IMG/VR virus record: IMGVR_UViG_3300034073_005389
Span: 186,001-250,000 of that record
Reading direction: 5' to 3' (one strand)
DNA length: 64,000 nt
Part shown: piece by piece, positions 1 through 64,000 of the stretch
Layout: the number at the start of each line of letters is the position of its first letter
Position numbering within the stretch: position 1 is the first letter of the stretch
Program-made: the position numbers and the translations under genes
The notes under the pieces: generated by a model
The model's database searches: none
What the model saw: the letters and a program-made list of their open reading frames with translations, nothing else
Told to the model about the DNA's origin: nothing

Positions 1-176
1 TGCTTTAATTTTAAAATTGCAGGATAATCTAATTGATCAGAACCATATTTAATTTTATCTTCCCAAATAGACAATACATCTACCTTATCTTTTAGTAATA
101 GCTTAATAGCTTTTCTATCACAAATAAAAGATAATATCTCATAACTAGAATTTAACAACAAAGTTTTTTTATCCAT
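1..176 (-). CDS. HNH endonuclease, N-terminal part (runs off window edge)
   Basis: Hand translation from ATG at 176: MDKKTLLLNSSYEILSFICDRKAIKLLLKDKVDV...YPAILKLK, matching the VLxLNxSYE...RxAxxLL...PxVIxL leader of McrA-like HNH proteins; not in the ORF track. Confidence 0.7.
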   Translation of the reverse strand, partial: MDKKTLLLNSSYEILSFICDRKAIKLLLKDKVDVLSIWEDKIKYGSDQLDYPAILKLK

Positions 177-183
177 GATTACA

Positions 184-966
184 TCAGATGGCTTTCCATT
201 TAGAATGTAAATCTGCGTACTGACTAGTAGTAACTAAATCATTATATTGTGTAGGAGTAAGATTTTGTAATTTATTTGCAGATACAAATATATCCTCTCC
301 ATGAGTCATAGGGCTTTCATTTCCAACACAAAGCCAATTAGGTCTTTGTCTTCTAGCAAAGATTTCTATTTTTTTAATACTAGAATCTGGAAACATTAAA
401 TCTAAAGAGTCTTGTAAGTGCTCTGGCTTAGCTGAATGTTTTAAGTTTTCTCCAAAAGAAACAGATCTTTGAGATTTATTTTTTAAGTGTTTGTAAATTT
501 TACTATTATTAATGCCAATTAAACATAGTTCATGGGTTTGTCTAAACAGCCTTCCCATATTAAAAGACAATAAACTATTATAGTCATAGTTTTGATAACT
601 ATCTTGCAATATAGATTGCAATTCTTTTAACGTTAATTGATTAGATTTTTTTGCTTGTTTTAAAATATTTTTACAAAGACTAGCAAAAGGATCTTTTTTA
701 GACTTTACCCATACATTTACTTGTTTTTGATGAAACCCCCAAGACTTCATTACATCCAAACCTTCTTGTAATAAAGAAGATGGGGTCCATAAGGCTAAAA
801 TAGCTCCTTCAGGGTCAGCTAAGCTTTTAATTGGTAGGGTTTTTACATTATCAATGGTCATAGTGCTGTAATTAGCAGCCGCGCCCCTAGCTATATCAGA
901 CATTTTTAATTGATCAGAAAATGACCAAGGTACATCTACACATAAAACATTAAAATAATTTTTCAT
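184..966 (-). CDS. MT-A70 family N6-adenine methyltransferase
   Basis: DVPW (DPPW-like) motif, LALWT, FRQTHELCLIG, HSAKP, EIFARR..W..VGNE. Confidence 0.85.
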   Translation of the reverse strand: MKNYFNVLCVDVPWSFSDQLKMSDIARGAAANYSTMTIDNVKTLPIKSLADPEGAILALWTPSSLLQEGLDVMKSWGFHQKQVNVWVKSKKDPFASLCKNILKQAKKSNQLTLKELQSILQDSYQNYDYNSLLSFNMGRLFRQTHELCLIGINNSKIYKHLKNKSQRSVSFGENLKHSAKPEHLQDSLDLMFPDSSIKKIEIFARRQRPNWLCVGNESPMTHGEDIFVSANKLQNLTPTQYNDLVTTSQYADLHSKWKAI

Positions 967-1715
967 ATTTTCAATATCATTACTGGTAATTCTACATTAG
1001 ATCGAGTGCCATCTATTTGAACGTTTTGATTTACTTCTGCTTTTTCTTTAGATAAAGATTCTCTTTTCTTAACTGTAACTTTATAATTGCCTAATGGCAA
1101 AGAAGCCATCCACTTACCACTTCCATTTGTTCTAGTTTTAGAAACTGTTTCTAAACTCTCAGCATTTACGATTTCTACATCTGCTAGAAATATTCCTTTT
1201 CCATTTTTATCAACCACTCTTTGAACTACTGGAACAGAAGAGTCTGCTGCGGCTATAACTTTATTTTCTTTTTTAGCAGCTTCTTTTGGTTGATCCGGCA
1301 CAATAATTTCTGCAGGAGTATCTTTCATACTTGGCAATTGCATCGGAAAAACGACTTGATTAGAGGCATTATTCTTGTTTAAGTACTTATCATCGCCTGC
1401 AAAAGTCTCTGGTCTAGAAGTTCTTCTAAATCCCAATGGCTGTTCTTCTAACAATATTTTATTTTCAGAAGAAATTGGAATGTTTTTTTCGTTAGGAACA
1501 CTAGGATGTGTCACAGTATTAACCGCTTCAACTACAATTTTATTGCTAGTAGATGCGCCTTTATCTAATTTATTTATTTTTTCCATTAAAGAATTTAATT
1601 TATTAGATAATAATTTAATGTTTAAATCTTGATTACGACATATACTCAACAAAGTATTAATTTTAGATTCTAGTTCTAGAATGATATCTGTCGCTTTCCT
1701 GGGCTCTTGGCTCAT
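963..1715 (-). CDS. hypothetical protein, N-terminal coiled coil and C-terminal carboxypeptidase-regulatory-like (prealbumin-fold) domain
   Basis: VVDKNGKGIFLADVEI...TRTNGSGKW...LPLGNYKVTVKK pattern. Confidence 0.5.
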   Translation of the reverse strand: MSQEPRKATDIILELESKINTLLSICRNQDLNIKLLSNKLNSLMEKINKLDKGASTSNKIVVEAVNTVTHPSVPNEKNIPISSENKILLEEQPLGFRRTSRPETFAGDDKYLNKNNASNQVVFPMQLPSMKDTPAEIIVPDQPKEAAKKENKVIAAADSSVPVVQRVVDKNGKGIFLADVEIVNAESLETVSKTRTNGSGKWMASLPLGNYKVTVKKRESLSKEKAEVNQNVQIDGTRSNVELPVMILKI

Positions 1716-1722
1716 AAATCCT

Positions 1723-2376
1723 CTAATCTAGAAAAACACCAATTTTGATTGGCACTTTTTTTAAAACAATTAAATCGCTAACTGGTATAGGCTCTCCGCC
1801 ACAAAGCTCATGTTCGCCAAAAGCTAAATTTTTTACTTGCTCCTCTACTTTATCTAAAGTACCAGAACAAACAACCACATCATTCACTAGCAATAAATAA
1901 TCTTTATCTTCTAAATTTTCAATTACAGAAAGAATATCTTCTTCTGTCTTTTGTAATTTTGGTTTTTCTTGCTTAATTGTAACAGAATCAGAAAGTCCCA
2001 AAGCTTGGTCAGATATATAATCATTGTTATCAATCATAGAAGATTGATTATCAATCTCTTCTATGTCATCAACAATGTCTCCATCTACTCCAGACCAAGT
2101 ATAGTCTCTATTCTGACCTACATTTGGTATAGATACATTTTTAGATGAAGATCCAGATATCTTAATATCTTGTCTTAATCCTGTATTTTTCAATCTAGGA
2201 TTATCTTGACTGTTTTGTAATACAGGAGTATCGGTAGGGACTGGACTACTTTTCCATTCCTCTGGCTCCACTCCCATTAACTGATATTGCGGAACATAGG
2301 GCTTATGTATTGTCTCTTTGTTCCTATCTGGATGTTTATATAATTTGACTTTGCTCTGGGACATATGATAACTCAA
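1723..2376 (-). CDS. hypothetical protein
   Basis: 217-aa ORF in tight operon; TAG stop followed by the GAGG SD of the next gene. Confidence 0.6.
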   Translation of the reverse strand: MSYHMSQSKVKLYKHPDRNKETIHKPYVPQYQLMGVEPEEWKSSPVPTDTPVLQNSQDNPRLKNTGLRQDIKISGSSSKNVSIPNVGQNRDYTWSGVDGDIVDDIEEIDNQSSMIDNNDYISDQALGLSDSVTIKQEKPKLQKTEEDILSVIENLEDKDYLLLVNDVVVCSGTLDKVEEQVKNLAFGEHELCGGEPIPVSDLIVLKKVPIKIGVFLD

Positions 2377-2747
2377 TCTTTATTATCTGAAGTCTCTACT
2401 ACTTTTTTATTTTTAAAAGATTTTTTATGAAAAAAATCCTTATTAGTATCTAACTCCATCATTTTTCTCTTCATTTCACTACGCTTCCTACGCTTGCGCA
2501 CAGAAGGCTTCTCATATGTTCGCCTTTCTTTAAAGGCAGATAAGATCTTCTCTTTTTGCACAAGTGCACGAAAGGCTCTAAGTGCCTTATCAAATCCATT
2601 GTTGTAAACCACAACTTCTAAAGGTTTGAGCTGAACTGGCTCAATATTAGCATATTTGCTATTGTCGCTGACCACGACTGTCTCCGAATCACCCCCTTTC
2701 ATTGACTTGGTTAGAGGTTTCCTACTTTTCTTATATGTTGTACTCAT
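2373..2747 (-). CDS. rpsU: 30S ribosomal protein S21 (bS21) with N-terminal extension
   Basis: VVVYNNGFDKALRAFRALVQKEKILSAFKERRTYEKPSVRKRRK is the S21 signature. Confidence 0.88.
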   Translation of the reverse strand: MSTTYKKSRKPLTKSMKGGDSETVVVSDNSKYANIEPVQLKPLEVVVYNNGFDKALRAFRALVQKEKILSAFKERRTYEKPSVRKRRKRSEMKRKMMELDTNKDFFHKKSFKNKKVVETSDNKD

Positions 2748-2774
2748 ATTTGTTAAACTAACCCGTTTTAACCT

Positions 2775-4121
2775 TTATTTTAGATATTTGTCCATGTTAA
2801 TTGGCTTGCCAGTCAAAAGATTTTTCTCTTTAACTAAACGCGCCACTGAAGTATCTATATCCTTCTCTGTCGGAGTTTTTCGATTATTCGACAAAGCTTC
2901 AAACATAGAAGAAATATAAATATCTTTTAAATAAGCATAAGATAACTCATATTTTTCTGTATATTTGGCAAGCTCTTTACATTTTTTAGTTGTAATTAAA
3001 TTGCCAAACCATTTTTTAAGATAAGCAAAAGCCATTTCTTGATCAGGTAATGGAATCTCCATTTTTCTATCAAATCTAGAAGGTCTATCTGTAATAGATG
3101 GTTTCAGCTTTTTAATTTCATTAGCAGTAGCAACAATCAATAACCCATTCTTAGCAGCAATGCCATCCATCAAATTTAAGAAAGAAGAAATATCATTCTT
3201 CTCAAGAATAGAATCTAAATCCTCAAAAAATAACAAAGAAGGACTTTGATCTTCTGCATAAGCAAAAGCCTCTCTAATTGCATTATCATCAGCCCCAGGA
3301 ATAATTGTTACTGGCTTAAAATTATATTGAGCCATAATAGTGCGGATAAGCGAACTCTTTCCACATCCAGGCTTTCCATATAACAATACGCCTCTCTTCC
3401 AAGGCATTTTGTTTTTTTGATAAAATTCTTTACTAGCCAAAAAATTCTCTACTAATTTTTTTAGTTCTAACTTAATATTAGAAGGTAGAAATAAATCATC
3501 CCAAGAATGATCTTTAGTATATGGAATATCATCACCATCTACTACCCTAATATGAAGATTAGAGCGATCCCTTCTTTGTACCCACTCATCAAATGAGTTC
3601 CTAAAAACCAAATAATTATTATAATTAGAGTGAGATAATAAATTAAAAAACCCTACTTCGTCTTCATTTTGATTTCCTTTGTGAAACAAAGCACAATGAA
3701 TAAACTCTAGTTCTTTTGTCTTAATTAAGAAGATTCCTTGAACAAAAAACTTTTCATAAAAATGATCGGTTTTCCAACTAATAATAGAATCTTTATATAA
3801 ACATTGAACAGAAATATCATTATCTTCACAATATTGAAGAAATTGTCCGTCAATAATAATTCTATTATGAATAAACTTTTCAATATTTGAATTATTTTTT
3901 AATACTGAAGAAAAATGATGCTGTACCCAATTCATTAAATCAATAAAATTACTATCAGGTCGAGGAGTATCTACAACAATAGATCGATCTGTAATTAAGC
4001 TCTTTAATCTTTCCTCGCATAAATGCTCTTGCATTTCAATATCTTCAGGAGTAAGATATGATGCATCTTGTAATTTATTATCCATTTTTTTATTTGCTCT
4101 TTCTATATTTTTATATAACAA
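2775..4121 (-). CDS. AAA+ ATPase (classical clade, single AAA domain)
   Basis: Walker A GKPGCGKS, Walker B LLFFED, ATAN sensor, DRPSRFD arginine-finger region. Confidence 0.9.
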   Translation of the reverse strand: MLYKNIERANKKMDNKLQDASYLTPEDIEMQEHLCEERLKSLITDRSIVVDTPRPDSNFIDLMNWVQHHFSSVLKNNSNIEKFIHNRIIIDGQFLQYCEDNDISVQCLYKDSIISWKTDHFYEKFFVQGIFLIKTKELEFIHCALFHKGNQNEDEVGFFNLLSHSNYNNYLVFRNSFDEWVQRRDRSNLHIRVVDGDDIPYTKDHSWDDLFLPSNIKLELKKLVENFLASKEFYQKNKMPWKRGVLLYGKPGCGKSSLIRTIMAQYNFKPVTIIPGADDNAIREAFAYAEDQSPSLLFFEDLDSILEKNDISSFLNLMDGIAAKNGLLIVATANEIKKLKPSITDRPSRFDRKMEIPLPDQEMAFAYLKKWFGNLITTKKCKELAKYTEKYELSYAYLKDIYISSMFEALSNNRKTPTEKDIDTSVARLVKEKNLLTGKPINMDKYLK

Positions 4122-4134
4122 TCAAAAATTTGAA

Positions 4135-5916
4135 TTAAGCTGAAATATTTTCTATATATTTACAACCCGTTGCTACACAAGCGTAAAATTTACCATATTT
4201 GCCATTTCTTTCCATCATAAAATGATTACATTTTTTACACAAATGCCTATCTTTCACATAAGCAGCATAAGCATTATGCATTTCTTTAGCAAACACCTGG
4301 TAAAACTTTTTTAACATCTCTAATTTATCTTCTTTTCCATTCTCAATTAAATCTAATTTAGACTCTAGATCAGCAGTGTAATTATAATCCATAAATGTAA
4401 AAAATTGTGTTAAAATATCTGTGATCTTTTTGCCTAACTCAGTAGCATGGTAAACATTGCCCTTTTTCTCTACATAATTACGAGATGTAATTTTACTCAA
4501 CAAATCCGCATAAGTAGCTGGGCGACCTATGTTTTTATTTACTAACTCTTTAATTAGCTTATCTTCTGAATATCTGGCAGGTGGTTGAGTTTGCTTGCGC
4601 TCTAACTTAACAGCTTTATCACCAGATAAATCGACTAAATCACCCTTTTTAAGGTTAGGAATCTCAATTTTACTATCATCATTTACTCCTAATACCTCTA
4701 AAAATCCTTTGCTCTTTAAAGCTTTGCCAGAAGCTTTTAACTCTAAACTAGAATCAGACTTAGATGCAACAGTCACTTTTAATGTATTGTATACAGCCGG
4801 TGCCATCTGACTAGCTACAAAATACTTCCAAATAGTTTCATACACTATTTTCTCGTCTGGGTCAATAATGGCAAAGTTTTGTCCTGGTAATAACGATAAA
4901 TCTGACGGTCTAATACATTCATGAGCATCTTGCGCAGCATCTTTATTTTTAAAGACATTTGCCTTTTTAAGCAATTCATAATTATTATTTTTAATAAAAT
5001 CACGAACCTCAGCTAATGCATCATCACCCACTCGAACAGAATCTGTACGAATATAAGTACAATATCCAGATTCATATAATGCCTGAGCAGCCTTCATAGT
5101 TCTATCTGCACCAAAGCCATGATTTTTAGACATAATCTGCTGCAAAGTAGAAGTTACCAAAGGTGGTGGAGCCCCTCGCTTTTCTTCTTCTGCCAAAACC
5201 TCTGTCACTACATAGTCTTTGGCTTTAGACAATTTATCTTTAACTTGTGATGCTGTTTTAGCATCCGTTAAACGAGTATTGTATTTAGTAATAAATGTGT
5301 CTTTATTTTGATCATTTAAAGCAACTTGAATAGTCCAAAACTCTTCTGGCACAAATGCTTCAATTTCTTTTTCTCGCTCAGTAATCATACGAGTTACAAC
5401 GGATTGAACCCTGCCAGCAGAAAGATTTGAACCAAAAAAATTAATTAAAAATGGCGAGGCTGTAAACCCTACCAACCTATCTAATATGCGGCGAGCTTCT
5501 TGGGCATGAAACAAATTTAAATCAATATCCCTAACTTCTTTTACCGCCTTAAGAAGCTTGTCTTTTTTGATCTCATTAAAAACCATTCGCTTGATAGGCT
5601 TACCTACATCTTCTAAACGATTGGCTAAATGCCAAGCAATAGCCTCCCCCTCCCTGTCAGGATCGGGCGCTACTAAAATAGAATCACACTGTTTAGCAGT
5701 TGACAATAAACTATCTAATAGATCTATTTTATCATCCATTAACACATATTTAGGTTTAAACTTATTTTCTATATCGATACCGATACCGTGCCTACCGCCT
5801 TTAGCAAGGTCTGTAATATGACCTTTGCTTGCCATAACGATATAATTGTTGCCTAAATATTCTTGAATTTTTTGTGCTTTAGAGGGGGACTCTACAATTA
5901 CTAATGTTTTACTCAT
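4135..5916 (-). CDS. topA: DNA topoisomerase I (type IA)
   Basis: LVIVESPSK, DPDREGEAI, SAGRVQS, TYIRTDS catalytic Tyr, AQDAHECIRP, GRPATY, one C-terminal C4 Zn ribbon. Confidence 0.97.
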   Translation of the reverse strand: MSKTLVIVESPSKAQKIQEYLGNNYIVMASKGHITDLAKGGRHGIGIDIENKFKPKYVLMDDKIDLLDSLLSTAKQCDSILVAPDPDREGEAIAWHLANRLEDVGKPIKRMVFNEIKKDKLLKAVKEVRDIDLNLFHAQEARRILDRLVGFTASPFLINFFGSNLSAGRVQSVVTRMITEREKEIEAFVPEEFWTIQVALNDQNKDTFITKYNTRLTDAKTASQVKDKLSKAKDYVVTEVLAEEEKRGAPPPLVTSTLQQIMSKNHGFGADRTMKAAQALYESGYCTYIRTDSVRVGDDALAEVRDFIKNNNYELLKKANVFKNKDAAQDAHECIRPSDLSLLPGQNFAIIDPDEKIVYETIWKYFVASQMAPAVYNTLKVTVASKSDSSLELKASGKALKSKGFLEVLGVNDDSKIEIPNLKKGDLVDLSGDKAVKLERKQTQPPARYSEDKLIKELVNKNIGRPATYADLLSKITSRNYVEKKGNVYHATELGKKITDILTQFFTFMDYNYTADLESKLDLIENGKEDKLEMLKKFYQVFAKEMHNAYAAYVKDRHLCKKCNHFMMERNGKYGKFYACVATGCKYIENISA

Positions 5917-6818
5917 TTTAATTTACCGTATTTTTTATCAAAAATTGATTCCCAGATAGAAATTACTTTGTAACCATTGGCGCGGAATAATCTAATTCTC
6001 TGTACTGTGTTTGTAAAGAGAGAAGAAAAAGTTTTATTAGAAACTTTATTGCAAAGAATAGGGTTGTATTTTTTAGGATGCCCATGCCAAAAATCTCCTA
6101 AAAATTCATAAATTATTTTTTCTTTTTTAAAGAAACCATCAACTTTATAAGTTTTATTATTAATAATAATTTTTACATTTCTATGTAATGGATCATTTGG
6201 AACACTGCAAATATCTAACCATAATTTTTCTTTTTTAGAACTATTACCATTACTACACCTAAGGCATTTTTTACCTTTTAAATGATTTTTAATGTTTTGC
6301 CAAAAAAGTCCATGTTTGGGGCAATTTATAGGTAATTTAGAAGTAGTATTATTGACTATTTTTATTAAAGAATAATCATAATAATTATTATGTATTTGAT
6401 GAGCCTTATCTAAAAATTTTTGTAAATCGAATGGTTTATTATTTGCGCACCCACGACACCCACCATAAAGATGTTTTTCTGCAATTTGTGAAAATTCTCC
6501 ATGAATTGGACAAATAATAATTACTTTACCTTTAATAGATTTAAAATCTACTTTAGAATAATTGTAAAAATTATTATGAATCTTATTTGATTTTTCGATC
6601 CATGAAGATAATGTAAATGGCGTTGAGTTCCCGCAACTCATACAGCCTCTTTTTAAGAAAAGGTGATTGTCAGCCCTCTGCAGAAATTCTCCATGCTCTG
6701 GACATATAATTACAACTTTTTTTTTACCGCTTACATAATTTACATTATAATAATTATATTTATAGTTATGAACTATATTAGCTCTTAATATCCAATCTTG
6801 TTGAGATAACCTTTTCAT
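5913..6818 (-). CDS. DUF723-like repeat / Vsr-like putative free-standing homing endonuclease
   Basis: Three repeats of H..Y.YS.V....K..IICP.HG.F.Q...HL...GC..C, then KVDGF..IYEFLGDFWHG nuclease domain. Confidence 0.75.
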   Translation of the reverse strand: MKRLSQQDWILRANIVHNYKYNYYNVNYVSGKKKVVIICPEHGEFLQRADNHLFLKRGCMSCGNSTPFTLSSWIEKSNKIHNNFYNYSKVDFKSIKGKVIIICPIHGEFSQIAEKHLYGGCRGCANNKPFDLQKFLDKAHQIHNNYYDYSLIKIVNNTTSKLPINCPKHGLFWQNIKNHLKGKKCLRCSNGNSSKKEKLWLDICSVPNDPLHRNVKIIINNKTYKVDGFFKKEKIIYEFLGDFWHGHPKKYNPILCNKVSNKTFSSLFTNTVQRIRLFRANGYKVISIWESIFDKKYGKLK

Positions 6819-6888
6819 AAAAAAGTTTATATCAAATAAAAATGATATAATCTAAATTGTTATCTTACCTAAATTTATTGTAAATAAG

Positions 6889-7344
6889 TTAAAAAATAAA
6901 CTTTTTACTATAAGTAGTTCTTGCTTTTTTAGCCATTGATTCTTCGGTAGGAGTGCTTTGTTTAAAAGCCCATACTGTGCTTCTGCATTTACAAGCAAGA
7001 TAATCTATTCTCATACTACCTCCATAAATAGCTGGGGCGCGACTGATATGATATCTAGCATTATACGAGGTACAGCTTTTTGCTGAAAAAGCTGCCAAAT
7101 TATTAAAGTTAGAAGGATTATCGAATAAATAGTAATCTGTTACTACTTTAAATTTATTTTGTAAAAAAGAAGAGATTAAATTGCTAGTATGCGGAGACTG
7201 GTGATAATATGGGGTTTTACTATGATAGTAAAATTCGGGTGGACCTTTACAGGCTTTGCACCTAGATTTCGCCATAAAGGCATAAGATAAGTTAACTTTA
7301 ACTTTTAAACCAAACGACTGTTTACTCATATGTTTTTGCTTCAT
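6889..7344 (-). CDS. hypothetical protein (Cys motifs)
   Basis: 151-aa ORF with CKAC and CKC; true start may be a downstream Met. Confidence 0.5.
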   Translation of the reverse strand: MKQKHMSKQSFGLKVKVNLSYAFMAKSRCKACKGPPEFYYHSKTPYYHQSPHTSNLISSFLQNKFKVVTDYYLFDNPSNFNNLAAFSAKSCTSYNARYHISRAPAIYGGSMRIDYLACKCRSTVWAFKQSTPTEESMAKKARTTYSKKFIF

Positions 7345-8515
7345 CGATAATTGCCTTTCTAATTCTATTTACATATACCATGCCTCCCATTTGATAGTGG
7401 GGAGGAACTCTTAAATGAGTAACTTGAACTACAGTATTGTCTGGTACATTGATCTTTATCTTATTAAAAGAATATTCTTTTAATAAATGAATAATCGATT
7501 CTTTTGTATCATTATTAATGATAGATAATACTTTCCCAATATAATAAGGCTTAGAATAAGTAGCGCATCTTCCACCAATATAATATTCTGAAGTGTTATT
7601 ATTAATGGTCTGATTTTGTACAACAGCTTCAAAAACAGAAATACCATCAAATAAACATAAGTTTTTATCTAATAAATTATTTATAATAATAAATTTTCTG
7701 TTTTTTCTTATTTGAATTGGAAAAGAGTTTTCTAATAAAGAAATGTATTTTTGAAATATTTTATGTTGAAAACCTCCAGACCTACTATTACCTAGTAAGT
7801 AGTCTGTCATTTGATCTGGAAATTGGTTTAATAACTCTTTAAAGGCTTGATATACGAATAATTTATGTGTAACGGTAAAGGCGCTGGTACTAAAAGCAAG
7901 CTGGTTACTTTGTTTTTCAACAATTTTATTAAGCAATAAAGCTTTATTGTTAAGTAATTTATTCTCTACTTGAGAGATGGGCGGTGGGGGTGCAACATTT
8001 TGCAATATTGGATGATGCATCTTTTTTAGATCAGATGGATCTCCAATAAAGCTACAATCAGGATAAGGGCAAATAATATTTTTTGATTTATTATCAGCAA
8101 TAAACCTATTGCAACCATTACATCTATAGCCTGCTTTATAATGATAAGAAAAATATCTATATAATCTAATATATTTTTCTTCTTTACATTGTTTTAATTG
8201 TTGTTTGCATTGATTGCAATCTAATATTTTAGATCCTGATAAAATGTTAATTTTATTGTGAAATAAGCATGCAGGACAAATATAATTCTTCTTAGAAAAA
8301 GAAGAATATGTTTTAGCAAACTGATTGCTATTATAAAAAAGTATGTTATCAATATCTTCTACAAGATAATTTTTTACATTATCTAAAAGATAATCTTCTA
8401 AATTTTCTAGAAAATCTTCTTTAGAAATTTTCTTACTATACTTGGTGTATAATGTATGAATACCATTTTGGTATTTATGAAAAAAATCATGAATAAATTT
8501 TATATTTTCGCTCAT
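7322..8515 (-). CDS. hypothetical multi-zinc-ribbon protein
   Basis: CPAC, CNQC, CNGC, CPYPDC pairs in 397-aa ORF. Confidence 0.6.
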   Translation of the reverse strand: MSENIKFIHDFFHKYQNGIHTLYTKYSKKISKEDFLENLEDYLLDNVKNYLVEDIDNILFYNSNQFAKTYSSFSKKNYICPACLFHNKINILSGSKILDCNQCKQQLKQCKEEKYIRLYRYFSYHYKAGYRCNGCNRFIADNKSKNIICPYPDCSFIGDPSDLKKMHHPILQNVAPPPPISQVENKLLNNKALLLNKIVEKQSNQLAFSTSAFTVTHKLFVYQAFKELLNQFPDQMTDYLLGNSRSGGFQHKIFQKYISLLENSFPIQIRKNRKFIIINNLLDKNLCLFDGISVFEAVVQNQTINNNTSEYYIGGRCATYSKPYYIGKVLSIINNDTKESIIHLLKEYSFNKIKINVPDNTVVQVTHLRVPPHYQMGGMVYVNRIRKAIIDEAKTYE

Positions 8516-9482
8516 TTTGTAAAATTTCTTTTGAAGAAGTCATAGCTATTTGGAATCTTTCTAAGAATCTAAAATTATCTTTAATCAAAGCATCTCCTTT
8601 ACCAGATAAATTTTCAGCGCCTACTTCATCTAGTATGATTTTAGAATCAAAATGACTGGCGACTTTGCAAGCAATTCTGGCAGGAAAATTTGCTTTTATA
8701 TTACCGCTGATGATTTGGGCAGAAGGTCTTTGAGTAGCAATGATAATAAAAATGTTAGCCCCTCTGCTTTTTTGAGCTAAATCACACAAAGCATCATGAA
8801 ATTCATTATTTTTATCTTGCAACATAAGGTTTGCAAATTCATCAATAACAAGAATTTGAGGAGTCATCCATTCTAATGAATCTCCTTTCTTTAGGAAAGA
8901 ATATCTTTGCTCCATAAGATAATGAAGAGATTTAATTAGTTGAAGTGCGGAATTATAGCTATACGCAACAGTTCTAATAGAAGAATACCCAGAAAACTCA
9001 ACTTGCTTTGGATCAACTAAATGCAAGTCAGCGATATCGTAATGTAAAATATTTGCAATAATATTATGTAATAATGTACTTTTACCAGAGCCTGTAGTTC
9101 CGGCAATAAGTAAATGAGGATTTTCTGCCAAATCCATTGTCAATAATGATCCATCAACTTTTTGACCTAGAACGCAAGGTATTTTAAAATCTTTGGTGTC
9201 AAAGATTTTAAATAAATTATAAAGAGAAAGATTATTTTTTTCTATTTTTGCAAATTCTAATCTAACCAAACCTTCTTGGTGACGGATACTGATATTCGGT
9301 TTAGATGGTGCTTTTAATAAAAGGGCGATTTCGTCGCTATATTTTGTAATATCTTTGATCTTAGCAGTTGGCTGAAGAACTAAATCATAATAAAAATAGT
9401 TGCCTACTTCTTGATAGTTAGTGCAACTAGCTTTAATTTTATAGGAATTAAGAATATTGTTTAAATTTAAAATTTGATGCAT
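8487..9482 (-). CDS. FtsK/SpoIIIE-family ATPase (soluble; no membrane or gamma domain)
   Basis: PHLLIAGTTGSGKS, LVDPK, VIDEFA, ATQRPS, LSGKGD. Start moved from 9500 to 9482 because the 9500 ATG lies inside the -10 box. Confidence 0.9.
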   Translation of the reverse strand: MHQILNLNNILNSYKIKASCTNYQEVGNYFYYDLVLQPTAKIKDITKYSDEIALLLKAPSKPNISIRHQEGLVRLEFAKIEKNNLSLYNLFKIFDTKDFKIPCVLGQKVDGSLLTMDLAENPHLLIAGTTGSGKSTLLHNIIANILHYDIADLHLVDPKQVEFSGYSSIRTVAYSYNSALQLIKSLHYLMEQRYSFLKKGDSLEWMTPQILVIDEFANLMLQDKNNEFHDALCDLAQKSRGANIFIIIATQRPSAQIISGNIKANFPARIACKVASHFDSKIILDEVGAENLSGKGDALIKDNFRFLERFQIAMTSSKEILQNERKYKIYS

Positions 9483-9495
9483 GTATGGTAAAGAT

Positions 9496-9523
9496 ACCAT
9501 AATTTTTTAAAATTATGCGTCAA
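9496..9523 (-). promoter_or_regulatory. sigma70-like promoter TTGACG-N16-TATGGT
   Basis: Read from the minus strand; same geometry as nine other sites. Confidence 0.65.
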
Positions 9524-9531
9524 GAGGGCAG

Positions 9532-9936
9532 TTATTTTAAAAATAGGTTGTATTTTTCTGCAAAAATTTTTTTTAGCTGTTTGTGATTTGGCTTAATCAA
9601 GCCAACTGAATTACCAATTTTAACATTAGATTGTTCCATTGTTCCATATGGAAACTCTATTACTAAGTCACTAAAAGAATTGTCTCCGATAGTAGCAGTA
9701 CTATTAGGAACGCCTTTACAAATTTGTGTAATTTCTCCATTATTACAAAAAACTATGTCTAATGGGCTTGGTGTATTTTTCATCCAGAATTTATTAACTC
9801 TAGGAGATGCATAAACAAAAGACATAATTGGCGGAGGCCAAGGTTGACGCATAAGACCTTTAGCTTGTTCTTGATCAGAAATAGCTAATAAAGTAGGAAA
9901 TATGTACTCTGAAATATAAACATATCCAGTTTCCAT
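9532..9936 (-). CDS. DUF192 family protein
   Basis: QAKGLM R, FWMKNTPSPLDIVF, VIEFPYG, IKIGN pattern. Confidence 0.85.
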   Translation of the reverse strand: METGYVYISEYIFPTLLAISDQEQAKGLMRQPWPPPIMSFVYASPRVNKFWMKNTPSPLDIVFCNNGEITQICKGVPNSTATIGDNSFSDLVIEFPYGTMEQSNVKIGNSVGLIKPNHKQLKKIFAEKYNLFLK

Positions 9937-9938
9937 AA

Positions 9939-11402
9939 TTAATCCTTAGGTCTATATTGTCTAGTTATATGAGTTACTTTATCTCTAGTTTCTCTTTCTA
10001 ATATTCTTCTTCTTTCATCAGGAGAGGCTCCTGGATACAATATTTCATAATATTTACTTTTCATTTGCTTAATTTTATCGTCAATTAAAGCAAAATTACG
10101 AATTAATAAATCTGAATTAAATTCTTTTTCTAATGCATCCATGGATTCATCAATCAATGAATTGGCTTCATCGGATAATTGAATTAGCTCTACGCTAACA
10201 GCCACTCTTAAAGCTTCACTAGAATCTTCGGTGGTAAAGGTTGCTACTGATAATAAGTTATTAACTTTATTTTGATCGTCAAAAACATTATTTTCGTCTG
10301 GATTATTACTTAAATCCTCTTCGTCTTGTTGCTCTTCTTCTTTTGCTTTACTTTCTTCTACATTACGTTTAAGCCTCTCAAATGCATTAACTACGTTTTG
10401 AACTAAAACTTTGTCAGATTTATCATCAGCTTCACTAAATATGTTAATACTCTTAAGAAGTCTGTTATATAGTTTTCTTAATTCTAAGTTACTCAAACTA
10501 GGCGATAAAGCTCTAGCAAGATCGTCTATGTCATGGACAGTTTTTTTGTTTCTGTTTATAACAAGTTCTTTAACCTCATCAGGGGTGGGTTGATCGATAG
10601 GCGTAGATGAATCTTTGGAGGATGGTGCAGGGGCTGGCGTAGCGACTGGTGTAGCTGCTGGTGTAGCGGCAGGTTCTGTAGTAGGTGGTGGTTTTTCTTT
10701 TTCTTTTTTCTTATCTTGATCTGATTTAGGCTTTGCGGGCTCAGATTGTAAAGACTCTTTAATAGTTTCTAAAGAAACTCCTGAAGCAGCAGCAATTAAA
10801 TTAATTATTGAATTCCAATTTGACTCAATATTTAAAAATATTGATTTAGCATTTTTTACATCTTCTGTTGAAGGAGTGAATCTGTATAAATATCCTTTAC
10901 CTAATTTTCTTTCAAATTTCCTAATATCTCTATATAGTTGAAGCAAAGAATCTAATAAAGACATTCTATAGATGCGTTGCTTCCCGCCTTGCCCCCAACC
11001 AAAAGGACCAAAAGTAGGAGTAAGTAATTTAGTAAAAAATCTAGAAAAAATATTAGAAGCTTCAACAGTTAAAACTCCTTCATAATTTTCAATAGCTGCT
11101 GTTTTTTTCTTTTTTCTATTTTTAGAATAAGAGTCTTGCTCTTGTGTTATTTTTTCTGCTTTTTGAGCAATAGAGTTATACTTATTAGTTAAATTAGAAA
11201 TAATATCAACTGGATTACCAGGAATTGGTTCAATAATTTTAGATTTTTCTTGAAAAAAAACGCTAGGAGAGCCATTTATTAATTTTTTAAAATTAATAAC
11301 ATCATGAATTAATTCTGATACTTCTTTATTCCATTCTTGTTTATTCTGCCTTAGCTGTTCTTGAGCAGGATCAGAAGATGGTTTTCTAGCATATTTATTC
11401 AT
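9939..11402 (-). CDS. hypothetical protein with Pro/Ala/Thr linker and acidic tract (possible virion protein)
   Basis: 487-aa helical ORF; GAGG SD. Confidence 0.6.
   Translation of the reverse strand: MNKYARKPSSDPAQEQLRQNKQEWNKEVSELIHDVINFKKLINGSPSVFFQEKSKIIEPIPGNPVDIISNLTNKYNSIAQKAEKITQEQDSYSKNRKKKKTAAIENYEGVLTVEASNIFSRFFTKLLTPTFGPFGWGQGGKQRIYRMSLLDSLLQLYRDIRKFERKLGKGYLYRFTPSTEDVKNAKSIFLNIESNWNSIINLIAAASGVSLETIKESLQSEPAKPKSDQDKKKEKEKPPPTTEPAATPAATPVATPAPAPSSKDSSTPIDQPTPDEVKELVINRNKKTVHDIDDLARALSPSLSNLELRKLYNRLLKSINIFSEADDKSDKVLVQNVVNAFERLKRNVEESKAKEEEQQDEEDLSNNPDENNVFDDQNKVNNLLSVATFTTEDSSEALRVAVSVELIQLSDEANSLIDESMDALEKEFNSDLLIRNFALIDDKIKQMKSKYYEILYPGASPDERRRILERETRDKVTHITRQYRPKD
10636..10671. 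repeat. imperfect 12-bp tandem repeat x3 (coding AATP/VATP linker)
   Basis: ggcgtagcgact ggtgtagctgct ggtgtagcggca. Confidence 0.7.
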
Positions 11403-11429
11403 ACCTCAATAACATTTTATTGACTGATT

Positions 11430-12017
11430 TCAGATAATCTGGTCAATTAAACCATACTGCAAAGCTTGCTTAGCATCCATCCAAACATCTTGCTTACAAT
11501 CTTCTTTTAGTTTTTCTAGTGGATGACCTGTATGCTGAGCTAAAATTTTCATAATATTATCATTATTTTCTTTAATAAAATCATAATAATTTTTTGAATT
11601 TATAATATCTTGACCTGGTAAAGGAAATGCGAACTGAATACCATGAATCATGATTTTGGATGACTTCATAGCATATCTTTCTCCTTTTGCTCCGGCAGCC
11701 AAAATAACTGCACCGGCAGAATAAGCTTTACCGGCACATATTGTTTTAACTGGAGCTGAAATCATCTGCATTACATCATAAATATTAGCTAATCCAGCGG
11801 CATCTCCACCATTTGAATGTATATAAATGGTAATTGGTTCTTCATGATTTTCGTTATCATAATAAAGTAATAAGGCAGCTAGTTCGGCAGCACTTTGTTT
11901 AGTAACATCTTCAGATAAGAAGATCATTCTATCTTTAGTTAATCTAATATATGTTTCTGCATACCCGGCTAATGGATTTTTAGCGGCATCATGATCTTGT
12001 AAAGAATGTTTCTTCAT
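11430..12017 (-). CDS. clpP: Clp protease proteolytic subunit, triad intact
   Basis: IHSNGG, KAYSAG (Ser), KIMIHG (His), QDVWM (Asp), YGLIDQI. Confidence 0.92.
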   Translation of the reverse strand: MKKHSLQDHDAAKNPLAGYAETYIRLTKDRMIFLSEDVTKQSAAELAALLLYYDNENHEEPITIYIHSNGGDAAGLANIYDVMQMISAPVKTICAGKAYSAGAVILAAGAKGERYAMKSSKIMIHGIQFAFPLPGQDIINSKNYYDFIKENNDNIMKILAQHTGHPLEKLKEDCKQDVWMDAKQALQYGLIDQII

Positions 12018-12023
12018 AAACCC

Positions 12024-12608
12024 TCATTTAGAAATAGAAATAACTTTGTCAATCAAACCATACTTTACAGCTTGATTTGCGTTCATAAACACTGTTCTTT
12101 CAAAATCTTCCATTACTTGTTTAAGTGGTTTATTACAAGATTTAGAAAAAATCTCCATCATTCTTTTGTTATCTGACATAGATTGGTCTAATATTTTCTT
12201 AGCGTCTGTTAAATTAGAATTAGAATACCAATCGTGTACTAATTGTCCTGCTGAAATAACAGAATTTTTAGTAGCGAATCTCATTCCAGGAGTTCCGCCT
12301 GCCAGAATAATAGCAGCCTCATCCATGGCAGAGCCAATACAAACAGTTTCAATAGGCGATTCAATCATAGACATGATATCATAAATCATTAATGCGTTAC
12401 GAATATCACCTCCATCAGAATTAATAAATAATGTAATTTTTTTAGAACAATCCTCTGCATCTTTTAGCAGAAGAGTTGCAACAATATCTGTGGCTAAATT
12501 ATCAGTAATTTGATTACATAAAAATAAAATTCTATCATTGGCTAATTTTTGATATACGTCAATAGCAATATCACCATTTTCGGTGTTTTCAATAACTAAT
12601 GTATTCAA
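12024..12608 (-). CDS. catalytically inactive ClpP paralog (ClpR-like)
   Basis: ClpP fold (DRILFL, INSDGGD, YGLIDKVI) but Ser->Asp (SAMDEA), His->Gly (ISAGQ), Asp->Thr (ERTVFM). Confidence 0.88.
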   Translation of the reverse strand: MNTLVIENTENGDIAIDVYQKLANDRILFLCNQITDNLATDIVATLLLKDAEDCSKKITLFINSDGGDIRNALMIYDIMSMIESPIETVCIGSAMDEAAIILAGGTPGMRFATKNSVISAGQLVHDWYSNSNLTDAKKILDQSMSDNKRMMEIFSKSCNKPLKQVMEDFERTVFMNANQAVKYGLIDKVISISK

Positions 12609-12964
12609 GGAATTGACCTCTTTCTTTGTTTTTCTTCTTTTTCTCTAATTTCTGCACATACTACACAAGTAGTAAAATATGGATTAATTTCTAATCTTTT
12701 ATGAGGAATTTCCTCTTCACAATCTTCACAAAGACCATAATTACAGTTATCAATTTTAGCAAGAGCCTCTTCAATTTTATTAATTTTATTCTTTTTAAGA
12801 ATAAGAAGTTGAGTGGCTGTGCCCATTAACATATTGCCTTGAATTTCATCGGTCTCATCTCCATCAATATCTACGCCGATATCATTCATAATTTGAGAAT
12901 ACAATATGTCTTTTTGAGACAATAAATCTTCTTTGATTTTTAAAATAAATTGCTTATTTAACAT
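12605..12964 (-). CDS. dksA: DksA/TraR C4 zinc-finger protein
   Basis: Coiled coil with DETD tip; YGLCEDCEEEIPHKRLEINPYFTTCVVC. Confidence 0.9.
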   Translation of the reverse strand: MLNKQFILKIKEDLLSQKDILYSQIMNDIGVDIDGDETDEIQGNMLMGTATQLLILKKNKINKIEEALAKIDNCNYGLCEDCEEEIPHKRLEINPYFTTCVVCAEIREKEEKQRKRSIP

Positions 12965-13329
12965 TATTCAAACCTTAAATCTATAATAGGTACAATGGTT
13001 GTGTTTTTATTAGAATCTTTGCTACTATTTAAATTTTTTAAAAAAACTAAAAATGCATGATTTTCTGGGCTTTCAAGAAAAAATGCATTCACTTTCCAAT
13101 CCTGATAAATAGCTGGTTTAATAATTCCATTAAATTTTAAATTTACAGGAGTAGGAGGAGCATGTACTTTTTTTCTTAAAAAAGGACCTTCTATTTGAGA
13201 GGGTATTAATCCATATTTTTGTTTATACATAGATACTGCTTCTTTTTCTGAAAGAGCAGTTATTGATTCCATCAATAATTTTTCTTGTACAATAGCGGCA
13301 CAAACATAAAAAATAGGTTTTTTACTCAC
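12964..13329 (-). CDS. hypothetical protein
   Basis: 121-aa ORF coupled to neighbours. Confidence 0.55.
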   Translation of the reverse strand: MSKKPIFYVCAAIVQEKLLMESITALSEKEAVSMYKQKYGLIPSQIEGPFLRKKVHAPPTPVNLKFNGIIKPAIYQDWKVNAFFLESPENHAFLVFLKNLNSSKDSNKNTTIVPIIDLRFE

Positions 13330-13684
13330 TATCCTTACCTATATTATTTTTAATCATCTTGTCAATATCCAAGAAACTTATTAATTTCTTTTTGAATTTA
13401 TTGGCAACTTTAAAAAATATTTTTCTTTTACTTCTAGTAATAAGATGTTTGTTTCTAAATTTAATAAAATATTTTCTAGGAGCAGTTCTTTTTACTCCAA
13501 AAATTCCTAGATTAATAATCTTAAATTCTTTATCTTGCCTAATATCTTTAGATAATTCATCAAATAATATTGCTATTACACTAAAAACATGATGATGATT
13601 AATTTTTCTTTTAATTTTTTTATTTACATATTTATACAGCGCAACCCTATCAATTTTTTTGATCATACTTTTGTCCTTGACCAT
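13322..13684 (-). CDS. HU/IHF-like DNA-binding protein, divergent
   Basis: VIAILFDELSKDIRQDKEFKIINLGIFGVKRTAPR...FFKV..KFKKKL. Confidence 0.7.
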   Translation of the reverse strand: MVKDKSMIKKIDRVALYKYVNKKIKRKINHHHVFSVIAILFDELSKDIRQDKEFKIINLGIFGVKRTAPRKYFIKFRNKHLITRSKRKIFFKVANKFKKKLISFLDIDKMIKNNIGKDSE

Positions 13685-14004
13685 AAGATCCTGCCTTTAC
13701 CAAAAGAAGGATCTAAATATTTTTTATAATTTTCGTGAACAATTTTCCTATTTTCAAACCTAGAAACAATTCTTGTTTTAAAGAAAACTGAATTATTTAG
13801 CAACTCATCTGAGATGATATATTTTTTGTGTTTATTTATACATTTTTCACATAAACCATTAAATATATTATCAGAAGCAAATAAATTATGGGGAGAGTTT
13901 TTTTCTATATATTTGCCGCAAAAAGTAGAATACTTTTTATCAAAATTAAATTTTAAATTAACAATATGTGGAAAGTCATTATTATCTGTAATAAAGCAAA
14001 ACAT
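13663..14004 (-). CDS. hypothetical protein
   Basis: 113-aa ORF with H..TFCG..C..C. Confidence 0.5.
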   Translation of the reverse strand: MFCFITDNNDFPHIVNLKFNFDKKYSTFCGKYIEKNSPHNLFASDNIFNGLCEKCINKHKKYIISDELLNNSVFFKTRIVSRFENRKIVHENYKKYLDPSFGKGRILWSRTKV

Positions 14005-14490
14005 TTATACCTCTTGCAACAAGATTCTCTCAAAGTCTTGAAAGAACTCTCCTGGAGATAGGGTTTGATTATGACTATAAATCACTTTTTCATCAATTAA
14101 TTGCTTAATGCAAAAAATAACATCTTCTGTATTAATAGATTCAAATTGCAAAGAAGAAATACAAATACTTTCATTTTTTACTTTACTAAGTATTTTTTGA
14201 CAAATATGATGATTATTTATCTTAAATAAAGATAATGTTTTAGAAAAATCTTGAAAAGATTTATTTGATTTATCTAAGGAAGAAACTACTCCTAATAATT
14301 TACATCTAATTTTTTTTAGCTTTTCTACTTCTATAATTTTAGAATCTATTTCAGATATTTGATTTTTTGCAAAATCAACTATTTCATCTATAGAAAAAAT
14401 GTTATTTTTAACACAATCAGAAATAAATTGATTTAAAAAATCAACATCACTTTTTTTACCTTTAGTTTGATTCCTCATAATAATTGCCAT
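14005..14490 (-). CDS. hypothetical coiled-coil protein
   Basis: Track ORF 14005..14562 trimmed to a plausible ATG (14490 or 14478) to remove the long overlap. Confidence 0.55.
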   Translation of the reverse strand: MAIIMRNQTKGKKSDVDFLNQFISDCVKNNIFSIDEIVDFAKNQISEIDSKIIEVEKLKKIRCKLLGVVSSLDKSNKSFQDFSKTLSLFKINNHHICQKILSKVKNESICISSLQFESINTEDVIFCIKQLIDEKVIYSHNQTLSPGEFFQDFERILLQEV

Positions 14491-14995
14491 GATATTTAAT
14501 AAAACTAAGTAAATTAGCAAAATCTTGAGTATAATCCTTACATTTTTCCCAACTAAATCCAACTTGTTTTACATTTTCCATAGCAGCCAAAAAAGTAGCT
14601 TGTAAATAAATATTACAAGGCAACCACTTTTGGTTATCTACTGTTACAGCTACTAATGGTTGAGGATCAATTTCAAACTTAGAAGAATACTCTAAATAAA
14701 TTCCATATGCGGGATTATTTTGCATATGGACTAAGACAGCATAACCTAACACGCCATCTTCAGTAGAGCAATCAGCCGCCAAAATTTTTAAATATTCTCC
14801 TTCAATAAAAAATTGAGTTCCCCAAACTTTATTTTTTAAATTTGTATCTTCTATGTCAAAATTAACTGTTTCTGGTAAAAGATATTTTTTATTATTTAAA
14901 TTTTCAAATTTATTTAAATCTATATTTTGATTAGGAGATAACCCTAACCCAGAAAAAATATGATCAATAATTTCAATTGTTAATTTTTTATTCAT
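14462..14995 (-). CDS. hypothetical protein
   Basis: 177-aa ORF, ATGA overlap with upstream gene. Confidence 0.6.
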   Translation of the reverse strand: MNKKLTIEIIDHIFSGLGLSPNQNIDLNKFENLNNKKYLLPETVNFDIEDTNLKNKVWGTQFFIEGEYLKILAADCSTEDGVLGYAVLVHMQNNPAYGIYLEYSSKFEIDPQPLVAVTVDNQKWLPCNIYLQATFLAAMENVKQVGFSWEKCKDYTQDFANLLSFIKYHGNYYEESN

Positions 14996-15264
14996 CTAAA
15001 TTTTCCCAATCTAATATTAGACATTAAAGATCTAATATCTACAGGTTGTAGATTAATTTCTGGTAATTCTAATAATGATTTTTCAATATAAGATTCATAG
15101 TCAAAATTATCGCCATTTTCTCTTCTTTTACCCAATTCTTGCATACAAAGAGTCGCTAGCTCTTTATAAGAATTTAAATATCTATAGCAAACAATTATTT
15201 GACATAATTTTTCACTACTAAATGTAGGTATTTTATTTTTTGTTTCTTCTAATAAATCAATCAT
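14992..15264 (-). CDS. hypothetical protein
   Basis: 90-aa ORF, ATGA overlaps. Confidence 0.55.
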   Translation of the reverse strand: MIDLLEETKNKIPTFSSEKLCQIIVCYRYLNSYKELATLCMQELGKRRENGDNFDYESYIEKSLLELPEINLQPVDIRSLMSNIRLGKFR

Positions 15265-15605
15265 GCAGGAAGCCTCACTAGCCAGCTAGGAGAAGAAATA
15301 AATGGTCTGACACGGACATATTTTTTAGGTTTGGTAATTTTTATTCTTAAATTATTAAAAAGACCGGAAACCGTTACAATTTCTCCTCTGATTAAAAATT
15401 CTCTTATACTTTCAAATGTAGCGTTTATTATAACAGCTATTTCTGTTTTAGATACCAATGGATATCTGGCATGAATTCTTTCTATTAAATCTTCTCCTTT
15501 ATCAAACTTAATAGGATATTGTTTATTTATGGCAGAGATTACCTCATCGAATGTTGTGTTATTTAAGATAACAGAATAATTATTAAAATGTTTTATTCTT
15601 TCCAT
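15261..15605 (-). CDS. HU/IHF-like DNA-binding protein, second divergent copy
   Basis: LIERIHARYPLVSKTEIAVIINATFESIREFLIRGEIVTVSGLF matches the HU helices and first strand; arm shortened. Confidence 0.7.
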   Translation of the reverse strand: MERIKHFNNYSVILNNTTFDEVISAINKQYPIKFDKGEDLIERIHARYPLVSKTEIAVIINATFESIREFLIRGEIVTVSGLFNNLRIKITKPKKYVRVRPFISSPSWLVRLPA

Positions 15606-15700
15606 ATTGAAATTTTCCCTATAGTATAAAGCATACCTTCTCCTATAATATATATCCTCACATTTTGTCGAGAGATGATGTTTGGTGAAGGTTAGATATA

Positions 15701-16297
15701 TTGCCTCGTATGGGCTGCGTCAATTTTAATAAAATTAAAAAAGCTTTAATAATTGGTCCTATTTATGATCAATTAGATAAATTACAAAAAATTAAAAATA
15801 TGTCAGAAAATTATGATATTACTATAATTAATGGTAGCATTTGCCATATTTTAAATAATAATCAAAAAAATAGAATTGAAAATTTTGAAAAAATTTTAAA
15901 TAAAAAAATTTATTATTTAGCTAGTGACTTAGACTATGTGTCTATGATGGAAGATGATTTTATCAAAAACTGGCTGTTAGATAAACCAAATGTAGCAAAA
16001 ATAAAATTTAATTCCGGGGTACCAGTATTGATCATGTCAGGAGGCATACCGTCTCAATTAGGTCGCTTTGGCATAGAATCAAATTTAGAAATTTCTTTCG
16101 TCACGAACCAGGGCGAGGTAGCCTGGCACCACAAATACAACGGTATGGCTGGCTACGTAATTTCTAACAATCCCTTGTCAGATGCCCCTCCAGAGTTTTT
16201 TAACTATTCAGCTAGAATAGGAATTAATTACAATAAAAATAAAATTTATTGTCAAGAAATAGAAGAATATGGATTAAAAAATACTATTTTGTTATAG
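15701..16297 (+). CDS. degenerate calcineurin-like metallophosphoesterase (ApaH/PrpA-like fold, metal ligands lost)
   Basis: IGPIYD, INGSIC, LASDLD, MSGGIP, W...Y.G..GYVISNNP align by eye to GDIHG, GD, GNHE, HAG, GH motifs. Confidence 0.55.
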   Translation: MPRMGCVNFNKIKKALIIGPIYDQLDKLQKIKNMSENYDITIINGSICHILNNNQKNRIENFEKILNKKIYYLASDLDYVSMMEDDFIKNWLLDKPNVAKIKFNSGVPVLIMSGGIPSQLGRFGIESNLEISFVTNQGEVAWHHKYNGMAGYVISNNPLSDAPPEFFNYSARIGINYNKNKIYCQEIEEYGLKNTILL

Positions 16298-16341
16298 TAA
16301 TAATAATATATTTAGTAGTAAATATTTTTTAAGAGGTTTTT

Positions 16342-17043
16342 ATGGATAAATGTTGTAAGGCAGCCGCATTATATATTGCTTCATTAAAAGGATTATCTTT
16401 AATCCATCAACACAGTCATTGGACTGCTAGAGGCAGCTCTTTTTACGGAAAGCATTTGTTATTTGAAAGAATTTATGAGTCTGCTTTAGAAAATTTAGAT
16501 TTAGCAGCTGAAAAATTTATTGGCGTTTTTGGTCTAGAATGCATTGACTATGAAATGCAATCTGATTTTCTAAAAAAAGTTTTAGATAGGTTTTCTAAAT
16601 ATGAAGGCGAACCAATCGAAATGTCTTTAATGGTAGAAAAAGAATTTTTAGAATATTCTGAATATGCTTATAATTGCTTTGAAGAAGAAGATAAGCTAAC
16701 TTTAGGAATTGATGACATGATTATGTCAATCGCCAGCGAGCGCGAAGAAGCCGTTTATTTATTACAACAATCTTTAGAAGGAAAAATTTCCTTAGAAAAA
16801 GACGATGAAGAAGGTATCGAAGAAGAGGAAGAGGAGCAGGAAGAGGAGCAGGAAGAAGAGGAGGAAGAGGAAGAAGAGGAAGAGGAAGAAGAGGAGGAGG
16901 AATATCAGCCCTCTCCTATGGATGTAGGGATGTTAGATGAATTTGGGACTGACCTTGACCCTATTGACTTTGACCTAGATGATGATGATCTTAATGATGA
17001 TCTAGATTTAGATGAAGATGAAGATAATATCTTTAATTTTTAA
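16342..17043 (+). CDS. ferritin/Dps-like four-helix protein with long acidic C-terminal tail
   Basis: HQHSHWTARGSSFYGKHLLFERIYE...D..AE is the Dps-like pattern; tail is E/D-rich. Confidence 0.75.
   Translation: MDKCCKAAALYIASLKGLSLIHQHSHWTARGSSFYGKHLLFERIYESALENLDLAAEKFIGVFGLECIDYEMQSDFLKKVLDRFSKYEGEPIEMSLMVEKEFLEYSEYAYNCFEEEDKLTLGIDDMIMSIASEREEAVYLLQQSLEGKISLEKDDEEGIEEEEEEQEEEQEEEEEEEEEEEEEEEEEYQPSPMDVGMLDEFGTDLDPIDFDLDDDDLNDDLDLDEDEDNIFNF
16819..16902 (+). repeat. GAA/GAG low-complexity tract encoding a 28-residue Glu run with two Gln
   Basis: Purine-rich repeat directly visible. Confidence 0.9.
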
Positions 17044-17065
17044 AGAAAAATAGCTAATATAGTAA

Positions 17066-17100
17066 AAACCCCGCTATAAACAAGCGGGGTTTCTATTTTT
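17066..17100. terminator. bidirectional intrinsic terminator
   Basis: aaaccccgct-ataaaca-agcggggttt 10-bp stem with A/T tracts on both sides, between convergent genes. Confidence 0.85.
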
Positions 17101-17410
17101 TATATTTTTGAGAAAATTTGTCAATTTCTCTATATTGTAGAGCCATAGATAATGCTTCGTAAACATTAATATTATCTTTTAATGATAAATTAGTTAATGT
17201 TAAAAGTATTTCTCCAAAAGTTCTTACTTTAATTTTATTTTTTTCTTCTTCTGGTAATGTTTTATTACTCAACATTGAGTATAAATTTGTCTTTAAGTCT
17301 AGTTCTTGAATAATAGATTCAAGATGATCTTGAGAAGAAAACTCTTTATGAAAAGACTCGCATTTTTCCCATAAATCTTCAAAATGAAGAAATTTATTTT
17401 TCATAATCAA
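17093..17410 (-). CDS. MazG-like (all-alpha NTP pyrophosphohydrolase fold) protein, degenerate
   Basis: FGEILLTLTNLSLKDNINVYEAL resembles ExGDxLxxLxxLA..xIDLEEAL. Confidence 0.45.
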   Translation of the reverse strand: MIMKNKFLHFEDLWEKCESFHKEFSSQDHLESIIQELDLKTNLYSMLSNKTLPEEEKNKIKVRTFGEILLTLTNLSLKDNINVYEALSMALQYREIDKFSQKYKK

Positions 17411-17601
17411 TCATCCATATCTTTATTATCCATCACTGCAATTTGCAATTGTTCTTCTCCTTTGTCAGAGACGAAAACAAGAAAAACAGCTCCAGGATAA
17501 CAATCAATAAGCACAGGTGCTTTAATTTTACCAACATAAAAAGTTTGACCGTCTACATCTTTGCGAGCTTTTAAATCAATTACAATATTCTTATTAGACA
17601 T
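17407..17601 (-). CDS. hypothetical protein
   Basis: 64-aa beta-rich ORF, GGAG SD. Confidence 0.55.
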   Translation of the reverse strand: MSNKNIVIDLKARKDVDGQTFYVGKIKAPVLIDCYPGAVFLVFVSDKGEEQLQIAVMDNKDMDD

Positions 17602-17603
17602 AA

Positions 17604-18464
17604 TTAAAATCTCCGAATTCCAATATTATTAAAATAATTTGCCATACATTGTGTTAAAGCTTCTTGTGTTGGCGTCATCAAGAAACCTGTTTGTCTTAAT
17701 TTTAAACAATCTAAAATACAGTTTGACCTAGTAGCTTGAGTTAGCTCCGCTAGCTCGTCTTCTGAGATAATTTCAAATTGATGAAGCGGTATGTATTTCT
17801 GATACTCGTTCATAATCTCTACAGCTGTTAATGGTTCTGGATTAGTTACATGAAATATTCCAGTATAATTATTACTTATCAAGTGATCAATACATCTGAT
17901 TAAATCAGAAATAAATGTAACAGAATTTTTAATATCAATTATTTTAGAATAAGTTTTTAACTTATTAATTAAATTTCTAGGATGATTTTTTTCAGAAATA
18001 GGCATCCTAATACGAAGCGTAGTGACGTTTGGCAAATCTCCAATTAACAAATCACAAGCATATTTTGTTTTTGAATAAAATGATTTTGGATTAGCAGCAT
18101 CTCTTTCTCTCCATCCATAATCGTAAGAAACTTGTTGATTTAATACTGATTTATCAACACGAGGAGATGGTCCATAAAAAATGCAACCAGAGTTAATTTG
18201 AACTAAATGTATAGATTGTTTATTACACTCTTGTGCCAAAAGTGTTGGAATGGTGACATTACTAATTAATGTGGCTTCTTGATTGTTCTCGCACCAGTCA
18301 ATATTAGGTCTTCCTGTTTTGCCAATACAAGAAACAATTACATCGGGCTTATAAATATCAATAAAATTTTGTACAGATCTTGTATTTGGCTCTAAATACA
18401 CATTTGGTTTATCATAAGATAAATGTTCTGCAATAAAACCATTACCTAATACACAAATTTTCAT
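17604..18464 (-). CDS. NDP-4-keto-6-deoxyglucose 3,5-epimerase/4-reductase (NRS/ER, RmlD-like; NDP-L-rhamnose synthesis)
   Basis: LGNGFIA, GKTGRPNIDWCE, SGCIF, SFYSKTK (YxxxK), LRIRMPI, KNSVT. Confidence 0.85.
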   Translation of the reverse strand: MKICVLGNGFIAEHLSYDKPNVYLEPNTRSVQNFIDIYKPDVIVSCIGKTGRPNIDWCENNQEATLISNVTIPTLLAQECNKQSIHLVQINSGCIFYGPSPRVDKSVLNQQVSYDYGWRERDAANPKSFYSKTKYACDLLIGDLPNVTTLRIRMPISEKNHPRNLINKLKTYSKIIDIKNSVTFISDLIRCIDHLISNNYTGIFHVTNPEPLTAVEIMNEYQKYIPLHQFEIISEDELAELTQATRSNCILDCLKLRQTGFLMTPTQEALTQCMANYFNNIGIRRF

Positions 18465-18724
18465 AATTGACTCTCAAACACATCATAAAATCGTTTGCCC
18501 ATATATTTCTCTGGTATTTCTAAATGTAAAATATGAAAATCGTTAATGGTCCAACCAATCATATTGTCATGAATAATAACTGTATAGTATTGTAGTTTTG
18601 TATTTTTTGCTACAATAATAAATTCATCTTCAAAATATTCATTTTTATTAAGCTTATCTTTTTTAAGATAAATTTTATTTTTATGTACTTTTAAAGTGAT
18701 TTTGTCTCCAACTTTATATTTCAT
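18461..18724 (-). CDS. hypothetical protein
   Basis: 87-aa ORF in operon. Confidence 0.5.
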   Translation of the reverse strand: MKYKVGDKITLKVHKNKIYLKKDKLNKNEYFEDEFIIVAKNTKLQYYTVIIHDNMIGWTINDFHILHLEIPEKYMGKRFYDVFESQL

Positions 18725-19439
18725 ATTTATTGTAATAATAATTGTTTACATAAGCAATAGATTGATGGGTCCCAGCATCATTCCACAACCCATCTATAAA
18801 AGTATAATCTAAATTTTGTTGAATATTATATAAATTAATAATATCGGTTATTTCATATTCATTTCTAGAACTAGGATTAATTTTTTTAAAAAAATCAAAA
18901 AATTGACAGTCAAACAAATAGCATCCAGTTATGGCATAATTATTATATTCTAAAGAAATTTTTTTTGGTTTTTCTTCAATTTTTATAATTTTATTATTTT
19001 GTATAGATGCCACTCCAAATCTATTTAATTCCGGGTGGTTATGCAAAACAATTTGAGATTTTGCATTAGAATTTTTCTTCCAAATAATAGGATTTTCAAA
19101 AATATTATCTCCTAATATAACCACAAAATTAGATTGTTGCGCTACATAAGACTGACATAATGAGATGGCTTGAGCGATCCCTTGCGGCTTGTGCTGATAA
19201 ACATAATTAAAATTTAGTTCATATTGACTGCCATCTTTTAAATGATCTACTACTTGTGAAAAGTGATTACCACCTAATACTACAGTAATGTTTTTGATAC
19301 CCATTGTTTTTAATGTTTTTATGGGATAATCAATAATAAACTGACCGTGCACTCCAAGCAAGTGCTTGTTTACAACATAAGTTAAAGGGTATAATCTAGA
19401 GCCAGTTCCACCGGCTAATAAAATTGCGTGGTCTATCAT
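18714..19439 (-). CDS. rmlA: glucose-1-phosphate thymidylyltransferase-like sugar nucleotidyltransferase
   Basis: AILLAGGTGSRLYPLT..NKHLL, Q.KPQGIAQAI, ILGDNIF, EEKP, RNEYEITD, WNDAGT. Confidence 0.85.
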   Translation of the reverse strand: MIDHAILLAGGTGSRLYPLTYVVNKHLLGVHGQFIIDYPIKTLKTMGIKNITVVLGGNHFSQVVDHLKDGSQYELNFNYVYQHKPQGIAQAISLCQSYVAQQSNFVVILGDNIFENPIIWKKNSNAKSQIVLHNHPELNRFGVASIQNNKIIKIEEKPKKISLEYNNYAITGCYLFDCQFFDFFKKINPSSRNEYEITDIINLYNIQQNLDYTFIDGLWNDAGTHQSIAYVNNYYYNKYEI

Positions 19440-19443
19440 AAAA

Positions 19444-19980
19444 TTATTTAGAAGGAGATACTGTCATCGACATAAATTTTCCATCTACATTAATAGGAGC
19501 ATCTGTTTGAATTAATGAACCTAATTCTTTAATTATCCAAAAAAGTTTGTCTTGCGCAACTTGTGGATGAGCTAATTCTCTGCCCCTAAATCTAACAGTA
19601 AATTTTACTTTATGACCATCTTTAATAAATTCTTTCGCTGATGCTAGCTTGTGATTTAAATCATTTAAATCAGTAGATGGTCTAAAAGTAATTTCTTTTA
19701 CTTCTTGAGTTTTTTGCTTTTTTCTGATTTCCGAAAGCCGCTTCTTCTCTTCATATTTAAATTTACCATAATTGTAAATTTTACATACTGGAGGAGATGA
19801 TTTAGGATTAATTTCGACTAAATCTAATCCTTGATCTTGAGCCAATTTAAGAGCATCGCGAGTAGGCATTACGCCTACTGATGCTCCATCTTGGTCAATT
19901 ACTCGAACTTGTGGTACTTTAATTTGATAATTAACTCGAACTCTAGATTGTGAATTTTGTTTTTGTGGCTGTGCTTCCAT
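19444..19980 (-). CDS. infC: translation initiation factor IF-3
   Basis: VRVIDQDG, GLDLVEIN, PPVCKI, KEITFRP, GHKVKFTVRFRGRE. Confidence 0.97.
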   Translation of the reverse strand: MEAQPQKQNSQSRVRVNYQIKVPQVRVIDQDGASVGVMPTRDALKLAQDQGLDLVEINPKSSPPVCKIYNYGKFKYEEKKRLSEIRKKQKTQEVKEITFRPSTDLNDLNHKLASAKEFIKDGHKVKFTVRFRGRELAHPQVAQDKLFWIIKELGSLIQTDAPINVDGKFMSMTVSPSK

Positions 19981-19996
19981 TTATAATTTCCAAAAA

Positions 19997-20455
19997 TTAT
20001 TTGTGATTTATACCGTAAACAGACAAATATGAAACATCTATTTTCCAGATTTTACTGGATCTAGTTGACCAATCTAAAAAACAATTTTTTATATAGTCTC
20101 TAGCTTCTTGTTCAGAAACTTTATTTATTTTAATAAAGTGCTTTAAAGCTTTGTTAAATTTTCCATTAGCTTCTGCCAAGCCGATATGCTTAACCATATG
20201 GCAGTTGGGGCATAATGCAAGTAACTTGGTCAATTTTTGTATTGATTTTTGATCATCAAATTCAAAAATTTCATGACATTCAACCGGATGCTTTCTGCCC
20301 TTCCCGCCACAAATCTCACATTTATAATCAGCTTGTCTATAAACTTGCTTTCTAACATTATCCCATTCTTTAGAAGAAAGAATAGACCTAACGTTTGAAA
20401 ACCAAGAAGAAGATGGAATTAATTCAATAGTTAATTTGTAATTCATTACAATCAA
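19997..20455 (-). CDS. HNH endonuclease-like protein
   Basis: WDNVRK..YKCEICG, ECHE, LCPNCHMVKH. Confidence 0.8.
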   Translation of the reverse strand: MIVMNYKLTIELIPSSSWFSNVRSILSSKEWDNVRKQVYRQADYKCEICGGKGRKHPVECHEIFEFDDQKSIQKLTKLLALCPNCHMVKHIGLAEANGKFNKALKHFIKINKVSEQEARDYIKNCFLDWSTRSSKIWKIDVSYLSVYGINHK

Positions 20456-20469
20456 TGATTATTATATCA

Positions 20470-21024
20470 TCAATTAAAAATTAATAAGGTCTTAATAAAT
20501 TTATTTAAATTTTTAATATTTTTAAATTTATTTAAATTTATTTTGGGCAAGCTAATAGCTAAGCCGCTATAATGAATAAATGTAGAATCAGTAGTCGCTC
20601 TATAAGTATTATTAATATATAATTTTTTATTGTCTAAAGTAGAAATCAATTCTTCTGAACAAAGAAGAGTTTTAGGAAAAAAACTATTATCAATTAATTT
20701 ATTTTCAATAAATCCAAAATCTATTCTAAAATTGCATGTAGAACATTTTAGATAAAAAGATAAATAATTAGAAATCATTTCTTCTATATAATTAGATCCT
20801 TTTAAGACTTCATTTGTTAAAATATTAATTTTAAATGGAAAATTCTTGTTGCAAGAAATAAGAAAGCAATCTTTTATTTTTGTTTTGCAATATACAGCCG
20901 AATTTGGATAAAAAGAATATTTATCCTTGACACCGGCAATATAAAAATGAAGACTTTTTTTACAAATTATACAATTAGAAATATAATTGTAACAATCAGA
21001 GATTGATGCAAAAGCAGTTTGCAT
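20470..21024 (-). CDS. Zn-ribbon paralog family member 1 (hypothetical)
   Basis: Y..CIIC, CSTC, C-terminal LPKINL...IKTLLIFN shared with 49729, 51044, 54416. Confidence 0.65.
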   Translation of the reverse strand: MQTAFASISDCYNYISNCIICKKSLHFYIAGVKDKYSFYPNSAVYCKTKIKDCFLISCNKNFPFKINILTNEVLKGSNYIEEMISNYLSFYLKCSTCNFRIDFGFIENKLIDNSFFPKTLLCSEELISTLDNKKLYINNTYRATTDSTFIHYSGLAISLPKINLNKFKNIKNLNKFIKTLLIFN

Positions 21025-21035
21025 AATAATTTTTA

Positions 21036-21731
21036 TTATAATGCAGCAATTAAATCTAAAATATCTTTACGAATCCCCTCTGAGGGATCTACTTTGTAAG
21101 TAATAGAATTATTACTGGCAAATGACTCAATGGCATTTTTGGTTCCTGGACCATAAAGCCCATCAATTTTTTTAGTATAAAGTTTTATTTTAGATAAATT
21201 AGTCTGAACTTGAATTAAAAGATCTTTAGTAAATGAGACGTATGAGACTAAGTTTTCTTTTTGATCCATGGGTCTCATAAAAAGCTCGCCTTCTGATATG
21301 CGACGATTTAACAATCCTTGAAGGACAGTTGAAACGCCATTTACTTTAGCTTTCGACCAATCTTTTAGGCGTTTAGGAACATCAGAAAACCGCTTCTCGT
21401 TAACTGCACGTTGAACTCCTGTATTACGTAATCCGCCTTCTCCAACATTAAAGACGAAACTAACAAGAGCATCAAATTGATTTTGATTTAACTCAATTGT
21501 TATTGATCGGTTAACTGCTCTTTCAAATCTTTCCACATCTTTACTAAGCAATTCCATAGCCATTTTTTCTGTAATTACATCTGGTATATTTTCACTAGGC
21601 AAAATTACATGACCTACTCCAATAGTAGGCTTACCAGCAGGACATATATACCTATTTAGTTTTAGTCCCTCCCAACGAGTAATTAAAGCCAATCCATTAG
21701 GTGATGTTTTCATGTTATTAATTGTCGTCAT
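21036..21731 (-). CDS. GH24 phage lysozyme (endolysin) with C-terminal peptidoglycan-binding domain
   Basis: LITRWEG (catalytic Glu), TIGVGH, NQNQFDALVSFVFNVG, GLLNRR..E; DGLYGPGTKNAI..F PG_binding_1-like. Confidence 0.92.
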   Translation of the reverse strand: MTTINNMKTSPNGLALITRWEGLKLNRYICPAGKPTIGVGHVILPSENIPDVITEKMAMELLSKDVERFERAVNRSITIELNQNQFDALVSFVFNVGEGGLRNTGVQRAVNEKRFSDVPKRLKDWSKAKVNGVSTVLQGLLNRRISEGELFMRPMDQKENLVSYVSFTKDLLIQVQTNLSKIKLYTKKIDGLYGPGTKNAIESFASNNSITYKVDPSEGIRKDILDLIAAL

Positions 21732-21748
21732 AATGTTGCCTTATTAGA

Positions 21749-22102
21749 TGGTGGAGAATTGGGGAGTCGAACCCCATTCCGCAGAATATTATTATGTAAA
21801 CTCATTCACAAACTTAGCCAGTTTTACATCTCTAGCGATGTCAATAGATTTAGCTCTATTAAGCGATTCACTGTTGTTTTTATTATTAACCTCGTGACCT
21901 GATTAATAACTAACCTTGGTGGTTAAGTGTCTGTAGAATACTAAGGTTATCTCTTCTCAGACACCCAATCAGGCAGCTAGTGCCATTGGAGCAAATGCAT
22001 TATCGTTGGCATTTAAACGTCGATTGCTGGATTAACGGAATGGCAATCATTTCCTGTTTGCATTTACACAACTCTAAACCACGTCGAAACCAAGTATTCC
22101 CC
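21749..22102 (-). ncRNA. ssrA: tmRNA (transfer-messenger RNA), 354 nt
   Basis: Acceptor stem GGGGAAT/ATTCTCC-A-CCA with G3.U wobble, GGTTTCGAC D-region, T-arm TGGGG-TTCGACT-CCCCA, internal tag ORF, encoded CCA. Confidence 0.96.
21969..22010 (-). other. tmRNA tag reading frame ANDNAFAPMALAA*
   Basis: TTTAAAT then GCC AAC GAT AAT GCA TTT GCT CCA ATG GCA CTA GCT GCC TGA. Confidence 0.93.
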
Positions 22103-22181
22103 GAAAGCTACCGATGAGATTTTCACTCATATCTCCTAAATACAATAAAGGGCGTTCATATTACGCTACGGTAGCATATAT

Positions 22182-22209
22182 AGCTTATATTTTATAAATA
22201 GCATGTCAA
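22182..22209 (-). promoter_or_regulatory. sigma70-like promoter TTGACA-N16-TAAGCT (tmRNA precursor)
   Basis: ttgaca tgctatttataaaata taagct on the minus strand. Confidence 0.75.
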
Positions 22210-22364
22210 GATCAAGTTATTTTTTAACTTTGGAGGTCAAATGCCAGCCTTGGCAAGAATCACACTTATAAGTGGTTAGGTTAATTAAATTATGATGTGC
22301 AATAATTGCGTCAGCATCTTTTTTAGTATTATATCTTTTTTTATTTGGAAACTCTAAACATTTT

Positions 22365-23147
22365 TTATGTGGCACGGAATAAATCATGTCCTAATCTAAA
22401 AATATTTAATAAAAAAGATTGTTCCTTAGTAAAGATAGGCAAATCATAATTTATAATCCATTTATTTTTCATATTTTCTCCTATTAATTTAGGAGATCGA
22501 TAACAAGCCGCACCTCTTCTAAAAACAGGATGATACTGATTAAAATCAATATTGCATTCTTGCGCTAACAATTCTATTTTTTCTTCAAAAGTTAATCCTT
22601 GAATCATCTCTTTAATAGAATTTTTATCATATTTTTTAATTAACTCATAAAAACAAGCCAATTGAATAGAGGTGTAAAAATTTTGTTGTTGCTTAAATAT
22701 AATAGTATTAACGGCTTCTGAAATAGAAGGTACATTAAAAACTCTAGAATGAAAGTGAGATTCGCCCAATAAATTTAAATCAGAGTTTTCAATATTCTTA
22801 TTGAATTCTAAAGTGGCTATAGAACTAGTGATAGAAGTTAATTTTTGAACTTTATTATCCAGCCAAGGACTAGTATCTGCAGATTGATCATTTCTAGCCA
22901 CAATTACAATTTCATCATTGTGATGATAAGCAAAAATAGCCCCCTCAATTTCAGAACATAATTTTAAGGCAGTGGTTAGCATATATTCTGAAAATTTTTC
23001 AGAATAAGGCTTATCTAATATAGATGTAGTCTTATTAAATGACCTACCATTAACTACTATAATTATTGGTAATTTATTTAATAGTTTCGCATCAGATTGG
23101 TCTTGATAAGAATCAATCCGATCTTTTAATTTAAGATTATTCATCAC
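22365..23147 (-). CDS. tRNA-His guanylyltransferase Thg1-like protein, first catalytic Asp replaced
   Basis: VVNGRSF (vs RxDGxxF), YHHNDEI, WLDNKVQK..S..SS.AT..FN, FHSRVF. Confidence 0.8.
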   Translation of the reverse strand: MMNNLKLKDRIDSYQDQSDAKLLNKLPIIIVVNGRSFNKTTSILDKPYSEKFSEYMLTTALKLCSEIEGAIFAYHHNDEIVIVARNDQSADTSPWLDNKVQKLTSITSSIATLEFNKNIENSDLNLLGESHFHSRVFNVPSISEAVNTIIFKQQQNFYTSIQLACFYELIKKYDKNSIKEMIQGLTFEEKIELLAQECNIDFNQYHPVFRRGAACYRSPKLIGENMKNKWIINYDLPIFTKEQSFLLNIFRLGHDLFRAT

Positions 23148-23164
23148 TTGTATATTATAACCAT

Positions 23165-23749
23165 TTATTTGGCAGGAGCAAGGGGCTTCAATTCATTATT
23201 TAATATCCCAATAATAAAAGTTTTGGGATCAGCTAATTTTGCAGCTAAAGGACCGGCAGGGTTAATTCTAGATAAATTATTTAGATGCTGACTATTTACT
23301 AATACATCAATTTTTTCTAAAAAATCTTTATTATTTACAGCTGTGGTATATGCAACGCCCTTATTTAATAATGTATCAAAAACTTGCTTAGCAAATCCAA
23401 TAATATGCTTTAATTCTACATTTTGACTAGGAATGTCTGTAGCATCAGATTTAAATCCTTGCTGATATGATTTTTCCATATTATATTTGCCATTACTAGC
23501 AAAATGCATAGCCCTATTTAAATAGTTACATAATTTATCAATTACAGAAATAACATTGGTAGCAAAACCATTTCTCAAATTATATCTACTAGACGCAGAA
23601 AAACCTGCAGGCTCTCCTAAAGTAAGCATCGAAGCTTTTGGAGCCCCAGGAGCTTCTGGAGCAGTAGGGGCAGATGGCGCCTCAGGAGCGGAAGGCACTT
23701 CTTGAGCTAACTTAAATAAAAACTTCATTCTTAATTTTGTATTTGACAT
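23165..23749 (-). CDS. hypothetical protein with Ala/Pro-rich N-terminal linker
   Basis: KFLFKLAQEVPSAPEAPSAPTAPEAPGAP. Confidence 0.6.
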   Translation of the reverse strand: MSNTKLRMKFLFKLAQEVPSAPEAPSAPTAPEAPGAPKASMLTLGEPAGFSASSRYNLRNGFATNVISVIDKLCNYLNRAMHFASNGKYNMEKSYQQGFKSDATDIPSQNVELKHIIGFAKQVFDTLLNKGVAYTTAVNNKDFLEKIDVLVNSQHLNNLSRINPAGPLAAKLADPKTFIIGILNNELKPLAPAK

Positions 23750-23799
23750 ATATTATATATGTTAAAATTATTAACAAGTTTGATATAACATAAATTGTT

Positions 23800-24393
23800 A
23801 TGATTACTTTTATTATACCTACAATAAATAGAAATACTTTAAATAGATCAATTGATTGTTTATTATCTCAATATAACCCAAATTGGAAAGCAATTGTAGC
23901 TTTTGATGGTTTACCTGCCTTACATTTTCCAGACCCTAGAATTACTTCAATTAGTGTGCCTAAAACAGGAAAATTGAACCATGCAGGTAATGTAAGAAAT
24001 ATTGCTATTTCCAAAGCTGATACAGACTGGGTAGCTTTTCTTGATGATGATGATACTATTTCTAATGATTATGTAGATAGGTTAGTAGAAGAAACAAAAG
24101 AAAATCCAGAAGCTAAATGTATTATATTTAGAATGAAAACCTCATTTGACCCCGTTGGTATTTTACCAGAACCAAATCATAATACATTTTATAAGTGCAG
24201 GGTAGGGATTAGTTTTGCAATAAAAAAAGAAATAAATATAAACTTTGAACCATCTCACATAGAAGACTTTATTATTTTAAATAAAATAAGAGAAAATGGT
24301 CATAAAATAATTATTTCTCCTTATGTTACTTACTTTGTAAGAGAAAATCCTTGCCCAATGCCAGCCTTTAAAAGAGTTAAAATTAACTATTAA
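23800..24393 (+). CDS. GT2-like glycosyltransferase (GT-A fold)
   Basis: FIIPTINR..L.RSIDCL..Q, GNVRNIAI, WVAFLDDDD, EDF. Confidence 0.85.
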   Translation: MITFIIPTINRNTLNRSIDCLLSQYNPNWKAIVAFDGLPALHFPDPRITSISVPKTGKLNHAGNVRNIAISKADTDWVAFLDDDDTISNDYVDRLVEETKENPEAKCIIFRMKTSFDPVGILPEPNHNTFYKCRVGISFAIKKEININFEPSHIEDFIILNKIRENGHKIIISPYVTYFVRENPCPMPAFKRVKINY

Positions 24394-25331
24394 TAATTTT
24401 CTCTATACCAATCAATAGTTTTAATTAAGCCTTGTGTTAAAGAAGTTTCTGCAGTAAAATTTAGTAATTGTTTTGCCCTAGAAACATCCAATAAGCGTTT
24501 TGGCTGACCATCAGATACTTCTCCAGTAAAGATAATTTGACCTTTAAAATCAGTCAATTCTGCTATTAGATAAGCTAAATCTTTAATAGAGATATCAACA
24601 CCAGTTCCTATATTAATAGGAAGTTCTGTGTCTAATTTTTGCTCTACAGCTTGTAATATGGCTTTAGCACAATCTTCTGCATAAAGAAACTCTCTAGTAG
24701 CATTTCCAGTGCCCCAACAAAATACTTGAGGTCTATTTTCTTTTACTGCTGTAACAAACTTATTAATTAAAGCAGGTATTACATGGCTATTTTCTAAATC
24801 AAAATGATCATGAATCCCGTACATATTCACTGGTATTAAATGAGCCCCTTTTGTTTGATATTGCTGCTTCATAGATTGAAACAATAACATCATTGTTTTT
24901 TTAGCGAGACCATATCCAGAATTCGTTTCTTCTGGAAAGCCTTCCCATAAACTATCTTCTTTAAATGGCGCGGGGCAGTATTTAGGATATCCACAAACAG
25001 AACCTAAAGTATAAACATATTCTACTTTATGTTCTAGACACTGTTCTAAAACATTAGAGTTCATTTGTAGATTAAATAAGGTTAAATCAGCGGGTTGTCT
25101 TTGATTTAATCCTATTCCTCCGCATTTAGCAGCAGCATGAATTACTATGTTTGGCTTAATTAAATTAAATAATTGCTCACATTCGCTTTGCTTTTCTAAG
25201 CGATAAAATTTTTTATTATAAGTTTGTCCAACAAAATACAAATCATATTTGTATTGGTAAGGCATAAATACTTTTTGAAGATTTTTGCCTAAAAATCCAG
25301 TGCCGCCAGTAATTAAAACTTTTTCTTTCAT
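24390..25331 (-). CDS. fcl: GDP-L-fucose synthase
   Basis: ITGGTGFLG, AAKCGGIG, EETNSGYGLAK, PVNMYG, SHVIPALI, WGTG..TREFLY. Confidence 0.95.
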   Translation of the reverse strand: MKEKVLITGGTGFLGKNLQKVFMPYQYKYDLYFVGQTYNKKFYRLEKQSECEQLFNLIKPNIVIHAAAKCGGIGLNQRQPADLTLFNLQMNSNVLEQCLEHKVEYVYTLGSVCGYPKYCPAPFKEDSLWEGFPEETNSGYGLAKKTMMLLFQSMKQQYQTKGAHLIPVNMYGIHDHFDLENSHVIPALINKFVTAVKENRPQVFCWGTGNATREFLYAEDCAKAILQAVEQKLDTELPINIGTGVDISIKDLAYLIAELTDFKGQIIFTGEVSDGQPKRLLDVSRAKQLLNFTAETSLTQGLIKTIDWYRENY

Positions 25332-25337
25332 AATATT

Positions 25338-26327
25338 TCAAGTATTGTCTTTAATAAGTTTTTCTTGTTTCGCTAGCTTTAAATCATGCGCGATCATTTC
25401 ATCTACAAGCATTTCAAAAGTATACTCTGGTTTCCACCCTAATTTATTTCTTATTTTAGAAGAATCTCCTTGTAAGGCATCTACTTCTGTTGGGCGCAAA
25501 TACTTAGGATCAAATTTAACATATTGTTGATAATCTAAATCTAATTTATTAAATACTAGTTCTGCAAATTCTTTTACAGAATGCATTTCGCCAATAGACA
25601 CAACATAATCATCTGGAGTATCAGATTCCAAAATTTTAATCATTGCTTTTGCATAATCTTTTGCATGACCCCAATCTCTTTTTGCTTCAAGGTTTCCTAA
25701 ATATAATTCATTTTGTAAACCTAATTTAATTCTAGTAGCTGCTCTAGTAATTTTTCGAGTAACAAATGTTTCAGCTCTACGCTCGCTCTCATGGTTAAAA
25801 CAAATTGTATTGCAAGCAAATAAATTATAAGCTTCTCTGTAATTGATGGTAGAATAATATCCTGTTGCCTTTGCTACTGCGTAAGGAGATCGTGGATGAA
25901 AAGGAGTATTCTCATTTTGTGGCGGAGGCGTAGAGCCATAAAGCTCACTTGAAGAGCTTTGTAAAAATCTAGTGTTAGGACTATATTTTCTAATAGCTTC
26001 TAGGCACCTTATAACTCCAGTACCGGTTATGTCTACTGTGTACTCTGGAATATCAAAAGAAACTCTAACATGAGATTGTGCTGCCATGTTAAAGAACATA
26101 TCTGGATTTATGTCAGACACCAAGTTGGCTATGGAAGAATAGTCTGACAAATCACCATATATTAATTTAAGATTAGGATGATCGAACAAATGATCTATTC
26201 TATCTGTATTAAAAGAAGATGATCTACGTTTTAAACCATAAACTTTATAATCTTTTTCTAAAAGAATATCAGCTAAATACGAACCAGTTTGTCCTGTGAT
26301 ACCTGTAATAATTGCTGTTTTTGACAT
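25338..26327 (-). CDS. gmd: GDP-mannose 4,6-dehydratase
   Basis: ITGITGQTGSYL, AAQSHVRVSF, PRSPYAVAK, FNHESERR, LGNLEAKRDWGHA, RPTEVD. Confidence 0.97.
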   Translation of the reverse strand: MSKTAIITGITGQTGSYLADILLEKDYKVYGLKRRSSSFNTDRIDHLFDHPNLKLIYGDLSDYSSIANLVSDINPDMFFNMAAQSHVRVSFDIPEYTVDITGTGVIRCLEAIRKYSPNTRFLQSSSSELYGSTPPPQNENTPFHPRSPYAVAKATGYYSTINYREAYNLFACNTICFNHESERRAETFVTRKITRAATRIKLGLQNELYLGNLEAKRDWGHAKDYAKAMIKILESDTPDDYVVSIGEMHSVKEFAELVFNKLDLDYQQYVKFDPKYLRPTEVDALQGDSSKIRNKLGWKPEYTFEMLVDEMIAHDLKLAKQEKLIKDNT

Positions 26328-26344
26328 TGATTATTCCTATAAAT

Positions 26345-27235
26345 TTATATATAATTTTTAATTAGTTTAATAGCATTTTCTCGAGAAATATTTTGTTCTG
26401 GCTGAATAATTTTAGCTTTATATTTTATATTTTTTTTACCCCATTCACCAAGAAAAAAACTATTCGAATCAGACATAGGTAGTCTTGAAAAGGTAATCAT
26501 TTTTTTATTAGGATTATTTAAATTTTCTTGAGTCATACAAAATGTAAAAGGTCCTGAAGCCCTACCAATGATCATATCACAGTTTAAACTTAAATATGAT
26601 ATCTCATTTAAATCAGATCCAGATAACTTATTGACTATATCAGAAGTAAAAAAAATATTTAAAAATTTATTTTTTTCAAAATTAATTTTTTTTGTTAAAA
26701 TAAAATTTTTATTTTTATATAAAGAGGCTAGTTCAATAACAATTGAATCTAAGTTAATATTATAAGATTGATTTGATAAAGGTTGACCATTACAAAACAA
26801 AATGCTATTTTCAATATTTTTGATATTTTTAATATTAAAAACGTTATAATTTATAGATGGAAACATCTCTAATGGGTTTTTAAAAATATTTTCAATTTTT
26901 ATTGAAAAATGATTAAATATATCTTTAAATAAAAAATACAAACAATCAAGAGTGATTTTATATTTTTTTAAATATTTACTTTTGTTAGAGCCATACCAAG
27001 TATTTATGTAAATTTTATTGTCAATTTTAGTTATAAAATCATGTGATTTTATTTTTTTATAAATTTCAGAATCATATTGAATATATGACATGTCTTTCAA
27101 TATTTCCTCACCATTTTTGTGAGAATAAATATATTTGTATTTTTTTATTCCAATATTTTCACATAATTTTTTAACAAAATTTCTAGAAATATGGATATCT
27201 CCATTTCTGCAAGGATTATAAAAAATAATGTCCAT
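26345..27235 (-). CDS. GT9-like glycosyltransferase, family A copy 1
   Basis: NGDIHISR and DLNEISYLS..CD.IIGRASGP resemble the GT9 GD and L.E...L....D..IG.DSGP motifs. Confidence 0.55.
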   Translation of the reverse strand: MDIIFYNPCRNGDIHISRNFVKKLCENIGIKKYKYIYSHKNGEEILKDMSYIQYDSEIYKKIKSHDFITKIDNKIYINTWYGSNKSKYLKKYKITLDCLYFLFKDIFNHFSIKIENIFKNPLEMFPSINYNVFNIKNIKNIENSILFCNGQPLSNQSYNINLDSIVIELASLYKNKNFILTKKINFEKNKFLNIFFTSDIVNKLSGSDLNEISYLSLNCDMIIGRASGPFTFCMTQENLNNPNKKMITFSRLPMSDSNSFFLGEWGKKNIKYKAKIIQPEQNISRENAIKLIKNYI

Positions 27236-27249
27236 ATTTTTTATGTAAT

Positions 27250-27501
27250 TTATTTGCCATACATTTTAGTAGATCCTTGCTTATATAATTTTTGCAATTC
27301 TCCGGTACTACAAATATGGTTAATTTTTTCATCAATCTCTTGAATTAAGTCATTTCTTTGTTGATTGGCAATATTTGTTAATTTTGTGGCATCTGCGATT
27401 TGTTTATCAGAAGCGCTTTTATCCCTCTTTATATCTTCTGCCATCCAAATTCTAATATTTACTACTGTTAGTTTATCAATTAAATTGCCTATTGTATCCA
27501 T
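27250..27501 (-). CDS. small DUF4254-like helical protein, copy 1
   Basis: TIGNLIDKL...W..ED..R...NQQRNDLIQEID...KMY. Confidence 0.55.
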   Translation of the reverse strand: MDTIGNLIDKLTVVNIRIWMAEDIKRDKSASDKQIADATKLTNIANQQRNDLIQEIDEKINHICSTGELQKLYKQGSTKMYGK

Positions 27502-27508
27502 AATTACC

Positions 27509-28297
27509 TCAAATTTTGCATTTTAATATATCCTCTTGAGTATCATTTAACAATTTATTATAATTATAATTGTTTTTTACATCAGCCATAATCAATTTTT
27601 GATTATTTAAAATCTCAGTAGAATTTTCTTGAACAAAATAAAAAAAATCTAAATTATTTATATTGTACAAATCTTGTATAAATTCTCTTACGTTAAAAAG
27701 TCTACCAGCTCCTACAATAGAATCGCTTTTTGCCTTTATACTTTCTTCTACAATAAATTTAGTATGAACCATATCTCGATAAAAATTTAAATTATTTACT
27801 TGTATTTTCTTTTTATTTAAAATTGAATCAAATATTTTACCAAATAAAAAATATTGAGATCTATGAACTGAATTAAAATAAAATGGGTGAATAAATAAAA
27901 TTTTATTGTATCTAATGTCAAACTTTTGAAGCTCTTTTATTTTATTAAATAATAATAATTTTGATAAGATATATTCATTATTTAATGGATAAAAATTTGG
28001 AAGAGTGCTTAAAGATATTTTTCCAGATAAGTTATTCCACAACTCACATGTAGTATAACAAATTATCTTATTACAATTTTCAATTAAAGAATTAATTATT
28101 TTTAATGTATACAAATAATTAGGACTAATATAGTCAATATTATTTTCGTAAATTCTTTGCTCTGCAAAAGTAATATAAACTGAATTATATTCAGTATTTT
28201 TTAATAACTTAAAATCAATATCTCTAGAAGATATTTTAACATAGTCTTCAGGAAAATATTTTGATAATTGAGATGTATTACCAATTACTAAATTCAT
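27509..28297 (-). CDS. divergent NAD-dependent epimerase/dehydratase (extended SDR)
   Basis: Degenerate Gly motif VIGNTSQLS, TTCE, YILSK (YxxxK), YRDMVH, VGAG. Confidence 0.6.
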   Translation of the reverse strand: MNLVIGNTSQLSKYFPEDYVKISSRDIDFKLLKNTEYNSVYITFAEQRIYENNIDYISPNYLYTLKIINSLIENCNKIICYTTCELWNNLSGKISLSTLPNFYPLNNEYILSKLLLFNKIKELQKFDIRYNKILFIHPFYFNSVHRSQYFLFGKIFDSILNKKKIQVNNLNFYRDMVHTKFIVEESIKAKSDSIVGAGRLFNVREFIQDLYNINNLDFFYFVQENSTEILNNQKLIMADVKNNYNYNKLLNDTQEDILKCKI

Positions 28298-28899
28298 TTT
28301 TTTATTTTAAAAATATAATTATATTTTATTTTATTTACTAACTCATAACCAATAGACTTCATATATGTCTCATATTCTGGTAAATATAAATAATTTTCTA
28401 ACAAAATTATTTCAGGCTGATATTTTTTAGTATCAAATCCTTTCATTACTTCCAATTCCCATCCCTCTGTATCAATTGATACAAAATCAACTTTTTCTAC
28501 TTTTATTTTATCTAATAAAGTATTTAATTTTAAAATTTGAACTTTTATTTCTTTAATTTTATGTGATCCTTTTAAAGGATATTTAAGATCAATTGCAGAA
28601 TAACTAATACCATTTGCATGTTGCGGCCATCCAGTCTCTACAATTTTAAATGAAGATAATTTTTCTTCATTAGCGCAAGCAAATTGGTAAATTTCATTTC
28701 CGGCTTTCTTATGGCTTTCAACAAATTTAGGATTAGGATCGATGCAAATACATCTCCAACCATGATCTCTAAAATGCTTTGACATGCTAAAAAAATCAAC
28801 TGGACCAGCACCAACTTCAACCATAACTTTTTTTTCTAAAAAATTAGGAAAAAAATTTTCTCTGATATATTTATCTGTTTCTAATTCGGCGTAATACAT
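28294..28899 (-). CDS. FkbM family methyltransferase
   Basis: VEVGAG, IDPNP, DFVSIDTEGWELEVMKG. Confidence 0.88.
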   Translation of the reverse strand: MYYAELETDKYIRENFFPNFLEKKVMVEVGAGPVDFFSMSKHFRDHGWRCICIDPNPKFVESHKKAGNEIYQFACANEEKLSSFKIVETGWPQHANGISYSAIDLKYPLKGSHKIKEIKVQILKLNTLLDKIKVEKVDFVSIDTEGWELEVMKGFDTKKYQPEIILLENYLYLPEYETYMKSIGYELVNKIKYNYIFKIKK

Positions 28900-28905
28900 A
28901 AATTC

Positions 28906-30123
28906 CTAAAAACTTATAATTTCAAAATTGGGGCAAGGAACAATAAACTTACCACCATTGGCTAGATAATCTATTTCTCTATGATAAAATTCATTTATAA
29001 AATGCCAGGGTAGTACTAATAAATAGTCTGGCTTTTTTTTACGCATCTCATCTTCAGAATATATAGGAATATTAGTTCCAACAGTTTTTAAACCAAATTT
29101 ATAAACACTTCTTTCAGCAATTCCATCTATTAAAGTATGATCTAATCCAAAATACTGTAACAAAGTATTGCCTTTAGTAGATGCGCCATATCCCCAAATT
29201 ACTTTTCCCTTTTCTTTTTCTTTTTTTATAAAATTTACAGTTTTTTCTTTTAATTTATTAATTTTAATAAAAAAATTTTTCCAAGTATCAATAGAATTTA
29301 AATTTAATTTTTCTTCGTGTAAAAGTAAAGATTTGATTCTAAAATCACAAACATCTCTATAAGGTTGAGTGGCAAAAGTTTTTTCGTTTCCAACATCTTT
29401 CATTACATAAACTCTAAATGATCCGCCATTTGTATCGTTTAAATGACAATCAACAATTTTAAATTTATTTTTTTCTAAAAGATTTTTTAAATTAAATAAA
29501 GAATAATAATAAATATGTTCATGGCAAATATTATCAAACGCTAGTTGAGATAACATTAATGGAGTGTAACTTAATTGCAGCACCCATAAACCATCATCAT
29601 CTAAAACATCATATATATCTTTGACAAAAGAGTTGGGATCTTCTAAATCGTAAAACATAGCAATTGATGTAATAATTTTGGGTTTTAGATTACCGTATTT
29701 GCTATTTTTAAAATTAAAAGAAGTAAAATAATTTTGAATTATTACATCAGCATGTTTTGATGACTCTTTTACGAAAGATTCATCGGCAGGGTCTATGCCA
29801 ATTTTTATTAAATAATCTGGTAAAAAACTTAACAAAGTACCATCATTGCATGCAATATCTAACCAAACATCATTTTCTTTTAATTTTTTTACTTTTAAAA
29901 TAGATTCAGTAATGTCTTTTAATTCTTCTTTCATTGAATTATTTGTACCAGACCTATACCAATATTTGCCATACATTGTTTCTAGCGGTGCTGATTTTTC
30001 TAACCTAACCAACCCATCCTCAAGCATAACAAGTTTCATTTCAACTTTGTCACCTCTAGGCAGCTCATCATTTTTAATGAAATCAGAAACATAAAGGCTT
30101 CCCAAACTAAATAAATCTTTCAT
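28906..30123 (-). CDS. NDP-hexose C-methyltransferase (TcaB9/EryBIII-like)
   Basis: YWYRSG, LDIACNDGTLL, SIAMFYD, CHEHIYYYS, GGSFRV, GYGASTKGNTLL, PDYLLVLPWHF. Confidence 0.88.
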   Translation of the reverse strand: MKDLFSLGSLYVSDFIKNDELPRGDKVEMKLVMLEDGLVRLEKSAPLETMYGKYWYRSGTNNSMKEELKDITESILKVKKLKENDVWLDIACNDGTLLSFLPDYLIKIGIDPADESFVKESSKHADVIIQNYFTSFNFKNSKYGNLKPKIITSIAMFYDLEDPNSFVKDIYDVLDDDGLWVLQLSYTPLMLSQLAFDNICHEHIYYYSLFNLKNLLEKNKFKIVDCHLNDTNGGSFRVYVMKDVGNEKTFATQPYRDVCDFRIKSLLLHEEKLNLNSIDTWKNFFIKINKLKEKTVNFIKKEKEKGKVIWGYGASTKGNTLLQYFGLDHTLIDGIAERSVYKFGLKTVGTNIPIYSEDEMRKKKPDYLLVLPWHFINEFYHREIDYLANGGKFIVPCPNFEIISF

Positions 30124-30125
30124 TA

Positions 30126-30758
30126 TTAACCTCTAATATAAAAATCATTTACTTCTACTCTTTTATCTTTTTTCCAGCCCTTTTCTTTCAAAAAAGATTC
30201 AATAAAAGGCTCATTAAAATTATTCTCTATTACCATAAGTTTTGTATTATATTTATTTACATCAAAAGATTTTAGTACATCTAATTCATTTCCTTCAGTA
30301 TCTATAGAGATAAAATCTATTACTTTATGATTAAAGTGATTTGTTATGCACCAATCTAATCTTCTTGATTTTACTTTAATATCTTTTTTTTGTGGCTGTA
30401 ATCCTAATTTTTCATGACTAAGAATCAGTCTGTCATCAATTTCTAATCCGCTAATAGAAGATTGGTTTGCGGTTTTCATGGTAACAACAGTGAAATTAAC
30501 ATCATCTATATTTTTACTAGAAACAGCATAGTTAATAGCATTTTTTCTGTTCTTTTTTAGAGAGATAAAGTAATGTGGATTTGGCTCAATGCATAGCGCA
30601 TTCCACCCATTTTTTTCAAAATGCAATGTATTAGAAATAAAAATTCCGTCTACAGCACCAACTTCAATACAATTACCTGTTTTTTGATTGGGAAAATAAT
30701 TTTTTATTATTTTGTCAATTGGAGGATTAAATTGACCATGAAATTTAGTATATATCAT
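30126..30758 (-). CDS. FkbM family methyltransferase
   Basis: IEVGAVDG..SNT..FE..GW..LCIEPNP, DFISIDTEGNE. Confidence 0.88.
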   Translation of the reverse strand: MIYTKFHGQFNPPIDKIIKNYFPNQKTGNCIEVGAVDGIFISNTLHFEKNGWNALCIEPNPHYFISLKKNRKNAINYAVSSKNIDDVNFTVVTMKTANQSSISGLEIDDRLILSHEKLGLQPQKKDIKVKSRRLDWCITNHFNHKVIDFISIDTEGNELDVLKSFDVNKYNTKLMVIENNFNEPFIESFLKEKGWKKDKRVEVNDFYIRG

Positions 30759-30763
30759 TTTAC

Positions 30764-31672
30764 CTACATATTATTTTTAATTATGTTAAAAACATTTTCT
30801 AAGTTTGTTTCGTTTGATTGTATAATTTTTGCCTTATATTTAATATTTTTTTTACCCCAATCACCAAGATAAAAATCTCCTACACCGGATTTAGACAAAT
30901 TTGAAAAAGTAATCATTTTCTTATTAGGATTGTCAAAATTTTCTCTTACCATAGAAAAAGAAAATGGTCCAGAGGCTCTGCCAATAATTGTATCACATTT
31001 TAAACTTAAATAGGAAATTTCATTTAAATCTGAACCTGATTTTTTATTTATTATTTCTGAAGTAAAAAAAATATTTTTATTTTTTTTACTTAAATCATTA
31101 GTAACAATAAAATTAAAATTTGGATATTGAGAAGATAATTTTAAAATAATATTAGTAAAATCAAAATTTGATGCTTGATTTGACATAGCCAATCCATTAC
31201 ATATTAAAATATTTTTTTTATTTTTAAATTGATCATAAAATTGATCAATTTTACTAATTTCAAAAAAATTATAATTAATTTGTGGCAAAATGTCTAAAGG
31301 ATTAGCAAAAACATTTTCTATTTTTAGATTAAATTTTAAAAAAATATCTTTAAAAAGAAAATATAGGCAATCAAAAGTAATTCCATGTTTTTTTATATAC
31401 TTACTATTATCAGCAGAAAACCAAGTATTAATATAATTGTCATCATTATATTTTACAAATAAACTAGTATGAGGGACTTTTTTTCTAATTTCTTTTCCAT
31501 CATTTAATTTTAAATGACTTATATTGGGTAAATCTGCTAATAGGCAAGAATCATTTTTATGAAAATAAAAAAAATTATTTGAAGAAATTAATTTAGACAT
31601 AGCAGAAATAAAATTTCTAGAAATATGAATATCTCCATTTCTGCAATAATTATAAAATATAATTTTACTCAT
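30764..31672 (-). CDS. GT9-like glycosyltransferase, family A copy 2
   Basis: Same NGDIHISR and DLNEISYLSLKCD.IIGRASGP blocks as 26345. Confidence 0.55.
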   Translation of the reverse strand: MSKIIFYNYCRNGDIHISRNFISAMSKLISSNNFFYFHKNDSCLLADLPNISHLKLNDGKEIRKKVPHTSLFVKYNDDNYINTWFSADNSKYIKKHGITFDCLYFLFKDIFLKFNLKIENVFANPLDILPQINYNFFEISKIDQFYDQFKNKKNILICNGLAMSNQASNFDFTNIILKLSSQYPNFNFIVTNDLSKKNKNIFFTSEIINKKSGSDLNEISYLSLKCDTIIGRASGPFSFSMVRENFDNPNKKMITFSNLSKSGVGDFYLGDWGKKNIKYKAKIIQSNETNLENVFNIIKNNM

Positions 31673-31691
31673 TTATTATAATGGATTAATA

Positions 31692-32789
31692 TTATATTAA
31701 TTTACTATAATCTTTTACAGATTTTATAATAAAATTTATTTCGTTATTAGACAAATCTGGAAAACTAGGAAGAATAATACATTCTTTATTTAGAATTTTT
31801 GCGTTAGTTTCTGAATTTATTTGTATTCTATTATTACTTAATAAGTGATGATGGGTTGACGCTGGATAAAACATAGGTCTAATTTCTATATTTTTAGATT
31901 TAAAAAATGATTCTACTTTTTCATAAGAGTAGTTTCCGGCAATTCTAATTCCAAACATCCAATTAGAGTGAAAAGTATTTTCAGACTCTTCTTGAAGCAT
32001 AATATTATTAATATTGCTAAGCTCTTTTTTATATTTAAAAAATAAATTTTTCTTTTTTTCTAAAATCTCATCTAAAATCTCTAATTGCCCTAATAATATA
32101 GCAGCCTGAATGTTTGTAATTCGATAATTATAGCCTAATTCAGAATGAATAAACCTTGTGCTAGATTGCCCTTGTCCATGAACACATTTTATATATTGAA
32201 AAACATCATCATCATTGATGATAACGGCGCCACCTTCGCCAGAAGTTATATTTTTATTGCCAAAAAAAGAAATAGAAGAAGCAAAAGATTCTGTACCAGA
32301 ATATTTATTATTATATTTTCCAAATAATCCTTCACAATTATCTTCTACATAGACTAAATCTGGGTATTTTTCTTTTAAATTTGGAACATTAATTATATTC
32401 CCAAGGTTATGAACAACTAATAATGCATGATCTTTTTTATTTTTTATTTTAGATTCATCAATATTCCAGGTATTTAAATTAGCATCGATAGTTTGAATTT
32501 TATAATTTTTATCAAATAAAAAACTATTCCATGCAGCTACATATACATTATTTGGTGCCGTAATGTTTTTAATTTGCGGATATTTTTTATGCAGTGCTTT
32601 TGCTACAAGATGAGTTGCACTAGTTCCATTATTTACTAATAATAAATTTTTTACATTTAAAATTTCTTTTAATTTTTCTGTTGCTAAATCTATATATTTA
32701 CCTTGAGAAGATACCCAGGTAGAATCTAATGCATCATGTGCATAACGTAAAGATTTTTTAGTAAAAAATGGCTTATAAACTGGAATCAT
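31692..32789 (-). CDS. DegT/DnrJ/EryC1/StrS PLP aminotransferase (perosamine synthase-like)
   Basis: WVSSQG.YI, NGTSATHL, VEDNCE, SFFGNKNITSGEGG (PLP Lys), GYNYRITNIQAA, LPS. Confidence 0.92.
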   Translation of the reverse strand: MIPVYKPFFTKKSLRYAHDALDSTWVSSQGKYIDLATEKLKEILNVKNLLLVNNGTSATHLVAKALHKKYPQIKNITAPNNVYVAAWNSFLFDKNYKIQTIDANLNTWNIDESKIKNKKDHALLVVHNLGNIINVPNLKEKYPDLVYVEDNCEGLFGKYNNKYSGTESFASSISFFGNKNITSGEGGAVIINDDDVFQYIKCVHGQGQSSTRFIHSELGYNYRITNIQAAILLGQLEILDEILEKKKNLFFKYKKELSNINNIMLQEESENTFHSNWMFGIRIAGNYSYEKVESFFKSKNIEIRPMFYPASTHHHLLSNNRIQINSETNAKILNKECIILPSFPDLSNNEINFIIKSVKDYSKLI

Positions 32790-32803
32790 GATTTACCTAA
32801 AAA

Positions 32804-33112
32804 TTAATACGTTTTGTGTGATCTTTGTAAAAATTTACCATTATCTAATTCTTCGCCAGTCTGTAATGCTTTCATCATTTCAATTAATTTTGAATCAATT
32901 TCGTTAATTAACTGATTTCTTTGAACATTTAAATCACAAGCTTTTTTTAACACTTCCCATAATTTTTTTGCACCATCTTCAGAATCAAAATATTTTAATT
33001 TGTACTCATCAAAAGACATTCTTCTGATTTCATACAATAGCTCTTGATTGTTCCACATTTTCATATCTACAGTGCATAGTTTGTCAACTAAATTTCCAAG
33101 CGTATCAGACAT
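32804..33112 (-). CDS. small DUF4254-like helical protein, copy 2
   Basis: TLGNLVDKL...W..QE...NVQRNQLINEID...HKTY, paralog of 27250. Confidence 0.55.
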   Translation of the reverse strand: MSDTLGNLVDKLCTVDMKMWNNQELLYEIRRMSFDEYKLKYFDSEDGAKKLWEVLKKACDLNVQRNQLINEIDSKLIEMMKALQTGEELDNGKFLQRSHKTY

Positions 33113-33521
33113 TCTTGCTCCATTTCATTATAAATAATGATTCTTTTTCCTCTATAACAAAGAAATTATATTTTTTATATAAATTAATTGCTTTATAATT
33201 ATCTTTATCTACAGTTAGATAGATGTCTATGATGCCTAACACTTTAGATATATTAATCAGTATATCAATGCAGTAAGATCCTAAATGCTTACCAATATAA
33301 CTATCAGAAACTAAAATGCCCAGCCAAATCTTATTATTTTCTTCTTCTAAATGACAATAAGCTGCTGGAATATTATTTTCTAATATAATAAAAGACTGCA
33401 AGTGAGATTGCGTAATCTCTAGACGCCTAGTATTAAAATATCTAAATTTTTTAATACCCTCTTTAGAAGAGTTTAACAAACTAGACAGTAACTGCACATC
33501 AGTTCTTACAATCTTTCTCAT
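33105..33521 (-). CDS. GNAT family N-acetyltransferase
   Basis: WLGILV..SYIGKHLG, IYLTVDKDNYKAINLYKKYNF. Confidence 0.88.
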   Translation of the reverse strand: MRKIVRTDVQLLSSLLNSSKEGIKKFRYFNTRRLEITQSHLQSFIILENNIPAAYCHLEEENNKIWLGILVSDSYIGKHLGSYCIDILINISKVLGIIDIYLTVDKDNYKAINLYKKYNFFVIEEKESLFIMKWSKNV

Positions 33522-33524
33522 ACT

Positions 33525-34088
33525 TTATTTTCTTTTTAAGACGGCAAGCCTGTCAACAACTTCTACTAAAACCCACTTATCATATTTATTGCCTTCTAAA
33601 TACTTTTTAATATAAGTGCCTCTACCAAAAGTCCAATCATGGCACAATACATATGTACCTGTTTTTGAAAAATCTGATTCTATTTTTTTAAAATGAAATA
33701 AATTTTCAGATTCTTTCTTCTGAAAGAAAGATCCTTCTCCATAGTCTTTACCAGGAACAACCCAAGCAGAGTTTACTAATTTTTCATCACCTGCATCTAA
33801 AAAGTACATATCAGCAATAATTTTTCTGTCAAAAAATTTTAAAGAATCTTCTAAGTTCATTTCTACAATTTTCTTAGTAACATAATCGTTTAAAATTTTT
33901 TTAGCAGAATCAAAATACTCTTTACCTAATTCATAGGTAATTAATTTGCCTTTTTTATTATGCAATAAAGCTTTACAAAACTCTAAACCACTTGTAGCAG
34001 ATTTGCCTGTACCAAATTCAACTATCACATTTGGCTTCAATTTTGTTACATAATTAAATATTGCTTTCTTTTCTATTCCATTTGGCAT
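33525..34088 (-). CDS. class I SAM-dependent methyltransferase
   Basis: IVEFGTG, LITYEL, DSL, DMYFLDAG, LCHDW. Confidence 0.75.
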   Translation of the reverse strand: MPNGIEKKAIFNYVTKLKPNVIVEFGTGKSATSGLEFCKALLHNKKGKLITYELGKEYFDSAKKILNDYVTKKIVEMNLEDSLKFFDRKIIADMYFLDAGDEKLVNSAWVVPGKDYGEGSFFQKKESENLFHFKKIESDFSKTGTYVLCHDWTFGRGTYIKKYLEGNKYDKWVLVEVVDRLAVLKRK

Positions 34089-34101
34089 AATTCCTCTAAA
34101 T

Positions 34102-34938
34102 TTATTTCTTATTTAAATTTTTTAACAGTCTTTCTTTATTAATGTAATCTGGTAGATTTACACTAAGTTTTTTAATTCCTTTTTTCACTTCTTTGTTTGG
34201 ATGCATTCCAATATCATAACCATAGACTTGATTAGGTTTTACGTTATTTAAATTTACATTCCAACACTGAGTTAAAAAATCTTTTTTATTAGGCAAATAA
34301 GTTAGTTTGTATTTAACTCTACTATCTCCTACATAAGCAAAATGAAAATACCTAGACTCATTATCAAAATATGTTGGAGGATATTGCTTGGTAATGGTGC
34401 AATGACCATAAATATTTCCCTTTTTATGCCTAGCAATTCTACCCCACCCTAATGTCATGGTATCTTGCTTAAGGTCAGCGTTGCAAAAAATATGATCTGC
34501 GTCTTTAAAAAAGACATAATGAGGAAAGTCATATGATTGATGCTTGTCATTTGATGCAAAAAAATCATCTACTTTATCAAATGTTTCTTGAGTAAAGAAT
34601 TCATCAGCATCAGTGCACCAAAAGACATTCATATCATCTTTAACATATTGAGAGCCACGAACAAACATTTGTTTTTTTCCAGCCACTGACATACCAATAT
34701 CTGTTCTTACTCCAGATAAATCTTTATTATCTAATATAATAATCTTTTTTTCTGGATCTGGATATTTTTTTAAAAAATCTAGTGAGCCATCTGTAGAATT
34801 AGAATATGGCGTTTTAGTAACACATAAATCATAAAATATAAGTTGATCAAAATTTTTATACAAAAATGGTAACTTTTCTACTAGAAAAGGATATTCATTA
34901 TAACAAATTTGGAAATGGCAATGTTTTAATTTTTTCAT
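34102..34938 (-). CDS. GT2-like glycosyltransferase
   Basis: CYNEYPFL, STDGS..FL, WCTDADEFF (DxD), HFAY. Confidence 0.7.
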   Translation of the reverse strand: MKKLKHCHFQICYNEYPFLVEKLPFLYKNFDQLIFYDLCVTKTPYSNSTDGSLDFLKKYPDPEKKIIILDNKDLSGVRTDIGMSVAGKKQMFVRGSQYVKDDMNVFWCTDADEFFTQETFDKVDDFFASNDKHQSYDFPHYVFFKDADHIFCNADLKQDTMTLGWGRIARHKKGNIYGHCTITKQYPPTYFDNESRYFHFAYVGDSRVKYKLTYLPNKKDFLTQCWNVNLNNVKPNQVYGYDIGMHPNKEVKKGIKKLSVNLPDYINKERLLKNLNKK

Positions 34939-34943
34939 AATTA

Positions 34944-35507
34944 TTATCTTAAATAAATTGGTTTTAAATGTAAATATGGTCCTGGTACACGATCTTTAGG
35001 CTTATAATCTCTAATTTTAGAGGTATGAAAATGATAAGTTTTGATGGTTAATGAGGGATTAGATATTTTATATCCTGATTCTTTGATCTCATGCGCAACC
35101 CTATTATCACAACCAGGTCTCCCTAAGAAATAATTGCCCACTATTTTTTTTAATGAACCTTTAAAAATCCAAGTATCTTGAGAAAAAACTTTGTCCCAAA
35201 ATTTAATATTAGATGGCGAAAGATAATCCCATCTAGTTAAAGCATACGCTTCCTCATGATCCATTTTTAATGTTAAATTAATTGTATCATCAAAAAATAT
35301 ATCAGAGTTGCATATGATGTTTATGTCATCAGGACCGGTATTCTGATTAATTTTATCAAAATAAAAATCAAAAGTTAATCTATTTTGATGATTAATTAAA
35401 ATTACATTTAAATGTTTATTTTGTAAATTTTTATTTTTACAAAAATCTATTTCATAAGCTCTTTTAGGATCTGGATGTTTAAAATAATTATAATATAAAT
35501 TGATCAT
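34944..35507 (-). CDS. short GT-A-like protein, family B copy 1
   Basis: CNSDIFFD, ALTRWD, SQDTWIF, LG.PGCDNR, KTYH.H.S; paralog of 36461. Confidence 0.55.
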   Translation of the reverse strand: MINLYYNYFKHPDPKRAYEIDFCKNKNLQNKHLNVILINHQNRLTFDFYFDKINQNTGPDDINIICNSDIFFDDTINLTLKMDHEEAYALTRWDYLSPSNIKFWDKVFSQDTWIFKGSLKKIVGNYFLGRPGCDNRVAHEIKESGYKISNPSLTIKTYHFHTSKIRDYKPKDRVPGPYLHLKPIYLR

Positions 35508-35528
35508 ATATTTATATGCAAATATGGT

Positions 35529-36458
35529 TTATTTTTTTATATAATTATTAATTATATTTAAAACTGCAGAATCATTTGTCTCTTTAGACTCAACAATTCT
35601 GGCAGGATATTTTATATTTTTAAGACCCCAATCACCCAGCCAAAAATTCTTACCTCCACTTAACCCAGAAAAAGTCAATAATGTCTTGTTTGGATTTAAA
35701 TAATTTTCTTTACACATAGAAAAAGTGAATGCGCCTGATGCTCTACCAATAACCAAATCGCATTTTAAACTTAAATATGAGGTTTCGTTTAAATCAGAAC
35801 CTTTTGTCTTTTTTATAATATCTGAGGAATAAACCACATTAGGATATGCCCTCCTATCAAAATTAGGATCTTTTTCTTTAAAAGTTAAAATCCATTTTCT
35901 ATTTGGATGCATTTTGGCTAATTTTAAAATAATAGGTGTAAAATTAAAATTTTTAGCCTGACCAGATCTAGCGTGATTATTACAAACTAGAACAGGAGAT
36001 ACTTTATTTTGAGAGTGAAAAGTATCAATATTTTTAATAAATGTAGGGTGCAAATTTTTATAATTAATTGCAGGAAAAAAATAAAAAGGGTCTTTTGATA
36101 TATCTTCTAATTTTAGACCCAATCCCGCATAAATATCTTGAAATATAAAATACAAAGTATCAAAGTTAAATCCATTAGCTTTATTTGAATACTTATAATT
36201 ATTTACTCCATACCAAGTACCAGCATAAAAAGTATTATTTTTAACTATGTGAACATTTTTATTGTCTGCCTGTTTTAACAAATTAGCATCAAATTTTAAA
36301 CCTTTTATATCTTCTAATAGTTTGGGGTCATTTTTATGAGAAAAATATATCTCATATTTATTTCCTAAATGCTTAACAACTTCAGAAATAAAAGTTCTGG
36401 AGATATGAATATCTCCATTATTAAAATGATTAAAGAAAACAATTTTATTATAGCTCAT
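35529..36458 (-). CDS. GT9-like glycosyltransferase, family A copy 3
   Basis: NGDIHISR, DLNETSYLSLKCDLVIGRASG. Confidence 0.55.
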   Translation of the reverse strand: MSYNKIVFFNHFNNGDIHISRTFISEVVKHLGNKYEIYFSHKNDPKLLEDIKGLKFDANLLKQADNKNVHIVKNNTFYAGTWYGVNNYKYSNKANGFNFDTLYFIFQDIYAGLGLKLEDISKDPFYFFPAINYKNLHPTFIKNIDTFHSQNKVSPVLVCNNHARSGQAKNFNFTPIILKLAKMHPNRKWILTFKEKDPNFDRRAYPNVVYSSDIIKKTKGSDLNETSYLSLKCDLVIGRASGAFTFSMCKENYLNPNKTLLTFSGLSGGKNFWLGDWGLKNIKYPARIVESKETNDSAVLNIINNYIKK

Positions 36459-36460
36459 AA

Positions 36461-37021
36461 TTATGTTGGAGAAATTTGTTTATAAGGTCCAGGAACAGTG
36501 TCATGCTTTTTGCTATAATTTCTTATATTAGAAGAATGTACATGATATGTTTTTATTGTTTTACTAGGATTAGATAATCTATATCCCGCTTTTACTATTT
36601 CATAAGCGATCCTATTATCACATCCAGGCATACCTAGAAATATATCGCCATATAAATTAGATCTAATTTTACCTTTAAAAATCCAAGTATCTTGGCTATC
36701 AGGTCTGTTAAACAATTCGGCAGAGCCGTTTGTTTTTAAATCCCATCTGGATAATGCATAACAATCATCTACCGCCATATTCTTACAATTTAAGATTGTA
36801 TCGTCTAAATAAATATCTGAATTACAAACTATATTAATATCATTTGGAAGCGTAACACTATTTATTTTTTTAAAATAATAAGAATATGTTAATCTATCTT
36901 GACTTTCTATTACAATAGTATTTATGTTTTTATTAGATAAATTTTTATTTAAACAAAAATCAATTTCTTTCTGTCTAGCTGGGTTTTTATCTTTATAATA
37001 ATTATAAATTAGATTAATCAT
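36461..37021 (-). CDS. short GT-A-like protein, family B copy 2
   Basis: CNSDIYLD, ALSRWD, SQDTWIF, LGMPGCDNR. Confidence 0.55.
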   Translation of the reverse strand: MINLIYNYYKDKNPARQKEIDFCLNKNLSNKNINTIVIESQDRLTYSYYFKKINSVTLPNDINIVCNSDIYLDDTILNCKNMAVDDCYALSRWDLKTNGSAELFNRPDSQDTWIFKGKIRSNLYGDIFLGMPGCDNRIAYEIVKAGYRLSNPSKTIKTYHVHSSNIRNYSKKHDTVPGPYKQISPT

Positions 37022-37983
37022 AGTAAGTGACTTAAATTTAACATGTTAATTAATTCTAGTATTTTAGAAGTAAAAGTATGCTCCATTAATACTTTTCTAT
37101 GACCATTTTTACCAACTTCTAATGCTTTATCTGGATTATTTTTACAAAACTGTATGATAGAGTGTATATCCTCTATAGATTTAGCAATAAATAGATCCTG
37201 ACCATCTACAAAATAACTATCATAATTAGGGAAGTCCCAAGAAATAACTGGTCTGCCTGAAGCTAAGCACATTAATAATCTATCAGAAAAATAATGTGCA
37301 ACCTCATTAAAATGACTAATGCTTAGTACGCAAACACTAGAGTTATAAACCTCGTTAGTTTGAGGCATGGGTATAAATTTGGAAGGGACATTATAATTCC
37401 TTCCAAACAAACCAAATCTGTCTTTATATCTAGTATATAAGCTATGCGCAACTTGTGATCTTAATGATGACGATGGAAAGTTTCCATAATGGTTAGCTGC
37501 AAATGAAATATCGTATTTAAATGATGAATAATTTTTAGGAAAATATAATTTAGGATCATATCCTATTTGCCAATAACAAGGATTCTTGCAGCCGCTATTT
37601 TTATATAAATCTAATTGACCCGTACTAGATATCAAAGAGTAATCGCATCCTTGAGATATTTTACAAAATCCGCTATCAGCATATGCCCTACAATCTCCGG
37701 TCCAGTTAGTAATAACTACTCCAGGAGACAATTTTCTAGCTTCATTTAAAACTTCTACACTAAGAAGCCCGCTAAATTGGAGCTGCATGTGAATCAATTT
37801 TGGTTGAAAAGTTCTAACTACCTTTAAAAACCCTTCATTTACACTTTCTCTTCTTTTAGAATTTAACCAAATTCTATTAAAATCATAAATTTCTAATTTA
37901 ACTCCAGCATTGTGCCAAGCATCATATGTAGCTTGCTGCACTGTATTATTATCATTTAATGGTAAATATAAAACTTTTAACAT
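37018..37983 (-). CDS. GT-B glycosyltransferase (CgeB / Glyco_trans_1_2-like)
   Basis: WTGD, YDISF.AN, YFSDRL..CLASG, GH.KV..EHT. Confidence 0.8.
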   Translation of the reverse strand: MLKVLYLPLNDNNTVQQATYDAWHNAGVKLEIYDFNRIWLNSKRRESVNEGFLKVVRTFQPKLIHMQLQFSGLLSVEVLNEARKLSPGVVITNWTGDCRAYADSGFCKISQGCDYSLISSTGQLDLYKNSGCKNPCYWQIGYDPKLYFPKNYSSFKYDISFAANHYGNFPSSSLRSQVAHSLYTRYKDRFGLFGRNYNVPSKFIPMPQTNEVYNSSVCVLSISHFNEVAHYFSDRLLMCLASGRPVISWDFPNYDSYFVDGQDLFIAKSIEDIHSIIQFCKNNPDKALEVGKNGHRKVLMEHTFTSKILELINMLNLSHLL

Positions 37984-37984
37984 T

Positions 37985-40447
37985 TTATTTTCCTAATAAA
38001 ACTAACATTTTTTTATATAATTCTTCATTATAAGAAGGATTATAATTAAAAATTAATTTTTCATTATTTTTAAATTTAGAAAATGCAAAATCAATCGCTT
38101 CTTCATCAATTTTAAGTTTATTATCAATCATATGATTTCTCGCAAAGATCATATTTGAATCGTCTTTTAAGTAAAAGACGTTATTAGTAATAATATTTAA
38201 ATGATGCGCTTGAACAAAATTAACAAGACCAGACTCATAATTAGTTTCAAGAGAAAAATCAATAATTAATTTTGAGCCATAAAGCAAGCTAATAATTTTA
38301 TCATAGTCTTCATATTCGGAATATCTAATAACATTAGATGGTAATTTTAATCTAGACCCGACAACAACTAAATTTTTTAGATTTAACTGCTTAAAACATT
38401 TTACCACGGAAGGAGTAAATTCTTCGTTTTTTTCAAAATACAAAGCATAATCTTCTATTTTAGAAAAAGGAGAAGTATTTAAATTAAACCATAATTTAGG
38501 CAGTCTAGTAATTTTTTTACCAGGGAATTTATCTATTAATTTATTAAAATTATAAAAAGATGGAGTAATGATGTGGTTACATTTATCCAGCGCTTGAATC
38601 ATAGATTCTGAAAATTCAATCTCAGATTCTTCTAAAAAGAGATTTTTGGCTGGTAGTAATCTATCTCCAGACCCTATAACTAAATCTAGTTCATTAGATT
38701 TAGGAAATGATTTTAAATTTTTTACACAATTATGTACTTTTAATTGTGGGAAAAAAGGCTGGATCTTACGAACCCATTGTCTAGAAGAGAAATTAACTGG
38801 TAATACTGTAAAGTTTACATCCCAAGTATTAGTTGGAGAGAATCTTTCTGGTTCAAAAATACTATTAAATTTAGAAACATCTTTAACCCAACTAGTTTTT
38901 AGTGTAATCTCTTCTTTTATAGGAGGACTAGAGACTATTAGTCTATTTTCTATATTATCTATATTATCTGACTGCCCTGTAAGCACAGGGATAGAATTCT
39001 TCTTAAATTTATTATTTATTTCTTTAATAACAAATTCTCGTTTAGAGCAAACCCAAAATCTTCTTAAATTATTATTTTGATTTTTAGAATCTAAAACTTT
39101 CCAATCATAAAGGTGACTGTCATGGTTGAGATCTGGATGATCTAATCTAGTAAAAGGTAAACCTGCATCTGAAAAAATTTTTTCTATTTTAGCAGCTGTA
39201 GGTCGGCTGCCCACACCACAAAAAGATAAAGATGGATTAGTTTTATCTTCTGGAATAGTATAATTAATATTTGGATTATTAGAGTCGCATACAGCCATTT
39301 CTAATATAAGAGTGTCTTTTGTTTTATTACACAAATCTTTTAAATGCGATTCGTAGTTAGCAACATGATGTAATGTATCAATACTTAAAACAATATCAAA
39401 TTTAGTCGAAATATGTAGCGGTGACTCAAAATTTAATTTAACAGTTTTAATATTAGGATATTTTTTATTAATAATATTGATATTTTCTTGCCTGGCATCT
39501 GCAGCTATTACCGCTGATCCTAGCCTAGATAAAGAGGCTCCTACGTCGCCATTACCAGCACCAGCATCTAAAACATGCTTTCTAAAAAAGAATTTAGGAG
39601 TAAATAAATTTAATATAAATTTTAATTTATGTTCTGAATGTTTATTCATGAATAAATTTGACATATTCGCCTGCTGTAGTTGCTGTTGAATTTCAAGCCT
39701 AAAATCGGGAGCGTCATTAATATGAATATTTGTATTGCTTAATACTGGTAAAGTATTGTTGACAACAGGCTGAGAGATAGGTAATGGTAAGTAATTAAAA
39801 TCAGAAAGATTTGCAGACTCATCTTTTACACAAAACCATAATCTTCTTTTATAAAAGTCACAACTGCTATCATTTTTTTCTAACCAATCATAAACATATG
39901 AACTAGAGTTAAATTTGTTACTATTTATTCTAGTAAATTTCATTCCACACTGAGATAAAATTTTTTCAATAGCAGCAGTAGTAGGTCTAGTGCCAGTGCC
40001 ATTTACTGATAAGTCGAAAATAGACTTATTTTCTTTAATAATAACTACTTTAGCGTCATCATGATGATCGCAAACAGCTGTTTCTAATACTAGATTTTTG
40101 GCAATACGACATACTTGCTGCAAATGTGACTGATAATCTGATACGTGGCATAACAATCCTAAATCTAAAACTAAATCAAATTTTTCATTTTGAAATGGAA
40201 AGCCCCTATCTAAATCGTGTTTAATTGTTTTAATTCCAGGATATCGTTTATTGGCAACTTGTAAATGCTCATTTCTAGCGTCTAAAGCAATGACAGACGC
40301 GCCCAATCGATGTAAAGGACCGCTTAAGTCTGCATATCCACAGCCTAAGTCTAGTATTTTTTTGCCAGACATAAAAGAAGGACCATAATGGTCCATTATT
40401 CCTTTTAGTCTTTTTTGGTTCCAATCAAAATACTTGCCAGTAAACAC
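37985..40447 (-). CDS. multidomain protein: two tandem class I SAM methyltransferases plus degenerate C-terminal GT-like region
   Basis: ILDLGCG...LDAR and VLDAGAG...ADAR, each followed by LE.AVCD...G.G.RPT..YDW...RR.W; GTG start with GAGG SD. Confidence 0.8.
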   Translation of the reverse strand: MFTGKYFDWNQKRLKGIMDHYGPSFMSGKKILDLGCGYADLSGPLHRLGASVIALDARNEHLQVANKRYPGIKTIKHDLDRGFPFQNEKFDLVLDLGLLCHVSDYQSHLQQVCRIAKNLVLETAVCDHHDDAKVVIIKENKSIFDLSVNGTGTRPTTAAIEKILSQCGMKFTRINSNKFNSSSYVYDWLEKNDSSCDFYKRRLWFCVKDESANLSDFNYLPLPISQPVVNNTLPVLSNTNIHINDAPDFRLEIQQQLQQANMSNLFMNKHSEHKLKFILNLFTPKFFFRKHVLDAGAGNGDVGASLSRLGSAVIAADARQENINIINKKYPNIKTVKLNFESPLHISTKFDIVLSIDTLHHVANYESHLKDLCNKTKDTLILEMAVCDSNNPNINYTIPEDKTNPSLSFCGVGSRPTAAKIEKIFSDAGLPFTRLDHPDLNHDSHLYDWKVLDSKNQNNNLRRFWVCSKREFVIKEINNKFKKNSIPVLTGQSDNIDNIENRLIVSSPPIKEEITLKTSWVKDVSKFNSIFEPERFSPTNTWDVNFTVLPVNFSSRQWVRKIQPFFPQLKVHNCVKNLKSFPKSNELDLVIGSGDRLLPAKNLFLEESEIEFSESMIQALDKCNHIITPSFYNFNKLIDKFPGKKITRLPKLWFNLNTSPFSKIEDYALYFEKNEEFTPSVVKCFKQLNLKNLVVVGSRLKLPSNVIRYSEYEDYDKIISLLYGSKLIIDFSLETNYESGLVNFVQAHHLNIITNNVFYLKDDSNMIFARNHMIDNKLKIDEEAIDFAFSKFKNNEKLIFNYNPSYNEELYKKMLVLLGK

Positions 40448-40459
40448 AACAACCTCTTA

Positions 40460-40618
40460 CTAGCTTTTTGCTTTAATAATCAATACTTCTGTAGATTTTT
40501 TATTCGATTTTTGATTAGTAAATCCACATTTGCGACATTTAACAGTTTTTTGGACCGATTTGTGATTATTAATAATATCCACTTCTCCGTGACATAGCTT
40601 ACATTTTAATAATTTCAT
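40460..40618 (-). CDS. small Zn-ribbon protein (52 aa), not in ORF track
   Basis: MKLLKCKLCHGEVDIINNHKSVQKTVKCRKCGFTNQ...; fills the gap exactly between neighbours. Confidence 0.7.
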   Translation of the reverse strand: MKLLKCKLCHGEVDIINNHKSVQKTVKCRKCGFTNQKSNKKSTEVLIIKAKS

Positions 40619-40625
40619 TAATGCC

Positions 40626-41114
40626 TCAATTAAATATTAATAATTTTTGTAATTTTGGATCTAAATGAGTTTGGTCTAGCTCACAATTTGGATTAGATTT
40701 AATAAAATTCATAATTTTCATTCTGCATGCAGATAGCATATCATCTTTAAAATTATTATTTTTAATATTGAAAGTTAATCTAGAAAAACAAATAATATTT
40801 TTTCTTTTATGATAATTATGCCTCATATAAACTAAACGTGTTTGTCTAGGAGATGAGTATACTCTTATTTTTTCTGGCTTGTTATTAAACGTATATTCTA
40901 ATTCTAGATAAGGAGCTACATAAACTTTTTGATAGCGATCAATAAATTCAATATGAGAATATTGAGAATTTACATATTTAGATACAAAGCCTTTAAATTG
41001 ATTTTTTTTAATGTAAAGAACTCTAGCATCTGGTATTGAATCTTTTACAAATTTATGAATTTGTATAGATTTTTCCAAATCTAAAATAGCATCATCAATA
41101 CTTTGTCTTGGCAT
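40626..41114 (-). CDS. hypothetical protein
   Basis: 162-aa ORF ending KLQKLLIFN. Confidence 0.6.
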   Translation of the reverse strand: MPRQSIDDAILDLEKSIQIHKFVKDSIPDARVLYIKKNQFKGFVSKYVNSQYSHIEFIDRYQKVYVAPYLELEYTFNNKPEKIRVYSSPRQTRLVYMRHNYHKRKNIICFSRLTFNIKNNNFKDDMLSACRMKIMNFIKSNPNCELDQTHLDPKLQKLLIFN

Positions 41115-41145
41115 AATATCTATTTATATATCATCTTAAATTAAT

Positions 41146-41361
41146 TTAATCATCAAAAATAATTTTGGTCTTGCCATTATGACCATGAACATGTTCTACA
41201 TCTTGTATAGAATGATAAATAGCTATGCTGCTACGACTACCAAACCAATGAACCACTACTTCACCAGTATCTAAAAATAAACAGCCTTCAGCTACAATTC
41301 CGCATCCACTTACACCTGACGCATCTTCCAATCTTTCGAAATGAAATCGACGCATTGTCAT
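41146..41361 (-). CDS. conserved small phage protein
   Basis: RRF...R.ED.SGVSG.G.VAEG..F......HGHNG.T pattern, recalled from phage hypothetical proteins. Confidence 0.7.
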   Translation of the reverse strand: MTMRRFHFERLEDASGVSGCGIVAEGCLFLDTGEVVVHWFGSRSSIAIYHSIQDVEHVHGHNGKTKIIFDD

Positions 41362-41450
41362 ATTCGTATCCTTTTGTTACCTACAAAACAATATCTATTT
41401 ATACATAATTTAAAAAATTATCAGAAATTGTTACAACCTAGAATTTTATT

Positions 41451-41642
41451 TTAATCATTAAACGCTAAAACAACTAAAGCAGTGCAAATTGTAGCTGACA
41501 TAATAGGTCCAATTATTGCTTGAAGTACTCCAAAAATTCCAACCCAAGCCACTGCGCCTACCACTACCCTCCACAAAAAACCTTCAATAAAAAATAGCCA
41601 AAATAAAAAAACGGCAATCGCCGCTAAAATAATTAATCCCAT
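41451..41642 (-). CDS. small membrane protein
   Basis: 63 aa, almost entirely hydrophobic (2-3 TM). Confidence 0.6.
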   Translation of the reverse strand: MGLIILAAIAVFLFWLFFIEGFLWRVVVGAVAWVGIFGVLQAIIGPIMSATICTALVVLAFND

Positions 41643-41644
41643 TA

Positions 41645-41965
41645 TTATACACCTTCAATCATTTGTTTTAATGATTCCTTACTATTTAAACCAGTTCTAG
41701 TTGAAACAACTGATCCATTTCTAAATAATAATAAAGTGGGCAAGCTTCTTATATCAAAAAATTTAGTATTTTCAGGAGCCTCATCAATATCTATTTTTAC
41801 CACTTTTACAACATCTTGTAATTCTTTAGCCAAAGTTTCAAGAATAGGCAATTGTTTCTTACAAGGACCACACCAAGTAGCCCCAAATTCAACCAGTACT
41901 GGTTTAGTTTCTTCTAATACCTCTGAATCAAATGAATTATCTGTAACTGTAAATACTAATTCCAT
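41645..41965 (-). CDS. trxA: thioredoxin
   Basis: VLVEFGATWCGPC, IRSLPTL; AGGAG SD. Confidence 0.95.
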   Translation of the reverse strand: MELVFTVTDNSFDSEVLEETKPVLVEFGATWCGPCKKQLPILETLAKELQDVVKVVKIDIDEAPENTKFFDIRSLPTLLLFRNGSVVSTRTGLNSKESLKQMIEGV

Positions 41966-41983
41966 AATTGTTCTCCTGGATAT

Positions 41984-42011
41984 ATTGTATATTTTTTATA
42001 TAATGTGTCAA
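41984..42011 (-). promoter_or_regulatory. sigma70-like promoter TTGACA-N16-TACAAT
   Basis: Directly upstream of trxA. Confidence 0.8.
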
Positions 42012-42036
42012 GATAGTGTAATATTTTAAATATAAG

Positions 42037-42264
42037 CTAATTTAATAAATTTTTTTGCTCTTTTACATTGGATAAATATTCCGGAATATAAAATCCTGAA
42101 TCAAAAATTTGAATAGTGGCTTCTGCTTGCTCAAATCCTTCTAGCTTAGCTTGATTTAAAGCCTGGTCTACTTCTTTTGCAGCCTTTTCAAAAGAAATAG
42201 ATAAAGAAATTAAATGCCATTTTGCTTTAGGTCTACTTTTTAAATAAACACCATGAATCATCAT
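42037..42264 (-). CDS. hypothetical protein
   Basis: 75-aa ORF, AAGGA SD. Confidence 0.55.
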   Translation of the reverse strand: MMIHGVYLKSRPKAKWHLISLSISFEKAAKEVDQALNQAKLEGFEQAEATIQIFDSGFYIPEYLSNVKEQKNLLN

Positions 42265-42298
42265 TATTCCTTTTAAAGTATAATGCAGTATGCATATG

Positions 42299-43336
42299 TC
42301 ATATAAATACAGATAATTTATTAAACTCAGGAAATTTTTGCATCAAATATTGAATATCTGAATGTTTTTTATTTTTAGCTAGCCAATTAATAATCTTTTT
42401 AAAATTAATAGTGGGTACTTCTTTTAATAAATTTAAAATTTTATCTGTATTAGATCTTTTGTGAGTAGACGACCTACTATAAACTTTTTCTAAGTAAATG
42501 GGCAATAAATCATCCATCCAAATAGGATCTAATAAAATAATTTTTTTGAAAAAATTAAAAAAATTAGCTTCTAATTCTAAAATATTTAAAGATTTTATTA
42601 TCTCAAATACTCTGTTTTTATTAGAAATAAATTTTTCTTTTATTTTTAAAAAAATATTTTCATCAGAAAAACATTCTAAAAGTAGAGAAGATTTATAAAA
42701 TATTTTATTATAATTTTTCCTATCAAAAACTAACTCACAAATTGAATCAAAAATTTTAATCTCGTCTACCTCAAAATTTTTATTTTTTAAATCTTTAATA
42801 AGTCTAAGTAAATTAGGAAATTTTTTATAATAAAAAATAACATTACAAATATAATCTGTAATTGAATCTTTAATTGAAAGATAAAAATCTTGCAAAAAAG
42901 TAATTAATTTTTCATAACTAACAAAAGAAGGTAATTTATATAAAAAATTTTTTATGTTTTTGCTGGTAGAAGTAGGATATCTAATTTTAGAAAACTCTAA
43001 AAATTGAATATATTCTAACTTACTTAGAATGCTTTTATTATTTCTTAACTTTAAAGAATAGTTAAGCTTATTTATTAAATAATTTTCTATGTTAACAATT
43101 AGTTTTCTATACTTAATAGAATTAAGTAGCGCAAACCTACTCTCCCAAAAACCAGCTTCCCAGGCAATATTAGAAGACTTATAAAGTCGATCCCAAAAAT
43201 ACTTTAAATGGTATGGGTGATTAGAGCGTAGATTTTTCTTAAAATTTTTTAAATCAATATTTTCTTGATTAGTAAAAAATAAAGTATCTACTTGTTTTCT
43301 AAATTCTGGATTAACTTTTAAAGTAATCGCTTCCAT
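42299..43336 (-). CDS. hypothetical helical protein (very AT-rich)
   Basis: 345-aa ORF. Confidence 0.55.
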   Translation of the reverse strand: MEAITLKVNPEFRKQVDTLFFTNQENIDLKNFKKNLRSNHPYHLKYFWDRLYKSSNIAWEAGFWESRFALLNSIKYRKLIVNIENYLINKLNYSLKLRNNKSILSKLEYIQFLEFSKIRYPTSTSKNIKNFLYKLPSFVSYEKLITFLQDFYLSIKDSITDYICNVIFYYKKFPNLLRLIKDLKNKNFEVDEIKIFDSICELVFDRKNYNKIFYKSSLLLECFSDENIFLKIKEKFISNKNRVFEIIKSLNILELEANFFNFFKKIILLDPIWMDDLLPIYLEKVYSRSSTHKRSNTDKILNLLKEVPTINFKKIINWLAKNKKHSDIQYLMQKFPEFNKLSVFI

Positions 43337-44457
43337 GGTATTAAATCCTGAGGCTCTATCCCGTAAGATATATATCGTACTTTACGACCTGTATTGACTT
43401 CTATTATATTAATAAATACTTGTAAGTCACTTGTTTTTTTACTATCTTTCCATCCCTGAATTTTATTCATAATAGGATTGCTGTAAAAAAAATCTTTGGG
43501 GCAAGAAATAGGATCTTGATATGAAGTGCATACTGGAACTTCTTCCATTCCTTCTAAAATATCAAATTTTGATATAATCAAATCAGTAATCCCGCCACGA
43601 TCACAAGCATATTGTAATGCTGGCAAATCTAGCCAGCCTACTCGACGAGGTCTGCCAGTAGTAGCCCCATACTCTTTCCCACGCTCTCTTAATTCTTCTG
43701 CCTCTTTACCAAATATTTCTGTAGGAAATGGTCCTTCACCTACTCTGGTAAGATAGCATTTTGCTACACCATATACTTTATCTAAATTCAGATATCCAAA
43801 TCCACTTGCAATGATCCCAGCAACAGTAGACTCGCCACAGCTTACAAATGGATATGTCCCATGATTAATATCTAGCAGAATACCTTGAGCGCCTTCAAAC
43901 AAAATATCATCAGCTAAAAATTGTTTTTTTAACTGATAAGAAGAACAAAGATGAACGCCTAGTTTTTCTAACTCTTGCAAATAAGAGTTGCATGATGAGT
44001 GAAAATATTCGCCAGAAACCAGATCCCTAATTCTATGACCAGAACGAGATATTTTATCTTTATAAGCAGGACCAATGCCACGGTTAGTAGAACCAATATG
44101 ACCATTGGATGATTTATCTTCTTCTTGATGCTCAGGTAAAACTAAAAAAGCATCTAAATCAAGATAAACTCTGCTTGGCAATGCAGAATCAATATCCGCT
44201 AATTGACTTACTTCTTTTAAAAGCTGTTTTAGGTCAATTACCATTCCAGACCCAAGAAATGCTTTAGGTCTAGGAGACCTCCAATCAAAAGAAGGTAATA
44301 GGTTATGAACATATTTTTTACCATCTCGGTAAATAGTATGTCCTGCATTAGCTCCTCCGCCAAATCTGACTATCCAGTCATAGTTAGGAGAGAAGTCATG
44401 AGTTACACGACCTTTTGACTCATCTCCTGCCTGTGCACCTAAAACAGCTATTTTCAT
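43318..44457 (-). CDS. purA: adenylosuccinate synthetase
   Basis: GAQAGDESKG, GGANAGHT, IGSTNRGIGPAY.DK, FEGAQG, GATTGRPRRVGWLD, SKFD. Confidence 0.95.
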   Translation of the reverse strand: MKIAVLGAQAGDESKGRVTHDFSPNYDWIVRFGGGANAGHTIYRDGKKYVHNLLPSFDWRSPRPKAFLGSGMVIDLKQLLKEVSQLADIDSALPSRVYLDLDAFLVLPEHQEEDKSSNGHIGSTNRGIGPAYKDKISRSGHRIRDLVSGEYFHSSCNSYLQELEKLGVHLCSSYQLKKQFLADDILFEGAQGILLDINHGTYPFVSCGESTVAGIIASGFGYLNLDKVYGVAKCYLTRVGEGPFPTEIFGKEAEELRERGKEYGATTGRPRRVGWLDLPALQYACDRGGITDLIISKFDILEGMEEVPVCTSYQDPISCPKDFFYSNPIMNKIQGWKDSKKTSDLQVFINIIEVNTGRKVRYISYGIEPQDLIPWKRLL

Positions 44458-44458
44458 A

Positions 44459-46576
44459 TTATCCTTTGTCTACTAAATTAATATAATTAATAATGTCGTG
44501 AACAGAACTATAATCTATAGATCCAACATGCTTAAGCATTAAATATTTTTCTTTGATTTTCTCATTAAGCAATTCAATATTGTTTTCTGGGTGATTATTG
44601 ATATAACCCTCCATATCAAAATGATAATCTGGATGAAGTAATGAGTGTAAATTCAATACCTCTCTTTTATTATAGTAAAGATTATAAATCTTTTGCTCTA
44701 AAAGTAATTTCTTTGCAAAAGCAGAATCCTTATCATTAATTAAGGTAACAAGCTCATCAGTATATCGAATCAAAGATTGGTTAATCTTGCGAACATTGTG
44801 ACATGCATGCATTAATTCATCAAAATTTAATGATGAATCTTCATATACTTTTTCTTCTAAAAACTCCTCTAAAGTATCTGCGTCGCTGAAGTACTCATCT
44901 ACTTTAGAATCTGAAACAGACATATCTACACAATAAAGAGAATAATCTTTAATATGAGATAAATAATTTCCAAGAATATTAACATTAATAGGTCTGTCAT
45001 TTAAACAAATGACTTTATCATTCGTGTAAGAATCTTTTTTAATTCTACAAATAATTTTCTTATTAGAATCTTCCTCTACAAAATTAGCAGGAACTTGCCT
45101 AATACCAGCCCTATATTCTGAAGTGCTTGAAGTAAAGTACTTGTAGATGATAAGTCTAGAAGCTCCAGATTTACTAGATTTTCTAGTAGAAACATTTACA
45201 ATTTTAGATAAAGGAATTGGTTGCATTTCCTTTAGATTGTAATTTGAATTAAGAAAATCTAGTGTGCATTTACCTTCGCCGGTATGAGGGAAAATAATTT
45301 GAACACTTTTTACTGATCGATTTGCGTCAAAAAACTTCTTTAAGTGTCTAGAAGAAATCTCTTTTACATCTAAATCATTAACCATTAATACTGAGTTATC
45401 AGTAAAGCTAACATACTTAGTAAAGTATCTAGAAATTCTAGTAGAATCAGAAGATCTATAATGGCTAGAGACTCCTTTAGTAAAATGTATTACCTGACAA
45501 TCAAGCTGCAACCTATAATTATTATTTAATTCGCAATTATTCCAAAGAGTTTTAGGAAAGAAATTTGAGTTAGTAAAAACTCTACTAACTAATTTATGAA
45601 AAATAATATTAGCTTCCCATAAATTAACTGCATTTTTAATTTTAGAAGAAATTACTTTATGAACTTCATCGGTAAAAGAAGCCATAGCATCTTTTACTTT
45701 TTGCTTTGTGGGCGCATCAAAATAAATCTGCTCACGGTTTGCAGATAAGCTGAGTTCACCAATCCCAAATGTTAAAAATACATCTTCTCTGCAATTTTGA
45801 ACTAAATTAAAAGAAGGAGAATCTCTTAAATATTCTGAAGGAATGGGATATTCAATCCCATCAATAACTGCTTTTACGCCTCTATTGTATCCAGAAATTG
45901 GACTAATTTGCCAATTAGTCCCAGATAGAATAGGCGCAATATCTTTATAATTTAATTCAGAATTATTAGGAAGACCTTTAATAATAGGTTTTACTTCCCA
46001 ATGTCTGGTAGCGAATTCAATTGCTTCAGCGAATTGCCGATAATCATATTGCTTGATTGGTACAACTACTTCTGTACCATTTGGTTCGTCAGTAACATTT
46101 TCTGATAAAAGAGAAATTTTTCCAATTTTTGTCTCATCAATAAAACAAACATAATTATATTGTTTGCCCTGATAATTAGTAATAATATTGAAACTATCAC
46201 TATAAGCAAATGGAGTTTTAGCACCTAAACCAAATCCACCTGTCTGAGCGTTATCATTACGCTTAGTAGATGCGGCATATTTGATAAAAATATTAGAAAT
46301 GCGCTCAGGACTAATACCTGGTCCAAAATCTTTGATTTTTAAGAAAGATTCTACGCTATTTGGAAGATAAATATGAATTGGCTTTTCTGGAGTACCAACT
46401 TCTCGATGCGCATCTCTGGCATTACAAGACACTTCTCGGCAAATAGCAGAGATAGGGTCAGAGTACATTTTATTGCGAAGAATATCAAAAATCATTCCCT
46501 GATTTTCAATAGAAAAATACTGCTCTTCTAAATGAAGAGGTGCTGCTGGACTAGAAGATACATCATTTAGTTTCAT
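44459..46576 (-). CDS. rIIA-like protein with N-terminal HSP90/GHKL ATPase domain
   Basis: IFDIL..KMYSD...CREVSCNARDAH, DFGPGIS, GGFGLGAK.PFAYSD.F, NGTEV. Confidence 0.75.
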   Translation of the reverse strand: MKLNDVSSSPAAPLHLEEQYFSIENQGMIFDILRNKMYSDPISAICREVSCNARDAHREVGTPEKPIHIYLPNSVESFLKIKDFGPGISPERISNIFIKYAASTKRNDNAQTGGFGLGAKTPFAYSDSFNIITNYQGKQYNYVCFIDETKIGKISLLSENVTDEPNGTEVVVPIKQYDYRQFAEAIEFATRHWEVKPIIKGLPNNSELNYKDIAPILSGTNWQISPISGYNRGVKAVIDGIEYPIPSEYLRDSPSFNLVQNCREDVFLTFGIGELSLSANREQIYFDAPTKQKVKDAMASFTDEVHKVISSKIKNAVNLWEANIIFHKLVSRVFTNSNFFPKTLWNNCELNNNYRLQLDCQVIHFTKGVSSHYRSSDSTRISRYFTKYVSFTDNSVLMVNDLDVKEISSRHLKKFFDANRSVKSVQIIFPHTGEGKCTLDFLNSNYNLKEMQPIPLSKIVNVSTRKSSKSGASRLIIYKYFTSSTSEYRAGIRQVPANFVEEDSNKKIICRIKKDSYTNDKVICLNDRPINVNILGNYLSHIKDYSLYCVDMSVSDSKVDEYFSDADTLEEFLEEKVYEDSSLNFDELMHACHNVRKINQSLIRYTDELVTLINDKDSAFAKKLLLEQKIYNLYYNKREVLNLHSLLHPDYHFDMEGYINNHPENNIELLNEKIKEKYLMLKHVGSIDYSSVHDIINYINLVDKG

Positions 46577-46598
46577 AGATTAAATTCCTCAAATAATC

Positions 46599-46613
46599 AG
46601 CGCACTGTGCGCT
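46599..46613. promoter_or_regulatory. GC-rich palindrome AGCGCAC-T-GTGCGCT in the 5' leader (possible operator)
   Basis: Perfect 7-bp arms around 1 nt, between promoter and SD. Confidence 0.4.
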
Positions 46614-46624
46614 CAGGTAGTAAT

Positions 46625-46652
46625 AGTATATTATTTATAAAATAAAAGTCAA
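46625..46652 (-). promoter_or_regulatory. sigma70-like promoter TTGACT-N16-TATACT
   Basis: Upstream of the rIIA-like gene. Confidence 0.8.
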
Positions 46653-46680
46653 CCCTCTGCTATTTTAAAATAGCAGGGGG
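46653..46680. terminator. probable terminator hairpin
   Basis: 20-bp perfect palindrome ctgctattttaaaatagcag flanked by ccct/gggg, downstream of the VWA gene; U-tract weak. Confidence 0.5.
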
Positions 46681-46827
46681 TTATTGTTAAAATTTACTGA
46701 ATGATAAATTTTAATGATTATGAATAGTCATCTTTTGATAAATGAAAAAACAAACTAACTTGCAAAACTATGTATACATATACCCATTGAAAAAATGTCA
46801 TAATTTAATTATGAAAAATTCATATAT

Positions 46828-48489
46828 TTATCCTCTAAGTGAAAAGACTCTGCCAAAGGGGGCGACGAAATCTAATCCAGAGGTAATTAGCCAAATAGTA
46901 TCTACTCCTGGGTTTTTCATTTCTACTAAATCTGATTCTAGTAGATATCCATCAGTAATAATAATCAAAAAGTCACATCTGCCGATATTAGTTTCATAGT
47001 TACTGAAAAACTCAGCATATCTTGTTCCTCCTCTACCTAATATTTTTACTTTAGATAAGTTTTCCACATCACATTTTTTGATTTTAGTGGCTTTATCCCA
47101 ATAAATATTGCTATCAGCGGGAACAATTGTGCCCTCAGATCTTTCATCTAAAGACGCTAATTGTGATAGTCCAAAAGCAATATCGTCTTTACTCATAGAG
47201 CCTGACGTATCTAACAAGCATCCAAAATGAGCATAATAGTTTTTACGCTTTGGAACTAATAGTCCAGAAAACATAGGTCTGGTTTTAAACTTAGTCCAGT
47301 CATTTTTTCCATTACCGCTACGTGCTTTAAGAATTCTTGTCCTAATGATATCTTGCCAAGTAACTTTAGGTGCAGTAAGCATTCCTAACTCATCTTCTAG
47401 TCCAGCTGGTACAACTCCTGCCATTTTTTTAGCAGCTTCCATAGCGTCAGAAATGCGCTTTGCCAGCTTTTCTTCCGACTCTTCTGTATCCATGTGCTCA
47501 TCTACAGTGCCACCCAATCCAAACACATCTACTCCTCCACCACAATGACCACATCCTTCTCCAGATTTATGGTTATTGCAATTACATGGCTTACCATCTC
47601 CGTGGTCATGTGATGAATTTTGATCACCTTGAGCTTGCTGATCATCTTGAGCTTGCTGATCATCTTGATTTTGCTGATCTGACTGATCAGGATTGTCTTT
47701 GCCAGATGACTTTTGGTCAGATTTGTTTTTATCTGATTTGTTTTTAGGATCGTAAACGCCTACTCTACCACACTCTGGGCATTTTGGCAATAAGCTATAC
47801 AAATAATCATAAATTTTCTCAGGTCTTTTCATATCTTCTTCCAAATCAGGATCTGCAAAGAAGAATGTAGCCTTTTTTTCACGACGCTCTAACTCTTGTT
47901 GTTCTTCTGGAGTTAGCTCTCGATCTTCATTTGGAGCAGGCAAAGAAACATTGCTTGGTTTATCTGCCGGATCTAAGTCTTCAAATCCTTTAATTTTTGC
48001 AAAAGGATTTTTAATCAATTCAGCATACTCAGACAATGTCATGAATCTGCCAAGATGATCTTTAAAATGCTTTTTAGCATCCATATTGCGCGCTTTAAAA
48101 TCATCCATAACAGTGCCATTTACAATATAATCTACGGCAATGTTCCAAAGTTTGGGCAACCTTGAACCACGACGCTGGGGATGCATATATAAAGCATGCC
48201 AAGCTTCATGACCACAAATAATTCTTAGACCAATTTTAGTTTGCTTTAACACAAACTTAGGATTCCAATAGAATCTTTTACCATCAGTAGCTGCTGTTGG
48301 AATACTAAGAGTACAAATATGTTCTACAGGATAGAGCAAGGAGAAAATCAAAGGATCTCCTCCCATTCCGGTTCCCACATGACGATTATCGTACTTTACT
48401 CCTAAGTCTAGGAAAACTTGCGAAAGTTTCTCCTCTGCTTGCATTACTAAACTAGGGCTAATTGTTCCCATTACTTTGGTAAATTTCAT
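46828..48489 (-). CDS. DUF2201-like metallopeptidase plus VWA domain protein (MoxR partner)
   Basis: PTAATDG, HEAWH (HExxH), WNIAVDY.VN, LDTSGSMS MIDAS, GRGGT, IITDG. Confidence 0.88.
   Translation of the reverse strand: MKFTKVMGTISPSLVMQAEEKLSQVFLDLGVKYDNRHVGTGMGGDPLIFSLLYPVEHICTLSIPTAATDGKRFYWNPKFVLKQTKIGLRIICGHEAWHALYMHPQRRGSRLPKLWNIAVDYIVNGTVMDDFKARNMDAKKHFKDHLGRFMTLSEYAELIKNPFAKIKGFEDLDPADKPSNVSLPAPNEDRELTPEEQQELERREKKATFFFADPDLEEDMKRPEKIYDYLYSLLPKCPECGRVGVYDPKNKSDKNKSDQKSSGKDNPDQSDQQNQDDQQAQDDQQAQGDQNSSHDHGDGKPCNCNNHKSGEGCGHCGGGVDVFGLGGTVDEHMDTEESEEKLAKRISDAMEAAKKMAGVVPAGLEDELGMLTAPKVTWQDIIRTRILKARSGNGKNDWTKFKTRPMFSGLLVPKRKNYYAHFGCLLDTSGSMSKDDIAFGLSQLASLDERSEGTIVPADSNIYWDKATKIKKCDVENLSKVKILGRGGTRYAEFFSNYETNIGRCDFLIIITDGYLLESDLVEMKNPGVDTIWLITSGLDFVAPFGRVFSLRG
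47621..47679. repeat. 18-bp tandem repeat x3.3 (QDDQQA linker)
   Basis: tgatcaccttgagcttgc tgatcatcttgagcttgc tgatcatcttgattttgc tgatc. Confidence 0.85.
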
Positions 48490-48511
48490 TTAATTCTCCG
48501 AAATTTATATA

Positions 48512-49639
48512 TCACTTACCAACAACTTGCTCTTTGATTTTATTAAGAAGAGGCTCCCATTCTGGTTGCTCATCCAAATCAAACCTAATAATACGATCTA
48601 GCTGAATCTGGCTGCGTACCGCTACCAATACCGTTTCATAAGAAACTTTTTGTAAGAAGTTTCCTACGTGCTTGACAGACGCTGGAACCTTACCTTCTTT
48701 AGAATTATCAAGCTGTGTAGCAAGTCTGGCACAAGTAATCATACATGCCACTAGTTTCTTGGTAGGCTCTAATGCATTATATTTAGAGGTCACATCTTTG
48801 CCATCAAACACTTCTTCAATCATAGGAAGAAGCTGTTGATAATGCTCATAGTAATTGCTATACTTGATGCCAGCATCTTTACCAATACAGCCACATACTT
48901 TGCGGTTAAGTAGTCCGTAATTCCAGTTAAGAGACTCGCCTTTGTACAAAATCTCAGACGCACGCGCCCACCCACGTGGGGATGGATCGGCATATCGATC
49001 TTCTGGATCAACTGCACCAAACAAATCTTTTGGATGGTCTTGAATATAAGCAGTGATAGAGGGATGAATATGACCTGTTTTACCAGCCCATTCTAGCCAA
49101 GAAGAAGCATCAGCCTCTACTAGATACTTTTCAGCACGGTCTAGTAGTGGTAAGCTGGGACGAGCACCACCTTCTGAAATCAAGTTGCCAGTCATGATAA
49201 TAGCTTTGAGATTAGGCAATTGTCTACCGTTAATAGACTTGAATTGAGTAAACTCAAGAAGCGGAGCCCAAAGGCTTGGATCAGCTTTATCTACTTCGTC
49301 GAGTAGAGCAACAACGCCTTTCTTTCCTTCAAGCATTGGTTCATAAAATTGAGGAAGAAGAAAATCTACAAACTTTTGTTTTTGAGAGGCTGCCATGATA
49401 TTTGGATAGCCGCCCATATCAACTCTTTCTAGAACTGAAAGATTGATGTATACTTCATGCATTCCGGCTTTCTTAATTTCTTGCTTAGAAATCTCAGTCT
49501 TACCACTGCCTCGACGACCAAAAATAGCTACGTTGCTGCCAACTTGAATTGAAGCAGCGATATGCTCCGATAAATCTTTTGTATTTAGTTTCTCAAGATT
49601 AAAATCAGAAGTCGCCATTGTGTGCTGTTGTGTTGCCAT
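48512..49639 (-). CDS. MoxR-like AAA+ ATPase
   Basis: GRRGSGKT, LLDEVDKA, MTGN, LLDR, SPRGW. Confidence 0.88.
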   Translation of the reverse strand: MATQQHTMATSDFNLEKLNTKDLSEHIAASIQVGSNVAIFGRRGSGKTEISKQEIKKAGMHEVYINLSVLERVDMGGYPNIMAASQKQKFVDFLLPQFYEPMLEGKKGVVALLDEVDKADPSLWAPLLEFTQFKSINGRQLPNLKAIIMTGNLISEGGARPSLPLLDRAEKYLVEADASSWLEWAGKTGHIHPSITAYIQDHPKDLFGAVDPEDRYADPSPRGWARASEILYKGESLNWNYGLLNRKVCGCIGKDAGIKYSNYYEHYQQLLPMIEEVFDGKDVTSKYNALEPTKKLVACMITCARLATQLDNSKEGKVPASVKHVGNFLQKVSYETVLVAVRSQIQLDRIIRFDLDEQPEWEPLLNKIKEQVVGK

Positions 49640-49677
49640 TTTATCTATCTTACTCCATGTAGGGGGTTGATGCGCCT

Positions 49678-49705
49678 AATATCATTCTTATAAATTGGGT
49701 GTCAA
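49678..49705 (-). promoter_or_regulatory. sigma70-like promoter TTGACA-N16-GATATT
   Basis: Perfect -35, weaker -10, upstream of the MoxR gene. Confidence 0.6.
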
Positions 49706-49728
49706 GAGGGAGACAATTTTAAAAATTG

Positions 49729-50085
49729 TCACGAAAATAATAAATAAGTGCTCAGCCTGTCGGCTAGCTCCTTCTTATTTTTAAAATTAATTTCAAATTC
49801 TGGGATCCAAACACGAGTTGGATCCAACTCGTCATTGCTTATTTTTTGTAATCCAAAAGACTGAACTTCTAATAAGTGCAAAATTTGCACGTTTTGGCAA
49901 GTAAAAACTATACTAAATAATTCTTCATTGACAAAAATGAATTCAAATTTTTCATTGCAACTTTGGCAAACATAATTTTCTGTTACAGTATTATTGTTGC
50001 CCCAAGAGGCGATATCTACATAAGAATTACAATACAAACAACTAGGATTGGTAAAATCAAAAATATTATAAATATTTTTTATCAT
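49729..50085 (-). CDS. Zn-ribbon paralog family member 2 (short)
   Basis: CLYC, CQSC, IPEFEINFKNKKELADRLSTYLLFS. Confidence 0.6.
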   Translation of the reverse strand: MIKNIYNIFDFTNPSCLYCNSYVDIASWGNNNTVTENYVCQSCNEKFEFIFVNEELFSIVFTCQNVQILHLLEVQSFGLQKISNDELDPTRVWIPEFEINFKNKKELADRLSTYLLFS

Positions 50086-50399
50086 TAATTGATTAATTGG
50101 TGCAAGTCTTCAGGATCTTCTTCAAGAACTAAGGTGTTGTTTTTATATTTTTCTAAAATAGAAGCATGTACCTCCCAAGGGTCATTTCTATATGATAATT
50201 TACCGGCAGTCCATTGAATTCTAAGAATTAATGATTGTGGACAATTTAAATCTTCTAGCGCAGAACACAAAAACAATCCAGCCCTACACACTTCGCGTAT
50301 TGTAGGGTTTTTCTTGATAAGATCGTCAATATACGGATCGTTATCAATATTATGATCATATTCAGAAAGTTGTTCAAAAGTAACATACTTGTTATACAT
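50085..50399 (-). CDS. hypothetical protein
   Basis: 104-aa ORF. Confidence 0.55.
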   Translation of the reverse strand: MYNKYVTFEQLSEYDHNIDNDPYIDDLIKKNPTIREVCRAGLFLCSALEDLNCPQSLILRIQWTAGKLSYRNDPWEVHASILEKYKNNTLVLEEDPEDLHQLIN

Positions 50400-50456
50400 A
50401 ATTCACCTTTTATAAAAATCTATTAAAAATAACGTATTAAAATATACGGAGTATAT

Positions 50457-50822
50457 ATGTCAAAAAATATTGATGATATCTTATTATTAACTGACACTTT
50501 TATTTCACAGGCTGAAAAAGAATTATTCAAGACAGCCAAGAAAGTTAAAAAAGAATCAGATCCTGAAGCAGGAGTCAGAAATCGTGGTAAATGCGTATTT
50601 CCTGCTGAGCATCCCAAAGTAAAGGATGATGAAGATCATTTTCCAATTAATACTGCCGCTCAAGCTCGGAATGCTTTAGCTAGAGTTAACCAAGTCAGCA
50701 AAGCACCTTCTTGGTTTAAAGGTACTGTTCAAGAAATGGTCAATGCTGTAGTTAGAGCAGTTAAAAAAGAATATCCTAGCATAGAAGTATCAAAACAAGC
50801 TAAGAAGCCTGGCAAAGATTGA
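50457..50822 (+). CDS. small basic hypothetical protein (DUF6582-like DHFPI...ARNALARV segment)
   Basis: KDDEDHFPINTAAQARNALARVNQ; GGAG SD. Confidence 0.6.
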   Translation: MSKNIDDILLLTDTFISQAEKELFKTAKKVKKESDPEAGVRNRGKCVFPAEHPKVKDDEDHFPINTAAQARNALARVNQVSKAPSWFKGTVQEMVNAVVRAVKKEYPSIEVSKQAKKPGKD

Positions 50823-50831
50823 AACTATGCT

Positions 50832-51047
50832 TTACTCAAGCATAGTTTTGACTAAAACTCCATCTATATTAGATGGTATTGCATTTCTTACAGAATCATC
50901 CAGTCTTTTTACTGAAATGCCCACATAATATCTGTCATTATCTAAATAAACTCCACTAGTAGCATACCAAGAATAATTCGCTACTTTATTTTTTAGTTTT
51001 ACACGAGCTTGATTTGCGTCTTTGAAAGTAGTCATATTTCTCCTCAT
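50832..51047 (-). CDS. hypothetical protein
   Basis: 71-aa ORF, GAGGAG SD region. Confidence 0.55.
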   Translation of the reverse strand: MRRNMTTFKDANQARVKLKNKVANYSWYATSGVYLDNDRYYVGISVKRLDDSVRNAIPSNIDGVLVKTMLE

Positions 51048-51667
51048 TTAAGTAATAATATTGTGTTAATTTTATTAAGGATTTTTTGTTGATTAGAAAA
51101 ATCAAGATCTAATAAAGGAATAGTTATTTCTCTAGATCTTTTTTTAACCACTCTTTTCATCATTTCTACATTAGAAGCATACATCTTATTTTCTAAATGA
51201 TCTGCCACCAGACAATAACATTGTGTATTATTTTTTTCAATGAAAAAAGTTTCTCTTTCAATACCAATATTAGAAATAGTTAAGTATTCTTCTTTAGAGA
51301 TGCTTAAATCTAAGGTATTAGCACATGAGCCACACTGATCGCAATCTGCGTATAAATAAAAATATAAATTTAAATAATCACTACTAGGCAATGAGCTAGT
51401 TTGCTTTATCTCAGCTGAGGTGCTATTAAATCCAAATTTATTTGTATTACAATCAATAAGCCAAGTAGAATGATAAATTACTCCCTCAATATGTGATTGA
51501 AACTTAATCTCAAGCACATTTTTCTTTTTAAAGAAAGAAGAAGAATATAAATGAATCTGGAAATTTTCATCCAAAGAAACTGTTAAATCAATAGATCTAT
51601 TAGTGTCGCAAATTTGACATTTTGATAAATAATCCCATAATTTATTAATTGTTTCAAAATTTTTCAT
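51044..51667 (-). CDS. Zn-ribbon paralog family member 3
   Basis: Y..CQIC, CDQC, IPLLDLDFSN..KILNKINTILLLK. Confidence 0.65.
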   Translation of the reverse strand: MKNFETINKLWDYLSKCQICDTNRSIDLTVSLDENFQIHLYSSSFFKKKNVLEIKFQSHIEGVIYHSTWLIDCNTNKFGFNSTSAEIKQTSSLPSSDYLNLYFYLYADCDQCGSCANTLDLSISKEEYLTISNIGIERETFFIEKNNTQCYCLVADHLENKMYASNVEMMKRVVKKRSREITIPLLDLDFSNQQKILNKINTILLLK

Positions 51668-51684
51668 ATCTACGACACCACTGT

Positions 51685-51712
51685 ACTTTATATTTTATAA
51701 AAAGACTGTCAA
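51685..51712 (-). promoter_or_regulatory. sigma70-like promoter TTGACA-N16-TAAAGT
   Basis: ttgaca gtctttttataaaata taaagt. Confidence 0.75.
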
Positions 51713-51737
51713 GAGCCTGATAATTTATAAAATTAAC

Positions 51738-52667
51738 TTAACTTAACTTAATATTAAAGTCTTTAACTGCTTTAAAAATTGCTAAGTTTTTCATCTTAAA
51801 CTCAAACTCTACATCAATTTCACCATTATTATTGCCATTTAATTGGCAATCTGGAATATAATGCACATAATCACTGTGTTTTCTGCGCTCTGTAAAAGAA
51901 CCATTTAACAAAGATGGATCTGTATTAGATAAATGAGTAATAGGCTTAACATCTCCCCAAGTTTTTTTAGCTAAAGCAAGCCCTTCATCCAGAGATAGAT
52001 TAGCATCATTAAAAGTATGATGATGTGAATCCCAGCAAATTGGGACGCCTGTTTCTTGGTATACCTGGTATAAATCTGTAACACTGTAACTTCTCTCATC
52101 ATTTTCTAATGTCAATCTATTTTTAGTAGAAGGACTTAACTTTTTGATACTATCAATTAATATTGAAGAATTTCCTTTGGCTCCTCCATGAATATTAATA
52201 GCATAATATGGAGTTATAGGCAATTCCATTTGATCAAAAATCCAAGCATGATAATCAAGCAATCGAAAAGAGGTATTAATTACATCTTGTTTATTAGATG
52301 ACAATACTACAAATTGGTCAGGATGAGACGTTAGTCTCATATTATTTTGCATGGCATATTTGCCAGTTTCTTTCAAAATATTTTTGACTGTTTGACAATT
52401 TCTTAGACTATCTGCAACAGAATCATACAATGGAAATAAATTGGAAGAAACTCGAAACAATTTAATTCCTTCTTGATTTACTCTTTTGATTATGTTAAAT
52501 AATCCAATAGCATTATTAATCCAGGTTTGTTCAATTTGCTTAGAAGAATATTTATTTTTTAGAAATTGACCATATTGTAAACCCGTTTCATCTACAATAT
52601 TAACAAACTCAGCCTGACCATTTCTTTTAAATTTAGATTCTAAATACTGACAGCAAAGTCCTAGCAT
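51738..52667 (-). CDS. uvsE: UV DNA damage endonuclease (UvsE/UvdE family)
   Basis: LGLCC, FRVSSNLFP, HPDQF, IHGG, LENDE, DSHHH, HSDY. Confidence 0.92.
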   Translation of the reverse strand: MLGLCCQYLESKFKRNGQAEFVNIVDETGLQYGQFLKNKYSSKQIEQTWINNAIGLFNIIKRVNQEGIKLFRVSSNLFPLYDSVADSLRNCQTVKNILKETGKYAMQNNMRLTSHPDQFVVLSSNKQDVINTSFRLLDYHAWIFDQMELPITPYYAINIHGGAKGNSSILIDSIKKLSPSTKNRLTLENDERSYSVTDLYQVYQETGVPICWDSHHHTFNDANLSLDEGLALAKKTWGDVKPITHLSNTDPSLLNGSFTERRKHSDYVHYIPDCQLNGNNNGEIDVEFEFKMKNLAIFKAVKDFNIKLS

Positions 52668-52675
52668 ATTTAATA

Positions 52676-52978
52676 TTATTCCTGTGAATATAGCCTGCTT
52701 AACAACTTATCTAGTATAAGGCTGGTTGCACCCCCTGCCAGTGCCCAGATAATAAATAAATTAAGGCTGTAATTTTTACAATATAATAAATAAATTATCC
52801 ACCCACAATGAGTGCCAACGCACATATAGCAAGAAAATAATTTATAAAAAAAGACTCCAACATATTGATTGCGCATTAAATAACTACGCATCTTTAACAT
52901 AAGATCAAATGGTCCATCGCTTTCTTTTATTAAGAAAGCCAAACCAAAAATAGACAATAAACAAACTAATATTTCCAT
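52676..52978 (-). CDS. DUF1360-like membrane protein
   Basis: GPF...R....L..C..C.G.H with flanking TM helices. Confidence 0.65.
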   Translation of the reverse strand: MEILVCLLSIFGLAFLIKESDGPFDLMLKMRSYLMRNQYVGVFFYKLFSCYMCVGTHCGWIIYLLYCKNYSLNLFIIWALAGGATSLILDKLLSRLYSQE

Positions 52979-52981
52979 AAT

Positions 52982-53821
52982 TTACCTTGGCACAATTAAT
53001 AATTCTTTACAACTTTTCCACTCTTCATTATTTGAATTAATTGAATATTTGGCATCTATTTCAACTAGATTTGCCCAAGCATATAAGTCTCTTATTTCTT
53101 TACAGTTATCATAAGATAACACCCAAGATTGTTTGTTCTGTAACATACTTGCTAATTGCTGATGCTCTGACTCTACCATATAAGTATTGTACAATTGGTC
53201 TGCCTTATACCAATAAGGAGGGTCACAATATAATACTAAATCTGGTAGATTTGCCATTAATAGACTAATATCTTGATTAAGAACAGTTGTTCTATTCTTT
53301 AATAGATTTCTTACATCAATTAATTGTGATAGTAATTTTTTACTATTGTATCTACAATTAACTTTGTATTTAGAATTTTGATCTTTACCACCAATAGGAT
53401 TAGAAGTAAAAGTTTTGTTATTTTTAATTCGAGTAATATTAATTCCTGAAAAACAACATCTATTAAAAAATATTGCCTGATAAGCAGACTCTACAATATT
53501 TGTAGGACTTGTGTCTCTTAGTTGGTAAAAATATTCAATAGTGGGCTCGATTTTAATAAGTTTAAGTAAATCATTAAAATCAGTATCTGAATCAGATGCT
53601 AATAGTTTCCAAATACAATAAATACCATAATCTTTATCATTAATAAATAATTGATGATTTGGATATTGCTTCGCAACTTCAATTAAAACTGATCCACCAC
53701 CTACAAAAGCATCGCAAAAAATATTTTTTGTATTTAATAAAGGGGATAAATATTTCATAATCACTGGAAGCAATTTTCTTTTGCCTCCAGGATATCTAAG
53801 AAATGATGTTAAATTTGCCAT
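52982..53821 (-). CDS. D12-class DNA N6-adenine methyltransferase (Dam-like)
   Basis: FLRYPGGKRK, DAFVGGGSV, INDKD, YCDPPY, WVLSYD. Confidence 0.92.
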   Translation of the reverse strand: MANLTSFLRYPGGKRKLLPVIMKYLSPLLNTKNIFCDAFVGGGSVLIEVAKQYPNHQLFINDKDYGIYCIWKLLASDSDTDFNDLLKLIKIEPTIEYFYQLRDTSPTNIVESAYQAIFFNRCCFSGINITRIKNNKTFTSNPIGGKDQNSKYKVNCRYNSKKLLSQLIDVRNLLKNRTTVLNQDISLLMANLPDLVLYCDPPYWYKADQLYNTYMVESEHQQLASMLQNKQSWVLSYDNCKEIRDLYAWANLVEIDAKYSINSNNEEWKSCKELLIVPR

Positions 53822-54387
53822 AATTGATCTGAATATTTCTCTAAATCTGATAGATATACTGCTACTTTGTTATTTCTTAACTGATGTATTTTCATTTCTT
53901 TAAATAATTTGTTATCATGTAGCCATTGAATTTTAACAATGGCTCGAATTGTTCCATGCCTTTTAGGCACATTTAATGAATTAAATACAACATAATAATT
54001 AGGATCTATCTCTTTAAACACAGCAGTGTCGCAATCATATTTACCATTACCTATTTGAAATACCCAAGAATCTCCATAAGCAATAGCAGAATCAATATCT
54101 TGGGACTTAACCGCTATTTTGATACCAGATGGTTCGTGCATGTCAGATGCCCAAGACTTGTTTTTTTTATCATAGATATTGTAATCAGGAGAAACTAAAT
54201 TAGGTAATTTGTCTAATAATACTTGGTAAGTCCCTTCTTCGCCAATCTTACCATTTCTAATATCTTTAGTGATTTTCTCAACGTCAAATTGATTCCTTCT
54301 AGCATATTTATCAATGCTAGTTCCAACAGAATCTTCTGCAAATTTTTGACATTTTTTATACATTTCTTCTGTAATAAGATACTTCAT
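53809..54387 (-). CDS. putative PD-(D/E)XK nuclease-fold protein
   Basis: GKIGEEG..PD....D.....IAVKSQ...SWVFQ arrangement. Confidence 0.45.
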   Translation of the reverse strand: MKYLITEEMYKKCQKFAEDSVGTSIDKYARRNQFDVEKITKDIRNGKIGEEGTYQVLLDKLPNLVSPDYNIYDKKNKSWASDMHEPSGIKIAVKSQDIDSAIAYGDSWVFQIGNGKYDCDTAVFKEIDPNYYVVFNSLNVPKRHGTIRAIVKIQWLHDNKLFKEMKIHQLRNNKVAVYLSDLEKYSDQLWQI

Positions 54388-54415
54388 AGTAATAGCTATA
54401 TATCTGGCTCATATT

Positions 54416-54961
54416 TTATATAAATAAAACCATTTTTTCAACTTTGGTAAGCGTTTCTTTTATGTTTTTAAAGTTTAAATTTATTAATGGCAATTTTTCC
54501 ACTAACATAGCTGAAGAAAATACATCAACACTATATTCAGTATGATCTCTATCATAGAGATTGTTTATAACACACAATTTTTCATTATCATTTTCAATAG
54601 AAAATTGCTCAGCACATAAAGAAATATTTTTTAATTTGTTATTTTTTAAGTCAAAATAACATAAAATGCTGTAACTAAATAAGCAATCTTTTTTTATGTT
54701 TGCACATTCTGGCTTAATAATACAAAACGATTGATCATAGGAAATTCCTAAATTATTTTTAATAATAAAATCTATAAAATCATTGTCCTTATTAATAAGG
54801 ACTAAATCATCATCAATTAATTCATAACACAAATGATTATGTGATTGGTAATCAAAATAAACGGTGTGATGCTTATCATCATAAATTTCTAATTCAGAAA
54901 AGCATACCGGGCATTTAGGATGATATTGCAGTGCCTCTGCTAGTGAATTAAAAGTTTTCAT
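54416..54961 (-). CDS. Zn-ribbon paralog family member 4
   Basis: Start trimmed to MKTFNS (54961); Y..CPVC, LPLINLNFKN...KVEKMVLFI. Confidence 0.65.
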   Translation of the reverse strand: MKTFNSLAEALQYHPKCPVCFSELEIYDDKHHTVYFDYQSHNHLCYELIDDDLVLINKDNDFIDFIIKNNLGISYDQSFCIIKPECANIKKDCLFSYSILCYFDLKNNKLKNISLCAEQFSIENDNEKLCVINNLYDRDHTEYSVDVFSSAMLVEKLPLINLNFKNIKETLTKVEKMVLFI

Positions 54962-54965
54962 AGCC

Positions 54966-55775
54966 TTAAATATAAATCCATTGAGATTTGATCTTTCCAA
55001 TCTCTGCCCGACCCACTTGACAATGAATATTTCTAGAAATCCTAATAAACTCTGGATGATGTGTATGACCTGAAAGAACTATTACATTCCTTTTCTTCCT
55101 AGTTTCCATAATCTGCTCAATTGCTTTACCCAAACGTATATTAGTATTATATGGCAACCAAAAATCTTTCAATAAAGATGACTCATCTCTGGTAGCTTCC
55201 TTCCAAGGTGGCATGTGAGTTAAAATATAAATTGTCTTGTAATCTAACTCTAATGCTTGCTCTAATTTTTCAGAAATTAACTTAGTGCTTTTATCTGCCA
55301 AATATCGAAATGCCTCAATCTTAGCATCAAAATAAGGCAATTTACGAAAATCACCAATTAAAACTTGATCTAAACTATATTTAAGATACTTCGCTTCACC
55401 AATTTCTGCATCATACCACCCGTCTGCCCCAATTACTGCTACCTCTTCATTTAACCCAACAATATCAGATTCAGTAACCCAAACTAAATTTGGATACTCT
55501 CTACATACATTACGAATATCTTCTAATCTTTTGTCAAAAGAACCAAACCAAACATCATGGTTTCCTAGTACAAAATAAATAGGACAAGTAACAGCTTTCG
55601 CTAACATCTTTAAATGATAGCAAGTTAGAATGCCATTAGAAATATCTCCTGTTAAAAAGATTCCTGCAGGTTTTTCTAATTTTAATGTCTTTAAAAAAGA
55701 CAATAGCGCCCAAGGAGACGCTACATCTAAATGCGTATCAGTAAACCAAAGATATTTTTTCGGATCCTCGGACAT
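54966..55775 (-). CDS. calcineurin-like metallophosphoesterase (intact)
   Basis: TDTH, TGDIS, GNHD, THMPP, SGHTH. Confidence 0.92.
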   Translation of the reverse strand: MSEDPKKYLWFTDTHLDVASPWALLSFLKTLKLEKPAGIFLTGDISNGILTCYHLKMLAKAVTCPIYFVLGNHDVWFGSFDKRLEDIRNVCREYPNLVWVTESDIVGLNEEVAVIGADGWYDAEIGEAKYLKYSLDQVLIGDFRKLPYFDAKIEAFRYLADKSTKLISEKLEQALELDYKTIYILTHMPPWKEATRDESSLLKDFWLPYNTNIRLGKAIEQIMETRKKRNVIVLSGHTHHPEFIRISRNIHCQVGRAEIGKIKSQWIYI

Positions 55776-55792
55776 AACTATATACCATATTA

Positions 55793-57673
55793 CTACTTAA
55801 TCAATGAAAGAAAGTCTTCTTCCGATATTAGCTTGCAACCTAGTTTACGAGCAGCTACTGCCTTAGAACTAGTGCTGTTCACATCTGCAATCAATAAATG
55901 AGAACATGTCTTATTCACAGCCGACTTATACTCTCCTCCATGATCCATAATCATTTTCTCTAGTTCCGCTCGCTTTAGATTGGTAGATCCTGTAATAGCA
56001 ATCTTGCACCCACTTAACTTACCTTGTACTTTTTCCTTGATCTTAATACCATTTTGCAATAAATCACTAATTAGTTCTTTATTTTTCTGCAAACCAATTC
56101 TAAGAGAAGCCGCCTTAGATGGACCTACTCCATTAATCTGCTCAAAGCTCTCAGCTGTAGTTTGAAAAAACTGGTTTAAACTACCATATCCGTCACTCAT
56201 AATCGCTTTAATAGTGCTAGCACCAATCATAGGAATTGATAAAGCGCCCAAAAAAGTCTCTAATGGAATTTCTACATTGCTCCATAACATTTGATGACAT
56301 TTAGTAGCTGACTTTTTACCCATTCTTTCAATCTGTGACAAATCATCTACAGACAATTTATATAAATCTGCCACAGTTTTGACTTTTCCAGACTCAACTA
56401 ATTTAGTAATTAGTCCATCTCCCCACTCTAAAATATTTAACTCTTTAATCCAATTGCGAATACGACCAGAGACTTGGGCTGGACAGTCCATAGTATTAGT
56501 GCATTGCAAATATTCTCCATTTTCCATAGTAGGAGCCCCACATTCAGGGCAATGTGTAGGAGGGTCAAATACTGTACCAGTAGAAGATACTACTTCCTGT
56601 ACATAAGGAATTACATCATTACTACGGCAAACCAATACCTTTGCGCCAACATCAATTCCTAAAGCTGCAATGTTAGAAAAGTTATGCAAACTAGCCTTTT
56701 CTACCTCTGCACCCATTAATTGTACTTTAGGGCTAAATACTGCTACTGGAGTAATACGACCTGAATTACCCACCTGATTCATAATTTGAGCAACATAAGC
56801 CTCACGAGCTACTGAATCAAACTTAATAGCAATAGACCCTTTAGGGCGATTATTCACTATCCCAAAAGAATCTAACTTCACTAAGTCATTTTGATGAGCT
56901 ACTAATCCATCCATATCATATGGATACAAATCTCGTAAAGAAGATTGATATTTGTTTTTTAGTTCTAAGATTTCTGCATTAGAAGTTAACAAATAACTAA
57001 CTGGAGCAGTTAAACCAAGATTGGTTAACTCTTCAAATTGCTGTTGCTGAGAAGTAATATCTACATCATCAGTAAAAATTTGATATACTAATACATCAAG
57101 ATACTGACAACCTTCTCCATCATATCTTCTAGAAATACCAGAAGCAGCATTTCTAGCATTAGAATAATCGGCAAAATATTTTTTATGATTGTCTTTTGAT
57201 AAGACAATTTCTCCACGAATAGTGGCAGAAACTTTCTTCCTTAATCGTAATGGTACGCCATTCATTTTAGCTACGTTAGGAGTGATTAATTCTCCGATTT
57301 CGCCAGAGCCTCTGGTGGCAGCTTTAACTAAAATTCCATTTTCATACATCAAAGAAACAGATAATCCATCTAATTTGGTAGTAACAAAGATTTTGTCATT
57401 TTTGTGAATATGATCGGTTGACCATTTGACAAATTCTTCATGAGTTTGACATTTATTTAAGCTGCCCATGGGATAAACATGCTGAAATTTTTCCCAATTA
57501 GACACTGGCTCATAACCAATACTAGTTACAGCTAGATTTTTAGGATCTAAAACTGATAATTCGTCTACCCAAGCATCATAAACTTGATCGCTAACTGTGG
57601 AAGTGTGATTATAATAATCATTTCTAGCTTTTAAAATGCTCTTTTCTAACTCTTTAATACGATCAAGTGACAT
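55793..57673 (-). CDS. ligA: NAD-dependent DNA ligase
   Basis: KLDG adenylation motif, ATRGSG, IRGE, DGLV, C4 Zn finger, HhH, BRCT; start trimmed to MSLDRIK at 57673. Confidence 0.97.
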   Translation of the reverse strand: MSLDRIKELEKSILKARNDYYNHTSTVSDQVYDAWVDELSVLDPKNLAVTSIGYEPVSNWEKFQHVYPMGSLNKCQTHEEFVKWSTDHIHKNDKIFVTTKLDGLSVSLMYENGILVKAATRGSGEIGELITPNVAKMNGVPLRLRKKVSATIRGEIVLSKDNHKKYFADYSNARNAASGISRRYDGEGCQYLDVLVYQIFTDDVDITSQQQQFEELTNLGLTAPVSYLLTSNAEILELKNKYQSSLRDLYPYDMDGLVAHQNDLVKLDSFGIVNNRPKGSIAIKFDSVAREAYVAQIMNQVGNSGRITPVAVFSPKVQLMGAEVEKASLHNFSNIAALGIDVGAKVLVCRSNDVIPYVQEVVSSTGTVFDPPTHCPECGAPTMENGEYLQCTNTMDCPAQVSGRIRNWIKELNILEWGDGLITKLVESGKVKTVADLYKLSVDDLSQIERMGKKSATKCHQMLWSNVEIPLETFLGALSIPMIGASTIKAIMSDGYGSLNQFFQTTAESFEQINGVGPSKAASLRIGLQKNKELISDLLQNGIKIKEKVQGKLSGCKIAITGSTNLKRAELEKMIMDHGGEYKSAVNKTCSHLLIADVNSTSSKAVAARKLGCKLISEEDFLSLIK

Positions 57674-57723
57674 TTTATATCCTTTTATTTGCTTGAGTAA
57701 ATTCAAAGCAGGTAAAACACAAC

Positions 57724-57757
57724 AAGCCAGATATTGTAAAAATACGATATCTGGCTT
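57724..57757 (-). terminator. hairpin just after a promoter (terminator/attenuator or 5' stabiliser)
   Basis: aagccagatat...atatctggctt 11-bp perfect arms followed by GTTGTGTTTT on the minus strand. Confidence 0.55.
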
Positions 57758-57764
57758 ACTAACA

Positions 57765-57792
57765 AGTGTATATTTTACAAATTACACGTCAA
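57765..57792 (-). promoter_or_regulatory. sigma70-like promoter TTGACG-N16-TACACT
   Basis: ttgacg tgtaatttgtaaaata tacact. Confidence 0.75.
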
Positions 57793-57805
57793 GTAGAGCG
57801 TAATT

Positions 57806-58387
57806 TTATTTTTTAGAGGGCGTGGCACGCTTCTTGCTAGTAGCAGCTTCGGGCTCTTGCTTCAATATTATAAATGGAGGTGCTACGCCTGCGCTGAACT
57901 CTGCGGCAGCCTCCAAAGCCATTGTTATACGTTCCTCTGGCTTTAGTTTAAGCTTGGCTGTACTGTGCAGCGAGCCGAGTGCTAGGTCAGAGCCGCAACC
58001 TACTGCATCATAATTTACACTTGGAATACCTACTTGATGATCTTTCTCTATTGTATAAAGTTTGCCTTTATATCCTACTAAGAAATTTCCGCCAGTAGTT
58101 GCTTCTTTATCTCCAAAACCATTAACAGAAAAACATTTTCGAATACTATCAATAAAATCTGTGACCATATATTGGTAATCATCTTGGCTAACAGTTTGTT
58201 TGGGAGGGTCAAACTTGAACCTAAGCAATTGACCCATACGAAAGCTTTGAGTGAAACCCAAAAGAAAAGGTCCATTTGTGAAAACTTTAGGATCTTTACG
58301 AATAGTAATAGATAGTCCGGCAATTCCTGCGCTATCTGCGCCCATATAAACAGTATCATTCTCTACTACAGCAACTACGCATGTCAT
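57806..58387 (-). CDS. HslV/proteasome beta-subunit-like Ntn-hydrolase (Thr protease)
   Basis: M-T-C-V-V start exposing Thr1, GADS, KVF, GCGSDLALGSL, ALEAA...S.GV. Confidence 0.8.
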   Translation of the reverse strand: MTCVVAVVENDTVYMGADSAGIAGLSITIRKDPKVFTNGPFLLGFTQSFRMGQLLRFKFDPPKQTVSQDDYQYMVTDFIDSIRKCFSVNGFGDKEATTGGNFLVGYKGKLYTIEKDHQVGIPSVNYDAVGCGSDLALGSLHSTAKLKLKPEERITMALEAAAEFSAGVAPPFIILKQEPEAATSKKRATPSKK

Positions 58388-58399
58388 AATATATAATCC

Positions 58400-58690
58400 T
58401 TATAATTCAATATGTGAATGTTGTAATTTCATTACATCTCGCTTCATCAGCCAAGATTCTCTGCCCCGTTGTTGATTGCAAGGTGCACAGGCTAAATCAA
58501 TATTAGTAATGTCATTAGTTCCTCCCCAAGAAAGAGGAACTACATGTTCTATAGTTAGATTTTCTACTAGAAAAGCTTTATTACAATAGCAACAAATATC
58601 AATTAATTTATCTTTTAAAATTGATTTTTTAAATTTATTGTTAATTCGTAATTGCTGTCTTCTAGTTCTTCTACGCTGCAATTTTGCCAT
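58400..58690 (-). CDS. HNH endonuclease
   Basis: CCYC, TIEHVVPLSWGGTNDITNIDLACAPCNQQRG. Confidence 0.9.
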   Translation of the reverse strand: MAKLQRRRTRRQQLRINNKFKKSILKDKLIDICCYCNKAFLVENLTIEHVVPLSWGGTNDITNIDLACAPCNQQRGRESWLMKRDVMKLQHSHIEL

Positions 58691-58713
58691 AAATTAAGCC
58701 TTGACCTTCCTGT

Positions 58714-58741
58714 ACTATACAATTTTTAAAATACAAGTCAA
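58714..58741 (-). promoter_or_regulatory. sigma70-like promoter TTGACT-N16-TATAGT
   Basis: Upstream of the HNH gene. Confidence 0.75.
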
Positions 58742-58751
58742 CTAGCTTAAT

Positions 58752-59288
58752 TTATAAAAATATTTTTAATTTATCAGGCAGGTACAAGTGAAAATTAGGA
58801 TGACCTTTATACAAAAGCGGATTATATTCTGTGGAATTACTAGTAAGATGACTATTTAAATCATTTAAAAAATTAAAATATTCTTCTGAATTTTTTTCAA
58901 AAAATCTATGACCTGTAAATTTGTATTTTAAAGACCGACAAATAGACAAATCACACATTTTATTATTAATAATAAATAAATCATTTAAATTTGTATGCTG
59001 ACAAAAATCAATTAAATCTGGAGCAATTCTATTATAGACTAAATCTGATATTTTAGGTAAATCAGATTCAGAATCAGCAATAGTGGGAAAACATTCCTCC
59101 ATAATAAATTTTGGTAATTCTTCGGGATCTAATAAAACACCTTTATCAATAATAATAGCCCACCACATCCCTGTATCTAAATAATACAAAGACTTATTAG
59201 ATCTGTTAGCAGCGCAATAATTAGAAATAACCTGGTCCTTAGGTAAGAGATTTATTCCTTTTTTAGACTTAAAATATCTTTTAGACAT
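58752..59288 (-). CDS. hypothetical protein
   Basis: 178-aa ORF. Confidence 0.55.
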   Translation of the reverse strand: MSKRYFKSKKGINLLPKDQVISNYCAANRSNKSLYYLDTGMWWAIIIDKGVLLDPEELPKFIMEECFPTIADSESDLPKISDLVYNRIAPDLIDFCQHTNLNDLFIINNKMCDLSICRSLKYKFTGHRFFEKNSEEYFNFLNDLNSHLTSNSTEYNPLLYKGHPNFHLYLPDKLKIFL

Positions 59289-59462
59289 TTACTGTTTAGA
59301 GTTAAACAATTTTTCTAAAAGAGGAACAAAAATCCAGCCTATCGCTCCTAATCCACCTACAGAAAGAACTACAATTCCAGGAATTGTAAACCAAACAGTT
59401 AATATAACTCCTAATGACATTACTGCTACACTAGCTGCACCCCAAATTAATTGAGTATCCAT
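59289..59462 (-). CDS. small two-TM membrane protein (57 aa), not in ORF track
   Basis: MDTQLIWGAASVAVMSLGVILTVWFTIPGIVVLSVGGLGAIGWIFVPLLEKLFNSKQ; GGAG SD; abuts both neighbours. Confidence 0.75.
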   Translation of the reverse strand: MDTQLIWGAASVAVMSLGVILTVWFTIPGIVVLSVGGLGAIGWIFVPLLEKLFNSKQ

Positions 59463-59473
59463 AACATCTCCAA

Positions 59474-59692
59474 TTAGTTTTGACCATCTTCCACATTGTT
59501 TTTATAGCTTCCGCCACGGCGCTTTCTCTTACAATATTGTTTTTGGCTAAACCCTTTGGGGTTACTACAATTTATTTTTTTCTTAAACTTTACACTCCAA
59601 CGACGTTTCATGCCTTTTCTTGGCTTATTATAATCTTCTGCCAATTTAACAAATTTTTCTGCTAATTCCAAGATGGCATCTACGTCCAACAT
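59474..59692 (-). CDS. small basic Cys-pair phage protein
   Basis: WSVKFKKKINCSNPKGFSQKQYC motif; AGGAG SD. Confidence 0.7.
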   Translation of the reverse strand: MLDVDAILELAEKFVKLAEDYNKPRKGMKRRWSVKFKKKINCSNPKGFSQKQYCKRKRRGGSYKNNVEDGQN

Positions 59693-59716
59693 ATAATCTC
59701 CTAAATTTAATAGGAG

Positions 59717-59744
59717 ATTATTAGCTAATCAAAATAAGTGTCAA
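59717..59744 (-). promoter_or_regulatory. sigma70-like promoter TTGACA-N16-AATAAT
   Basis: Upstream of 59474..59692. Confidence 0.6.
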
Positions 59745-59758
59745 AAGAAGTTTTCATA

Positions 59759-60328
59759 TTATTTTAATTTGGCTATTCTGATTAAATCAGAAGACTTTAG
59801 CATACGATCATCATTAGTATGCTCCTCTGGTTCTAAATGAACTTCCACTGAACTTGGTGGAGGTGGTGGGCAAAAAGAAGCAGATTTTTTATCTGATGTT
59901 AAGGATTGTGGTGCAGAACCATACATATTCTTTTTATAATTTTTTAATTCATAATATGTTTCTCTTACCATTTCAGCAATTGAAGGTCCATCATCATTAC
60001 TATATGCAAATTCTTTTAAAGCATTTGACTCATAGATAAAAGTAATTAGTTCTTTCATCTTATTTTTAAAGATGACTAATTGCTCAACTTCTTTTAAGAC
60101 GCCATCTATACTAAAATGCTGCTCATCTTCTGGATCTACAATTTTTGTAAATTGAGCTTTTACATCTGCTCTGCCTTCAGATCTGCCAGAATTATAAACA
60201 GGACCATCTACTTTATTTTCTGACCTAAGGCGATCAATTTCTTCTAATAACTCTTTTACATAAGAAATTGCTACATATTCATTATTTTCGACGGCAATTC
60301 TAACCTCTTCCTCATCTTCTGGCAACAT
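59759..60328 (-). CDS. hypothetical protein
   Basis: 189-aa ORF, GGAG SD. Confidence 0.6.
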   Translation of the reverse strand: MLPEDEEEVRIAVENNEYVAISYVKELLEEIDRLRSENKVDGPVYNSGRSEGRADVKAQFTKIVDPEDEQHFSIDGVLKEVEQLVIFKNKMKELITFIYESNALKEFAYSNDDGPSIAEMVRETYYELKNYKKNMYGSAPQSLTSDKKSASFCPPPPPSSVEVHLEPEEHTNDDRMLKSSDLIRIAKLK

Positions 60329-60330
60329 AG

Positions 60331-60654
60331 TTATTCTCCCTTGTTTGTATGCTTCATATTGCCACGAGTCATATATTCTACAAGAGCATTTTTTAAATTT
60401 ACCATAGCGTCTTTGTTTAGATTGATTTGTGGGTTGTCTGGCAAATCGATTAATTTAACATAAGCAGGGACATAGATAAATTCTGCATCTGTACTATGAT
60501 TATATTTATTATACTTGACTATATCAAATAAATATTCTGCTAAAGAATCCCAATCATCATTGGTGACAACATCTTTAAATTTAAGATGTAGGATTCTAGA
60601 CAAATCATTTTTGTTTATTTTTGTCAATTGCATCAGATTCCTCCCAAGTACCAA
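60331..60654 (-). CDS. hypothetical protein (start uncertain, possibly 60633)
   Basis: ORF track; overlaps upstream gene. Confidence 0.5.
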   Translation of the reverse strand: MVLGRNLMQLTKINKNDLSRILHLKFKDVVTNDDWDSLAEYLFDIVKYNKYNHSTDAEFIYVPAYVKLIDLPDNPQINLNKDAMVNLKNALVEYMTRGNMKHTNKGE

Positions 60655-60940
60655 CAGATATTCCTTCTATCTCAAAAGACTCTAATGTAGAATCTATTCG
60701 ATCTCTTAGTATTGGTAAGCTTTCTTCTACAGAAGAGAACTCAACTATTTCATTAATTTGCTGATACAAAGCATTTTTATCATAAGGTAAAAAGCCTTTG
60801 GTTTGTTTTAAGAAAAACAAAAGCTCAGAAATTCTATTTTCAGCTTCATTTAATAATGAAGCTGCTTCATTTAATAATTTTCTATAACTATTTGCTTCTT
60901 TTCCTTTGTCTAAATAATCTCTTAAAGGTACTAAATCCAT
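60605..60940 (-). CDS. hypothetical coiled-coil protein
   Basis: 111-aa ORF, GAGG SD. Confidence 0.6.
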   Translation of the reverse strand: MDLVPLRDYLDKGKEANSYRKLLNEAASLLNEAENRISELLFFLKQTKGFLPYDKNALYQQINEIVEFSSVEESLPILRDRIDSTLESFEIEGISVGTWEESDAIDKNKQK

Positions 60941-60942
60941 AA

Positions 60943-61329
60943 TTACCTCTTATCAAAAGCTCCACAATTACACTGATGCCAATCTTGCCACCAACTACAA
61001 TTAATAGGATGATCTTCTTTGTATTCTACATTACTGATTTCAGAATCTAAGAATTCATCATGCTGATATTCCCAAATCATATCTTTGATTATTTTTTTCA
61101 TTTCATGGGCGCCTTCTCTACGACCAATTTGTCGCATAGAAAGGCAATCTTGTTGATGTTTTTTCATCCACCAATCACGTTCTTCTGTCATATTTCTGAG
61201 GTCACGTTCTAGATTAATAACTCTAGTAGAGAATTCTTTAGAAGAAGGGTCCATACAAGGAGTAGATGAGTCTTTACTCAGACAATATACACAACGACCA
61301 TCTGAGCCCCAACCAGCATGATTATTCAT
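60943..61329 (-). CDS. hypothetical Cys-rich protein
   Basis: CVYC..C and HPINC..WHQCNCG. Confidence 0.6.
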   Translation of the reverse strand: MNNHAGWGSDGRCVYCLSKDSSTPCMDPSSKEFSTRVINLERDLRNMTEERDWWMKKHQQDCLSMRQIGRREGAHEMKKIIKDMIWEYQHDEFLDSEISNVEYKEDHPINCSWWQDWHQCNCGAFDKR

Positions 61330-61543
61330 TTTTTAATTTATCCTTAGGTACAAGTTCAAAATTAAGACGAAAATATTCAAGCATATAATGAAGATTCTTA
61401 ATATCTTCTGTAGTAGGACAAGAATCTTCTCCGTAACCAGCGGGGCACGCATCAGCAATATCTGCAATGCGGCTTGCCAAATCACAAGCCTTTTCAAGTG
61501 AAGCATCTTTTAGAAAAAAGTGGATTTCAAATTTATTGTGCAT
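61322..61543 (-). CDS. hypothetical protein
   Basis: 73-aa ORF. Confidence 0.5.
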   Translation of the reverse strand: MHNKFEIHFFLKDASLEKACDLASRIADIADACPAGYGEDSCPTTEDIKNLHYMLEYFRLNFELVPKDKLKNE

Positions 61544-61547
61544 TGAT

Positions 61548-61754
61548 TTATGCCTTTTTTATATTCCAAACTTTTTCTGGACTATAATCAATATTAATTT
61601 TTAATAAATTATTTTCAGATCTTTCTTCTGGAATTTGAGAATCTATTTGTTTAATGATCTGATTATAATAATCTGGATCCAGCTCAAACTCCCATAGTTC
61701 TCCAGAGTCATCTTTTACTAAGATTTTTACACCACTCTTTTCAGGGCTCTCCAT
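61548..61754 (-). CDS. hypothetical protein
   Basis: Start trimmed to MESPEK (61754), which has a GGAG SD and removes most of the overlap. Confidence 0.5.
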   Translation of the reverse strand: MESPEKSGVKILVKDDSGELWEFELDPDYYNQIIKQIDSQIPEERSENNLLKINIDYSPEKVWNIKKA

Positions 61755-62100
61755 TATCTCCACATCTCCAACAATACCATGAACCATCTTCGTAATTTTC
61801 TCTGCCATCGCTGTAACAGCAGCCTGGACAAATATTACGAACACTAGATGTTACATTGTCTGATTTTTTGTCTTTTTTATCATCATTCTTCTTCATAAGG
61901 TGAAGAGATAGCGAAGTATGAATTCTTTGATTCAATTCATTACATTCTTTTTCACATTCATCATATGTCCCTTCAAAAGCTTCATAATTTACCATGCCAG
62001 GGACTCTCAAAATTACAAAGTAAAATCTTTGATTTTGTGGAGTTGTAGGCGGATAATCTTTAAAAGGAATAATTTCGTATGGCTTCCAATCGTTTAACAT
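61741..62100 (-). CDS. hypothetical protein with C-terminal Zn ribbon (probably leaderless)
   Basis: CPGC...CWRC; the ATG at 62100 is 8 nt below the -10 box, while the 62106 ATG is too close to it. Confidence 0.55.
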   Translation of the reverse strand: MLNDWKPYEIIPFKDYPPTTPQNQRFYFVILRVPGMVNYEAFEGTYDECEKECNELNQRIHTSLSLHLMKKNDDKKDKKSDNVTSSVRNICPGCCYSDGRENYEDGSWYCWRCGDNGEP

Positions 62101-62107
62101 ACCCATT

Positions 62108-62135
62108 ATTGTAATTATACATAAATTAGTGTCAA
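62108..62135 (-). promoter_or_regulatory. sigma70-like promoter TTGACA-N16-TACAAT
   Basis: ttgaca ctaatttatgtataat tacaat. Confidence 0.8.
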
Positions 62136-62184
62136 GGCAGGGTTTAATTTTATTAAATAGAGGCTGCCCATATGGCTACCATTT

Positions 62185-62367
62185 TCATGAACTTTCTCCT
62201 TCTAAAGCTAGATCGGCTACTTTTTTAGCTTCTTTCTTAAATCTTTCCATATCTTTACGAGATGGGGTAATCCTAGCTTCACTATTTTGAAAATGATAAT
62301 ATTGAGTAGAAATATAAGAGCTATAAATAGCAAGCCACTTCATTTTTTGGTAGTCTTCGTATGTCAT
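62185..62367 (-). CDS. hypothetical protein
   Basis: 60-aa ORF, GAGG SD, ATGA overlap. Confidence 0.55.
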   Translation of the reverse strand: MTYEDYQKMKWLAIYSSYISTQYYHFQNSEARITPSRKDMERFKKEAKKVADLALEGESS

Positions 62368-62975
62368 TGCTTAACCTCAAACCTTTTATCTAAAGCCGTC
62401 CTAATCTTTCTCATCATTGCGATGTTATCTTCTGCATCGAATTGACCTTCCAAATGATCTGCACAATCAAGCAACAAATCTCTTAAACTTTCAATTTCGT
62501 CTTCTTTAGTATTTAATTTTAAATAAAGATCTGTTTCCATCTCTCCCATGTTATGAGAGGTTTGCTTGGCAGCCTCAATAGCTTTATCTCTTTCAAATTT
62601 TAACAACTCCATTTGCTGTTGATAAGTAGGTGGCGCATGAATGTCTTTGACGCCATTAGCAGCAATATTACAGTATTCTGTAAGCAAATTATTCTGCTCG
62701 CATAATTCACGCAATAACTCAAACCTAACTGCATACCATTCTTCAGTATGCTGTCTAGAACGTGAATCGCTGATTAGCATATCAGCGTTGTTTCGCAGTT
62801 CAATTAATAGAGAGATGTCTTCATTTTTCTGAAAGCCTTGACCTAAATCTTTGGGAATCCAAGGTCCAGGAGTAGCCGCCCTATTTAATCTTTCTAGATT
62901 AAGAAGCTTTTCTTTATGAAGTTTCCAGCTTTGATTTCTTTTCTCAATCAAGCCCATTCTTTTAATATTAGACAT
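62364..62975 (-). CDS. hypothetical coiled-coil protein (ATPGPW motif of phage early proteins)
   Basis: L..L..AATPGPW...I.L..ELRN. Confidence 0.6.
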   Translation of the reverse strand: MSNIKRMGLIEKRNQSWKLHKEKLLNLERLNRAATPGPWIPKDLGQGFQKNEDISLLIELRNNADMLISDSRSRQHTEEWYAVRFELLRELCEQNNLLTEYCNIAANGVKDIHAPPTYQQQMELLKFERDKAIEAAKQTSHNMGEMETDLYLKLNTKEDEIESLRDLLLDCADHLEGQFDAEDNIAMMRKIRTALDKRFEVKQ

Positions 62976-62978
62976 AAT

Positions 62979-63215
62979 TTACTCAATCTTTTTACTCATC
63001 TTATTTAATTTTTCTAATAAGATATCTCTTTCCTCTACTATAGCTCCGCCACAATTACATCCATCATAATATGTTGGGCAATCTTCTAAATTTTTATGGT
63101 TTCCATGATAACATTCTTGCCAGAAATCGATTTCTTCTTCTGCAGTCATACAATCTTGGCAACGCAATTTATTATCTAAATAACTATCACAAATCCTTGA
63201 AGGATGTGGGGTCAT
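62979..63215 (-). CDS. hypothetical Cys-rich protein
   Basis: CQDC and H...DCPTYYDGCNCG. Confidence 0.55.
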   Translation of the reverse strand: MTPHPSRICDSYLDNKLRCQDCMTAEEEIDFWQECYHGNHKNLEDCPTYYDGCNCGGAIVEERDILLEKLNKMSKKIE

Positions 63216-63242
63216 ATTAAATCTCTTTTGCTCGAAGAAAAC

Positions 63243-63452
63243 TCATAGATAATCAATCCATAATCTGTAAAATGCCAAATTTGTTTTAGTTAATTGAAAA
63301 GCCGACCAACCACCCCAAGTAACCCTAAATTCCCTGCCATAACAAAGATTATGTTGACTTTTGGAAAGGGCAAGATAGGGTTGATCATATCTATCTTTGC
63401 CACCGTGAAAACATAATCCTAGAAAAAAATAAGCAAAAACTTTAGGCTTCAT
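63243..63452 (-). CDS. hypothetical protein
   Basis: 69-aa ORF. Confidence 0.45.
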   Translation of the reverse strand: MKPKVFAYFFLGLCFHGGKDRYDQPYLALSKSQHNLCYGREFRVTWGGWSAFQLTKTNLAFYRLWIDYL

Positions 63453-63684
63453 CTAATTCAATCCTTGTCAAGTAAAGAGCAGAAGAAAAATAATTCATTA
63501 TATCTTTCTTTGATTTGTCTTTTAGATTGCCGTAGAAGGATGGAAATGTTGGATCGCTCATTAATTCAGAAATAAATTCTTTTAACCATTTGTTGTAAGT
63601 TAACTTACTGGAAAAATAGTGGCGCTTAACGTCACCATCATGCCACATATAGATATGTTTCTTACTCATTATTTTGGTTCCCAA
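63442..63684 (-). CDS. hypothetical protein
   Basis: 80-aa ORF; start may be 63666. Confidence 0.5.
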   Translation of the reverse strand: MGTKIMSKKHIYMWHDGDVKRHYFSSKLTYNKWLKEFISELMSDPTFPSFYGNLKDKSKKDIMNYFSSALYLTRIELDEA

Positions 63685-63977
63685 ATAATCTTAATTCTAC
63701 CATCGCGCTTACATTGGCTATAGCTCTTTAATGTGCCCCAATCTTCAGGCTCTTCGCATTCTGCGTGAGTAACAAATACATATTGCTGACCTTCTTGCGT
63801 TTTCTCAACGCTAGTAACAACATAAGTTGTCTTGTCCCGAATAAATACTGTACCAATTTTAGGCTCAACAAATCCACATCTTTCAGCATCTAATTCTAGA
63901 CCATGCAATGAATCATATAGTGATCCATAATCATATGATACTGGATAAGCTTTAGATGATACTTTAAACTCATTCAT
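63669..63977 (-). CDS. hypothetical protein
   Basis: 102-aa ORF; ATGA overlap with an upstream frame that leaves the window. Confidence 0.5.
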   Translation of the reverse strand: MNEFKVSSKAYPVSYDYGSLYDSLHGLELDAERCGFVEPKIGTVFIRDKTTYVVTSVEKTQEGQQYVFVTHAECEEPEDWGTLKSYSQCKRDGRIKIIWEPK

Positions 63978-64000
63978 GCTGGGCTCAATATCAATTGTAC

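What the first reader, a model, noticed from the sequence alone, without database searches (positions are those of the whole stretch)
21749..22102. Complete phage tmRNA whose LAA-ending tag matches a co-encoded Clp system
Seen: all tRNA-like determinants, tag ANDNAFAPMALAA, its own promoter, and ClpP plus ClpR-like genes 10 kb away; no smpB in the window. Known: the terminal LAA is the ClpX degron, and phage tmRNAs are uncommon but described. Inference: the phage supplies both ends of trans-translation (rescue and disposal), perhaps to outlast host toxins that cleave tmRNA or mRNA during abortive infection.
Basis: partly seen in the sequence, partly recalled or inferred. Interest (0 to 1): 0.7.

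Follow-up and report, generated by a model that had tools for sequence, protein, structure and literature searches.

The report
Huge-phage tmRNA gene, real but ordinary
A 361-kb freshwater phage carries a genuine, evolutionarily maintained ribosome-rescue RNA (tmRNA) as part of a small translation gene module, which is a known habit of very large phages; its proposed partnership with the phage's own Clp protease genes is not shown.

Summary
Window 21749-22102 (minus strand) is a complete one-piece tmRNA: ARAGORN calls it, and Rfam RF00023 scores 114 bits against a cut-off of 47. It has a G3:U pair, a canonical T-arm, an encoded CCA and the tag ANDNAFAPMALAA. It lies inside a 361-kb huge phage that has terminase, portal, rIIA and 11 tRNAs and no integrase.

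About 20 related huge-phage contigs (130-480 kb) carry the same RNA in the same place: Thg1-like enzyme, tRNA-Thr genes, tmRNA, then IF3. 49 of 73 predicted base pairs show compensatory changes, and the tag codons change synonymously. The RNA is therefore selected both as a structure and as a message.

An active ClpP and a triad-less ClpR-like paralogue sit 9-10 kb away and are also clade-wide. No SmpB, SspB or ClpX/ClpA-type unfoldase is encoded. ClpP does not read the degron. Relatives with the same Clp pair have tags ending QAA, MAA, EAA or QVA. The "LAA matches the phage Clp system" reading is therefore unsupported.

No canonical promoter was found. tmRNAs, ClpP, Thg1 and IF3 in huge phages are already published. 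Verdict: a new member of a known kind, of moderate-to-low interest.

The parts
21749..22102 (-). One-piece tmRNA (ssrA) gene, 354 nt
   Evidence: ARAGORN. Rfam RF00023 at 114.4 bits, full model. Homologues in about 20 huge-phage contigs, with 49 of 73 predicted pairs showing compensatory changes.
21969..22010 (-). Tag reading frame: resume codon GCC, 13 codons ANDNAFAPMALAA, stop TGA
   Evidence: ARAGORN coding part 93-134. In 16 homologues the first five residues ANDNA are invariant with synonymous changes at codons 1, 3 and 4. The last two Ala use GCT, GCA or GCC.
22022..22054 (-). Pseudoknot PK1 (stems GGAA/UUCC and GAUUGC/GCAAUC)
   Evidence: Read from the sequence. Both stems can form, with different sequences, in 15-16 of 16 homologues.
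21749..21776 (-). 3' half of the tRNA-like domain: T-arm (loop UUCGACU), acceptor 3' strand, discriminator A, encoded CCA
   Evidence: G3:U is invariant in 16 of 16. The acceptor and T stems covary.
22204..22209 (-). TTGACA hexamer about 100 nt upstream of the tmRNA; not a verified promoter
   Evidence: Sequence. The promoter scan finds nothing there. The region is not conserved in L004.
22365..23147 (-). Thg1-like protein (3'-5' tRNA nucleotidyltransferase family), the conserved upstream neighbour of the tmRNA
   Evidence: Pfam Thg1 and Thg1C. PHROG tRNA-His guanylyltransferase. Adjacent to the tmRNA in 14 related loci.
21036..21731 (-). Endolysin (lysozyme plus peptidoglycan-binding domain) that starts 17 nt after the tmRNA CCA; an insertion specific to this genome
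   Evidence: Pfam. Absent from this position in all relatives.
19444..19980 (-). Translation initiation factor IF-3, the conserved downstream member of the module
   Evidence: Pfam IF3_N and IF3_C. NCBIfam infC equivalog, 197 bits against a cut-off of 60. Downstream of the tmRNA in relatives.
11430..12017 (-). ClpP-family protease subunit with an intact Ser-His-Asp triad
   Evidence: Pfam CLP_protease 172.7 bits. Alignment to solved ClpP. Triad conserved in relatives.
12024..12608 (-). ClpP paralogue lacking all three catalytic residues (ClpR-like)
   Evidence: Pfam 160.8 bits. Alignment to solved ClpP. The same substitutions occur across the clade.
2775..4121 (-). Cdc48/VAT/YjoB-like single-ring AAA+ ATPase; conserved in relatives, with no shown link to ClpP
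   Evidence: No IGF-type loop motif in the ATPase module.

Best explanation
This is a functional tmRNA gene belonging to a lytic-type huge phage (361 kb, from freshwater and subsurface samples). It is one member of a conserved translation-support module: Thg1-like tRNA 5'-end repair enzyme, tRNA-Thr genes in relatives, tmRNA, then IF3. Inferred mechanism: the RNA is cut out of a longer transcript by host RNase P and 3' processing enzymes. Host AlaRS charges it with alanine through G3:U and A73. Host SmpB and EF-Tu carry it into ribosomes stalled on broken or stop-less mRNAs. It then adds (A)ANDNAFAPMALAA, which releases the ribosome and marks the fragment for host AAA+ proteases. The benefit to the phage is extra rescue capacity when mRNA is being degraded, or cut by host nucleases, during infection. 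The nearby ClpP/ClpR-like pair is a second clade-wide trait. It may digest tagged fragments only if a host unfoldase docks on it; that link is conjecture. Shown here: identity, completeness, phage location, conservation, and structural and coding selection. Inferred: processing, charging, SmpB use, tagging and the benefit to the phage.
For: Identity. Phage context: virus record rated 97% complete by CheckV; large terminase subunit and portal; rIIA and DNA ligase; 11 tRNAs; no integrase; a relative of 452 kb with terminal repeats rated 100% complete. Conservation: the Thg1-like to tmRNA order holds in L004-L010. 18 full-length homologues were found by family profile, and five more in a set chosen by ClpR alone. 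Structural selection: 49 of 73 pairs carry compensatory changes, G3:U is invariant, and both PK1 stems covary. Coding selection on the tag. Translation module: IF3, synteny, and a CCA-adding-like enzyme elsewhere in the genome. Dependence on the host: no SmpB, no SspB, no ClpX-type ATPase. Weak sign of expression: three metatranscriptome runs hold 170-215-nt contigs about 93% identical to tmRNA positions 21893-22060, and nothing matching the flanking genes. Precedent: huge-phage tmRNAs (PMC7162821), phage G with tmRNA, ClpP and ClpX (PMC12484599), and Bradyrhizobium phages (PMC12656738).
Against: There is no direct evidence of transcription, processing, charging or tagging for this phage. The RNA-run contigs are from relatives, and the runs were picked because they hold tmRNA words. 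The host is unknown, so compatibility with host SmpB and AlaRS is assumed. One near-complete relative (G005) does without the tmRNA, so it is dispensable in at least one lineage. Several relatives have non-canonical T-loops that ARAGORN rejects and Rfam scores at only 51-65 bits.
Confidence: 0.72

Rival explanations
1. One reading: the phage tmRNA and the phage ClpP/ClpR-like pair form one phage-owned rescue-and-disposal axis, kept to survive host toxins that cut mRNA or tmRNA.
For: Both features are clade-wide and lie 9-14 kb apart in every complete relative but one. All but one of the 21 tags end in Ala-Ala, a known ClpX/ClpA determinant. The Clp proteins score far better against cellular ClpP than against ClpP-related head proteases (164 and 172 bits against 64 and 43). 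They lie about 50 kb from the terminase and portal genes.
Against: No unfoldase of the ClpX/ClpA type and no SspB in six records. The antepenultimate tag residue drifts (L, Q, M, E) while the Clp pair stays the same. G005 keeps the Clp pair without a tmRNA. Shared inheritance within one clade is not independent evidence of coupling. The published view of jumbo-phage ClpP is that it is deployed against host proteins (PMC7824862).
Confidence: 0.15
2. The RNA acts as a competitor or reprogrammer rather than a helper. It outcompetes host tmRNA for SmpB, so that stalled-ribosome products receive the phage's tag, or host trans-translation-dependent responses are blunted.
For: No SmpB is encoded, so the RNA must share the host's pool. 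The tag ANDNAFAP was found in only one tmRNA among representative genomes of 185,579 species, so it is not a copy of a common host tag.
Against: The tag keeps the standard grammar: ANDxx-aromatic at the start and Ala-Ala at the end. It therefore looks like a normal degradation tag. Nothing distinguishes competition from simple supplementation in sequence data.
Confidence: 0.08
3. The gene is a passenger or integration relic: a host ssrA copy captured recently, or the attachment-site copy of a temperate element that integrates into ssrA.
For: IMG/VR labels the record 'provirus'. ssrA is a classic integration site (PMC3146451, PMC12656738).
Against: The gene is full length, not a 3' fragment, and sits in the middle of the record. 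There is no tyrosine integrase in the genome. It holds the same syntenic position in about 20 diverged phage contigs with compensatory evolution. No similar bacterial or phage sequence was found by BLAST.
Confidence: 0.03

Closest known systems
tmRNAs of huge phages and megaphages (Al-Shayeb et al. 2020, PMC7162821; Bacillus phage G, PMC12484599; Sinorhizobium phage AP-J-162, PMC11242549)
   Same: A one-piece tmRNA in a phage genome over 300 kb, alongside tRNAs, translation factors and Clp components.
   Different: Some of those phages also encode SmpB (Al-Shayeb 2020) or ClpX (phage G, AP-J-162). This clade encodes neither. Its Clp module is an active plus an inactive ClpP pair. Its tag is of the ANDNAF...AA type, unlike phage G's AKLNITNNELQVA.
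Bacterial SsrA/SmpB trans-translation with ClpXP/SspB degradation (E. coli, Caulobacter)
   Same: Same RNA architecture (G3:U acceptor, T-arm, PK1, tag frame). The tag has an AANDxx-aromatic start and an Ala-Ala end, which in proteobacteria are the SspB and ClpX/ClpA determinants (textbook knowledge, not tested here).
   Different: SmpB, SspB and ClpX are not encoded with it, and the gene is viral. The alpha- and some beta-proteobacterial tmRNAs with the most similar tags are two-piece (permuted); this one is one-piece.
ClpP/ClpR mixed protease cores of cyanobacteria and plastids; ClpP1P2 of mycobacteria
   Same: Tandem paralogues, one of which lacks the Ser-His-Asp triad. This suggests a mixed ring or stack.
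   Different: Orthology to ClpR was not tested. Both proteins fall below NCBIfam clpP equivalog cut-offs. No partner ATPase is encoded. Hetero-oligomer formation is not shown (one search gave no verdict).
Jumbo-phage RNA-repair and ribosome-rescue toolkits (Iyer et al. 2021, PMC7824862)
   Same: Thg1, CCA-adding enzyme, IF3, tRNAs and ClpP are all listed there as sporadic jumbo-phage genes.
   Different: Here Thg1-like, tRNA-Thr, tmRNA and IF3 form one conserved neighbourhood across a whole clade. That review, as searched here (no occurrence of 'tmRNA'), does not describe such an arrangement.

Membership tests
tmRNA (Rfam RF00023, one-piece) | Covariance-model score above the curated gathering threshold over the full model | tested here: met
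   114.4 bits against 47, model positions 1-374.
tmRNA (Rfam RF00023, one-piece) | tRNA-Ala-like domain: acceptor stem with G3:U70, discriminator A, CCA end, T-arm | tested here: met
   Read from the sequence. G3:U is invariant in 16 of 16 homologues, and the acceptor and T stems covary.
tmRNA (Rfam RF00023, one-piece) | Internal tag frame that starts at an Ala resume codon, ends at a stop and is under coding selection | tested here: met
   ARAGORN tag. Changes in the conserved tag codons are synonymous only.
tmRNA (Rfam RF00023, one-piece) | Pseudoknot PK1 upstream of the resume codon | tested here: met
   Both stems are present, and they form with different sequences in 15-16 of 16 homologues.
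tmRNA (Rfam RF00023, one-piece) | Alanylation, SmpB binding and tagging of non-stop products | not testable with these tools
   No SmpB is encoded and the host is unknown. This needs bench work.
ClpP (peptidase S14) proteolytic subunit | Pfam CLP_protease domain over the cut-off | tested here: met
   172.7 and 160.8 bits against 20.2.
ClpP (peptidase S14) proteolytic subunit | Ser-His-Asp catalytic triad | tested here: met
   Met for 11430-12017. Not met for 12024-12608, which has Asp, Gly/Ala and Thr at those positions and is therefore filed only as ClpR-like.
ClpP (peptidase S14) proteolytic subunit | Equivalence to bacterial ClpP (NCBIfam TIGR00493 equivalog cut-off) | tested here: not met
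   146 and 148 bits against a cut-off of 308.6. These are diverged family members, not equivalogs.
Phage-encoded complete SsrA-ClpXP pathway (rescue plus disposal) | Own degron reader: ClpX/ClpA-type unfoldase (AAA_2) or SspB adaptor | tested here: not met
   No AAA_2 hit above the cut-off in G000. Only weak hits in 5 relatives; a single one, a generic 370-aa AAA ATPase in G004, just reaches the cut-off. No SspB.
ClpP-related phage head-maturation protease | Match to the head-maturation model over its cut-off; location in the head module | tested here: not met
   NF045542 scores 64 and 43 bits against 120. The genes lie about 50 kb from the terminase and portal genes. PHROG head-protease hits are weaker than the Pfam ClpP hits.
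ssrA-targeting integrative element (att site copy) | Integrase, and a partial 3' ssrA copy at an element end | tested here: not met
   No integrase. The gene is full length and internal.

The most novel reading that the evidence does not exclude
A clade of freshwater huge phages has kept together, over long divergence, a tmRNA and a ClpP/dead-ClpP pair, while encoding no SmpB and no unfoldase. The phage protease core may capture the host's ClpX/ClpA and, with the phage tmRNA, form a hybrid phage-host quality-control line. That line would turn stalled host translation products into amino acids for the phage, or blunt mRNA-cleaving abortive-infection toxins.
Probability: 0.12. Interest if true: 0.6.

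Novelty: new member of a known kind. Interest (0 to 1): 0.33.

Why it matters
The finding adds a well-supported case, with covariation and coding selection rather than a bare ARAGORN call, that huge phages keep their own ribosome-rescue RNA while relying on the host's SmpB. It also defines a conserved Thg1-like / tRNA-Thr / tmRNA / IF3 neighbourhood and a clade-wide active plus inactive ClpP pair that could be tested biochemically. It does not change what is known about trans-translation. The attractive idea of a phage-owned rescue-and-disposal system remains a hypothesis.

Tried and rejected
1. Exact search for the tag-coding 42-mer in IMG/VR: no hit. BLAST of the tmRNA against GenBank phages: only a 28-nt T-arm match to a tRNA-like gene of Pectobacterium phage My1.
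2. Host identification failed. BLAST of the tmRNA against five bacterial genomes gave nothing useful. The single genome-contig scan for ANDNAFAP found 34 places, of which only one is a tmRNA: an alpha-type permuted one in a MAG labelled Kaiserbacteria.
3. Complex prediction on ClpP plus ClpR-like: no verdict (score 0.01). This is not evidence either way.
4. A T4 gp21-type prohead protease and a gp23 capsid were sought by Pfam. Nothing rang, but the controls did not ring either, so these searches are uninformative.
5. The 487-aa ORF beside ClpP (9939-11402) was checked as a possible unfoldase. It has no family hit and a low-complexity sequence, so it was rejected.
6. The Cdc48-like AAA+ was checked for an IGF-type docking motif; none is in the ATPase module. 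The relatives' copies were not captured by my script, so conservation of that absence was not assessed.
7. The PurZ (Z-genome) idea for 43318-44457 was rejected. The protein scores as ordinary adenylosuccinate synthase (393 bits) and far below the PurZ cut-off.
8. Remnants of tRNA genes were sought between the Thg1-like gene and the tmRNA with a permissive Rfam scan; none were found.
9. Reads were laid from RNA runs. Only contigs from relatives matched, covering the tag-to-PK2 region, and no 5' or 3' ends could be read.

Full report
**Observation.** ARAGORN finds one tmRNA in the window, at 21749-22102 on the minus strand, with tag ANDNAFAPMALAA. Rfam's tmRNA model RF00023 matches the same coordinates end to end at 114.4 bits (cut-off 47, E 6e-44). 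The sequence shows:
- a 7-bp acceptor stem, GGGGAAU paired with AUUCUCC, with the G3:U pair that AlaRS reads;
- discriminator A and an encoded CCA;
- a T-arm with the canonical UUCGACU loop;
- an H-type pseudoknot PK1 (GGAA/UUCC and GAUUGC/GCAAUC) just before the resume codon GCC at tmRNA position 93;
- a 13-codon frame closed by UGA.

The strand is minus.

**Promoter.** The sigma-70 scan reports nothing on the minus strand upstream of the gene. There is a TTGACA hexamer about 100 nt upstream (22204-22209), but no -10 hexamer at 16-18 nt. The 262-nt spacer does not align with that of the closest relative. In relatives, one to four tRNA-Thr genes sit between the upstream gene and the tmRNA, in one case only 35 nt away. 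Processing from a tRNA-type polycistron is therefore at least as likely as a dedicated promoter.

**Where it lies.** The window is bases 186001-250000 of a 361,490-bp IMG/VR virus record that CheckV rates 97% complete.
- The genome has a large terminase subunit, a portal and a CCA-adding-like enzyme at 141-150 kb.
- The window holds rIIA, an NAD-dependent ligase and an endolysin.
- There are 11 tRNAs at 300-343 kb and no tyrosine integrase.
- A relative of 451,956 bp has direct terminal repeats and is rated 100% complete.
- The DNA is found in subsurface, freshwater and lake metagenomes from several studies.

This is a huge phage. The "provirus" label is probably a classifier artefact, and the tmRNA is not an attachment-site relic.

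**Conservation.** Searching IMG/VR with the upstream Thg1-like protein gave eight loci, most on 350-450-kb contigs. Seven of them have a tmRNA just downstream.
- A scan for the tag-start motif followed by a family profile found 18 full-length one-piece homologues on contigs of 130-480 kb.
- A set chosen only by the ClpR-like protein added five more.
- In a 16-sequence alignment (mean identity 70%), RNAalifold predicts 73 pairs, and 49 have compensatory double changes. G1-C, G2-C and G3:U never vary.
- The two PK1 stems form with quite different sequences in 15-16 of the 16.
- The tag begins ANDNA in all 16, with only synonymous variation at codons 1, 3 and 4. The last two alanines use GCT, GCA or GCC.

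The RNA is therefore under selection both as a fold and as a message. That is the best computational evidence available that it works as a tmRNA.

**Neighbourhood.** The conserved gene order is: unknown ORF, Thg1-like enzyme, tRNA-Thr genes in relatives, tmRNA, one or two small ORFs, then IF3. The endolysin that starts 17 nt after the tmRNA's CCA is peculiar to this genome. The tmRNA is thus part of a translation-support module, in line with what has been reported for huge and jumbo phages (PMC7162821, PMC7824862).

**The Clp link.** Two tandem 195-aa ClpP-family genes lie at 11430-12608.
- The downstream one keeps Ser, His and Asp. The upstream one has Asp, Gly/Ala and Thr at those positions.
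- The same pattern holds in every relative examined. "ClpP plus ClpR-like" is therefore accurate as a description.
- Both score much higher against cellular ClpP models than against ClpP-related head proteases, though below the clpP equivalog cut-off.
- The pair occurs in all five Thg1-selected relatives and in 10 of 11 further tmRNA-bearing contigs. Conversely, tmRNAs turn up in ClpR-selected records, 10-14 kb away.

That is common descent within one clade. It is not independent evidence of coupling. Three facts argue against a specific "LAA to phage Clp" match.
1. From established ClpXP/ClpAP biochemistry, the tag is recognised by ClpX, ClpA and SspB, not by ClpP. The phage and its relatives encode no SmpB, no SspB and no ClpX/ClpA-type AAA_2 ATPase. 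The only strong AAA+ nearby is a Cdc48/VAT/YjoB-like protein with no docking-loop motif.
2. Relatives with the same Clp pair have tags ending QAA, MAA, EAA and QVA. What is conserved is ANDNA at the start and, nearly always, Ala-Ala at the end.
3. One 92%-complete relative keeps the Clp pair and IF3 but has no tmRNA. A suppressor tRNA(CUA) sits in that slot.

**Mechanism.** The RNA most likely supplements host trans-translation. It would be processed by host RNases, charged by host AlaRS, delivered by host SmpB and EF-Tu, and would tag and release stalled ribosomes during infection. This is inferred from family membership and selection, not observed. Three metatranscriptome runs hold short contigs about 93% identical to the tag-to-PK2 part of the gene and nothing from the flanking genes. 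That hints that a relative's tmRNA is transcribed. The evidence is weak, because the runs were chosen for holding tmRNA words.

**Host.** The host could not be identified. The tag grammar resembles proteobacterial, especially alpha-type, tags. The only cellular tmRNA with ANDNAFAP among representative genomes is a permuted alpha-type one. This remains a lead only.

**Novelty.** Phage tmRNAs are documented in huge phages together with SmpB (PMC7162821), in phage G together with ClpP and ClpX (PMC12484599), in a Sinorhizobium jumbo phage (PMC11242549) and in Bradyrhizobium phages (PMC12656738). ClpP, Thg1 and IF3 in jumbo phages are reviewed in PMC7824862. This finding is a new, well-supported member of a known kind. 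The modestly new points are the clade-wide Thg1-like/tRNA/tmRNA/IF3 neighbourhood and the conserved active plus inactive ClpP pair without any encoded unfoldase.

Noticed in passing
window 22365-23147 (-); L004-L011, L127, L146, L159, L169, L173, L185, L192: A Thg1-like 3'-5' nucleotidyltransferase (tRNA 5'-end repair family) is the constant upstream neighbour of the tmRNA, and of tRNA-Thr genes in relatives. Whether it acts on the phage tRNAs or on the tmRNA is unknown.
   Followed up: partly
L004:5185-5547, L009:5158-5511, L161, L159, L197, L146, L185, L274, L275: Many relatives replace the canonical T-loop UUCGA with GGCAGU-type loops. At the same time the D-loop changes from GG-U to AG-A. 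This looks like a tertiary-contact covariation. ARAGORN misses these genes and Rfam scores them at only 51-65 bits.
   Followed up: partly
L006:8388-8461, L011:5673-5747; G002, G004, G005, G016: Some relatives carry a suppressor tRNA with anticodon CUA and an RF1/RF2-type release-factor gene, which this genome lacks. This hints at amber-codon reassignment in part of the clade. In L011 the suppressor tRNA occupies the tmRNA's position.
   Followed up: no
L161:8375-8731 and 8929-9200; L171:13098-13369 and 13567-13923: Two contigs carry two tmRNA copies about 200 nt apart, one full length and one truncated at about profile position 275.
   Followed up: no
L120, L122, L123, L128, L182, L191, L196 and others: Dozens of other IMG/VR contigs carry permuted (two-piece, alpha- or beta-type) tmRNAs with ANDNA... 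tags, several beside arrays of 10-11 tRNAs. Either phage-borne two-piece tmRNAs are common, or these are host fragments at ssrA integration sites.
   Followed up: partly
L212:3302-3687 (-): A MAG labelled Candidatus Kaiserbacteria holds an alphaproteobacterial-type permuted tmRNA (RF01849, 121.8 bits) with tag ANDNAFAPQALAA, one residue away from the phage tag. This could be mis-binning or a real candidate-phyla-radiation (CPR) feature.
   Followed up: no
window 21036-21731 (-): The endolysin gene begins 17 nt after the tmRNA and is absent from this position in all relatives. A 69%-identical copy lies on an unrelated 24.8-kb viral contig (L012) with no tmRNA nearby.
   Followed up: partly
window 2775-4121 (-): A 448-aa Cdc48/VAT/YjoB-like AAA+ ATPase is conserved in all relatives, 8-9 kb from the Clp pair. 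It also gives a weak hit to the anti-phage ATPase IteA model. Its function is unknown.
   Followed up: partly
window 17604-19439 and 23800-37983: Large nucleotide-sugar and glycan gene sets flank the tmRNA module: GDP-mannose dehydratase, epimerases, nucleotidyl transferase, glycosyltransferases, C-methyltransferase, aminotransferase and an 820-aa double methyltransferase.
   Followed up: no
G000:C1:300817-343475: The phage tRNA set is skewed to A/U-ending codon readers: four tRNA-Leu(UAA), two tRNA-Arg(UCU) and one tRNA-Ile(UAU). This fits a 30% GC phage in a host of higher GC content.
   Followed up: no
window 46828-49639 (-): A DUF2201 metallopeptidase/VWA-like protein sits next to an ATPase (phrog_1297). 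The 553-aa ORF also hits an HNH-endonuclease PHROG, so it may contain an inserted element.
   Followed up: no

What the first reader, a model, noticed from the sequence alone, without database searches (positions are those of the whole stretch)
23800..40447. 17-kb all-soluble glycan island: probable phage virion glycosylation system paralleling giant viruses
Seen: 20 contiguous genes: Gmd, Fcl, divergent SDR, PLP aminotransferase, GNAT, sugar C-methyltransferase, two FkbM and three more MTase domains, about eight GT-like proteins. There is no Wzx, Wzy, ABC exporter, priming transferase or evident TM protein. Known: O-antigen conversion needs membrane enzymes, whereas chloroviruses and mimiviruses encode soluble fucose/rhamnose/amino-sugar pathways, GTs and MTases to glycosylate their own particles. 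Inference: this phage builds a complex methylated oligosaccharide in the cytoplasm on capsid/tail proteins (or on DNA), for receptor binding, camouflage or protease resistance.
Basis: partly seen in the sequence, partly recalled or inferred. Interest (0 to 1): 0.82.

Follow-up and report, generated by a model that had tools for sequence, protein, structure and literature searches.

The report
Soluble glycan-building island in a jumbo phage
A 361-kb freshwater jumbo phage carries a real 17-kb block of 20 membrane-free genes that make unusual activated sugars, link them and methylate them; it most likely sugar-coats the phage's own particle, but changing the host's surface instead is not excluded.

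Summary
Window 23800-40447 holds 20 tightly packed ORFs:
- Gmd, an Fcl-like enzyme and a short SDR
- a perosamine-synthase-like aminotransferase and a GNAT
- a sugar 3-C-methyltransferase, two FkbM and three further methyltransferase domains
- two DUF4254 proteins
- eight glycosyltransferase-like proteins, five of which (two orphan families) needed structure prediction to be recognised.

No island gene has a transmembrane segment. The window has no polytopic membrane ORF.

The island is not a misassembly. Its codon usage matches the rest of the phage. An independent study's contig bridges its left edge. A syntenic core recurs in about 19 other large-phage loci (contigs up to 481 kb).

New evidence on function:
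- The core glycosyltransferase pair (a 186-aa GT-A plus a Glyco_trans_1_2 GT-B) occurs in more than 500 viral loci.
- In 46 of 61 small-phage loci the GT-A gene, mostly with its GT-B partner, lies 2-5 kb from the major head protein, protease, portal or tape-measure genes.
- It is sometimes fused into one ORF or to a methyltransferase.
- It has 32%-identical relatives in cedratvirus and pithovirus.

This favours virion-protein glycosylation (about 0.5). Remodelling of the host envelope glycan, the usual reading of such clusters in cyanophages, remains a serious rival (about 0.3). DNA glycosylation is unlikely. I file it as a new variant of a known kind.

The parts
23800..24393 (+). g1: small GT2-family glycosyltransferase (197 aa), convergent with the rest of the island
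   Evidence: PF00535 at 4.8e-14; phrog_14775 glycosyltransferase; no TM segment
24390..25331 (-). g2: GDP-L-fucose synthase-like epimerase/reductase (Fcl/GMER-like)
   Evidence: Best NCBIfam NF047922 at 246 bits, below the 500-bit cutoff; best PDB 1bws/1bsv at 1e-54 over the full length
25338..26327 (-). g3: GDP-mannose 4,6-dehydratase (Gmd)
   Evidence: PF16363 at 1e-125; TIGR01472 at 445.6 bits, above the 415-bit cutoff
26345..27235 (-). g4: family-A orphan glycosyltransferase (GT-B fold, GT9-like), paralogue of g10 and g17
   Evidence: 54% and 41% identity to g10 and g17; fold taken from the g17 model; no Pfam or PHROG match
27250..27501 (-). g5: DUF4254 protein, role unknown
   Evidence: PF14063 at 1.3e-9
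27509..28297 (-). g6: short divergent SDR (epimerase/dehydratase/reductase-like), candidate 4-ketoreductase
   Evidence: Protein-atlas score 0.99 to viral clusters carrying PF01370/PF16363; weak BLASTP match to Gmd. Lead only
28294..28899 (-). g7: FkbM-family methyltransferase
   Evidence: PF05050 at 4.5e-18
28906..30123 (-). g8: NDP-hexose 3-C-methyltransferase-like enzyme
   Evidence: PF08484 at 9.7e-45 plus PF13489; best PDB 4rv9 mycarose 3-C-methyltransferase at 3e-36, then TcaB9
30126..30758 (-). g9: FkbM-family methyltransferase, paralogue of g7
   Evidence: PF05050 at 5.5e-20; 32% identity to g7
30764..31672 (-). g10: family-A orphan glycosyltransferase (GT-B, GT9-like)
31692..32789 (-). 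g11: PLP sugar aminotransferase, closest to GDP-perosamine synthase
   Evidence: PF01041 at 7e-60; best PDB 3bn1/3dr4 perosamine synthetase at 1e-41; best NCBIfam the LegC family, below its cutoff
32804..33112 (-). g12: DUF4254-like small protein, conserved in the large-phage relatives
   Evidence: Weak PF14063 match; paralogue of g5; 47-72% identical copies in relatives
33105..33521 (-). g13: GNAT acetyltransferase, candidate amino-sugar N-acetyltransferase
   Evidence: PF00583 at 2.5e-9
33525..34088 (-). g14: class I SAM methyltransferase (Methyltransf_24/O-methyltransferase-like)
   Evidence: Protein-atlas structure match, TM 0.75-0.79 to O-methyltransferase clusters. Lead only
34102..34938 (-). 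g15: probable GT-A (GT2/CgtA-like) glycosyltransferase
   Evidence: Protein-atlas features 0.97-0.98 to viral clusters, some carrying PF00535/PF06306. Lead only; no Pfam or PHROG match
34944..35507 (-). g16: family-B minimal GT-A glycosyltransferase, paralogue of g18
   Evidence: 55% identity to g18; fold from the g18 model
35529..36458 (-). g17: family-A GT-B glycosyltransferase; the copy orthologous to the single copy in relatives
   Evidence: AF2 pLDDT 94.3; Foldseek to GT9 3tov/1psw/WaaC and to TibC, E 3e-8 to 5e-5; 32 homologues, none with a Pfam domain
36461..37021 (-). g18: family-B minimal GT-A glycosyltransferase (186 aa); core of a widespread viral module
   Evidence: AF2 pLDDT 96.9; GT-A hits in PDB; TM 0.88-0.92 to phage, Cedratvirus and Pithovirus proteins; more than 355 protein clusters and more than 522 IMG/VR loci
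37018..37983 (-). g19: GT-B glycosyltransferase (Glyco_trans_1_2), partner of family B
   Evidence: PF13524 at 6.5e-17; co-occurs with family B in most viral loci; fused to family B in L072 and to a methyltransferase in L010
37985..40447 (-). g20: methyltransferase + methyltransferase + orphan C-terminal domain (about residues 470-820)
   Evidence: Two class I methyltransferase domains. The C-terminal domain has 143 representative relatives, mostly placed C-terminally in longer proteins. It has no Pfam or PDB match and only a weak profile match to the g19 family, E 0.009
18714..19439 (-). RmlA-like sugar-1-phosphate nucleotidylyltransferase, outside the stated interval; possibly a second donor pathway
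   Evidence: PF00483 at 3.7e-46; best NCBIfam is glucose-1-phosphate thymidylyltransferase, below its cutoff
17604..18464 (-). RmlD-like reductase, outside the stated interval
   Evidence: PF04321 at 6.3e-17; TIGR01214 at 51.7 bits, below its cutoff

Best explanation
The island is a phage-encoded glycosylation factory that works entirely in the cytoplasm.

Enzyme identities supported by homology:
- Gmd converts host GDP-mannose to GDP-4-keto-6-deoxymannose.
- The Fcl-like enzyme makes GDP-L-fucose or a closely related 6-deoxyhexose.
- The perosamine-synthase-like aminotransferase plus the GNAT make an N-acetylated 4-amino-4,6-dideoxyhexose.
- The 3-C-methyltransferase, together with the short SDR, makes a branched C-methyl deoxysugar.
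- An RmlA-like and RmlD-like pair 5 kb away may feed a second donor pathway.

Inferred steps:
- Eight soluble glycosyltransferases (three GT9-like GT-B, two minimal GT-A, one Glyco_trans_1_2 GT-B, one GT2 and one GT-A-like) assemble a hetero-oligosaccharide directly on a soluble acceptor.
- Five methyltransferase domains (two FkbM, g14 and two in g20) decorate it.
- The acceptor is most likely virion structural protein (capsid and/or tail). This would give each phage lineage its own sugar coat, for shielding, stability or adhesion.

The conserved core is the methyltransferase protein, the Glyco_trans_1_2 GT, the family-B GT-A and the family-A GT-B. In this phage the island grew by duplication: family A three copies, family B two, FkbM two, DUF4254 two, and a doubled methyltransferase domain.
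For: - Enzyme inventory.
- GT folds.
- No TM segments in the island and no polytopic ORF in the window.
- 0 of 54 viral family-B loci (993 kb) have an ORF with six or more TM-like segments nearby, against 16 of 47 bacterial loci (Fisher p = 9e-7).
- Genuine phage DNA: codon-usage r = 0.96 with the other window genes. Syntenic islands with the same Thg1 and other flanks occur in independent large-phage contigs. An independent study's contig spans 22037-24906.
- The family-B gene, with a g19-type GT in most loci, occurs without the rest of the island in small-phage contigs. In 46 of 61 of these, family B lies 2-5 kb from homologues of the major head protein, head protease, portal or tape measure.
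- That small-phage cassette also carries GT4, DUF5672 and pyruvyl-transferase genes.
- Fusions link the parts: family B with g19 in L072, methyltransferase with g19 in L010.
- Family B has 32%-identical relatives at TM 0.88-0.89 in Cedratvirus and Pithovirus, one in a 742-aa protein named a methyltransferase. These viruses replicate in eukaryotic cells, which by established knowledge lack the bacterial undecaprenyl-linked pathways.
Against: - No acceptor was identified. No structural gene lies in the 64-kb window; the neighbours are replication, translation and lysis genes.
- The structural-module association comes from small phages of only about three or four lineages, not from the large-phage clade itself.
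- Bacterial family-B homologues sit in polysaccharide-type loci beside Gmd/Fcl, GT2 and polytopic membrane proteins. The family can therefore work in lipid-linked pathways.
- GT9-like folds are typical of LPS core heptosyltransferases as well as of the protein heptosyltransferase TibC.
- Phage loci rarely encode polytopic membrane proteins in any case, so the 0/54 contrast is weak evidence.
- About 300 kb of the genome was not examined.
Confidence: 0.5

Rival explanations
1. Host envelope remodelling. The soluble phage enzymes make new donor sugars and add or extend glycan on the host's own lipid-linked intermediates (undecaprenyl-PP-linked O-antigen or capsule, or lipid A-core) at the inner face of the membrane. 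The host's priming transferase and exporter do the rest. This would change the cell surface during a long infection, to block superinfection or to stop progeny re-adsorbing.
For: - This is the standing interpretation of comparable clusters: 24 'LPS' genes in P-SSM2 (PMC1079782), 'capsular polysaccharide modification systems' of jumbo phages (PMC7824862), and S-SCSM2R with 13 GTs (PMC12801897).
- Bacterial family-B homologues lie beside Gmd/Fcl, GT2, SDR and polytopic membrane proteins.
- Family A is GT9-like, the fold of the LPS heptosyltransferases WaaC and WaaF.
- By established knowledge, non-initiating O-antigen GTs lack TM segments, so 'all soluble' does not exclude this.
- The island lies among non-structural genes.
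Against: - No initiating transferase, flippase, polymerase, ligase or ABC exporter was found in the island, in the window, or in any of 54 related viral loci.
- The core GT pair lies next to capsid genes in small phages. That position is hard to explain for a host-surface function.
- Close homologues occur in giant viruses of eukaryotes.
- The core is vertically conserved across a lytic-looking large-phage clade.
Confidence: 0.3
2. Another soluble acceptor. The glycan is built on a non-virion target, for example host or phage cytoplasmic proteins, or a small molecule (a glycosylated secondary metabolite).
For: - The acceptor is unknown and the flanking genes are non-structural.
- Jumbo cyanophages are reported to carry sugar-derived secondary-metabolite clusters (PMC7824862).
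- The orphan C-terminal domain of g20 and the DUF4254 proteins are unexplained.
Against: - There is no scaffold-forming enzyme (PKS, NRPS, cyclase) in the island.
- Eight GTs are far more than known small-molecule pathways need.
- The structural-module context of the core pair points to virion proteins.
Confidence: 0.12
3. DNA hypermodification. The sugars are transferred to modified bases of the phage DNA to evade restriction.
For: - Phages do glycosylate DNA with diverse glycans (Pyle 2024 as cited in PMC12619734; PMC13326640, listed).
- DNA methyltransferases and an adenylosuccinate-synthetase (PurA/PurZ-family) gene lie nearby.
Against: - No thymidylate-synthase-like hydroxymethylase appeared among the roughly 70 window ORFs scanned.
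- Fold matches are to GT9 and generic GT-A enzymes, not to DNA glucosyltransferases.
- By my own knowledge, eight GTs plus amino-, C-methyl- and O-methyl-sugar chemistry far exceed any known DNA sugar modification.
- The core pair sits by capsid genes in small phages.
Confidence: 0.05
4. Artefact. The block is a bacterial polysaccharide locus misassembled into a phage contig.
For: The island's GC is slightly lower than the flanks (0.267 against 0.30-0.32), with three genes near 0.20. Some relatives were binned into bacterial MAGs.
Against: - Codon-usage r = 0.96 with the other window genes.
- The same gene order and the same flanks recur in about 19 independent large-phage loci.
- The same sequence occurs in several assemblies and samples.
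- An independent study's 2,869-bp contig bridges Thg1, the unknown ORF, g1 and g2.
Confidence: 0.01

Closest known systems
Mycobacteriophage virion glycosylation genes (cluster O/F phages; Freeman et al. 2023)
   Same: Phage-encoded soluble glycosyltransferases in tandem with an O-methyltransferase. [quoted passage not shown] The core here is likewise a methyltransferase followed by GTs.
   Different: No sequence relationship was shown. The mycobacteriophage sets are 3-4 genes without nucleotide-sugar pathways; here there are 20 genes with three donor-sugar branches. Glycosylation here is not demonstrated, and the host is an unknown aquatic bacterium.
Chlorovirus and giant-virus autonomous glycosylation machinery (PBCV-1 GMD/GMER, A064R GT-GT-MT; Megavirinae fibril glycans)
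   Same: A virus-encoded Gmd plus Fcl-type pair, amino-sugar plus N-acetyltransferase chemistry, and soluble GT and methyltransferase domains including fusions (reviews PMC5408694 and PMC9614988, listed). Family B has relatives at TM 0.88-0.89 and 32% identity in Cedratvirus and Pithovirus. PBCV-1 A64R and Mimivirus R655 are weak fold matches.
   Different: Different virus realm and host domain. Only one family shows real homology. The attachment site is unknown. The GT9-like family A and the g20 C-terminal domain were not shown to have giant-virus counterparts.
Cyanophage and jumbo-phage 'LPS/capsular polysaccharide' clusters (P-SSM2, S-SCSM1, S-SCSM2R, S-SKS1)
   Same: Large clusters of sugar epimerases, dehydratases and many GTs in big aquatic phages, polymorphic between relatives, function untested. 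S-SKS1 carries a family-B homologue (SWZG_00036) inside a roughly 15-kb sugar cluster.
   Different: Different phage clade. The core families here (A, B, g19 and the g20 C-terminal domain) have no PHROG family and, except g19, no Pfam family. Methylation is heavy (six methyltransferase domains). The literature reads those clusters as host-surface modification; the context found here points to virions.
Bacterial ABC-transporter-dependent O-antigen assembly with a methyl cap (E. coli O8/O9a WbdA-D type; from my own knowledge)
   Same: The glycan is fully assembled by soluble or peripheral GTs on the cytoplasmic side from GDP-sugars, then modified by a multidomain methyltransferase protein.
   Different: That pathway needs WecA priming, the Wzm/Wzt exporter and the WaaL ligase. 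None is encoded in the island or the window.
GT9 heptosyltransferases (WaaC/WaaF) and the protein heptosyltransferase TibC
   Same: Family A's predicted fold matches them best (E 3e-8 to 5e-5, TM about 0.5).
   Different: Sequence identity is 8-13%. There is no Pfam GT9 hit and no heptose pathway in the island. Donor and acceptor are unknown, so this is a fold-level resemblance only.

Membership tests
GDP-L-fucose de novo pathway (Gmd + Fcl) | GDP-mannose 4,6-dehydratase scoring above the curated equivalog cutoff | tested here: met
   TIGR01472 at 445.6 bits against a 415-bit cutoff
GDP-L-fucose de novo pathway (Gmd + Fcl) | GDP-L-fucose synthase scoring above the curated equivalog cutoff | tested here: inconclusive
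   NF047922 is the best family but scores 246 bits against a 500-bit cutoff. The full-length PDB match to E. coli GMER is 1e-54. The product stereochemistry is not determinable here.
Phage virion glycosylation system (mycobacteriophage type) | Phage-encoded glycosyltransferases with an associated methyltransferase | tested here: met
Phage virion glycosylation system (mycobacteriophage type) | Glycan demonstrated on capsid or tail subunits | not testable with these tools
   Needs virions and mass spectrometry. The only support is indirect: the core GT pair sits beside the major head protein gene in small phages.
Phage virion glycosylation system (mycobacteriophage type) | Sequence homology to the mycobacteriophage GTs | not tested
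   No mycobacteriophage record appeared in the tblastn searches with family A, family B or g19 at E <= 1e-5.
Giant-virus autonomous glycosylation machinery | Virus-encoded nucleotide-sugar synthesis plus soluble GT and methyltransferase enzymes, independent of membrane carriers | tested here: met
Giant-virus autonomous glycosylation machinery | Homology of the GTs to giant-virus GTs | tested here: met
   Met for family B only: Cedratvirus kamchatka at TM 0.88 and 32% identity, Pithovirus LCPAC403/404 at TM 0.86-0.89. Not shown for the other families.
Wzx/Wzy- or ABC-dependent O-antigen/capsule locus; lysogenic O-antigen conversion | Initiating phosphoglycosyl transferase, flippase/polymerase or ABC exporter encoded with the GTs | tested here: not met
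   No TM segment in the island and no polytopic ORF in the window. 0 of 54 related viral loci have one. The rest of the genome was not examined.
Wzx/Wzy- or ABC-dependent O-antigen/capsule locus; lysogenic O-antigen conversion | NDP-sugar pathway genes plus several GTs in one operon-like block | tested here: met
Phage DNA sugar hypermodification | Base hydroxymethylase (thymidylate-synthase-like) and DNA-specific GT linked in the genome | tested here: not met
   None among the roughly 70 window ORFs scanned. GT folds match GT9 and generic GT-A. Tested for the window only.
CAZy GT9 (heptosyltransferases) | Sequence-level membership (Pfam Glyco_transf_9) and ADP-heptose donor supply | tested here: not met
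   No Pfam hit for g4, g10 or g17. Only fold similarity, at 8-13% identity. No heptose genes in the island.

The most novel reading that the evidence does not exclude
The 186-aa GT-A (family B) and its Glyco_trans_1_2 partner, with or without a methyltransferase, are the core of a widespread and so far undescribed virion-glycosylation system of aquatic phages.

- It is found in more than 500 IMG/VR loci, usually beside the capsid genes.
- It is homologous to enzymes of cedratviruses and pithoviruses.
- Large-phage lineages have expanded it into hypervariable 11-20 kb islands. Each lineage would then carry its own coat of methylated deoxy-, amino- and C-methyl-sugars on capsid or tail proteins, assembled wholly in the cytoplasm without a lipid carrier.
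Probability: 0.4. Interest if true: 0.8.

Novelty: new variant of a known kind. Interest (0 to 1): 0.55.

Why it matters
Large sugar-gene clusters in big aquatic phages have been known since 2005. They have been read, without tests, as devices for altering the host's LPS. Virion glycosylation has been shown only in mycobacteriophages among the papers found here.

If this island glycosylates the particle, three things follow:
- Sugar-coated virions would be common in freshwater and marine phages, which bears on adsorption, decay, grazing and recognition by defences.
- Phages and giant viruses would share a carrier-free glycosylation toolkit.
- Three orphan protein families (A, B and the g20 C-terminal domain) would gain a function.

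The small-phage cassettes, a capsid gene followed by 3-6 glycan genes, offer a compact system that could be tested by co-expression.

Tried and rejected
- Near-identity DNA searches of the island and of a flank against 50,697 phage records found nothing. tblastn with g20 and g19 also found nothing. No cultured close relative exists.
- The g20 C-terminal domain stays unassigned. There was no PDB hit by sequence or profile and no Pfam domain in ten relatives. hhalign against families A and B was negative, and against g19 only weak at E 0.009.
- PDB sequence searches for g6, g14, g19 and g1 were empty or at chance level.
- The promoter and terminator scan gave counts no higher than shuffled sequence, so no transcription-unit boundaries could be drawn.
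- Read laying returned mostly short contig pieces. Only run X5 gave a long bridging piece. The many 'joints' have 19-25-nt sides and are treated as noise.
- PurZ against PurA could not be settled: PHROG 1211 matches, but the best tblastn hits are ordinary adenylosuccinate synthetases.
- Literature: Freeman 2023 is not held. The huge-phage paper does not mention glycosylation. Nothing was found on S-SKS1 glycosyltransferases or on DUF4254. The 'moraphage' lineage (PMC12619734) has core GTs but was not shown to be this clade.
- I considered a stop-codon read-through or a split gene inside the island and rejected it. All 20 ORFs are intact under code 11 and match full-length homologues.

Full report
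WHAT THE WINDOW IS

The window is part of IMGVR_UViG_3300034073_005389, a 361,490-bp viral contig. By my arithmetic the window corresponds to contig positions of about 186-250 kb. It is a low-GC (about 30%) jumbo phage.

Around the island lie these genes:
- rIIA, a NAD-dependent DNA ligase, a Thg1-like enzyme, an endolysin and an FtsK-like ATPase;
- a type IA topoisomerase and an MT-A70 methyltransferase;
- IF3 and two ClpP genes;
- a tmRNA gene.

The nearest record by rIIA is an uncultured 462-kb phage at 37% identity. Near-identity DNA searches against phage records found nothing. The same sequence occurs in subsurface and freshwater metagenomes from several studies.

THE OBSERVATION

Nineteen are co-directional on the - strand with gaps of -8 to +21 bp. 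A small GT2 gene converges on them from the + strand.

Assignments by Pfam, NCBIfam and PDB sequence searches:
- Gmd, above the curated equivalog cutoff.
- An Fcl-like enzyme. GDP-fucose synthase is its best family but scores below the cutoff. The match to E. coli GMER is 1e-54 over the full length.
- A DegT aminotransferase whose best solved relatives are GDP-perosamine synthases.
- A GNAT.
- A C-methyltransferase closest to mycarose 3-C-methyltransferase and TcaB9.
- Two FkbM methyltransferases.
- A protein with two class I methyltransferase domains and a 350-residue orphan C-terminal domain.
- A Glyco_trans_1_2 GT.
- Two DUF4254 proteins.

The remaining seven ORFs had no Pfam hit that passes its curated cutoff.
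- All-against-all BLASTP groups five of them into two paralogous families: family A (g4, g10, g17) and family B (g16, g18).
- AlphaFold models built on alignments of homologues were confident: pLDDT 94 for family A and 97 for family B.
- Family A is a GT-B fold, closest to the GT9 heptosyltransferases and to the protein heptosyltransferase TibC.
- Family B is a compact GT-A fold.
- Protein-atlas leads make g15 GT-A-like, g6 a short SDR and g14 an O-methyltransferase-like enzyme.

A Kyte-Doolittle scan finds no transmembrane segment in any island gene and no polytopic ORF anywhere in the window.

Two sugar-nucleotide genes lie outside the stated interval: RmlA-like at 18714-19439 and RmlD-like at 17604-18464.

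NOT AN ARTEFACT

- Codon usage in the island correlates at r = 0.96 with the other window genes.
- Four IMG/VR contigs of 198-359 kb carry a syntenic island of about 11 kb.
- A 423-kb contig in GenBank (GCA_902725685.1) has the same order and even the same Thg1 and lysin flanks. It carries an ATP-grasp, a HAD and a UDP-glucose dehydrogenase as extras.
- About 19 large-phage loci share the core order: methyltransferase protein, g19-type GT, family B, family A.
- Family A also occurs in the 636-kb and 735-kb phage records.
- In an independent freshwater study, a 2,869-bp contig at 97% identity bridges Thg1, the unknown ORF, g1 and g2.

Compared with its relatives, this phage's island has grown by duplication. 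Family A has three copies, family B two, FkbM two and DUF4254 two, and the methyltransferase domain is doubled. It has also gained the sub-block holding the C-methyltransferase, the short SDR and the FkbM genes. Accessory content differs from relative to relative. That hypervariability is typical of loci that specify a surface structure.

WHAT BEARS ON THE ACCEPTOR

1. Distribution. Family B is abundant: more than 355 protein clusters and more than 522 IMG/VR loci. In small-phage contigs it occurs without the rest of the island, together with a g19-type GT in most of them.

2. Position in small phages.
   - PHROG annotation of three lineages places the module inside the morphogenesis region.
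   - In L056 it lies between the head protease/capsid-like protein and the portal.
   - In L059 it lies between the major head protein and the connector, tail and tape-measure genes.
   - In L026 it lies between the tape-measure region and the portal.
   - With those structural proteins as queries, 46 of 61 small-phage loci have family B 2-5 kb from a capsid, protease, portal or tape-measure homologue.
   - These cassettes also carry a conserved 246-aa protein, a GT4, a DUF5672 protein, or a pyruvyl transferase.

3. Fusions.
   - Family B is fused to the g19-type GT in L072.
   - A methyltransferase domain is fused to the g19-type GT in L010.

4. Giant-virus relatives. A search of predicted viral structures finds family-B relatives at TM 0.88-0.89 and 32% identity in Cedratvirus kamchatka and Pithovirus LCPAC403. 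Another, at 23% identity, lies in a 742-aa Pithovirus LCPAC404 protein named a methyltransferase. These viruses replicate in eukaryotic cells, which by established knowledge have no bacterial lipid-carrier pathways.

5. Bacterial homologues.
   - They are 30-40% identical and often lie beside SDR, GT2 or Gmd/Fcl genes.
   - 16 of 47 bacterial loci have an ORF with six or more TM-like segments within 8 kb, against 0 of 54 viral loci (p = 9e-7).
   - This cuts both ways. The family can serve lipid-linked pathways in cells, but phages never bring the membrane parts along. Phages seldom encode polytopic proteins in any case.

MECHANISM PROPOSED

Supported by homology:
- Host GDP-mannose is converted by Gmd to GDP-4-keto-6-deoxymannose.
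- That intermediate feeds a fucose branch (g2) and a perosamine-like branch that is then N-acetylated (g11, g13).
- A 3-C-methyl branch uses g8, with g6 as the candidate ketoreductase.
- The RmlA-like and RmlD-like pair may supply a dTDP-sugar.

Inferred:
- Eight soluble GTs build an oligosaccharide on a soluble acceptor.
- The FkbM enzymes, g14 and the g20 methyltransferase domains methylate it.
- The acceptor is virion protein.

My confidence is about 0.5. The main rival, at about 0.3, is the conventional reading of such clusters as host LPS or capsule remodelling using the host's priming and export enzymes (PMC1079782, PMC7824862, PMC12801897). The remaining options:
- DNA glycosylation (about 0.05) lacks any supporting gene in the window.
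- A non-virion soluble acceptor or a small molecule is at about 0.12.
- Misassembly is excluded.

COMPARISON WITH WHAT IS KNOWN, AND NOVELTY

The kind of system is known:
- big aquatic phages carry sugar clusters;
- mycobacteriophages glycosylate their capsid and tail tube using an O-methyltransferase plus tandem GTs;
- giant viruses encode autonomous glycosylation machinery (reviews listed).

What is new here:
- a conserved core made largely of unannotated families, with no PHROG family for family A, family B, g19, g15, g6, g14 or DUF4254;
- no Pfam family for family A, family B or the g20 C-terminal domain;
- the recurrence of that core across a large-phage clade whose founding paper does not mention glycosylation;
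- the link between the core GT pair and capsid genes in hundreds of uncultured small phages;
- the homology to cedratvirus and pithovirus enzymes.

I file it as a new variant of a known kind, with interest 0.55.

LIMITS

- No acceptor, glycan or expression data exist.
- The assignments of g6, g14 and g15 rest on protein-atlas leads.
- The small-phage context comes from three or four lineages.
- About 300 kb of the genome was not examined.
- TM prediction was a hydropathy scan, not a trained predictor.

Noticed in passing
window 21749-22102 (-): Phage-encoded tmRNA gene (ARAGORN; tag peptide ANDNAFAPMALAA). It fills the apparent coding gap between the endolysin and the Thg1-like gene.
   Followed up: no
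window 19444-19980 (-), 11430-12017 (-) and 12024-12608 (-): A translation initiation factor IF3 homologue and two tandem ClpP protease subunits encoded by the phage.
   Followed up: no
window 43318-44457 (-): Adenylosuccinate-synthetase homologue of 379 aa, next to rIIA. It matches PHROG 1211 (PurZ-type annotation), but the best tblastn hits are ordinary PurA at 35-38% identity. Whether the phage makes 2-aminoadenine DNA is open.
   Followed up: partly
window 22365-23147 (-); L007 4802-5545 and 18650-19438: A Thg1-like (tRNA-His guanylyltransferase family) gene flanks the island here and in the relatives. In the 423-kb relative, two Thg1 genes bracket the island.
   Followed up: partly
window 41146-41361 (-) and 41645-41965 (-): According to precomputed Pfam hits on the identical JGI scaffold, a 71-aa product carries PF26761 (Acb5) and a 106-aa product is a thioredoxin. 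Both lie just beyond the island's right end.
   Followed up: no
window 46828-48489 (-): A 553-aa ORF matching an HNH-endonuclease PHROG over two stretches. It lies in the most GC-rich part of the window (0.35-0.38 against about 0.30).
   Followed up: no
L056 10543-11025: An HNH/NUMOD1 homing-endonuclease-like ORF is inserted between the family-B GT and the g19-type GT of a small phage.
   Followed up: no
L036 12421-14583 and 14590-17100: In a 209-kb relative, the Gmd-like and Fcl-like regions lie inside much longer ORFs (720 and 836 aa), which suggests multidomain fusion enzymes.
   Followed up: no
L090 and L091 (genome contigs): Short contigs carrying the large-phage island genes at 52-57% identity are binned into Bacteroidales and Saccharimonadia MAGs. 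This is probably phage DNA mis-binned, or possibly a hint about the host.
   Followed up: no
window 26345-27235, 27509-28297 and 30764-31672: Three island genes (two family-A copies and the short SDR) have a GC content of only about 0.20, well below the island mean of 0.267.
   Followed up: no

What the first reader, a model, noticed from the sequence alone, without database searches (positions are those of the whole stretch)
26345..36458. Triplicated GT9-like family interleaved with duplicated minimal DUF4254-like proteins
Seen: three ~300-aa paralogs with NGDIHISR and DLNE.SYLS..CD..IGRASG, each beside a different sugar-modifying set, and two 83-102-aa paralogs (GNL.DKL..W..NxQRN.LI.EID). 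Recalled, not verified: bacterial DUF4254 proteins are about twice this size and often neighbour GT9 genes. Inference: repeated transferase-plus-helper modules, each adding one sugar; the helper may be a homodimeric half-domain with a role in nucleotide-sugar or acceptor handling.
Basis: partly seen in the sequence, partly recalled or inferred. Interest (0 to 1): 0.6.

Follow-up and report, generated by a model that had tools for sequence, protein, structure and literature searches.

The report
Phage GT9-like transferases with half-DUF4254 partners
A 361-kb phage carries a sugar-building gene island with three copies of an unnamed, heptosyltransferase-like glycosyltransferase and two small helical proteins that are single-repeat "halves" of the bacterial DUF4254 protein. 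Comparison with about 240 other viral contigs shows that each small-protein type travels with one kind of sugar-tailoring enzyme plus a GT9-like transferase, which gives the first testable lead on what DUF4254 does.

Summary
Three paralogs of 296, 302 and 309 aa (43-56% identical) and two small paralogs of 83 and 102 aa (34% identical) lie on the minus strand. They sit in a roughly 17-kb operon-like island of nucleotide-sugar and transferase genes, and they are the only copies in the genome.

The host replicon is a 361-kb phage (rIIA, lysozyme, tmRNA, IF3), not a bacterium.

Family A matches no Pfam, NCBIfam or PHROG model. It folds confidently as GT-B, and GT9 heptosyltransferases are clearly its nearest solved structures (Z 13-16, against 11 or less for other GT-B enzymes). 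A bridging phage family links it to GT9 by profile comparison. The GT9 D-T-G-x-x-H motif aligns to A-S-G-x-F-[S/T], so the donor is probably not ADP-heptose.

The small proteins are single helical-hairpin units. Full-length DUF4254 holds two such units in tandem.

In viral contigs, 59 of 79 family-A loci have a small protein nearby. The S2 type travels with an aminotransferase and an N-acetyltransferase, and is sometimes fused to the GNAT. The S1 type travels with a sugar C-methyltransferase. Both travel with one or another GT9-like family (73 of 80 and 58 of 79 loci).

Best reading: donor-type-specific accessory proteins coupling GDP-6-deoxyhexose tailoring branches to GT9-like transferases. 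The mechanism and the acceptor remain inferred.

The parts
23800..24393 (+). GT2-family glycosyltransferase (197 aa), the only plus-strand gene of the island
   Evidence: PF00535 E 4.8e-14
24390..25331 (-). NAD-dependent epimerase/reductase, like GDP-fucose synthase (GMER)
   Evidence: PF01370 E 3e-43 and PF16363. Homologues occur in 33 of 79 family-A loci.
25338..26327 (-). GDP-mannose 4,6-dehydratase (GMD)
   Evidence: PF16363 E 1e-125. Homologues occur in 41 of 79 family-A loci.
26345..27235 (-). Family A paralog A1 (296 aa), GT9-like GT-B glycosyltransferase
   Evidence: Alignment. Sister of A2 in the tree, support 95. GC 20%.
27250..27501 (-). S1 (83 aa), single-repeat DUF4254-like helical protein of the 'Sc' subtype. 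It lies 14 nt upstream of A1.
   Evidence: PF14063 38.5 bits against a cut-off of 27, profile positions 3-60 of 144. This subtype travels with the C-methyltransferase in 68 of 79 loci.
27509..28297 (-). Unknown 262-aa protein that recurs beside S1-type genes
   Evidence: No Pfam family. Homologue directly beside S1 in L168, L170, L177 and L179. 49% identical in L170.
28294..28899 (-). FkbM-family methyltransferase
   Evidence: PF05050 E 4.5e-18
28906..30123 (-). NDP-sugar C-methyltransferase (CMT, TylC3-like)
   Evidence: PF08484 E 1e-44 and PF13489. 70% identical in L170.
30126..30758 (-). FkbM-family methyltransferase, paralog of 28294-28899 (32% identical)
   Evidence: PF05050 E 5.5e-20; paralogy
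30764..31672 (-). Family A paralog A2 (302 aa). This is the sequence that was folded.
   Evidence: Model pLDDT 95.2, pTM 0.93. GT9 structures rank top.
31692..32789 (-). DegT/DnrJ/EryC1 sugar aminotransferase
   Evidence: PF01041 E 7e-60. Present in 74 of 80 S2-type loci.
32804..33112 (-). S2 (102 aa), single-repeat DUF4254-like helical protein of the 'Sb' subtype. Its start overlaps the GNAT gene's end by 8 nt.
   Evidence: PF14063 18.4 bits, below the cut-off. Model pLDDT 89, a helical hairpin. 64-81% identical in the 80 viral loci kept.
33105..33521 (-). GNAT N-acetyltransferase, directly upstream of S2
   Evidence: PF00583 E 2.5e-9. GNAT-S2 fusion proteins P0165 and P0195 exist elsewhere.
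33525..34088 (-). Unknown 187-aa protein
   Evidence: No family found. Homologue in 8 of 80 S2-type loci.
34102..34938 (-). Unknown 278-aa protein with a faint GT2 resemblance
   Evidence: PF00535 and PF13704, E 0.1-0.2 only
34944..35507 (-). Family B paralog B1 (187 aa), unknown, with an NSDIFFDD (DXD-like) motif
   Evidence: 55% identical to B2. No Pfam family.
35529..36458 (-). Family A paralog A3 (309 aa). It occupies the position of the single family-A gene in the cassette shared by huge phages.
   Evidence: Tree. The order MT820, GT1-like, B, A is shared in about a dozen of the viral gene maps examined (L008, L010, L011, L015, L016, L019, L022); the individual genes occur in 14-17 of the 79 loci.
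36461..37021 (-). Family B paralog B2 (186 aa)
37018..37983 (-). GT1-like glycosyltransferase (Glyco_trans_1_2)
   Evidence: PF13524 E 6.5e-17
37985..40447 (-). 820-aa protein with two SAM-methyltransferase domains and an unassigned C-terminal part
   Evidence: PF13649 and PF08241, two stretches each. Conserved at the head of the cassette.

Best explanation
The region is the core of a glycan-building island in a huge (361-kb) phage.

**Sugar supply (inferred from the enzyme families).** GMD makes GDP-4-keto-6-deoxymannose. Three branches then tailor it:
- reduction or epimerisation by the GMER-like enzyme;
- transamination by DegT, followed by N-acetylation by the GNAT;
- C- and O-methylation by the C-methyltransferase and the FkbM enzymes.

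**Family A.** A1, A2 and A3 are soluble GT-B glycosyltransferases of the GT9 superfamily. They arose by duplication within this phage lineage. Each probably transfers a different tailored sugar. They keep an invariant N-terminal Gly-Asp but have replaced the GT9 donor-site D-T-G-x-x-H motif, so the donor is most likely a GDP-6-deoxyhexose derivative rather than ADP-heptose.

**S1 and S2.** Each is a single copy of the helical-hairpin unit that is duplicated in tandem in bacterial DUF4254. I infer that each forms a homodimeric four-helix bundle and serves as a donor-type-specific accessory protein. S2 would serve the amino / N-acetyl branch and S1 the C-methyl branch, coupling that branch to a GT9-like transferase.

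**Shown:** fold, homology, repeat architecture, copy number and gene-neighbourhood statistics.

**Inferred:** donor identity, dimerisation, physical coupling, and the acceptor. For the acceptor I favour a cytoplasmic-face target, either virion protein or the host LPS core, because no membrane protein is encoded in the island.
For: **Phage context.** rIIA phrog_612 at 1e-90 and FtsK-like and HNH proteins; lysozyme, IF3 and Thg1; tmRNA; virus record of 361,490 bp.

**Family A**
- AlphaFold model with pLDDT 95.2.
- Foldseek top hits are GT9 structures: 3tov, 1psw and WaaC.
- VIA Z-scores: 16.0, 14.3, 14.1 and 12.9 for the GT9 structures 3tov, 1psw (WaaF), 2h1f (WaaC) and 4rap (TibC); a plant NDH-PSI chain (7wff_a) scores 14.5; the next other GT-B is 11.2 or lower.
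- Nearest Atlas clusters are 92-100% viral, and one related cluster is 81% PF01075.
- hhalign against a GT9 alignment gives E 9.5e-5 over 163 columns of the C-terminal domain.
- A bridging phage family, c6, matches GT9 at 98.2% probability (E 3e-14) and family A at 93.9% (E 1.5e-7).

**Lineage-specific triplication.** A1+A2 group with support 95. A1, A2, A3 and L005/L007 group with support 98.

**S as a half of DUF4254.** The S profile hits twice in tandem in P0261 and P0163, which score 158-164 bits to PF14063.

**Neighbourhood counts**
- Family A to S: 59 of 79 loci.
- S2 loci: DegT 74 of 80, GNAT 40 of 80.
- S1 loci: C-methyltransferase 68 of 79. Across the two S-chosen locus sets, Fisher p is 1e-26 for DegT and 4e-29 for the C-methyltransferase.
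- Either a GNAT or a non-homologous PglD-like acetyltransferase sits directly upstream of S2.
- GNAT-S2 and S1-FkbM-like fusion proteins exist.
- Some GT9-like family (A, c0, c4 or c6) lies near 73 of 80 S2 loci and 58 of 79 S1 loci.
- A bacterial DUF4254 gene sits next to a PF01075 gene (PMC9425974).

**Soluble machinery.** No hydrophobic segment typical of a membrane helix occurs in any island protein.

**GDP-sugar context.** GMD is present in 41 of 79 family-A loci, DegT in 49 and GMER in 33.
Against: - No biochemical data exist for family A or for any DUF4254 protein.
- Family A scores nothing against PF01075: 0 of 66 members at E up to 1.
- The direct profile match to GT9 is only 58.7% probability.
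- c0 and c4 are short (about 235-240 aa), and their GT9 link is moderate (87-90%).
- S proteins are far better conserved than family A in the syntenic L170 contig: 77-83% against 30-35%. That fits a partner that is a conserved enzyme or small molecule better than a tight complex between S and family A.
- A3 has no S gene of its own.
- The S2 model is a generic hairpin with no informative structural match.
- All loci were chosen by one of the two partners from one viral collection, and near-identical contigs inflate the counts.
Confidence: 0.55

Rival explanations
1. S proteins are components, catalytic or activating, of the nucleotide-sugar tailoring step itself. S2 would act with the aminotransferase and N-acetyltransferase, and S1 with the C-methyltransferase. 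They would have no direct relation to the transferase, and the link to GT9-like genes would merely reflect shared membership of one operon.
For: - The subtype-specific associations are the strongest numbers in the data: S2 with DegT in 74 of 80 loci, and S1 with the C-methyltransferase in 68 of 79.
- The acetyltransferase upstream of S2 is replaced by a non-homologous one (GNAT or PglD-like).
- GNAT-S2 and S1-FkbM-like fusions exist.
- S is 77-83% identical where family A is 30-35% identical.
- Many invariant polar residues in the S2 type (D10, K11, R30, D60, N62, R65, D73, H99, K100, Y102) suggest a ligand or active site.
Against: - Bacterial two-repeat DUF4254 sits beside an ordinary GT9 gene (PMC9425974). 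In the one bacterial locus examined, no aminotransferase or sugar C-methyltransferase was called among the neighbouring genes.
- The known GDP-perosamine and N-acetylperosamine pathways need no extra protein (established biochemistry, recalled).
- A GT9-like gene is present in 73-91% of S loci, and family c4 abuts S1 directly with a median gap of 0.
Confidence: 0.25
2. S is a dedicated structural subunit of the GT9-like transferase and helps build its acceptor or membrane-binding site. Its correlation with tailoring enzymes would be secondary.
For: - 59 of 79 family-A loci have an S gene; 58 are on the same strand; about 30 abut or overlap, which suggests translational coupling.
- S subtypes cluster on the family-A tree: 27 changes against a shuffled mean of 50.
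- DUF4254 and GT9 are adjacent in bacteria.
Against: - One S subtype pairs with several different GT9-like families. S2 pairs with A or c0; S1 pairs with A, c4 or c6.
- S is conserved far more than family A.
- A3 has no S gene of its own.
- S is fused to GNAT, FkbM-like and GT-A-like proteins among the 150 best hits, but never to a GT9-like protein.
Confidence: 0.15
3. The island is not part of a phage. It would be a bacterial O-antigen or LOS island next to ssrA that was mis-binned as a 'provirus'.
For: - IMG/VR labels the record 'provirus'.
- A tmRNA gene, a classic island insertion site, lies about 260 nt from the nearest gene called in that direction (Thg1-like) and about 1.7 kb from the first sugar gene.
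- Island GC is 20-31% against 33% for the record.
- Bacterial-type topA, ligA and purA-like genes lie nearby.
Against: - Both flanks carry phage genes: rIIA, phage lysozyme, HNH and FtsK-like proteins.
- Family A and S relatives are overwhelmingly viral: 92-100% of the family-A clusters and 81-100% of the S clusters with known taxa.
- 163 viral contigs encode family A, including phage records of 340-458 kb and of 636-735 kb.
- A scan of 185,579 species genomes with family-A patterns found nothing, though the patterns were narrow.
- The same cassette lies beside Thg1 and the 194-aa unknown in other huge phages.
- tmRNA, IF3 and Thg1 are typical huge-phage cargo (recalled from the huge-phage literature).
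Confidence: 0.05

Closest known systems
CAZy GT9 / Pfam PF01075 heptosyltransferases (WaaC, WaaF, Veillonella 3tov, TibC)
   Same: - Two-Rossmann GT-B fold; these are the best structural matches (Z 12.9-16.0, 230-259 aligned residues).
- Soluble, about 300-350 aa.
- Gly-Asp near the N-terminus.
- The C-terminal block 'L.E...L...a.l.ig..SG' aligns.
- A DUF4254-type gene is a genomic neighbour (PMC9425974).
   Different: - No PF01075 hit in any of 66 members.
- 8-12% identity to the solved structures.
- GT9's D-T-G-x-x-H, with its invariant His, aligns to A-S-G-x-F-[S/T] preceded by a near-invariant Arg.
- The gene context is GDP-mannose-derived 6-deoxy sugars; no ADP-heptose pathway gene was seen in the island.
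- The family is essentially viral.
Pfam PF14063 DUF4254 (bacterial, about 200 aa, function unknown)
   Same: - S1 passes the Pfam threshold.
- The same conserved signature: G..I[DE]KL...W..[ED], then N..R..LI..ID, then a K-x-Y tail.
- The same linkage to GT9-type genes.
   Different: - Phage S proteins hold one hairpin unit (76-138 aa). DUF4254 holds two in tandem.
- S2 is below the Pfam threshold.
- Phage subtypes are each tied to a particular tailoring enzyme and are sometimes fused to it.
Glycan and 'LPS' gene clusters of large phages (for example cyanomyoviruses; PMC12801897) and of giant viruses
   Same: Large virus-encoded sets of nucleotide-sugar enzymes, methyltransferases and soluble glycosyltransferases.
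   Different: The published phage clusters I read are described in terms of standard families. Neither the family A / S pairing nor the modular triplication is described there. The only two papers in the library that mention DUF4254 give no function.
GDP-perosamine / N-acetylperosamine pathway (GMD, Per, PerB), recalled from established biochemistry
   Same: GMD, a DegT-family aminotransferase and an N-acetyltransferase occur together, as in the GNAT-S2-DegT core.
   Different: The known pathway has no small helical component. Here S2 is inserted between the acetyltransferase and the aminotransferase in most loci.

Membership tests
GT9 (Pfam PF01075 Glyco_transf_9) | Match to the PF01075 profile at or above the gathering score | tested here: not met
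   No hit at E up to 1 for A1, A2 or A3. None for 66 family members. None anywhere in the 361-kb record at E up to 10.
GT9 (Pfam PF01075 Glyco_transf_9) | GT-B fold, with GT9 structures as the nearest neighbours | tested here: met
   - Model pLDDT 95.2, pTM 0.93.
- Foldseek: 3tov at E 3.8e-8 and 1psw at 6.6e-7.
- VIA Z: 16.0, 14.3, 14.1 and 12.9 for GT9 entries, against 11.2 or lower for other GT-B enzymes.
- Atlas TM 0.69 to a bacterial cluster that is 100% PF01075.
GT9 (Pfam PF01075 Glyco_transf_9) | Detectable sequence homology at profile level | tested here: inconclusive
   - Direct hhalign of A2 against A8: probability 58.7%, E 9.5e-5, C-terminal domain only.
- Through the bridging family c6: 93.9% to family A and 98.2% to GT9.
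GT9 (Pfam PF01075 Glyco_transf_9) | Conserved C-terminal D-[ST]-G-x-x-H donor-site motif. The His is invariant in my GT9 alignment (H304 of A8). | tested here: not met
   In the hhalign alignment the motif aligns to A-S-G-x-F-[S/T]. Neither the His nor the Asp is conserved.
GT9 (Pfam PF01075 Glyco_transf_9) | N-terminal Gly-Asp/Glu after strand 1 (the catalytic Asp13 of WaaC, recalled) | tested here: inconclusive
   G13-D14 is invariant in 66 members and follows strand 1 of the model. The GT9 alignment has an invariant G52 followed by E. hhalign did not align the N-terminal domains, so positional equivalence is not shown.
GT9 (Pfam PF01075 Glyco_transf_9) | ADP-heptose (or another heptose) as donor | not testable with these tools
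   Only context is available: GMD, GMER, DegT and the C-methyltransferase are neighbours. That points to GDP-6-deoxyhexoses.
DUF4254 (Pfam PF14063) | Match to PF14063 at or above the gathering score (27 bits) | tested here: met
   - S1: 38.5 bits, E 1.3e-9.
- S2: 18.4 bits, below threshold. It is joined to S1 by BLASTP at E 3e-10 and by the common profile.
DUF4254 (Pfam PF14063) | Full-length architecture covering the 144-position profile (two hairpin units) | tested here: not met
   - S1 covers profile positions 3-60 only, and S2 covers 39-65.
- Full-length P0261 and P0163 cover 3-144 and contain two S units each.
DUF4254 (Pfam PF14063) | Genomic linkage to a GT9-type transferase | tested here: met
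   - 59 of 79 family-A loci.
- 73 of 80 S2 loci and 58 of 79 S1 loci have some GT9-like family nearby.
- One bacterial example and the literature (PMC9425974).

The most novel reading that the evidence does not exclude
The single-repeat DUF4254 proteins are a new class of small, dimeric, donor-specific factors in nucleotide-sugar metabolism. Each subtype would recognise one tailored GDP-4-keto-6-deoxyhexose derivative, or the enzyme that makes it, and would be required for its formation or its hand-over to a GT9-like transferase. In the strongest form, S supplies in trans the sugar-binding residues that family A has lost from the GT9 D-T-G-x-x-H motif, or it catalyses a so-far unassigned step such as a keto-isomerisation before transamination or C-methylation.
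Probability: 0.2. Interest if true: 0.8.

Novelty: new variant of a known kind. Interest (0 to 1): 0.58.

Why it matters
**DUF4254.** It is a widespread bacterial family with no known function. The only published clue in the library searched is that it neighbours RfaF (PMC9425974).
- This locus and its viral relatives show that the family is built from a repeatable hairpin unit.
- Phages carry the unit singly, in at least three subtypes.
- Each subtype is tied to one sugar-tailoring chemistry plus a GT9-like transferase.
- This turns 'unknown' into concrete experiments with small soluble proteins: add S2 to GMD + DegT + GNAT, add S1 to GMD + C-methyltransferase, and add either to the transferase.

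**Transferases.** The work defines a large, almost purely viral branch of the GT9 superfamily. It comprises family A and the related families c0, c4 and c6. No Pfam, NCBIfam or PHROG model captures family A, so phage glycan islands are under-annotated at present.

**Phage biology.** The island is a 17-kb, all-soluble machine in a huge phage that makes methylated, N-acetylated 6-deoxy sugars. It raises the question of whether such phages glycosylate their own virions or rewrite the host envelope.

Tried and rejected
- **Complex prediction.** A1 with S1, using my own alignments A4 and A5, scored ipSAE 0.00 in both runs, so there is no verdict. It counts neither for nor against binding.
- **S2 structure search.** Foldseek of the S2 model against the PDB gave only generic helical hairpins and designed bundles, E above 1. 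An hmmsearch of the S profile against PDB sequences gave nothing below E 0.4.
- **Family A against PDB sequences.** Only a chance KpsC hit at E 1.2.
- **Family A against one GT9 sequence.** hhalign probability 2.3%. The comparison needed a GT9 alignment.
- **Family libraries.** NCBIfam and PHROGs gave nothing for families A, S and B or for the unknowns.
- **Giant-virus idea.** A search for the NCLDV capsid family PF04451 found nothing. The controls were silent too, so this is uninformative. I dropped the idea because of rIIA, the lysozyme and a terminase-like ORF.
- **Genome-contig scan with family-A patterns.** No confirmed hit. The patterns came from the three paralogs only, so this is weak evidence of absence in cellular genomes.
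- **Relatives of the record.** Not available for a virus record.
- **NCBI-sourced homologues.** The cluster-member look-up gave no names or organisms.
- **The 208-aa ORF beside family A in L053.** It first looked like a full-length DUF4254. It matches only the first helix and is probably another family.
- **A pseudaminic- or legionaminic-acid pathway, with family A as a PseG/LegG-like hydrolase.** Rejected, because none of the island's genes matched a NeuB-like synthase or a CMP-transferase family.
- **PurZ.** The purA-like gene at 43318-44457 scores 126 bits against a cut-off of 300, so it is not PurZ.
- Not used.

Full report
**1. What is in the sequence**

Between 23.8 and 40.4 kb of the window, twenty tightly packed genes form an operon-like island. 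All but one are on the minus strand, and the gaps between them run from -8 to +50 nt.

- A1, 26345-27235
- A2, 30764-31672
- A3, 35529-36458

They align over their full length at 43-56% identity. NGDIHISR and DLNE.SYLSL.CD..IGRASG are invariant in all three.

The two small ORFs are S1 (27250-27501, 83 aa) and S2 (32804-33112, 102 aa). They are 34% identical, E 3e-10.

HMM searches of every ORF of the whole 361-kb record find exactly three A genes and two S genes, all here.

The other genes are:
- GMD and a GMER-like reductase
- a DegT aminotransferase and a GNAT
- a TylC3-type sugar C-methyltransferase
- two FkbM methyltransferases
- a GT2 and a GT1-like transferase
- an 820-aa double methyltransferase
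- four proteins with no family

None of the island proteins has a hydrophobic stretch of membrane-helix strength. No flippase, polymerase or polyprenol-phosphate transferase family was matched.

**2. Where it is**

The window is positions 186,001-250,000 of a 361,490-bp IMG/VR virus record. The flanks carry:
- rIIA (phrog_612, 1e-90) and FtsK-like, HNH and DNA-methyltransferase genes
- a phage lysozyme, IF3, a Thg1-like enzyme, and RmlA- and RmlD-like genes
- a complete tmRNA at 21749-22102
- bacterial-type topoisomerase I, NAD-ligase and a PurA-like gene
- a terminase-like ORF elsewhere in the record

Family A hits only the 636-735-kb 'uncultured phage' records in the GenBank phage set. I therefore treat this as a huge phage. 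A bacterial island is a minor rival.

Record GC is 33%. The island is lower, and A1, A2 and the 262-aa unknown are at 20%.

**3. Family A**

No Pfam, NCBIfam or PHROG model matches the three paralogs. None of 66 relatives touches PF01075 even at E = 1.

The family is large:
- 468 word-search hits, all 'hypothetical'
- 163 viral-contig stretches
- nearest Atlas clusters 92-100% viral

With a 66-sequence alignment, A2 folds at pLDDT 95.2 and pTM 0.93 into two Rossmann-like domains.
- Foldseek puts the GT9 structures first: 3tov, WaaF (1psw) and WaaC.
- The exhaustive VIA search gives Z 16.0 (3tov), 14.3 (WaaF), 14.1 (WaaC) and 12.9 (TibC), plus 14.5 for a plant NDH-PSI chain (7wff_a). A step down follows, to 11.2 and below for epimerases and GT1 enzymes.

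I built a GT9 alignment (A8) from the PF01075 gene that sits next to a bacterial DUF4254.
- Profile-profile comparison aligns the C-terminal domains: 163 columns, E 9.5e-5, probability 59%.
- A phage family found later, c6, bridges the two. It matches GT9 at 98.2% and family A at 93.9%.

Family A is therefore a divergent, essentially viral branch of the GT9 superfamily. 'GT9-like' is right. 'A GT9 member' in the Pfam sense is not.

In the alignment, the GT9 motif D-T-G-x-x-H, whose His is invariant in A8, corresponds to A-S-G-x-F-[S/T] after a near-invariant Arg. The N-terminal G13-D14 is invariant.

Taken with the neighbours, this points to GDP-6-deoxyhexose donors rather than ADP-heptose. 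GMD occurs in 41 of 79 family-A loci, DegT in 49 and GMER in 33. This is inference.

**4. The small proteins**

S1 passes Pfam's DUF4254 threshold (38.5 against 27 bits) but covers only profile positions 3-60 of 144. S2 is sub-threshold.

S2 models as a long helical hairpin with a short inserted helix and a flexible C-terminal tail, pLDDT 89. Structure searches return only generic hairpins.

A profile of 51 phage S proteins finds 1680 representative clusters. The top 150 have a median length of 105 aa.

Every full-length DUF4254 examined contains two tandem S units. P0261 (199 aa) and P0163 (227 aa) score 158-164 bits to PF14063. In P0261 the units lie at residues 40-94 and 101-183, each with i-E of 1e-11 or better.

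Dimerisation is the natural inference but was not tested.

Conserved features are G..I[D/E]KL...W, an invariant Arg in N..R..LI..ID, and a terminal K-x-Y.

**5. Co-conservation, in both directions**

*Starting from family A (79 viral loci, 6-kb flanks).*
- 59 loci have an S gene.
- 58 of those are on the same strand.
- About 30 abut or overlap.

S falls into subtypes that cluster on the family-A tree:
- Sa, 114-123 aa
- Sb, the S2 type
- Sc, the S1 type

*Starting from S.*

| Loci chosen by | DegT | GNAT | C-methyltransferase | FkbM | GMD | Family A |
|---|---|---|---|---|---|---|
| S2 type (80 loci) | 74 | 40 | 3 | 17 | 47 | 27 |
| S1 type (79 loci) | 10 | 1 | 68 | 36 | 53 | 25 |

Across the two S-chosen locus sets, Fisher p is 1e-26 for DegT and 4e-29 for the C-methyltransferase.

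- The gene directly upstream of S2 is a GNAT in 29 loci. In the huge-phage cassette it is a non-homologous PglD-like acetyltransferase.
- Fusion proteins exist: GNAT-S2 (P0165, P0195), S1-FkbM-like (P0253) and GT-A-like-S1 (P0269).
- In the window itself the GNAT gene's end overlaps S2's start by 8 nt.

The S loci that lack family A are not without a transferase. They carry other families that profile comparison ties to GT9:
- c0, about 233 aa, 87%
- c4, about 242 aa, 90%, directly abutting S1
- c6, about 299 aa, 98%

Taking A, c0, c4 and c6 together, 73 of 80 S2 loci and 58 of 79 S1 loci have a GT9-like gene within 8 kb. These families hardly ever co-occur.

In bacteria, the two-repeat DUF4254 P0261 is 2 nt from a PF01075 gene. 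A published survey lists DUF4254 as 'linked to RfaF' (PMC9425974).

**6. How the triplication arose**

Many huge phages share a single-copy cassette: MT820, GT1-like, B, A, acetyltransferase, S2, a roughly 280-aa unknown, DegT, GMD, GMER, sometimes followed by the 194-aa unknown and Thg1. A3 occupies the ancestral position.

A1 and A2 are sisters (support 95). They sit inside a clade with A3 and L005/L007 (support 98).

The stretch from FkbM through the C-methyltransferase, FkbM and the 262-aa unknown to S1 matches modules seen with other GT9-like families (L031, L037, L168-L179).

A 170-kb phage contig (L170) has the order A, GNAT, S2, DegT, unknown, A, C-methyltransferase, FkbM, S1, 262-aa unknown, GMD. 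Identities to the window are:
- S2 77%
- S1 83%
- C-methyltransferase 70%
- DegT 55%
- family A only 30-35%

A 21-kb relative has the full three-copy order.

The picture is a mosaic of donor-tailoring modules. Each carries its own S subtype, and the modules are combined with lineage-specific duplicates of the transferase.

**7. Interpretation**

*Shown:*
- the fold and superfamily of family A
- the single-repeat nature of S
- the copy numbers
- the neighbourhood statistics

*Inferred:*
- A1, A2 and A3 each add a different GDP-mannose-derived sugar.
- S proteins dimerise.
- S proteins act as donor-type-specific accessory factors between a tailoring branch and a GT9-like transferase.

The very high conservation of S relative to family A, and the fusions to tailoring enzymes, keep open the rival that S acts in sugar tailoring itself. 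The single complex prediction gave no verdict.

The acceptor is unknown. The all-soluble gene set fits either cytoplasmic glycosylation of virion proteins (the GT9 member TibC glycosylates protein) or action on the host LPS core at the inner face of the membrane (as WaaC and WaaF do).

**8. Novelty**

The GT9-DUF4254 linkage was known only as a line in a table. The following appear undescribed in the library searched:
- the viral GT9-like families
- the repeat architecture of DUF4254
- the one-repeat phage subtypes and their enzyme-specific partnerships

I class the finding as a new variant of a known kind.

**Caveats**
- Loci were selected on one partner from one collection, and near-identical contigs inflate the counts.
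- ORFs were called mechanically.
- The GT9 links of c0 and c4 are moderate.

Noticed in passing
window 21749-22102 (-): A complete one-piece tmRNA (Rfam 114 bits) with tag peptide ANDNAFAPMALAA, encoded by the phage beside the glycan island. A related groundwater contig (L084) carries SmpB next to its own A-S sugar cluster.
   Followed up: partly
window 19444-19980 (-), 22365-23147 (-): Phage-encoded translation initiation factor IF3 (both domains) and a Thg1-like tRNA-His guanylyltransferase. Thg1 and the 194-aa unknown at 23165-23749 recur beside the glycan cassette in other huge phages (L009, L012, L019, L033).
   Followed up: partly
window 34944-35507 and 36461-37021 (-): Family B: two 186/187-aa paralogs (55% identical) flanking A3. 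They match no family and have a conserved NSDI[FY][FL]DD (DXD-like) motif, so they may be a minimal GT-A transferase. A homologue is present in 17 of 79 family-A loci, usually just upstream of A.
   Followed up: partly
window 43318-44457 (-): A PurA-like adenylosuccinate synthase that falls below every equivalog cut-off. Its best match is an archaeal-type PurA model at 393 bits against a cut-off of 445. The PurZ model scores only 126 bits against a cut-off of 300, so it is probably not a Z-base enzyme, but it is an unusual phage gene.
   Followed up: no
window 26345-27235, 27509-28297, 30764-31672: A1, the 262-aa unknown and A2 have only 20% GC. A3 has 26%, and the whole record has 33%. The cause, whether recent import or relaxed composition, is unexplained.
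   Followed up: no
window 17604-19439 (-): A second, separate pair of sugar genes (RmlD-like and RmlA-like nucleotidyltransferase). IF3, the lysozyme, the tmRNA and Thg1 lie between this pair and the main island.
   Followed up: no
P0148, P0269, P0129 (metagenomic proteins): The S unit also occurs fused to non-sugar or unknown N-terminal parts. P0148 is one example: a repeated Cys-rich, HNH-like region followed by S2. These may be gene-calling read-throughs or real fusions.
   Followed up: no
L132:8862-9800, L107:5104-5919 (viral loci near S2): An ATP-grasp enzyme (11 loci) and a GT10-like fucosyltransferase (15 loci) recur in S2-type islands. The GT10-like enzyme is a further hint of GDP-sugar chemistry.
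   Followed up: no
G000 record label: IMG/VR classes the 361-kb record as a 'provirus' with 97% completeness. I saw no bacterial flank within the window, so the label may be an artefact of the bacterial-type genes (topA, ligA, purA, tmRNA, IF3) that huge phages carry.
   Followed up: no
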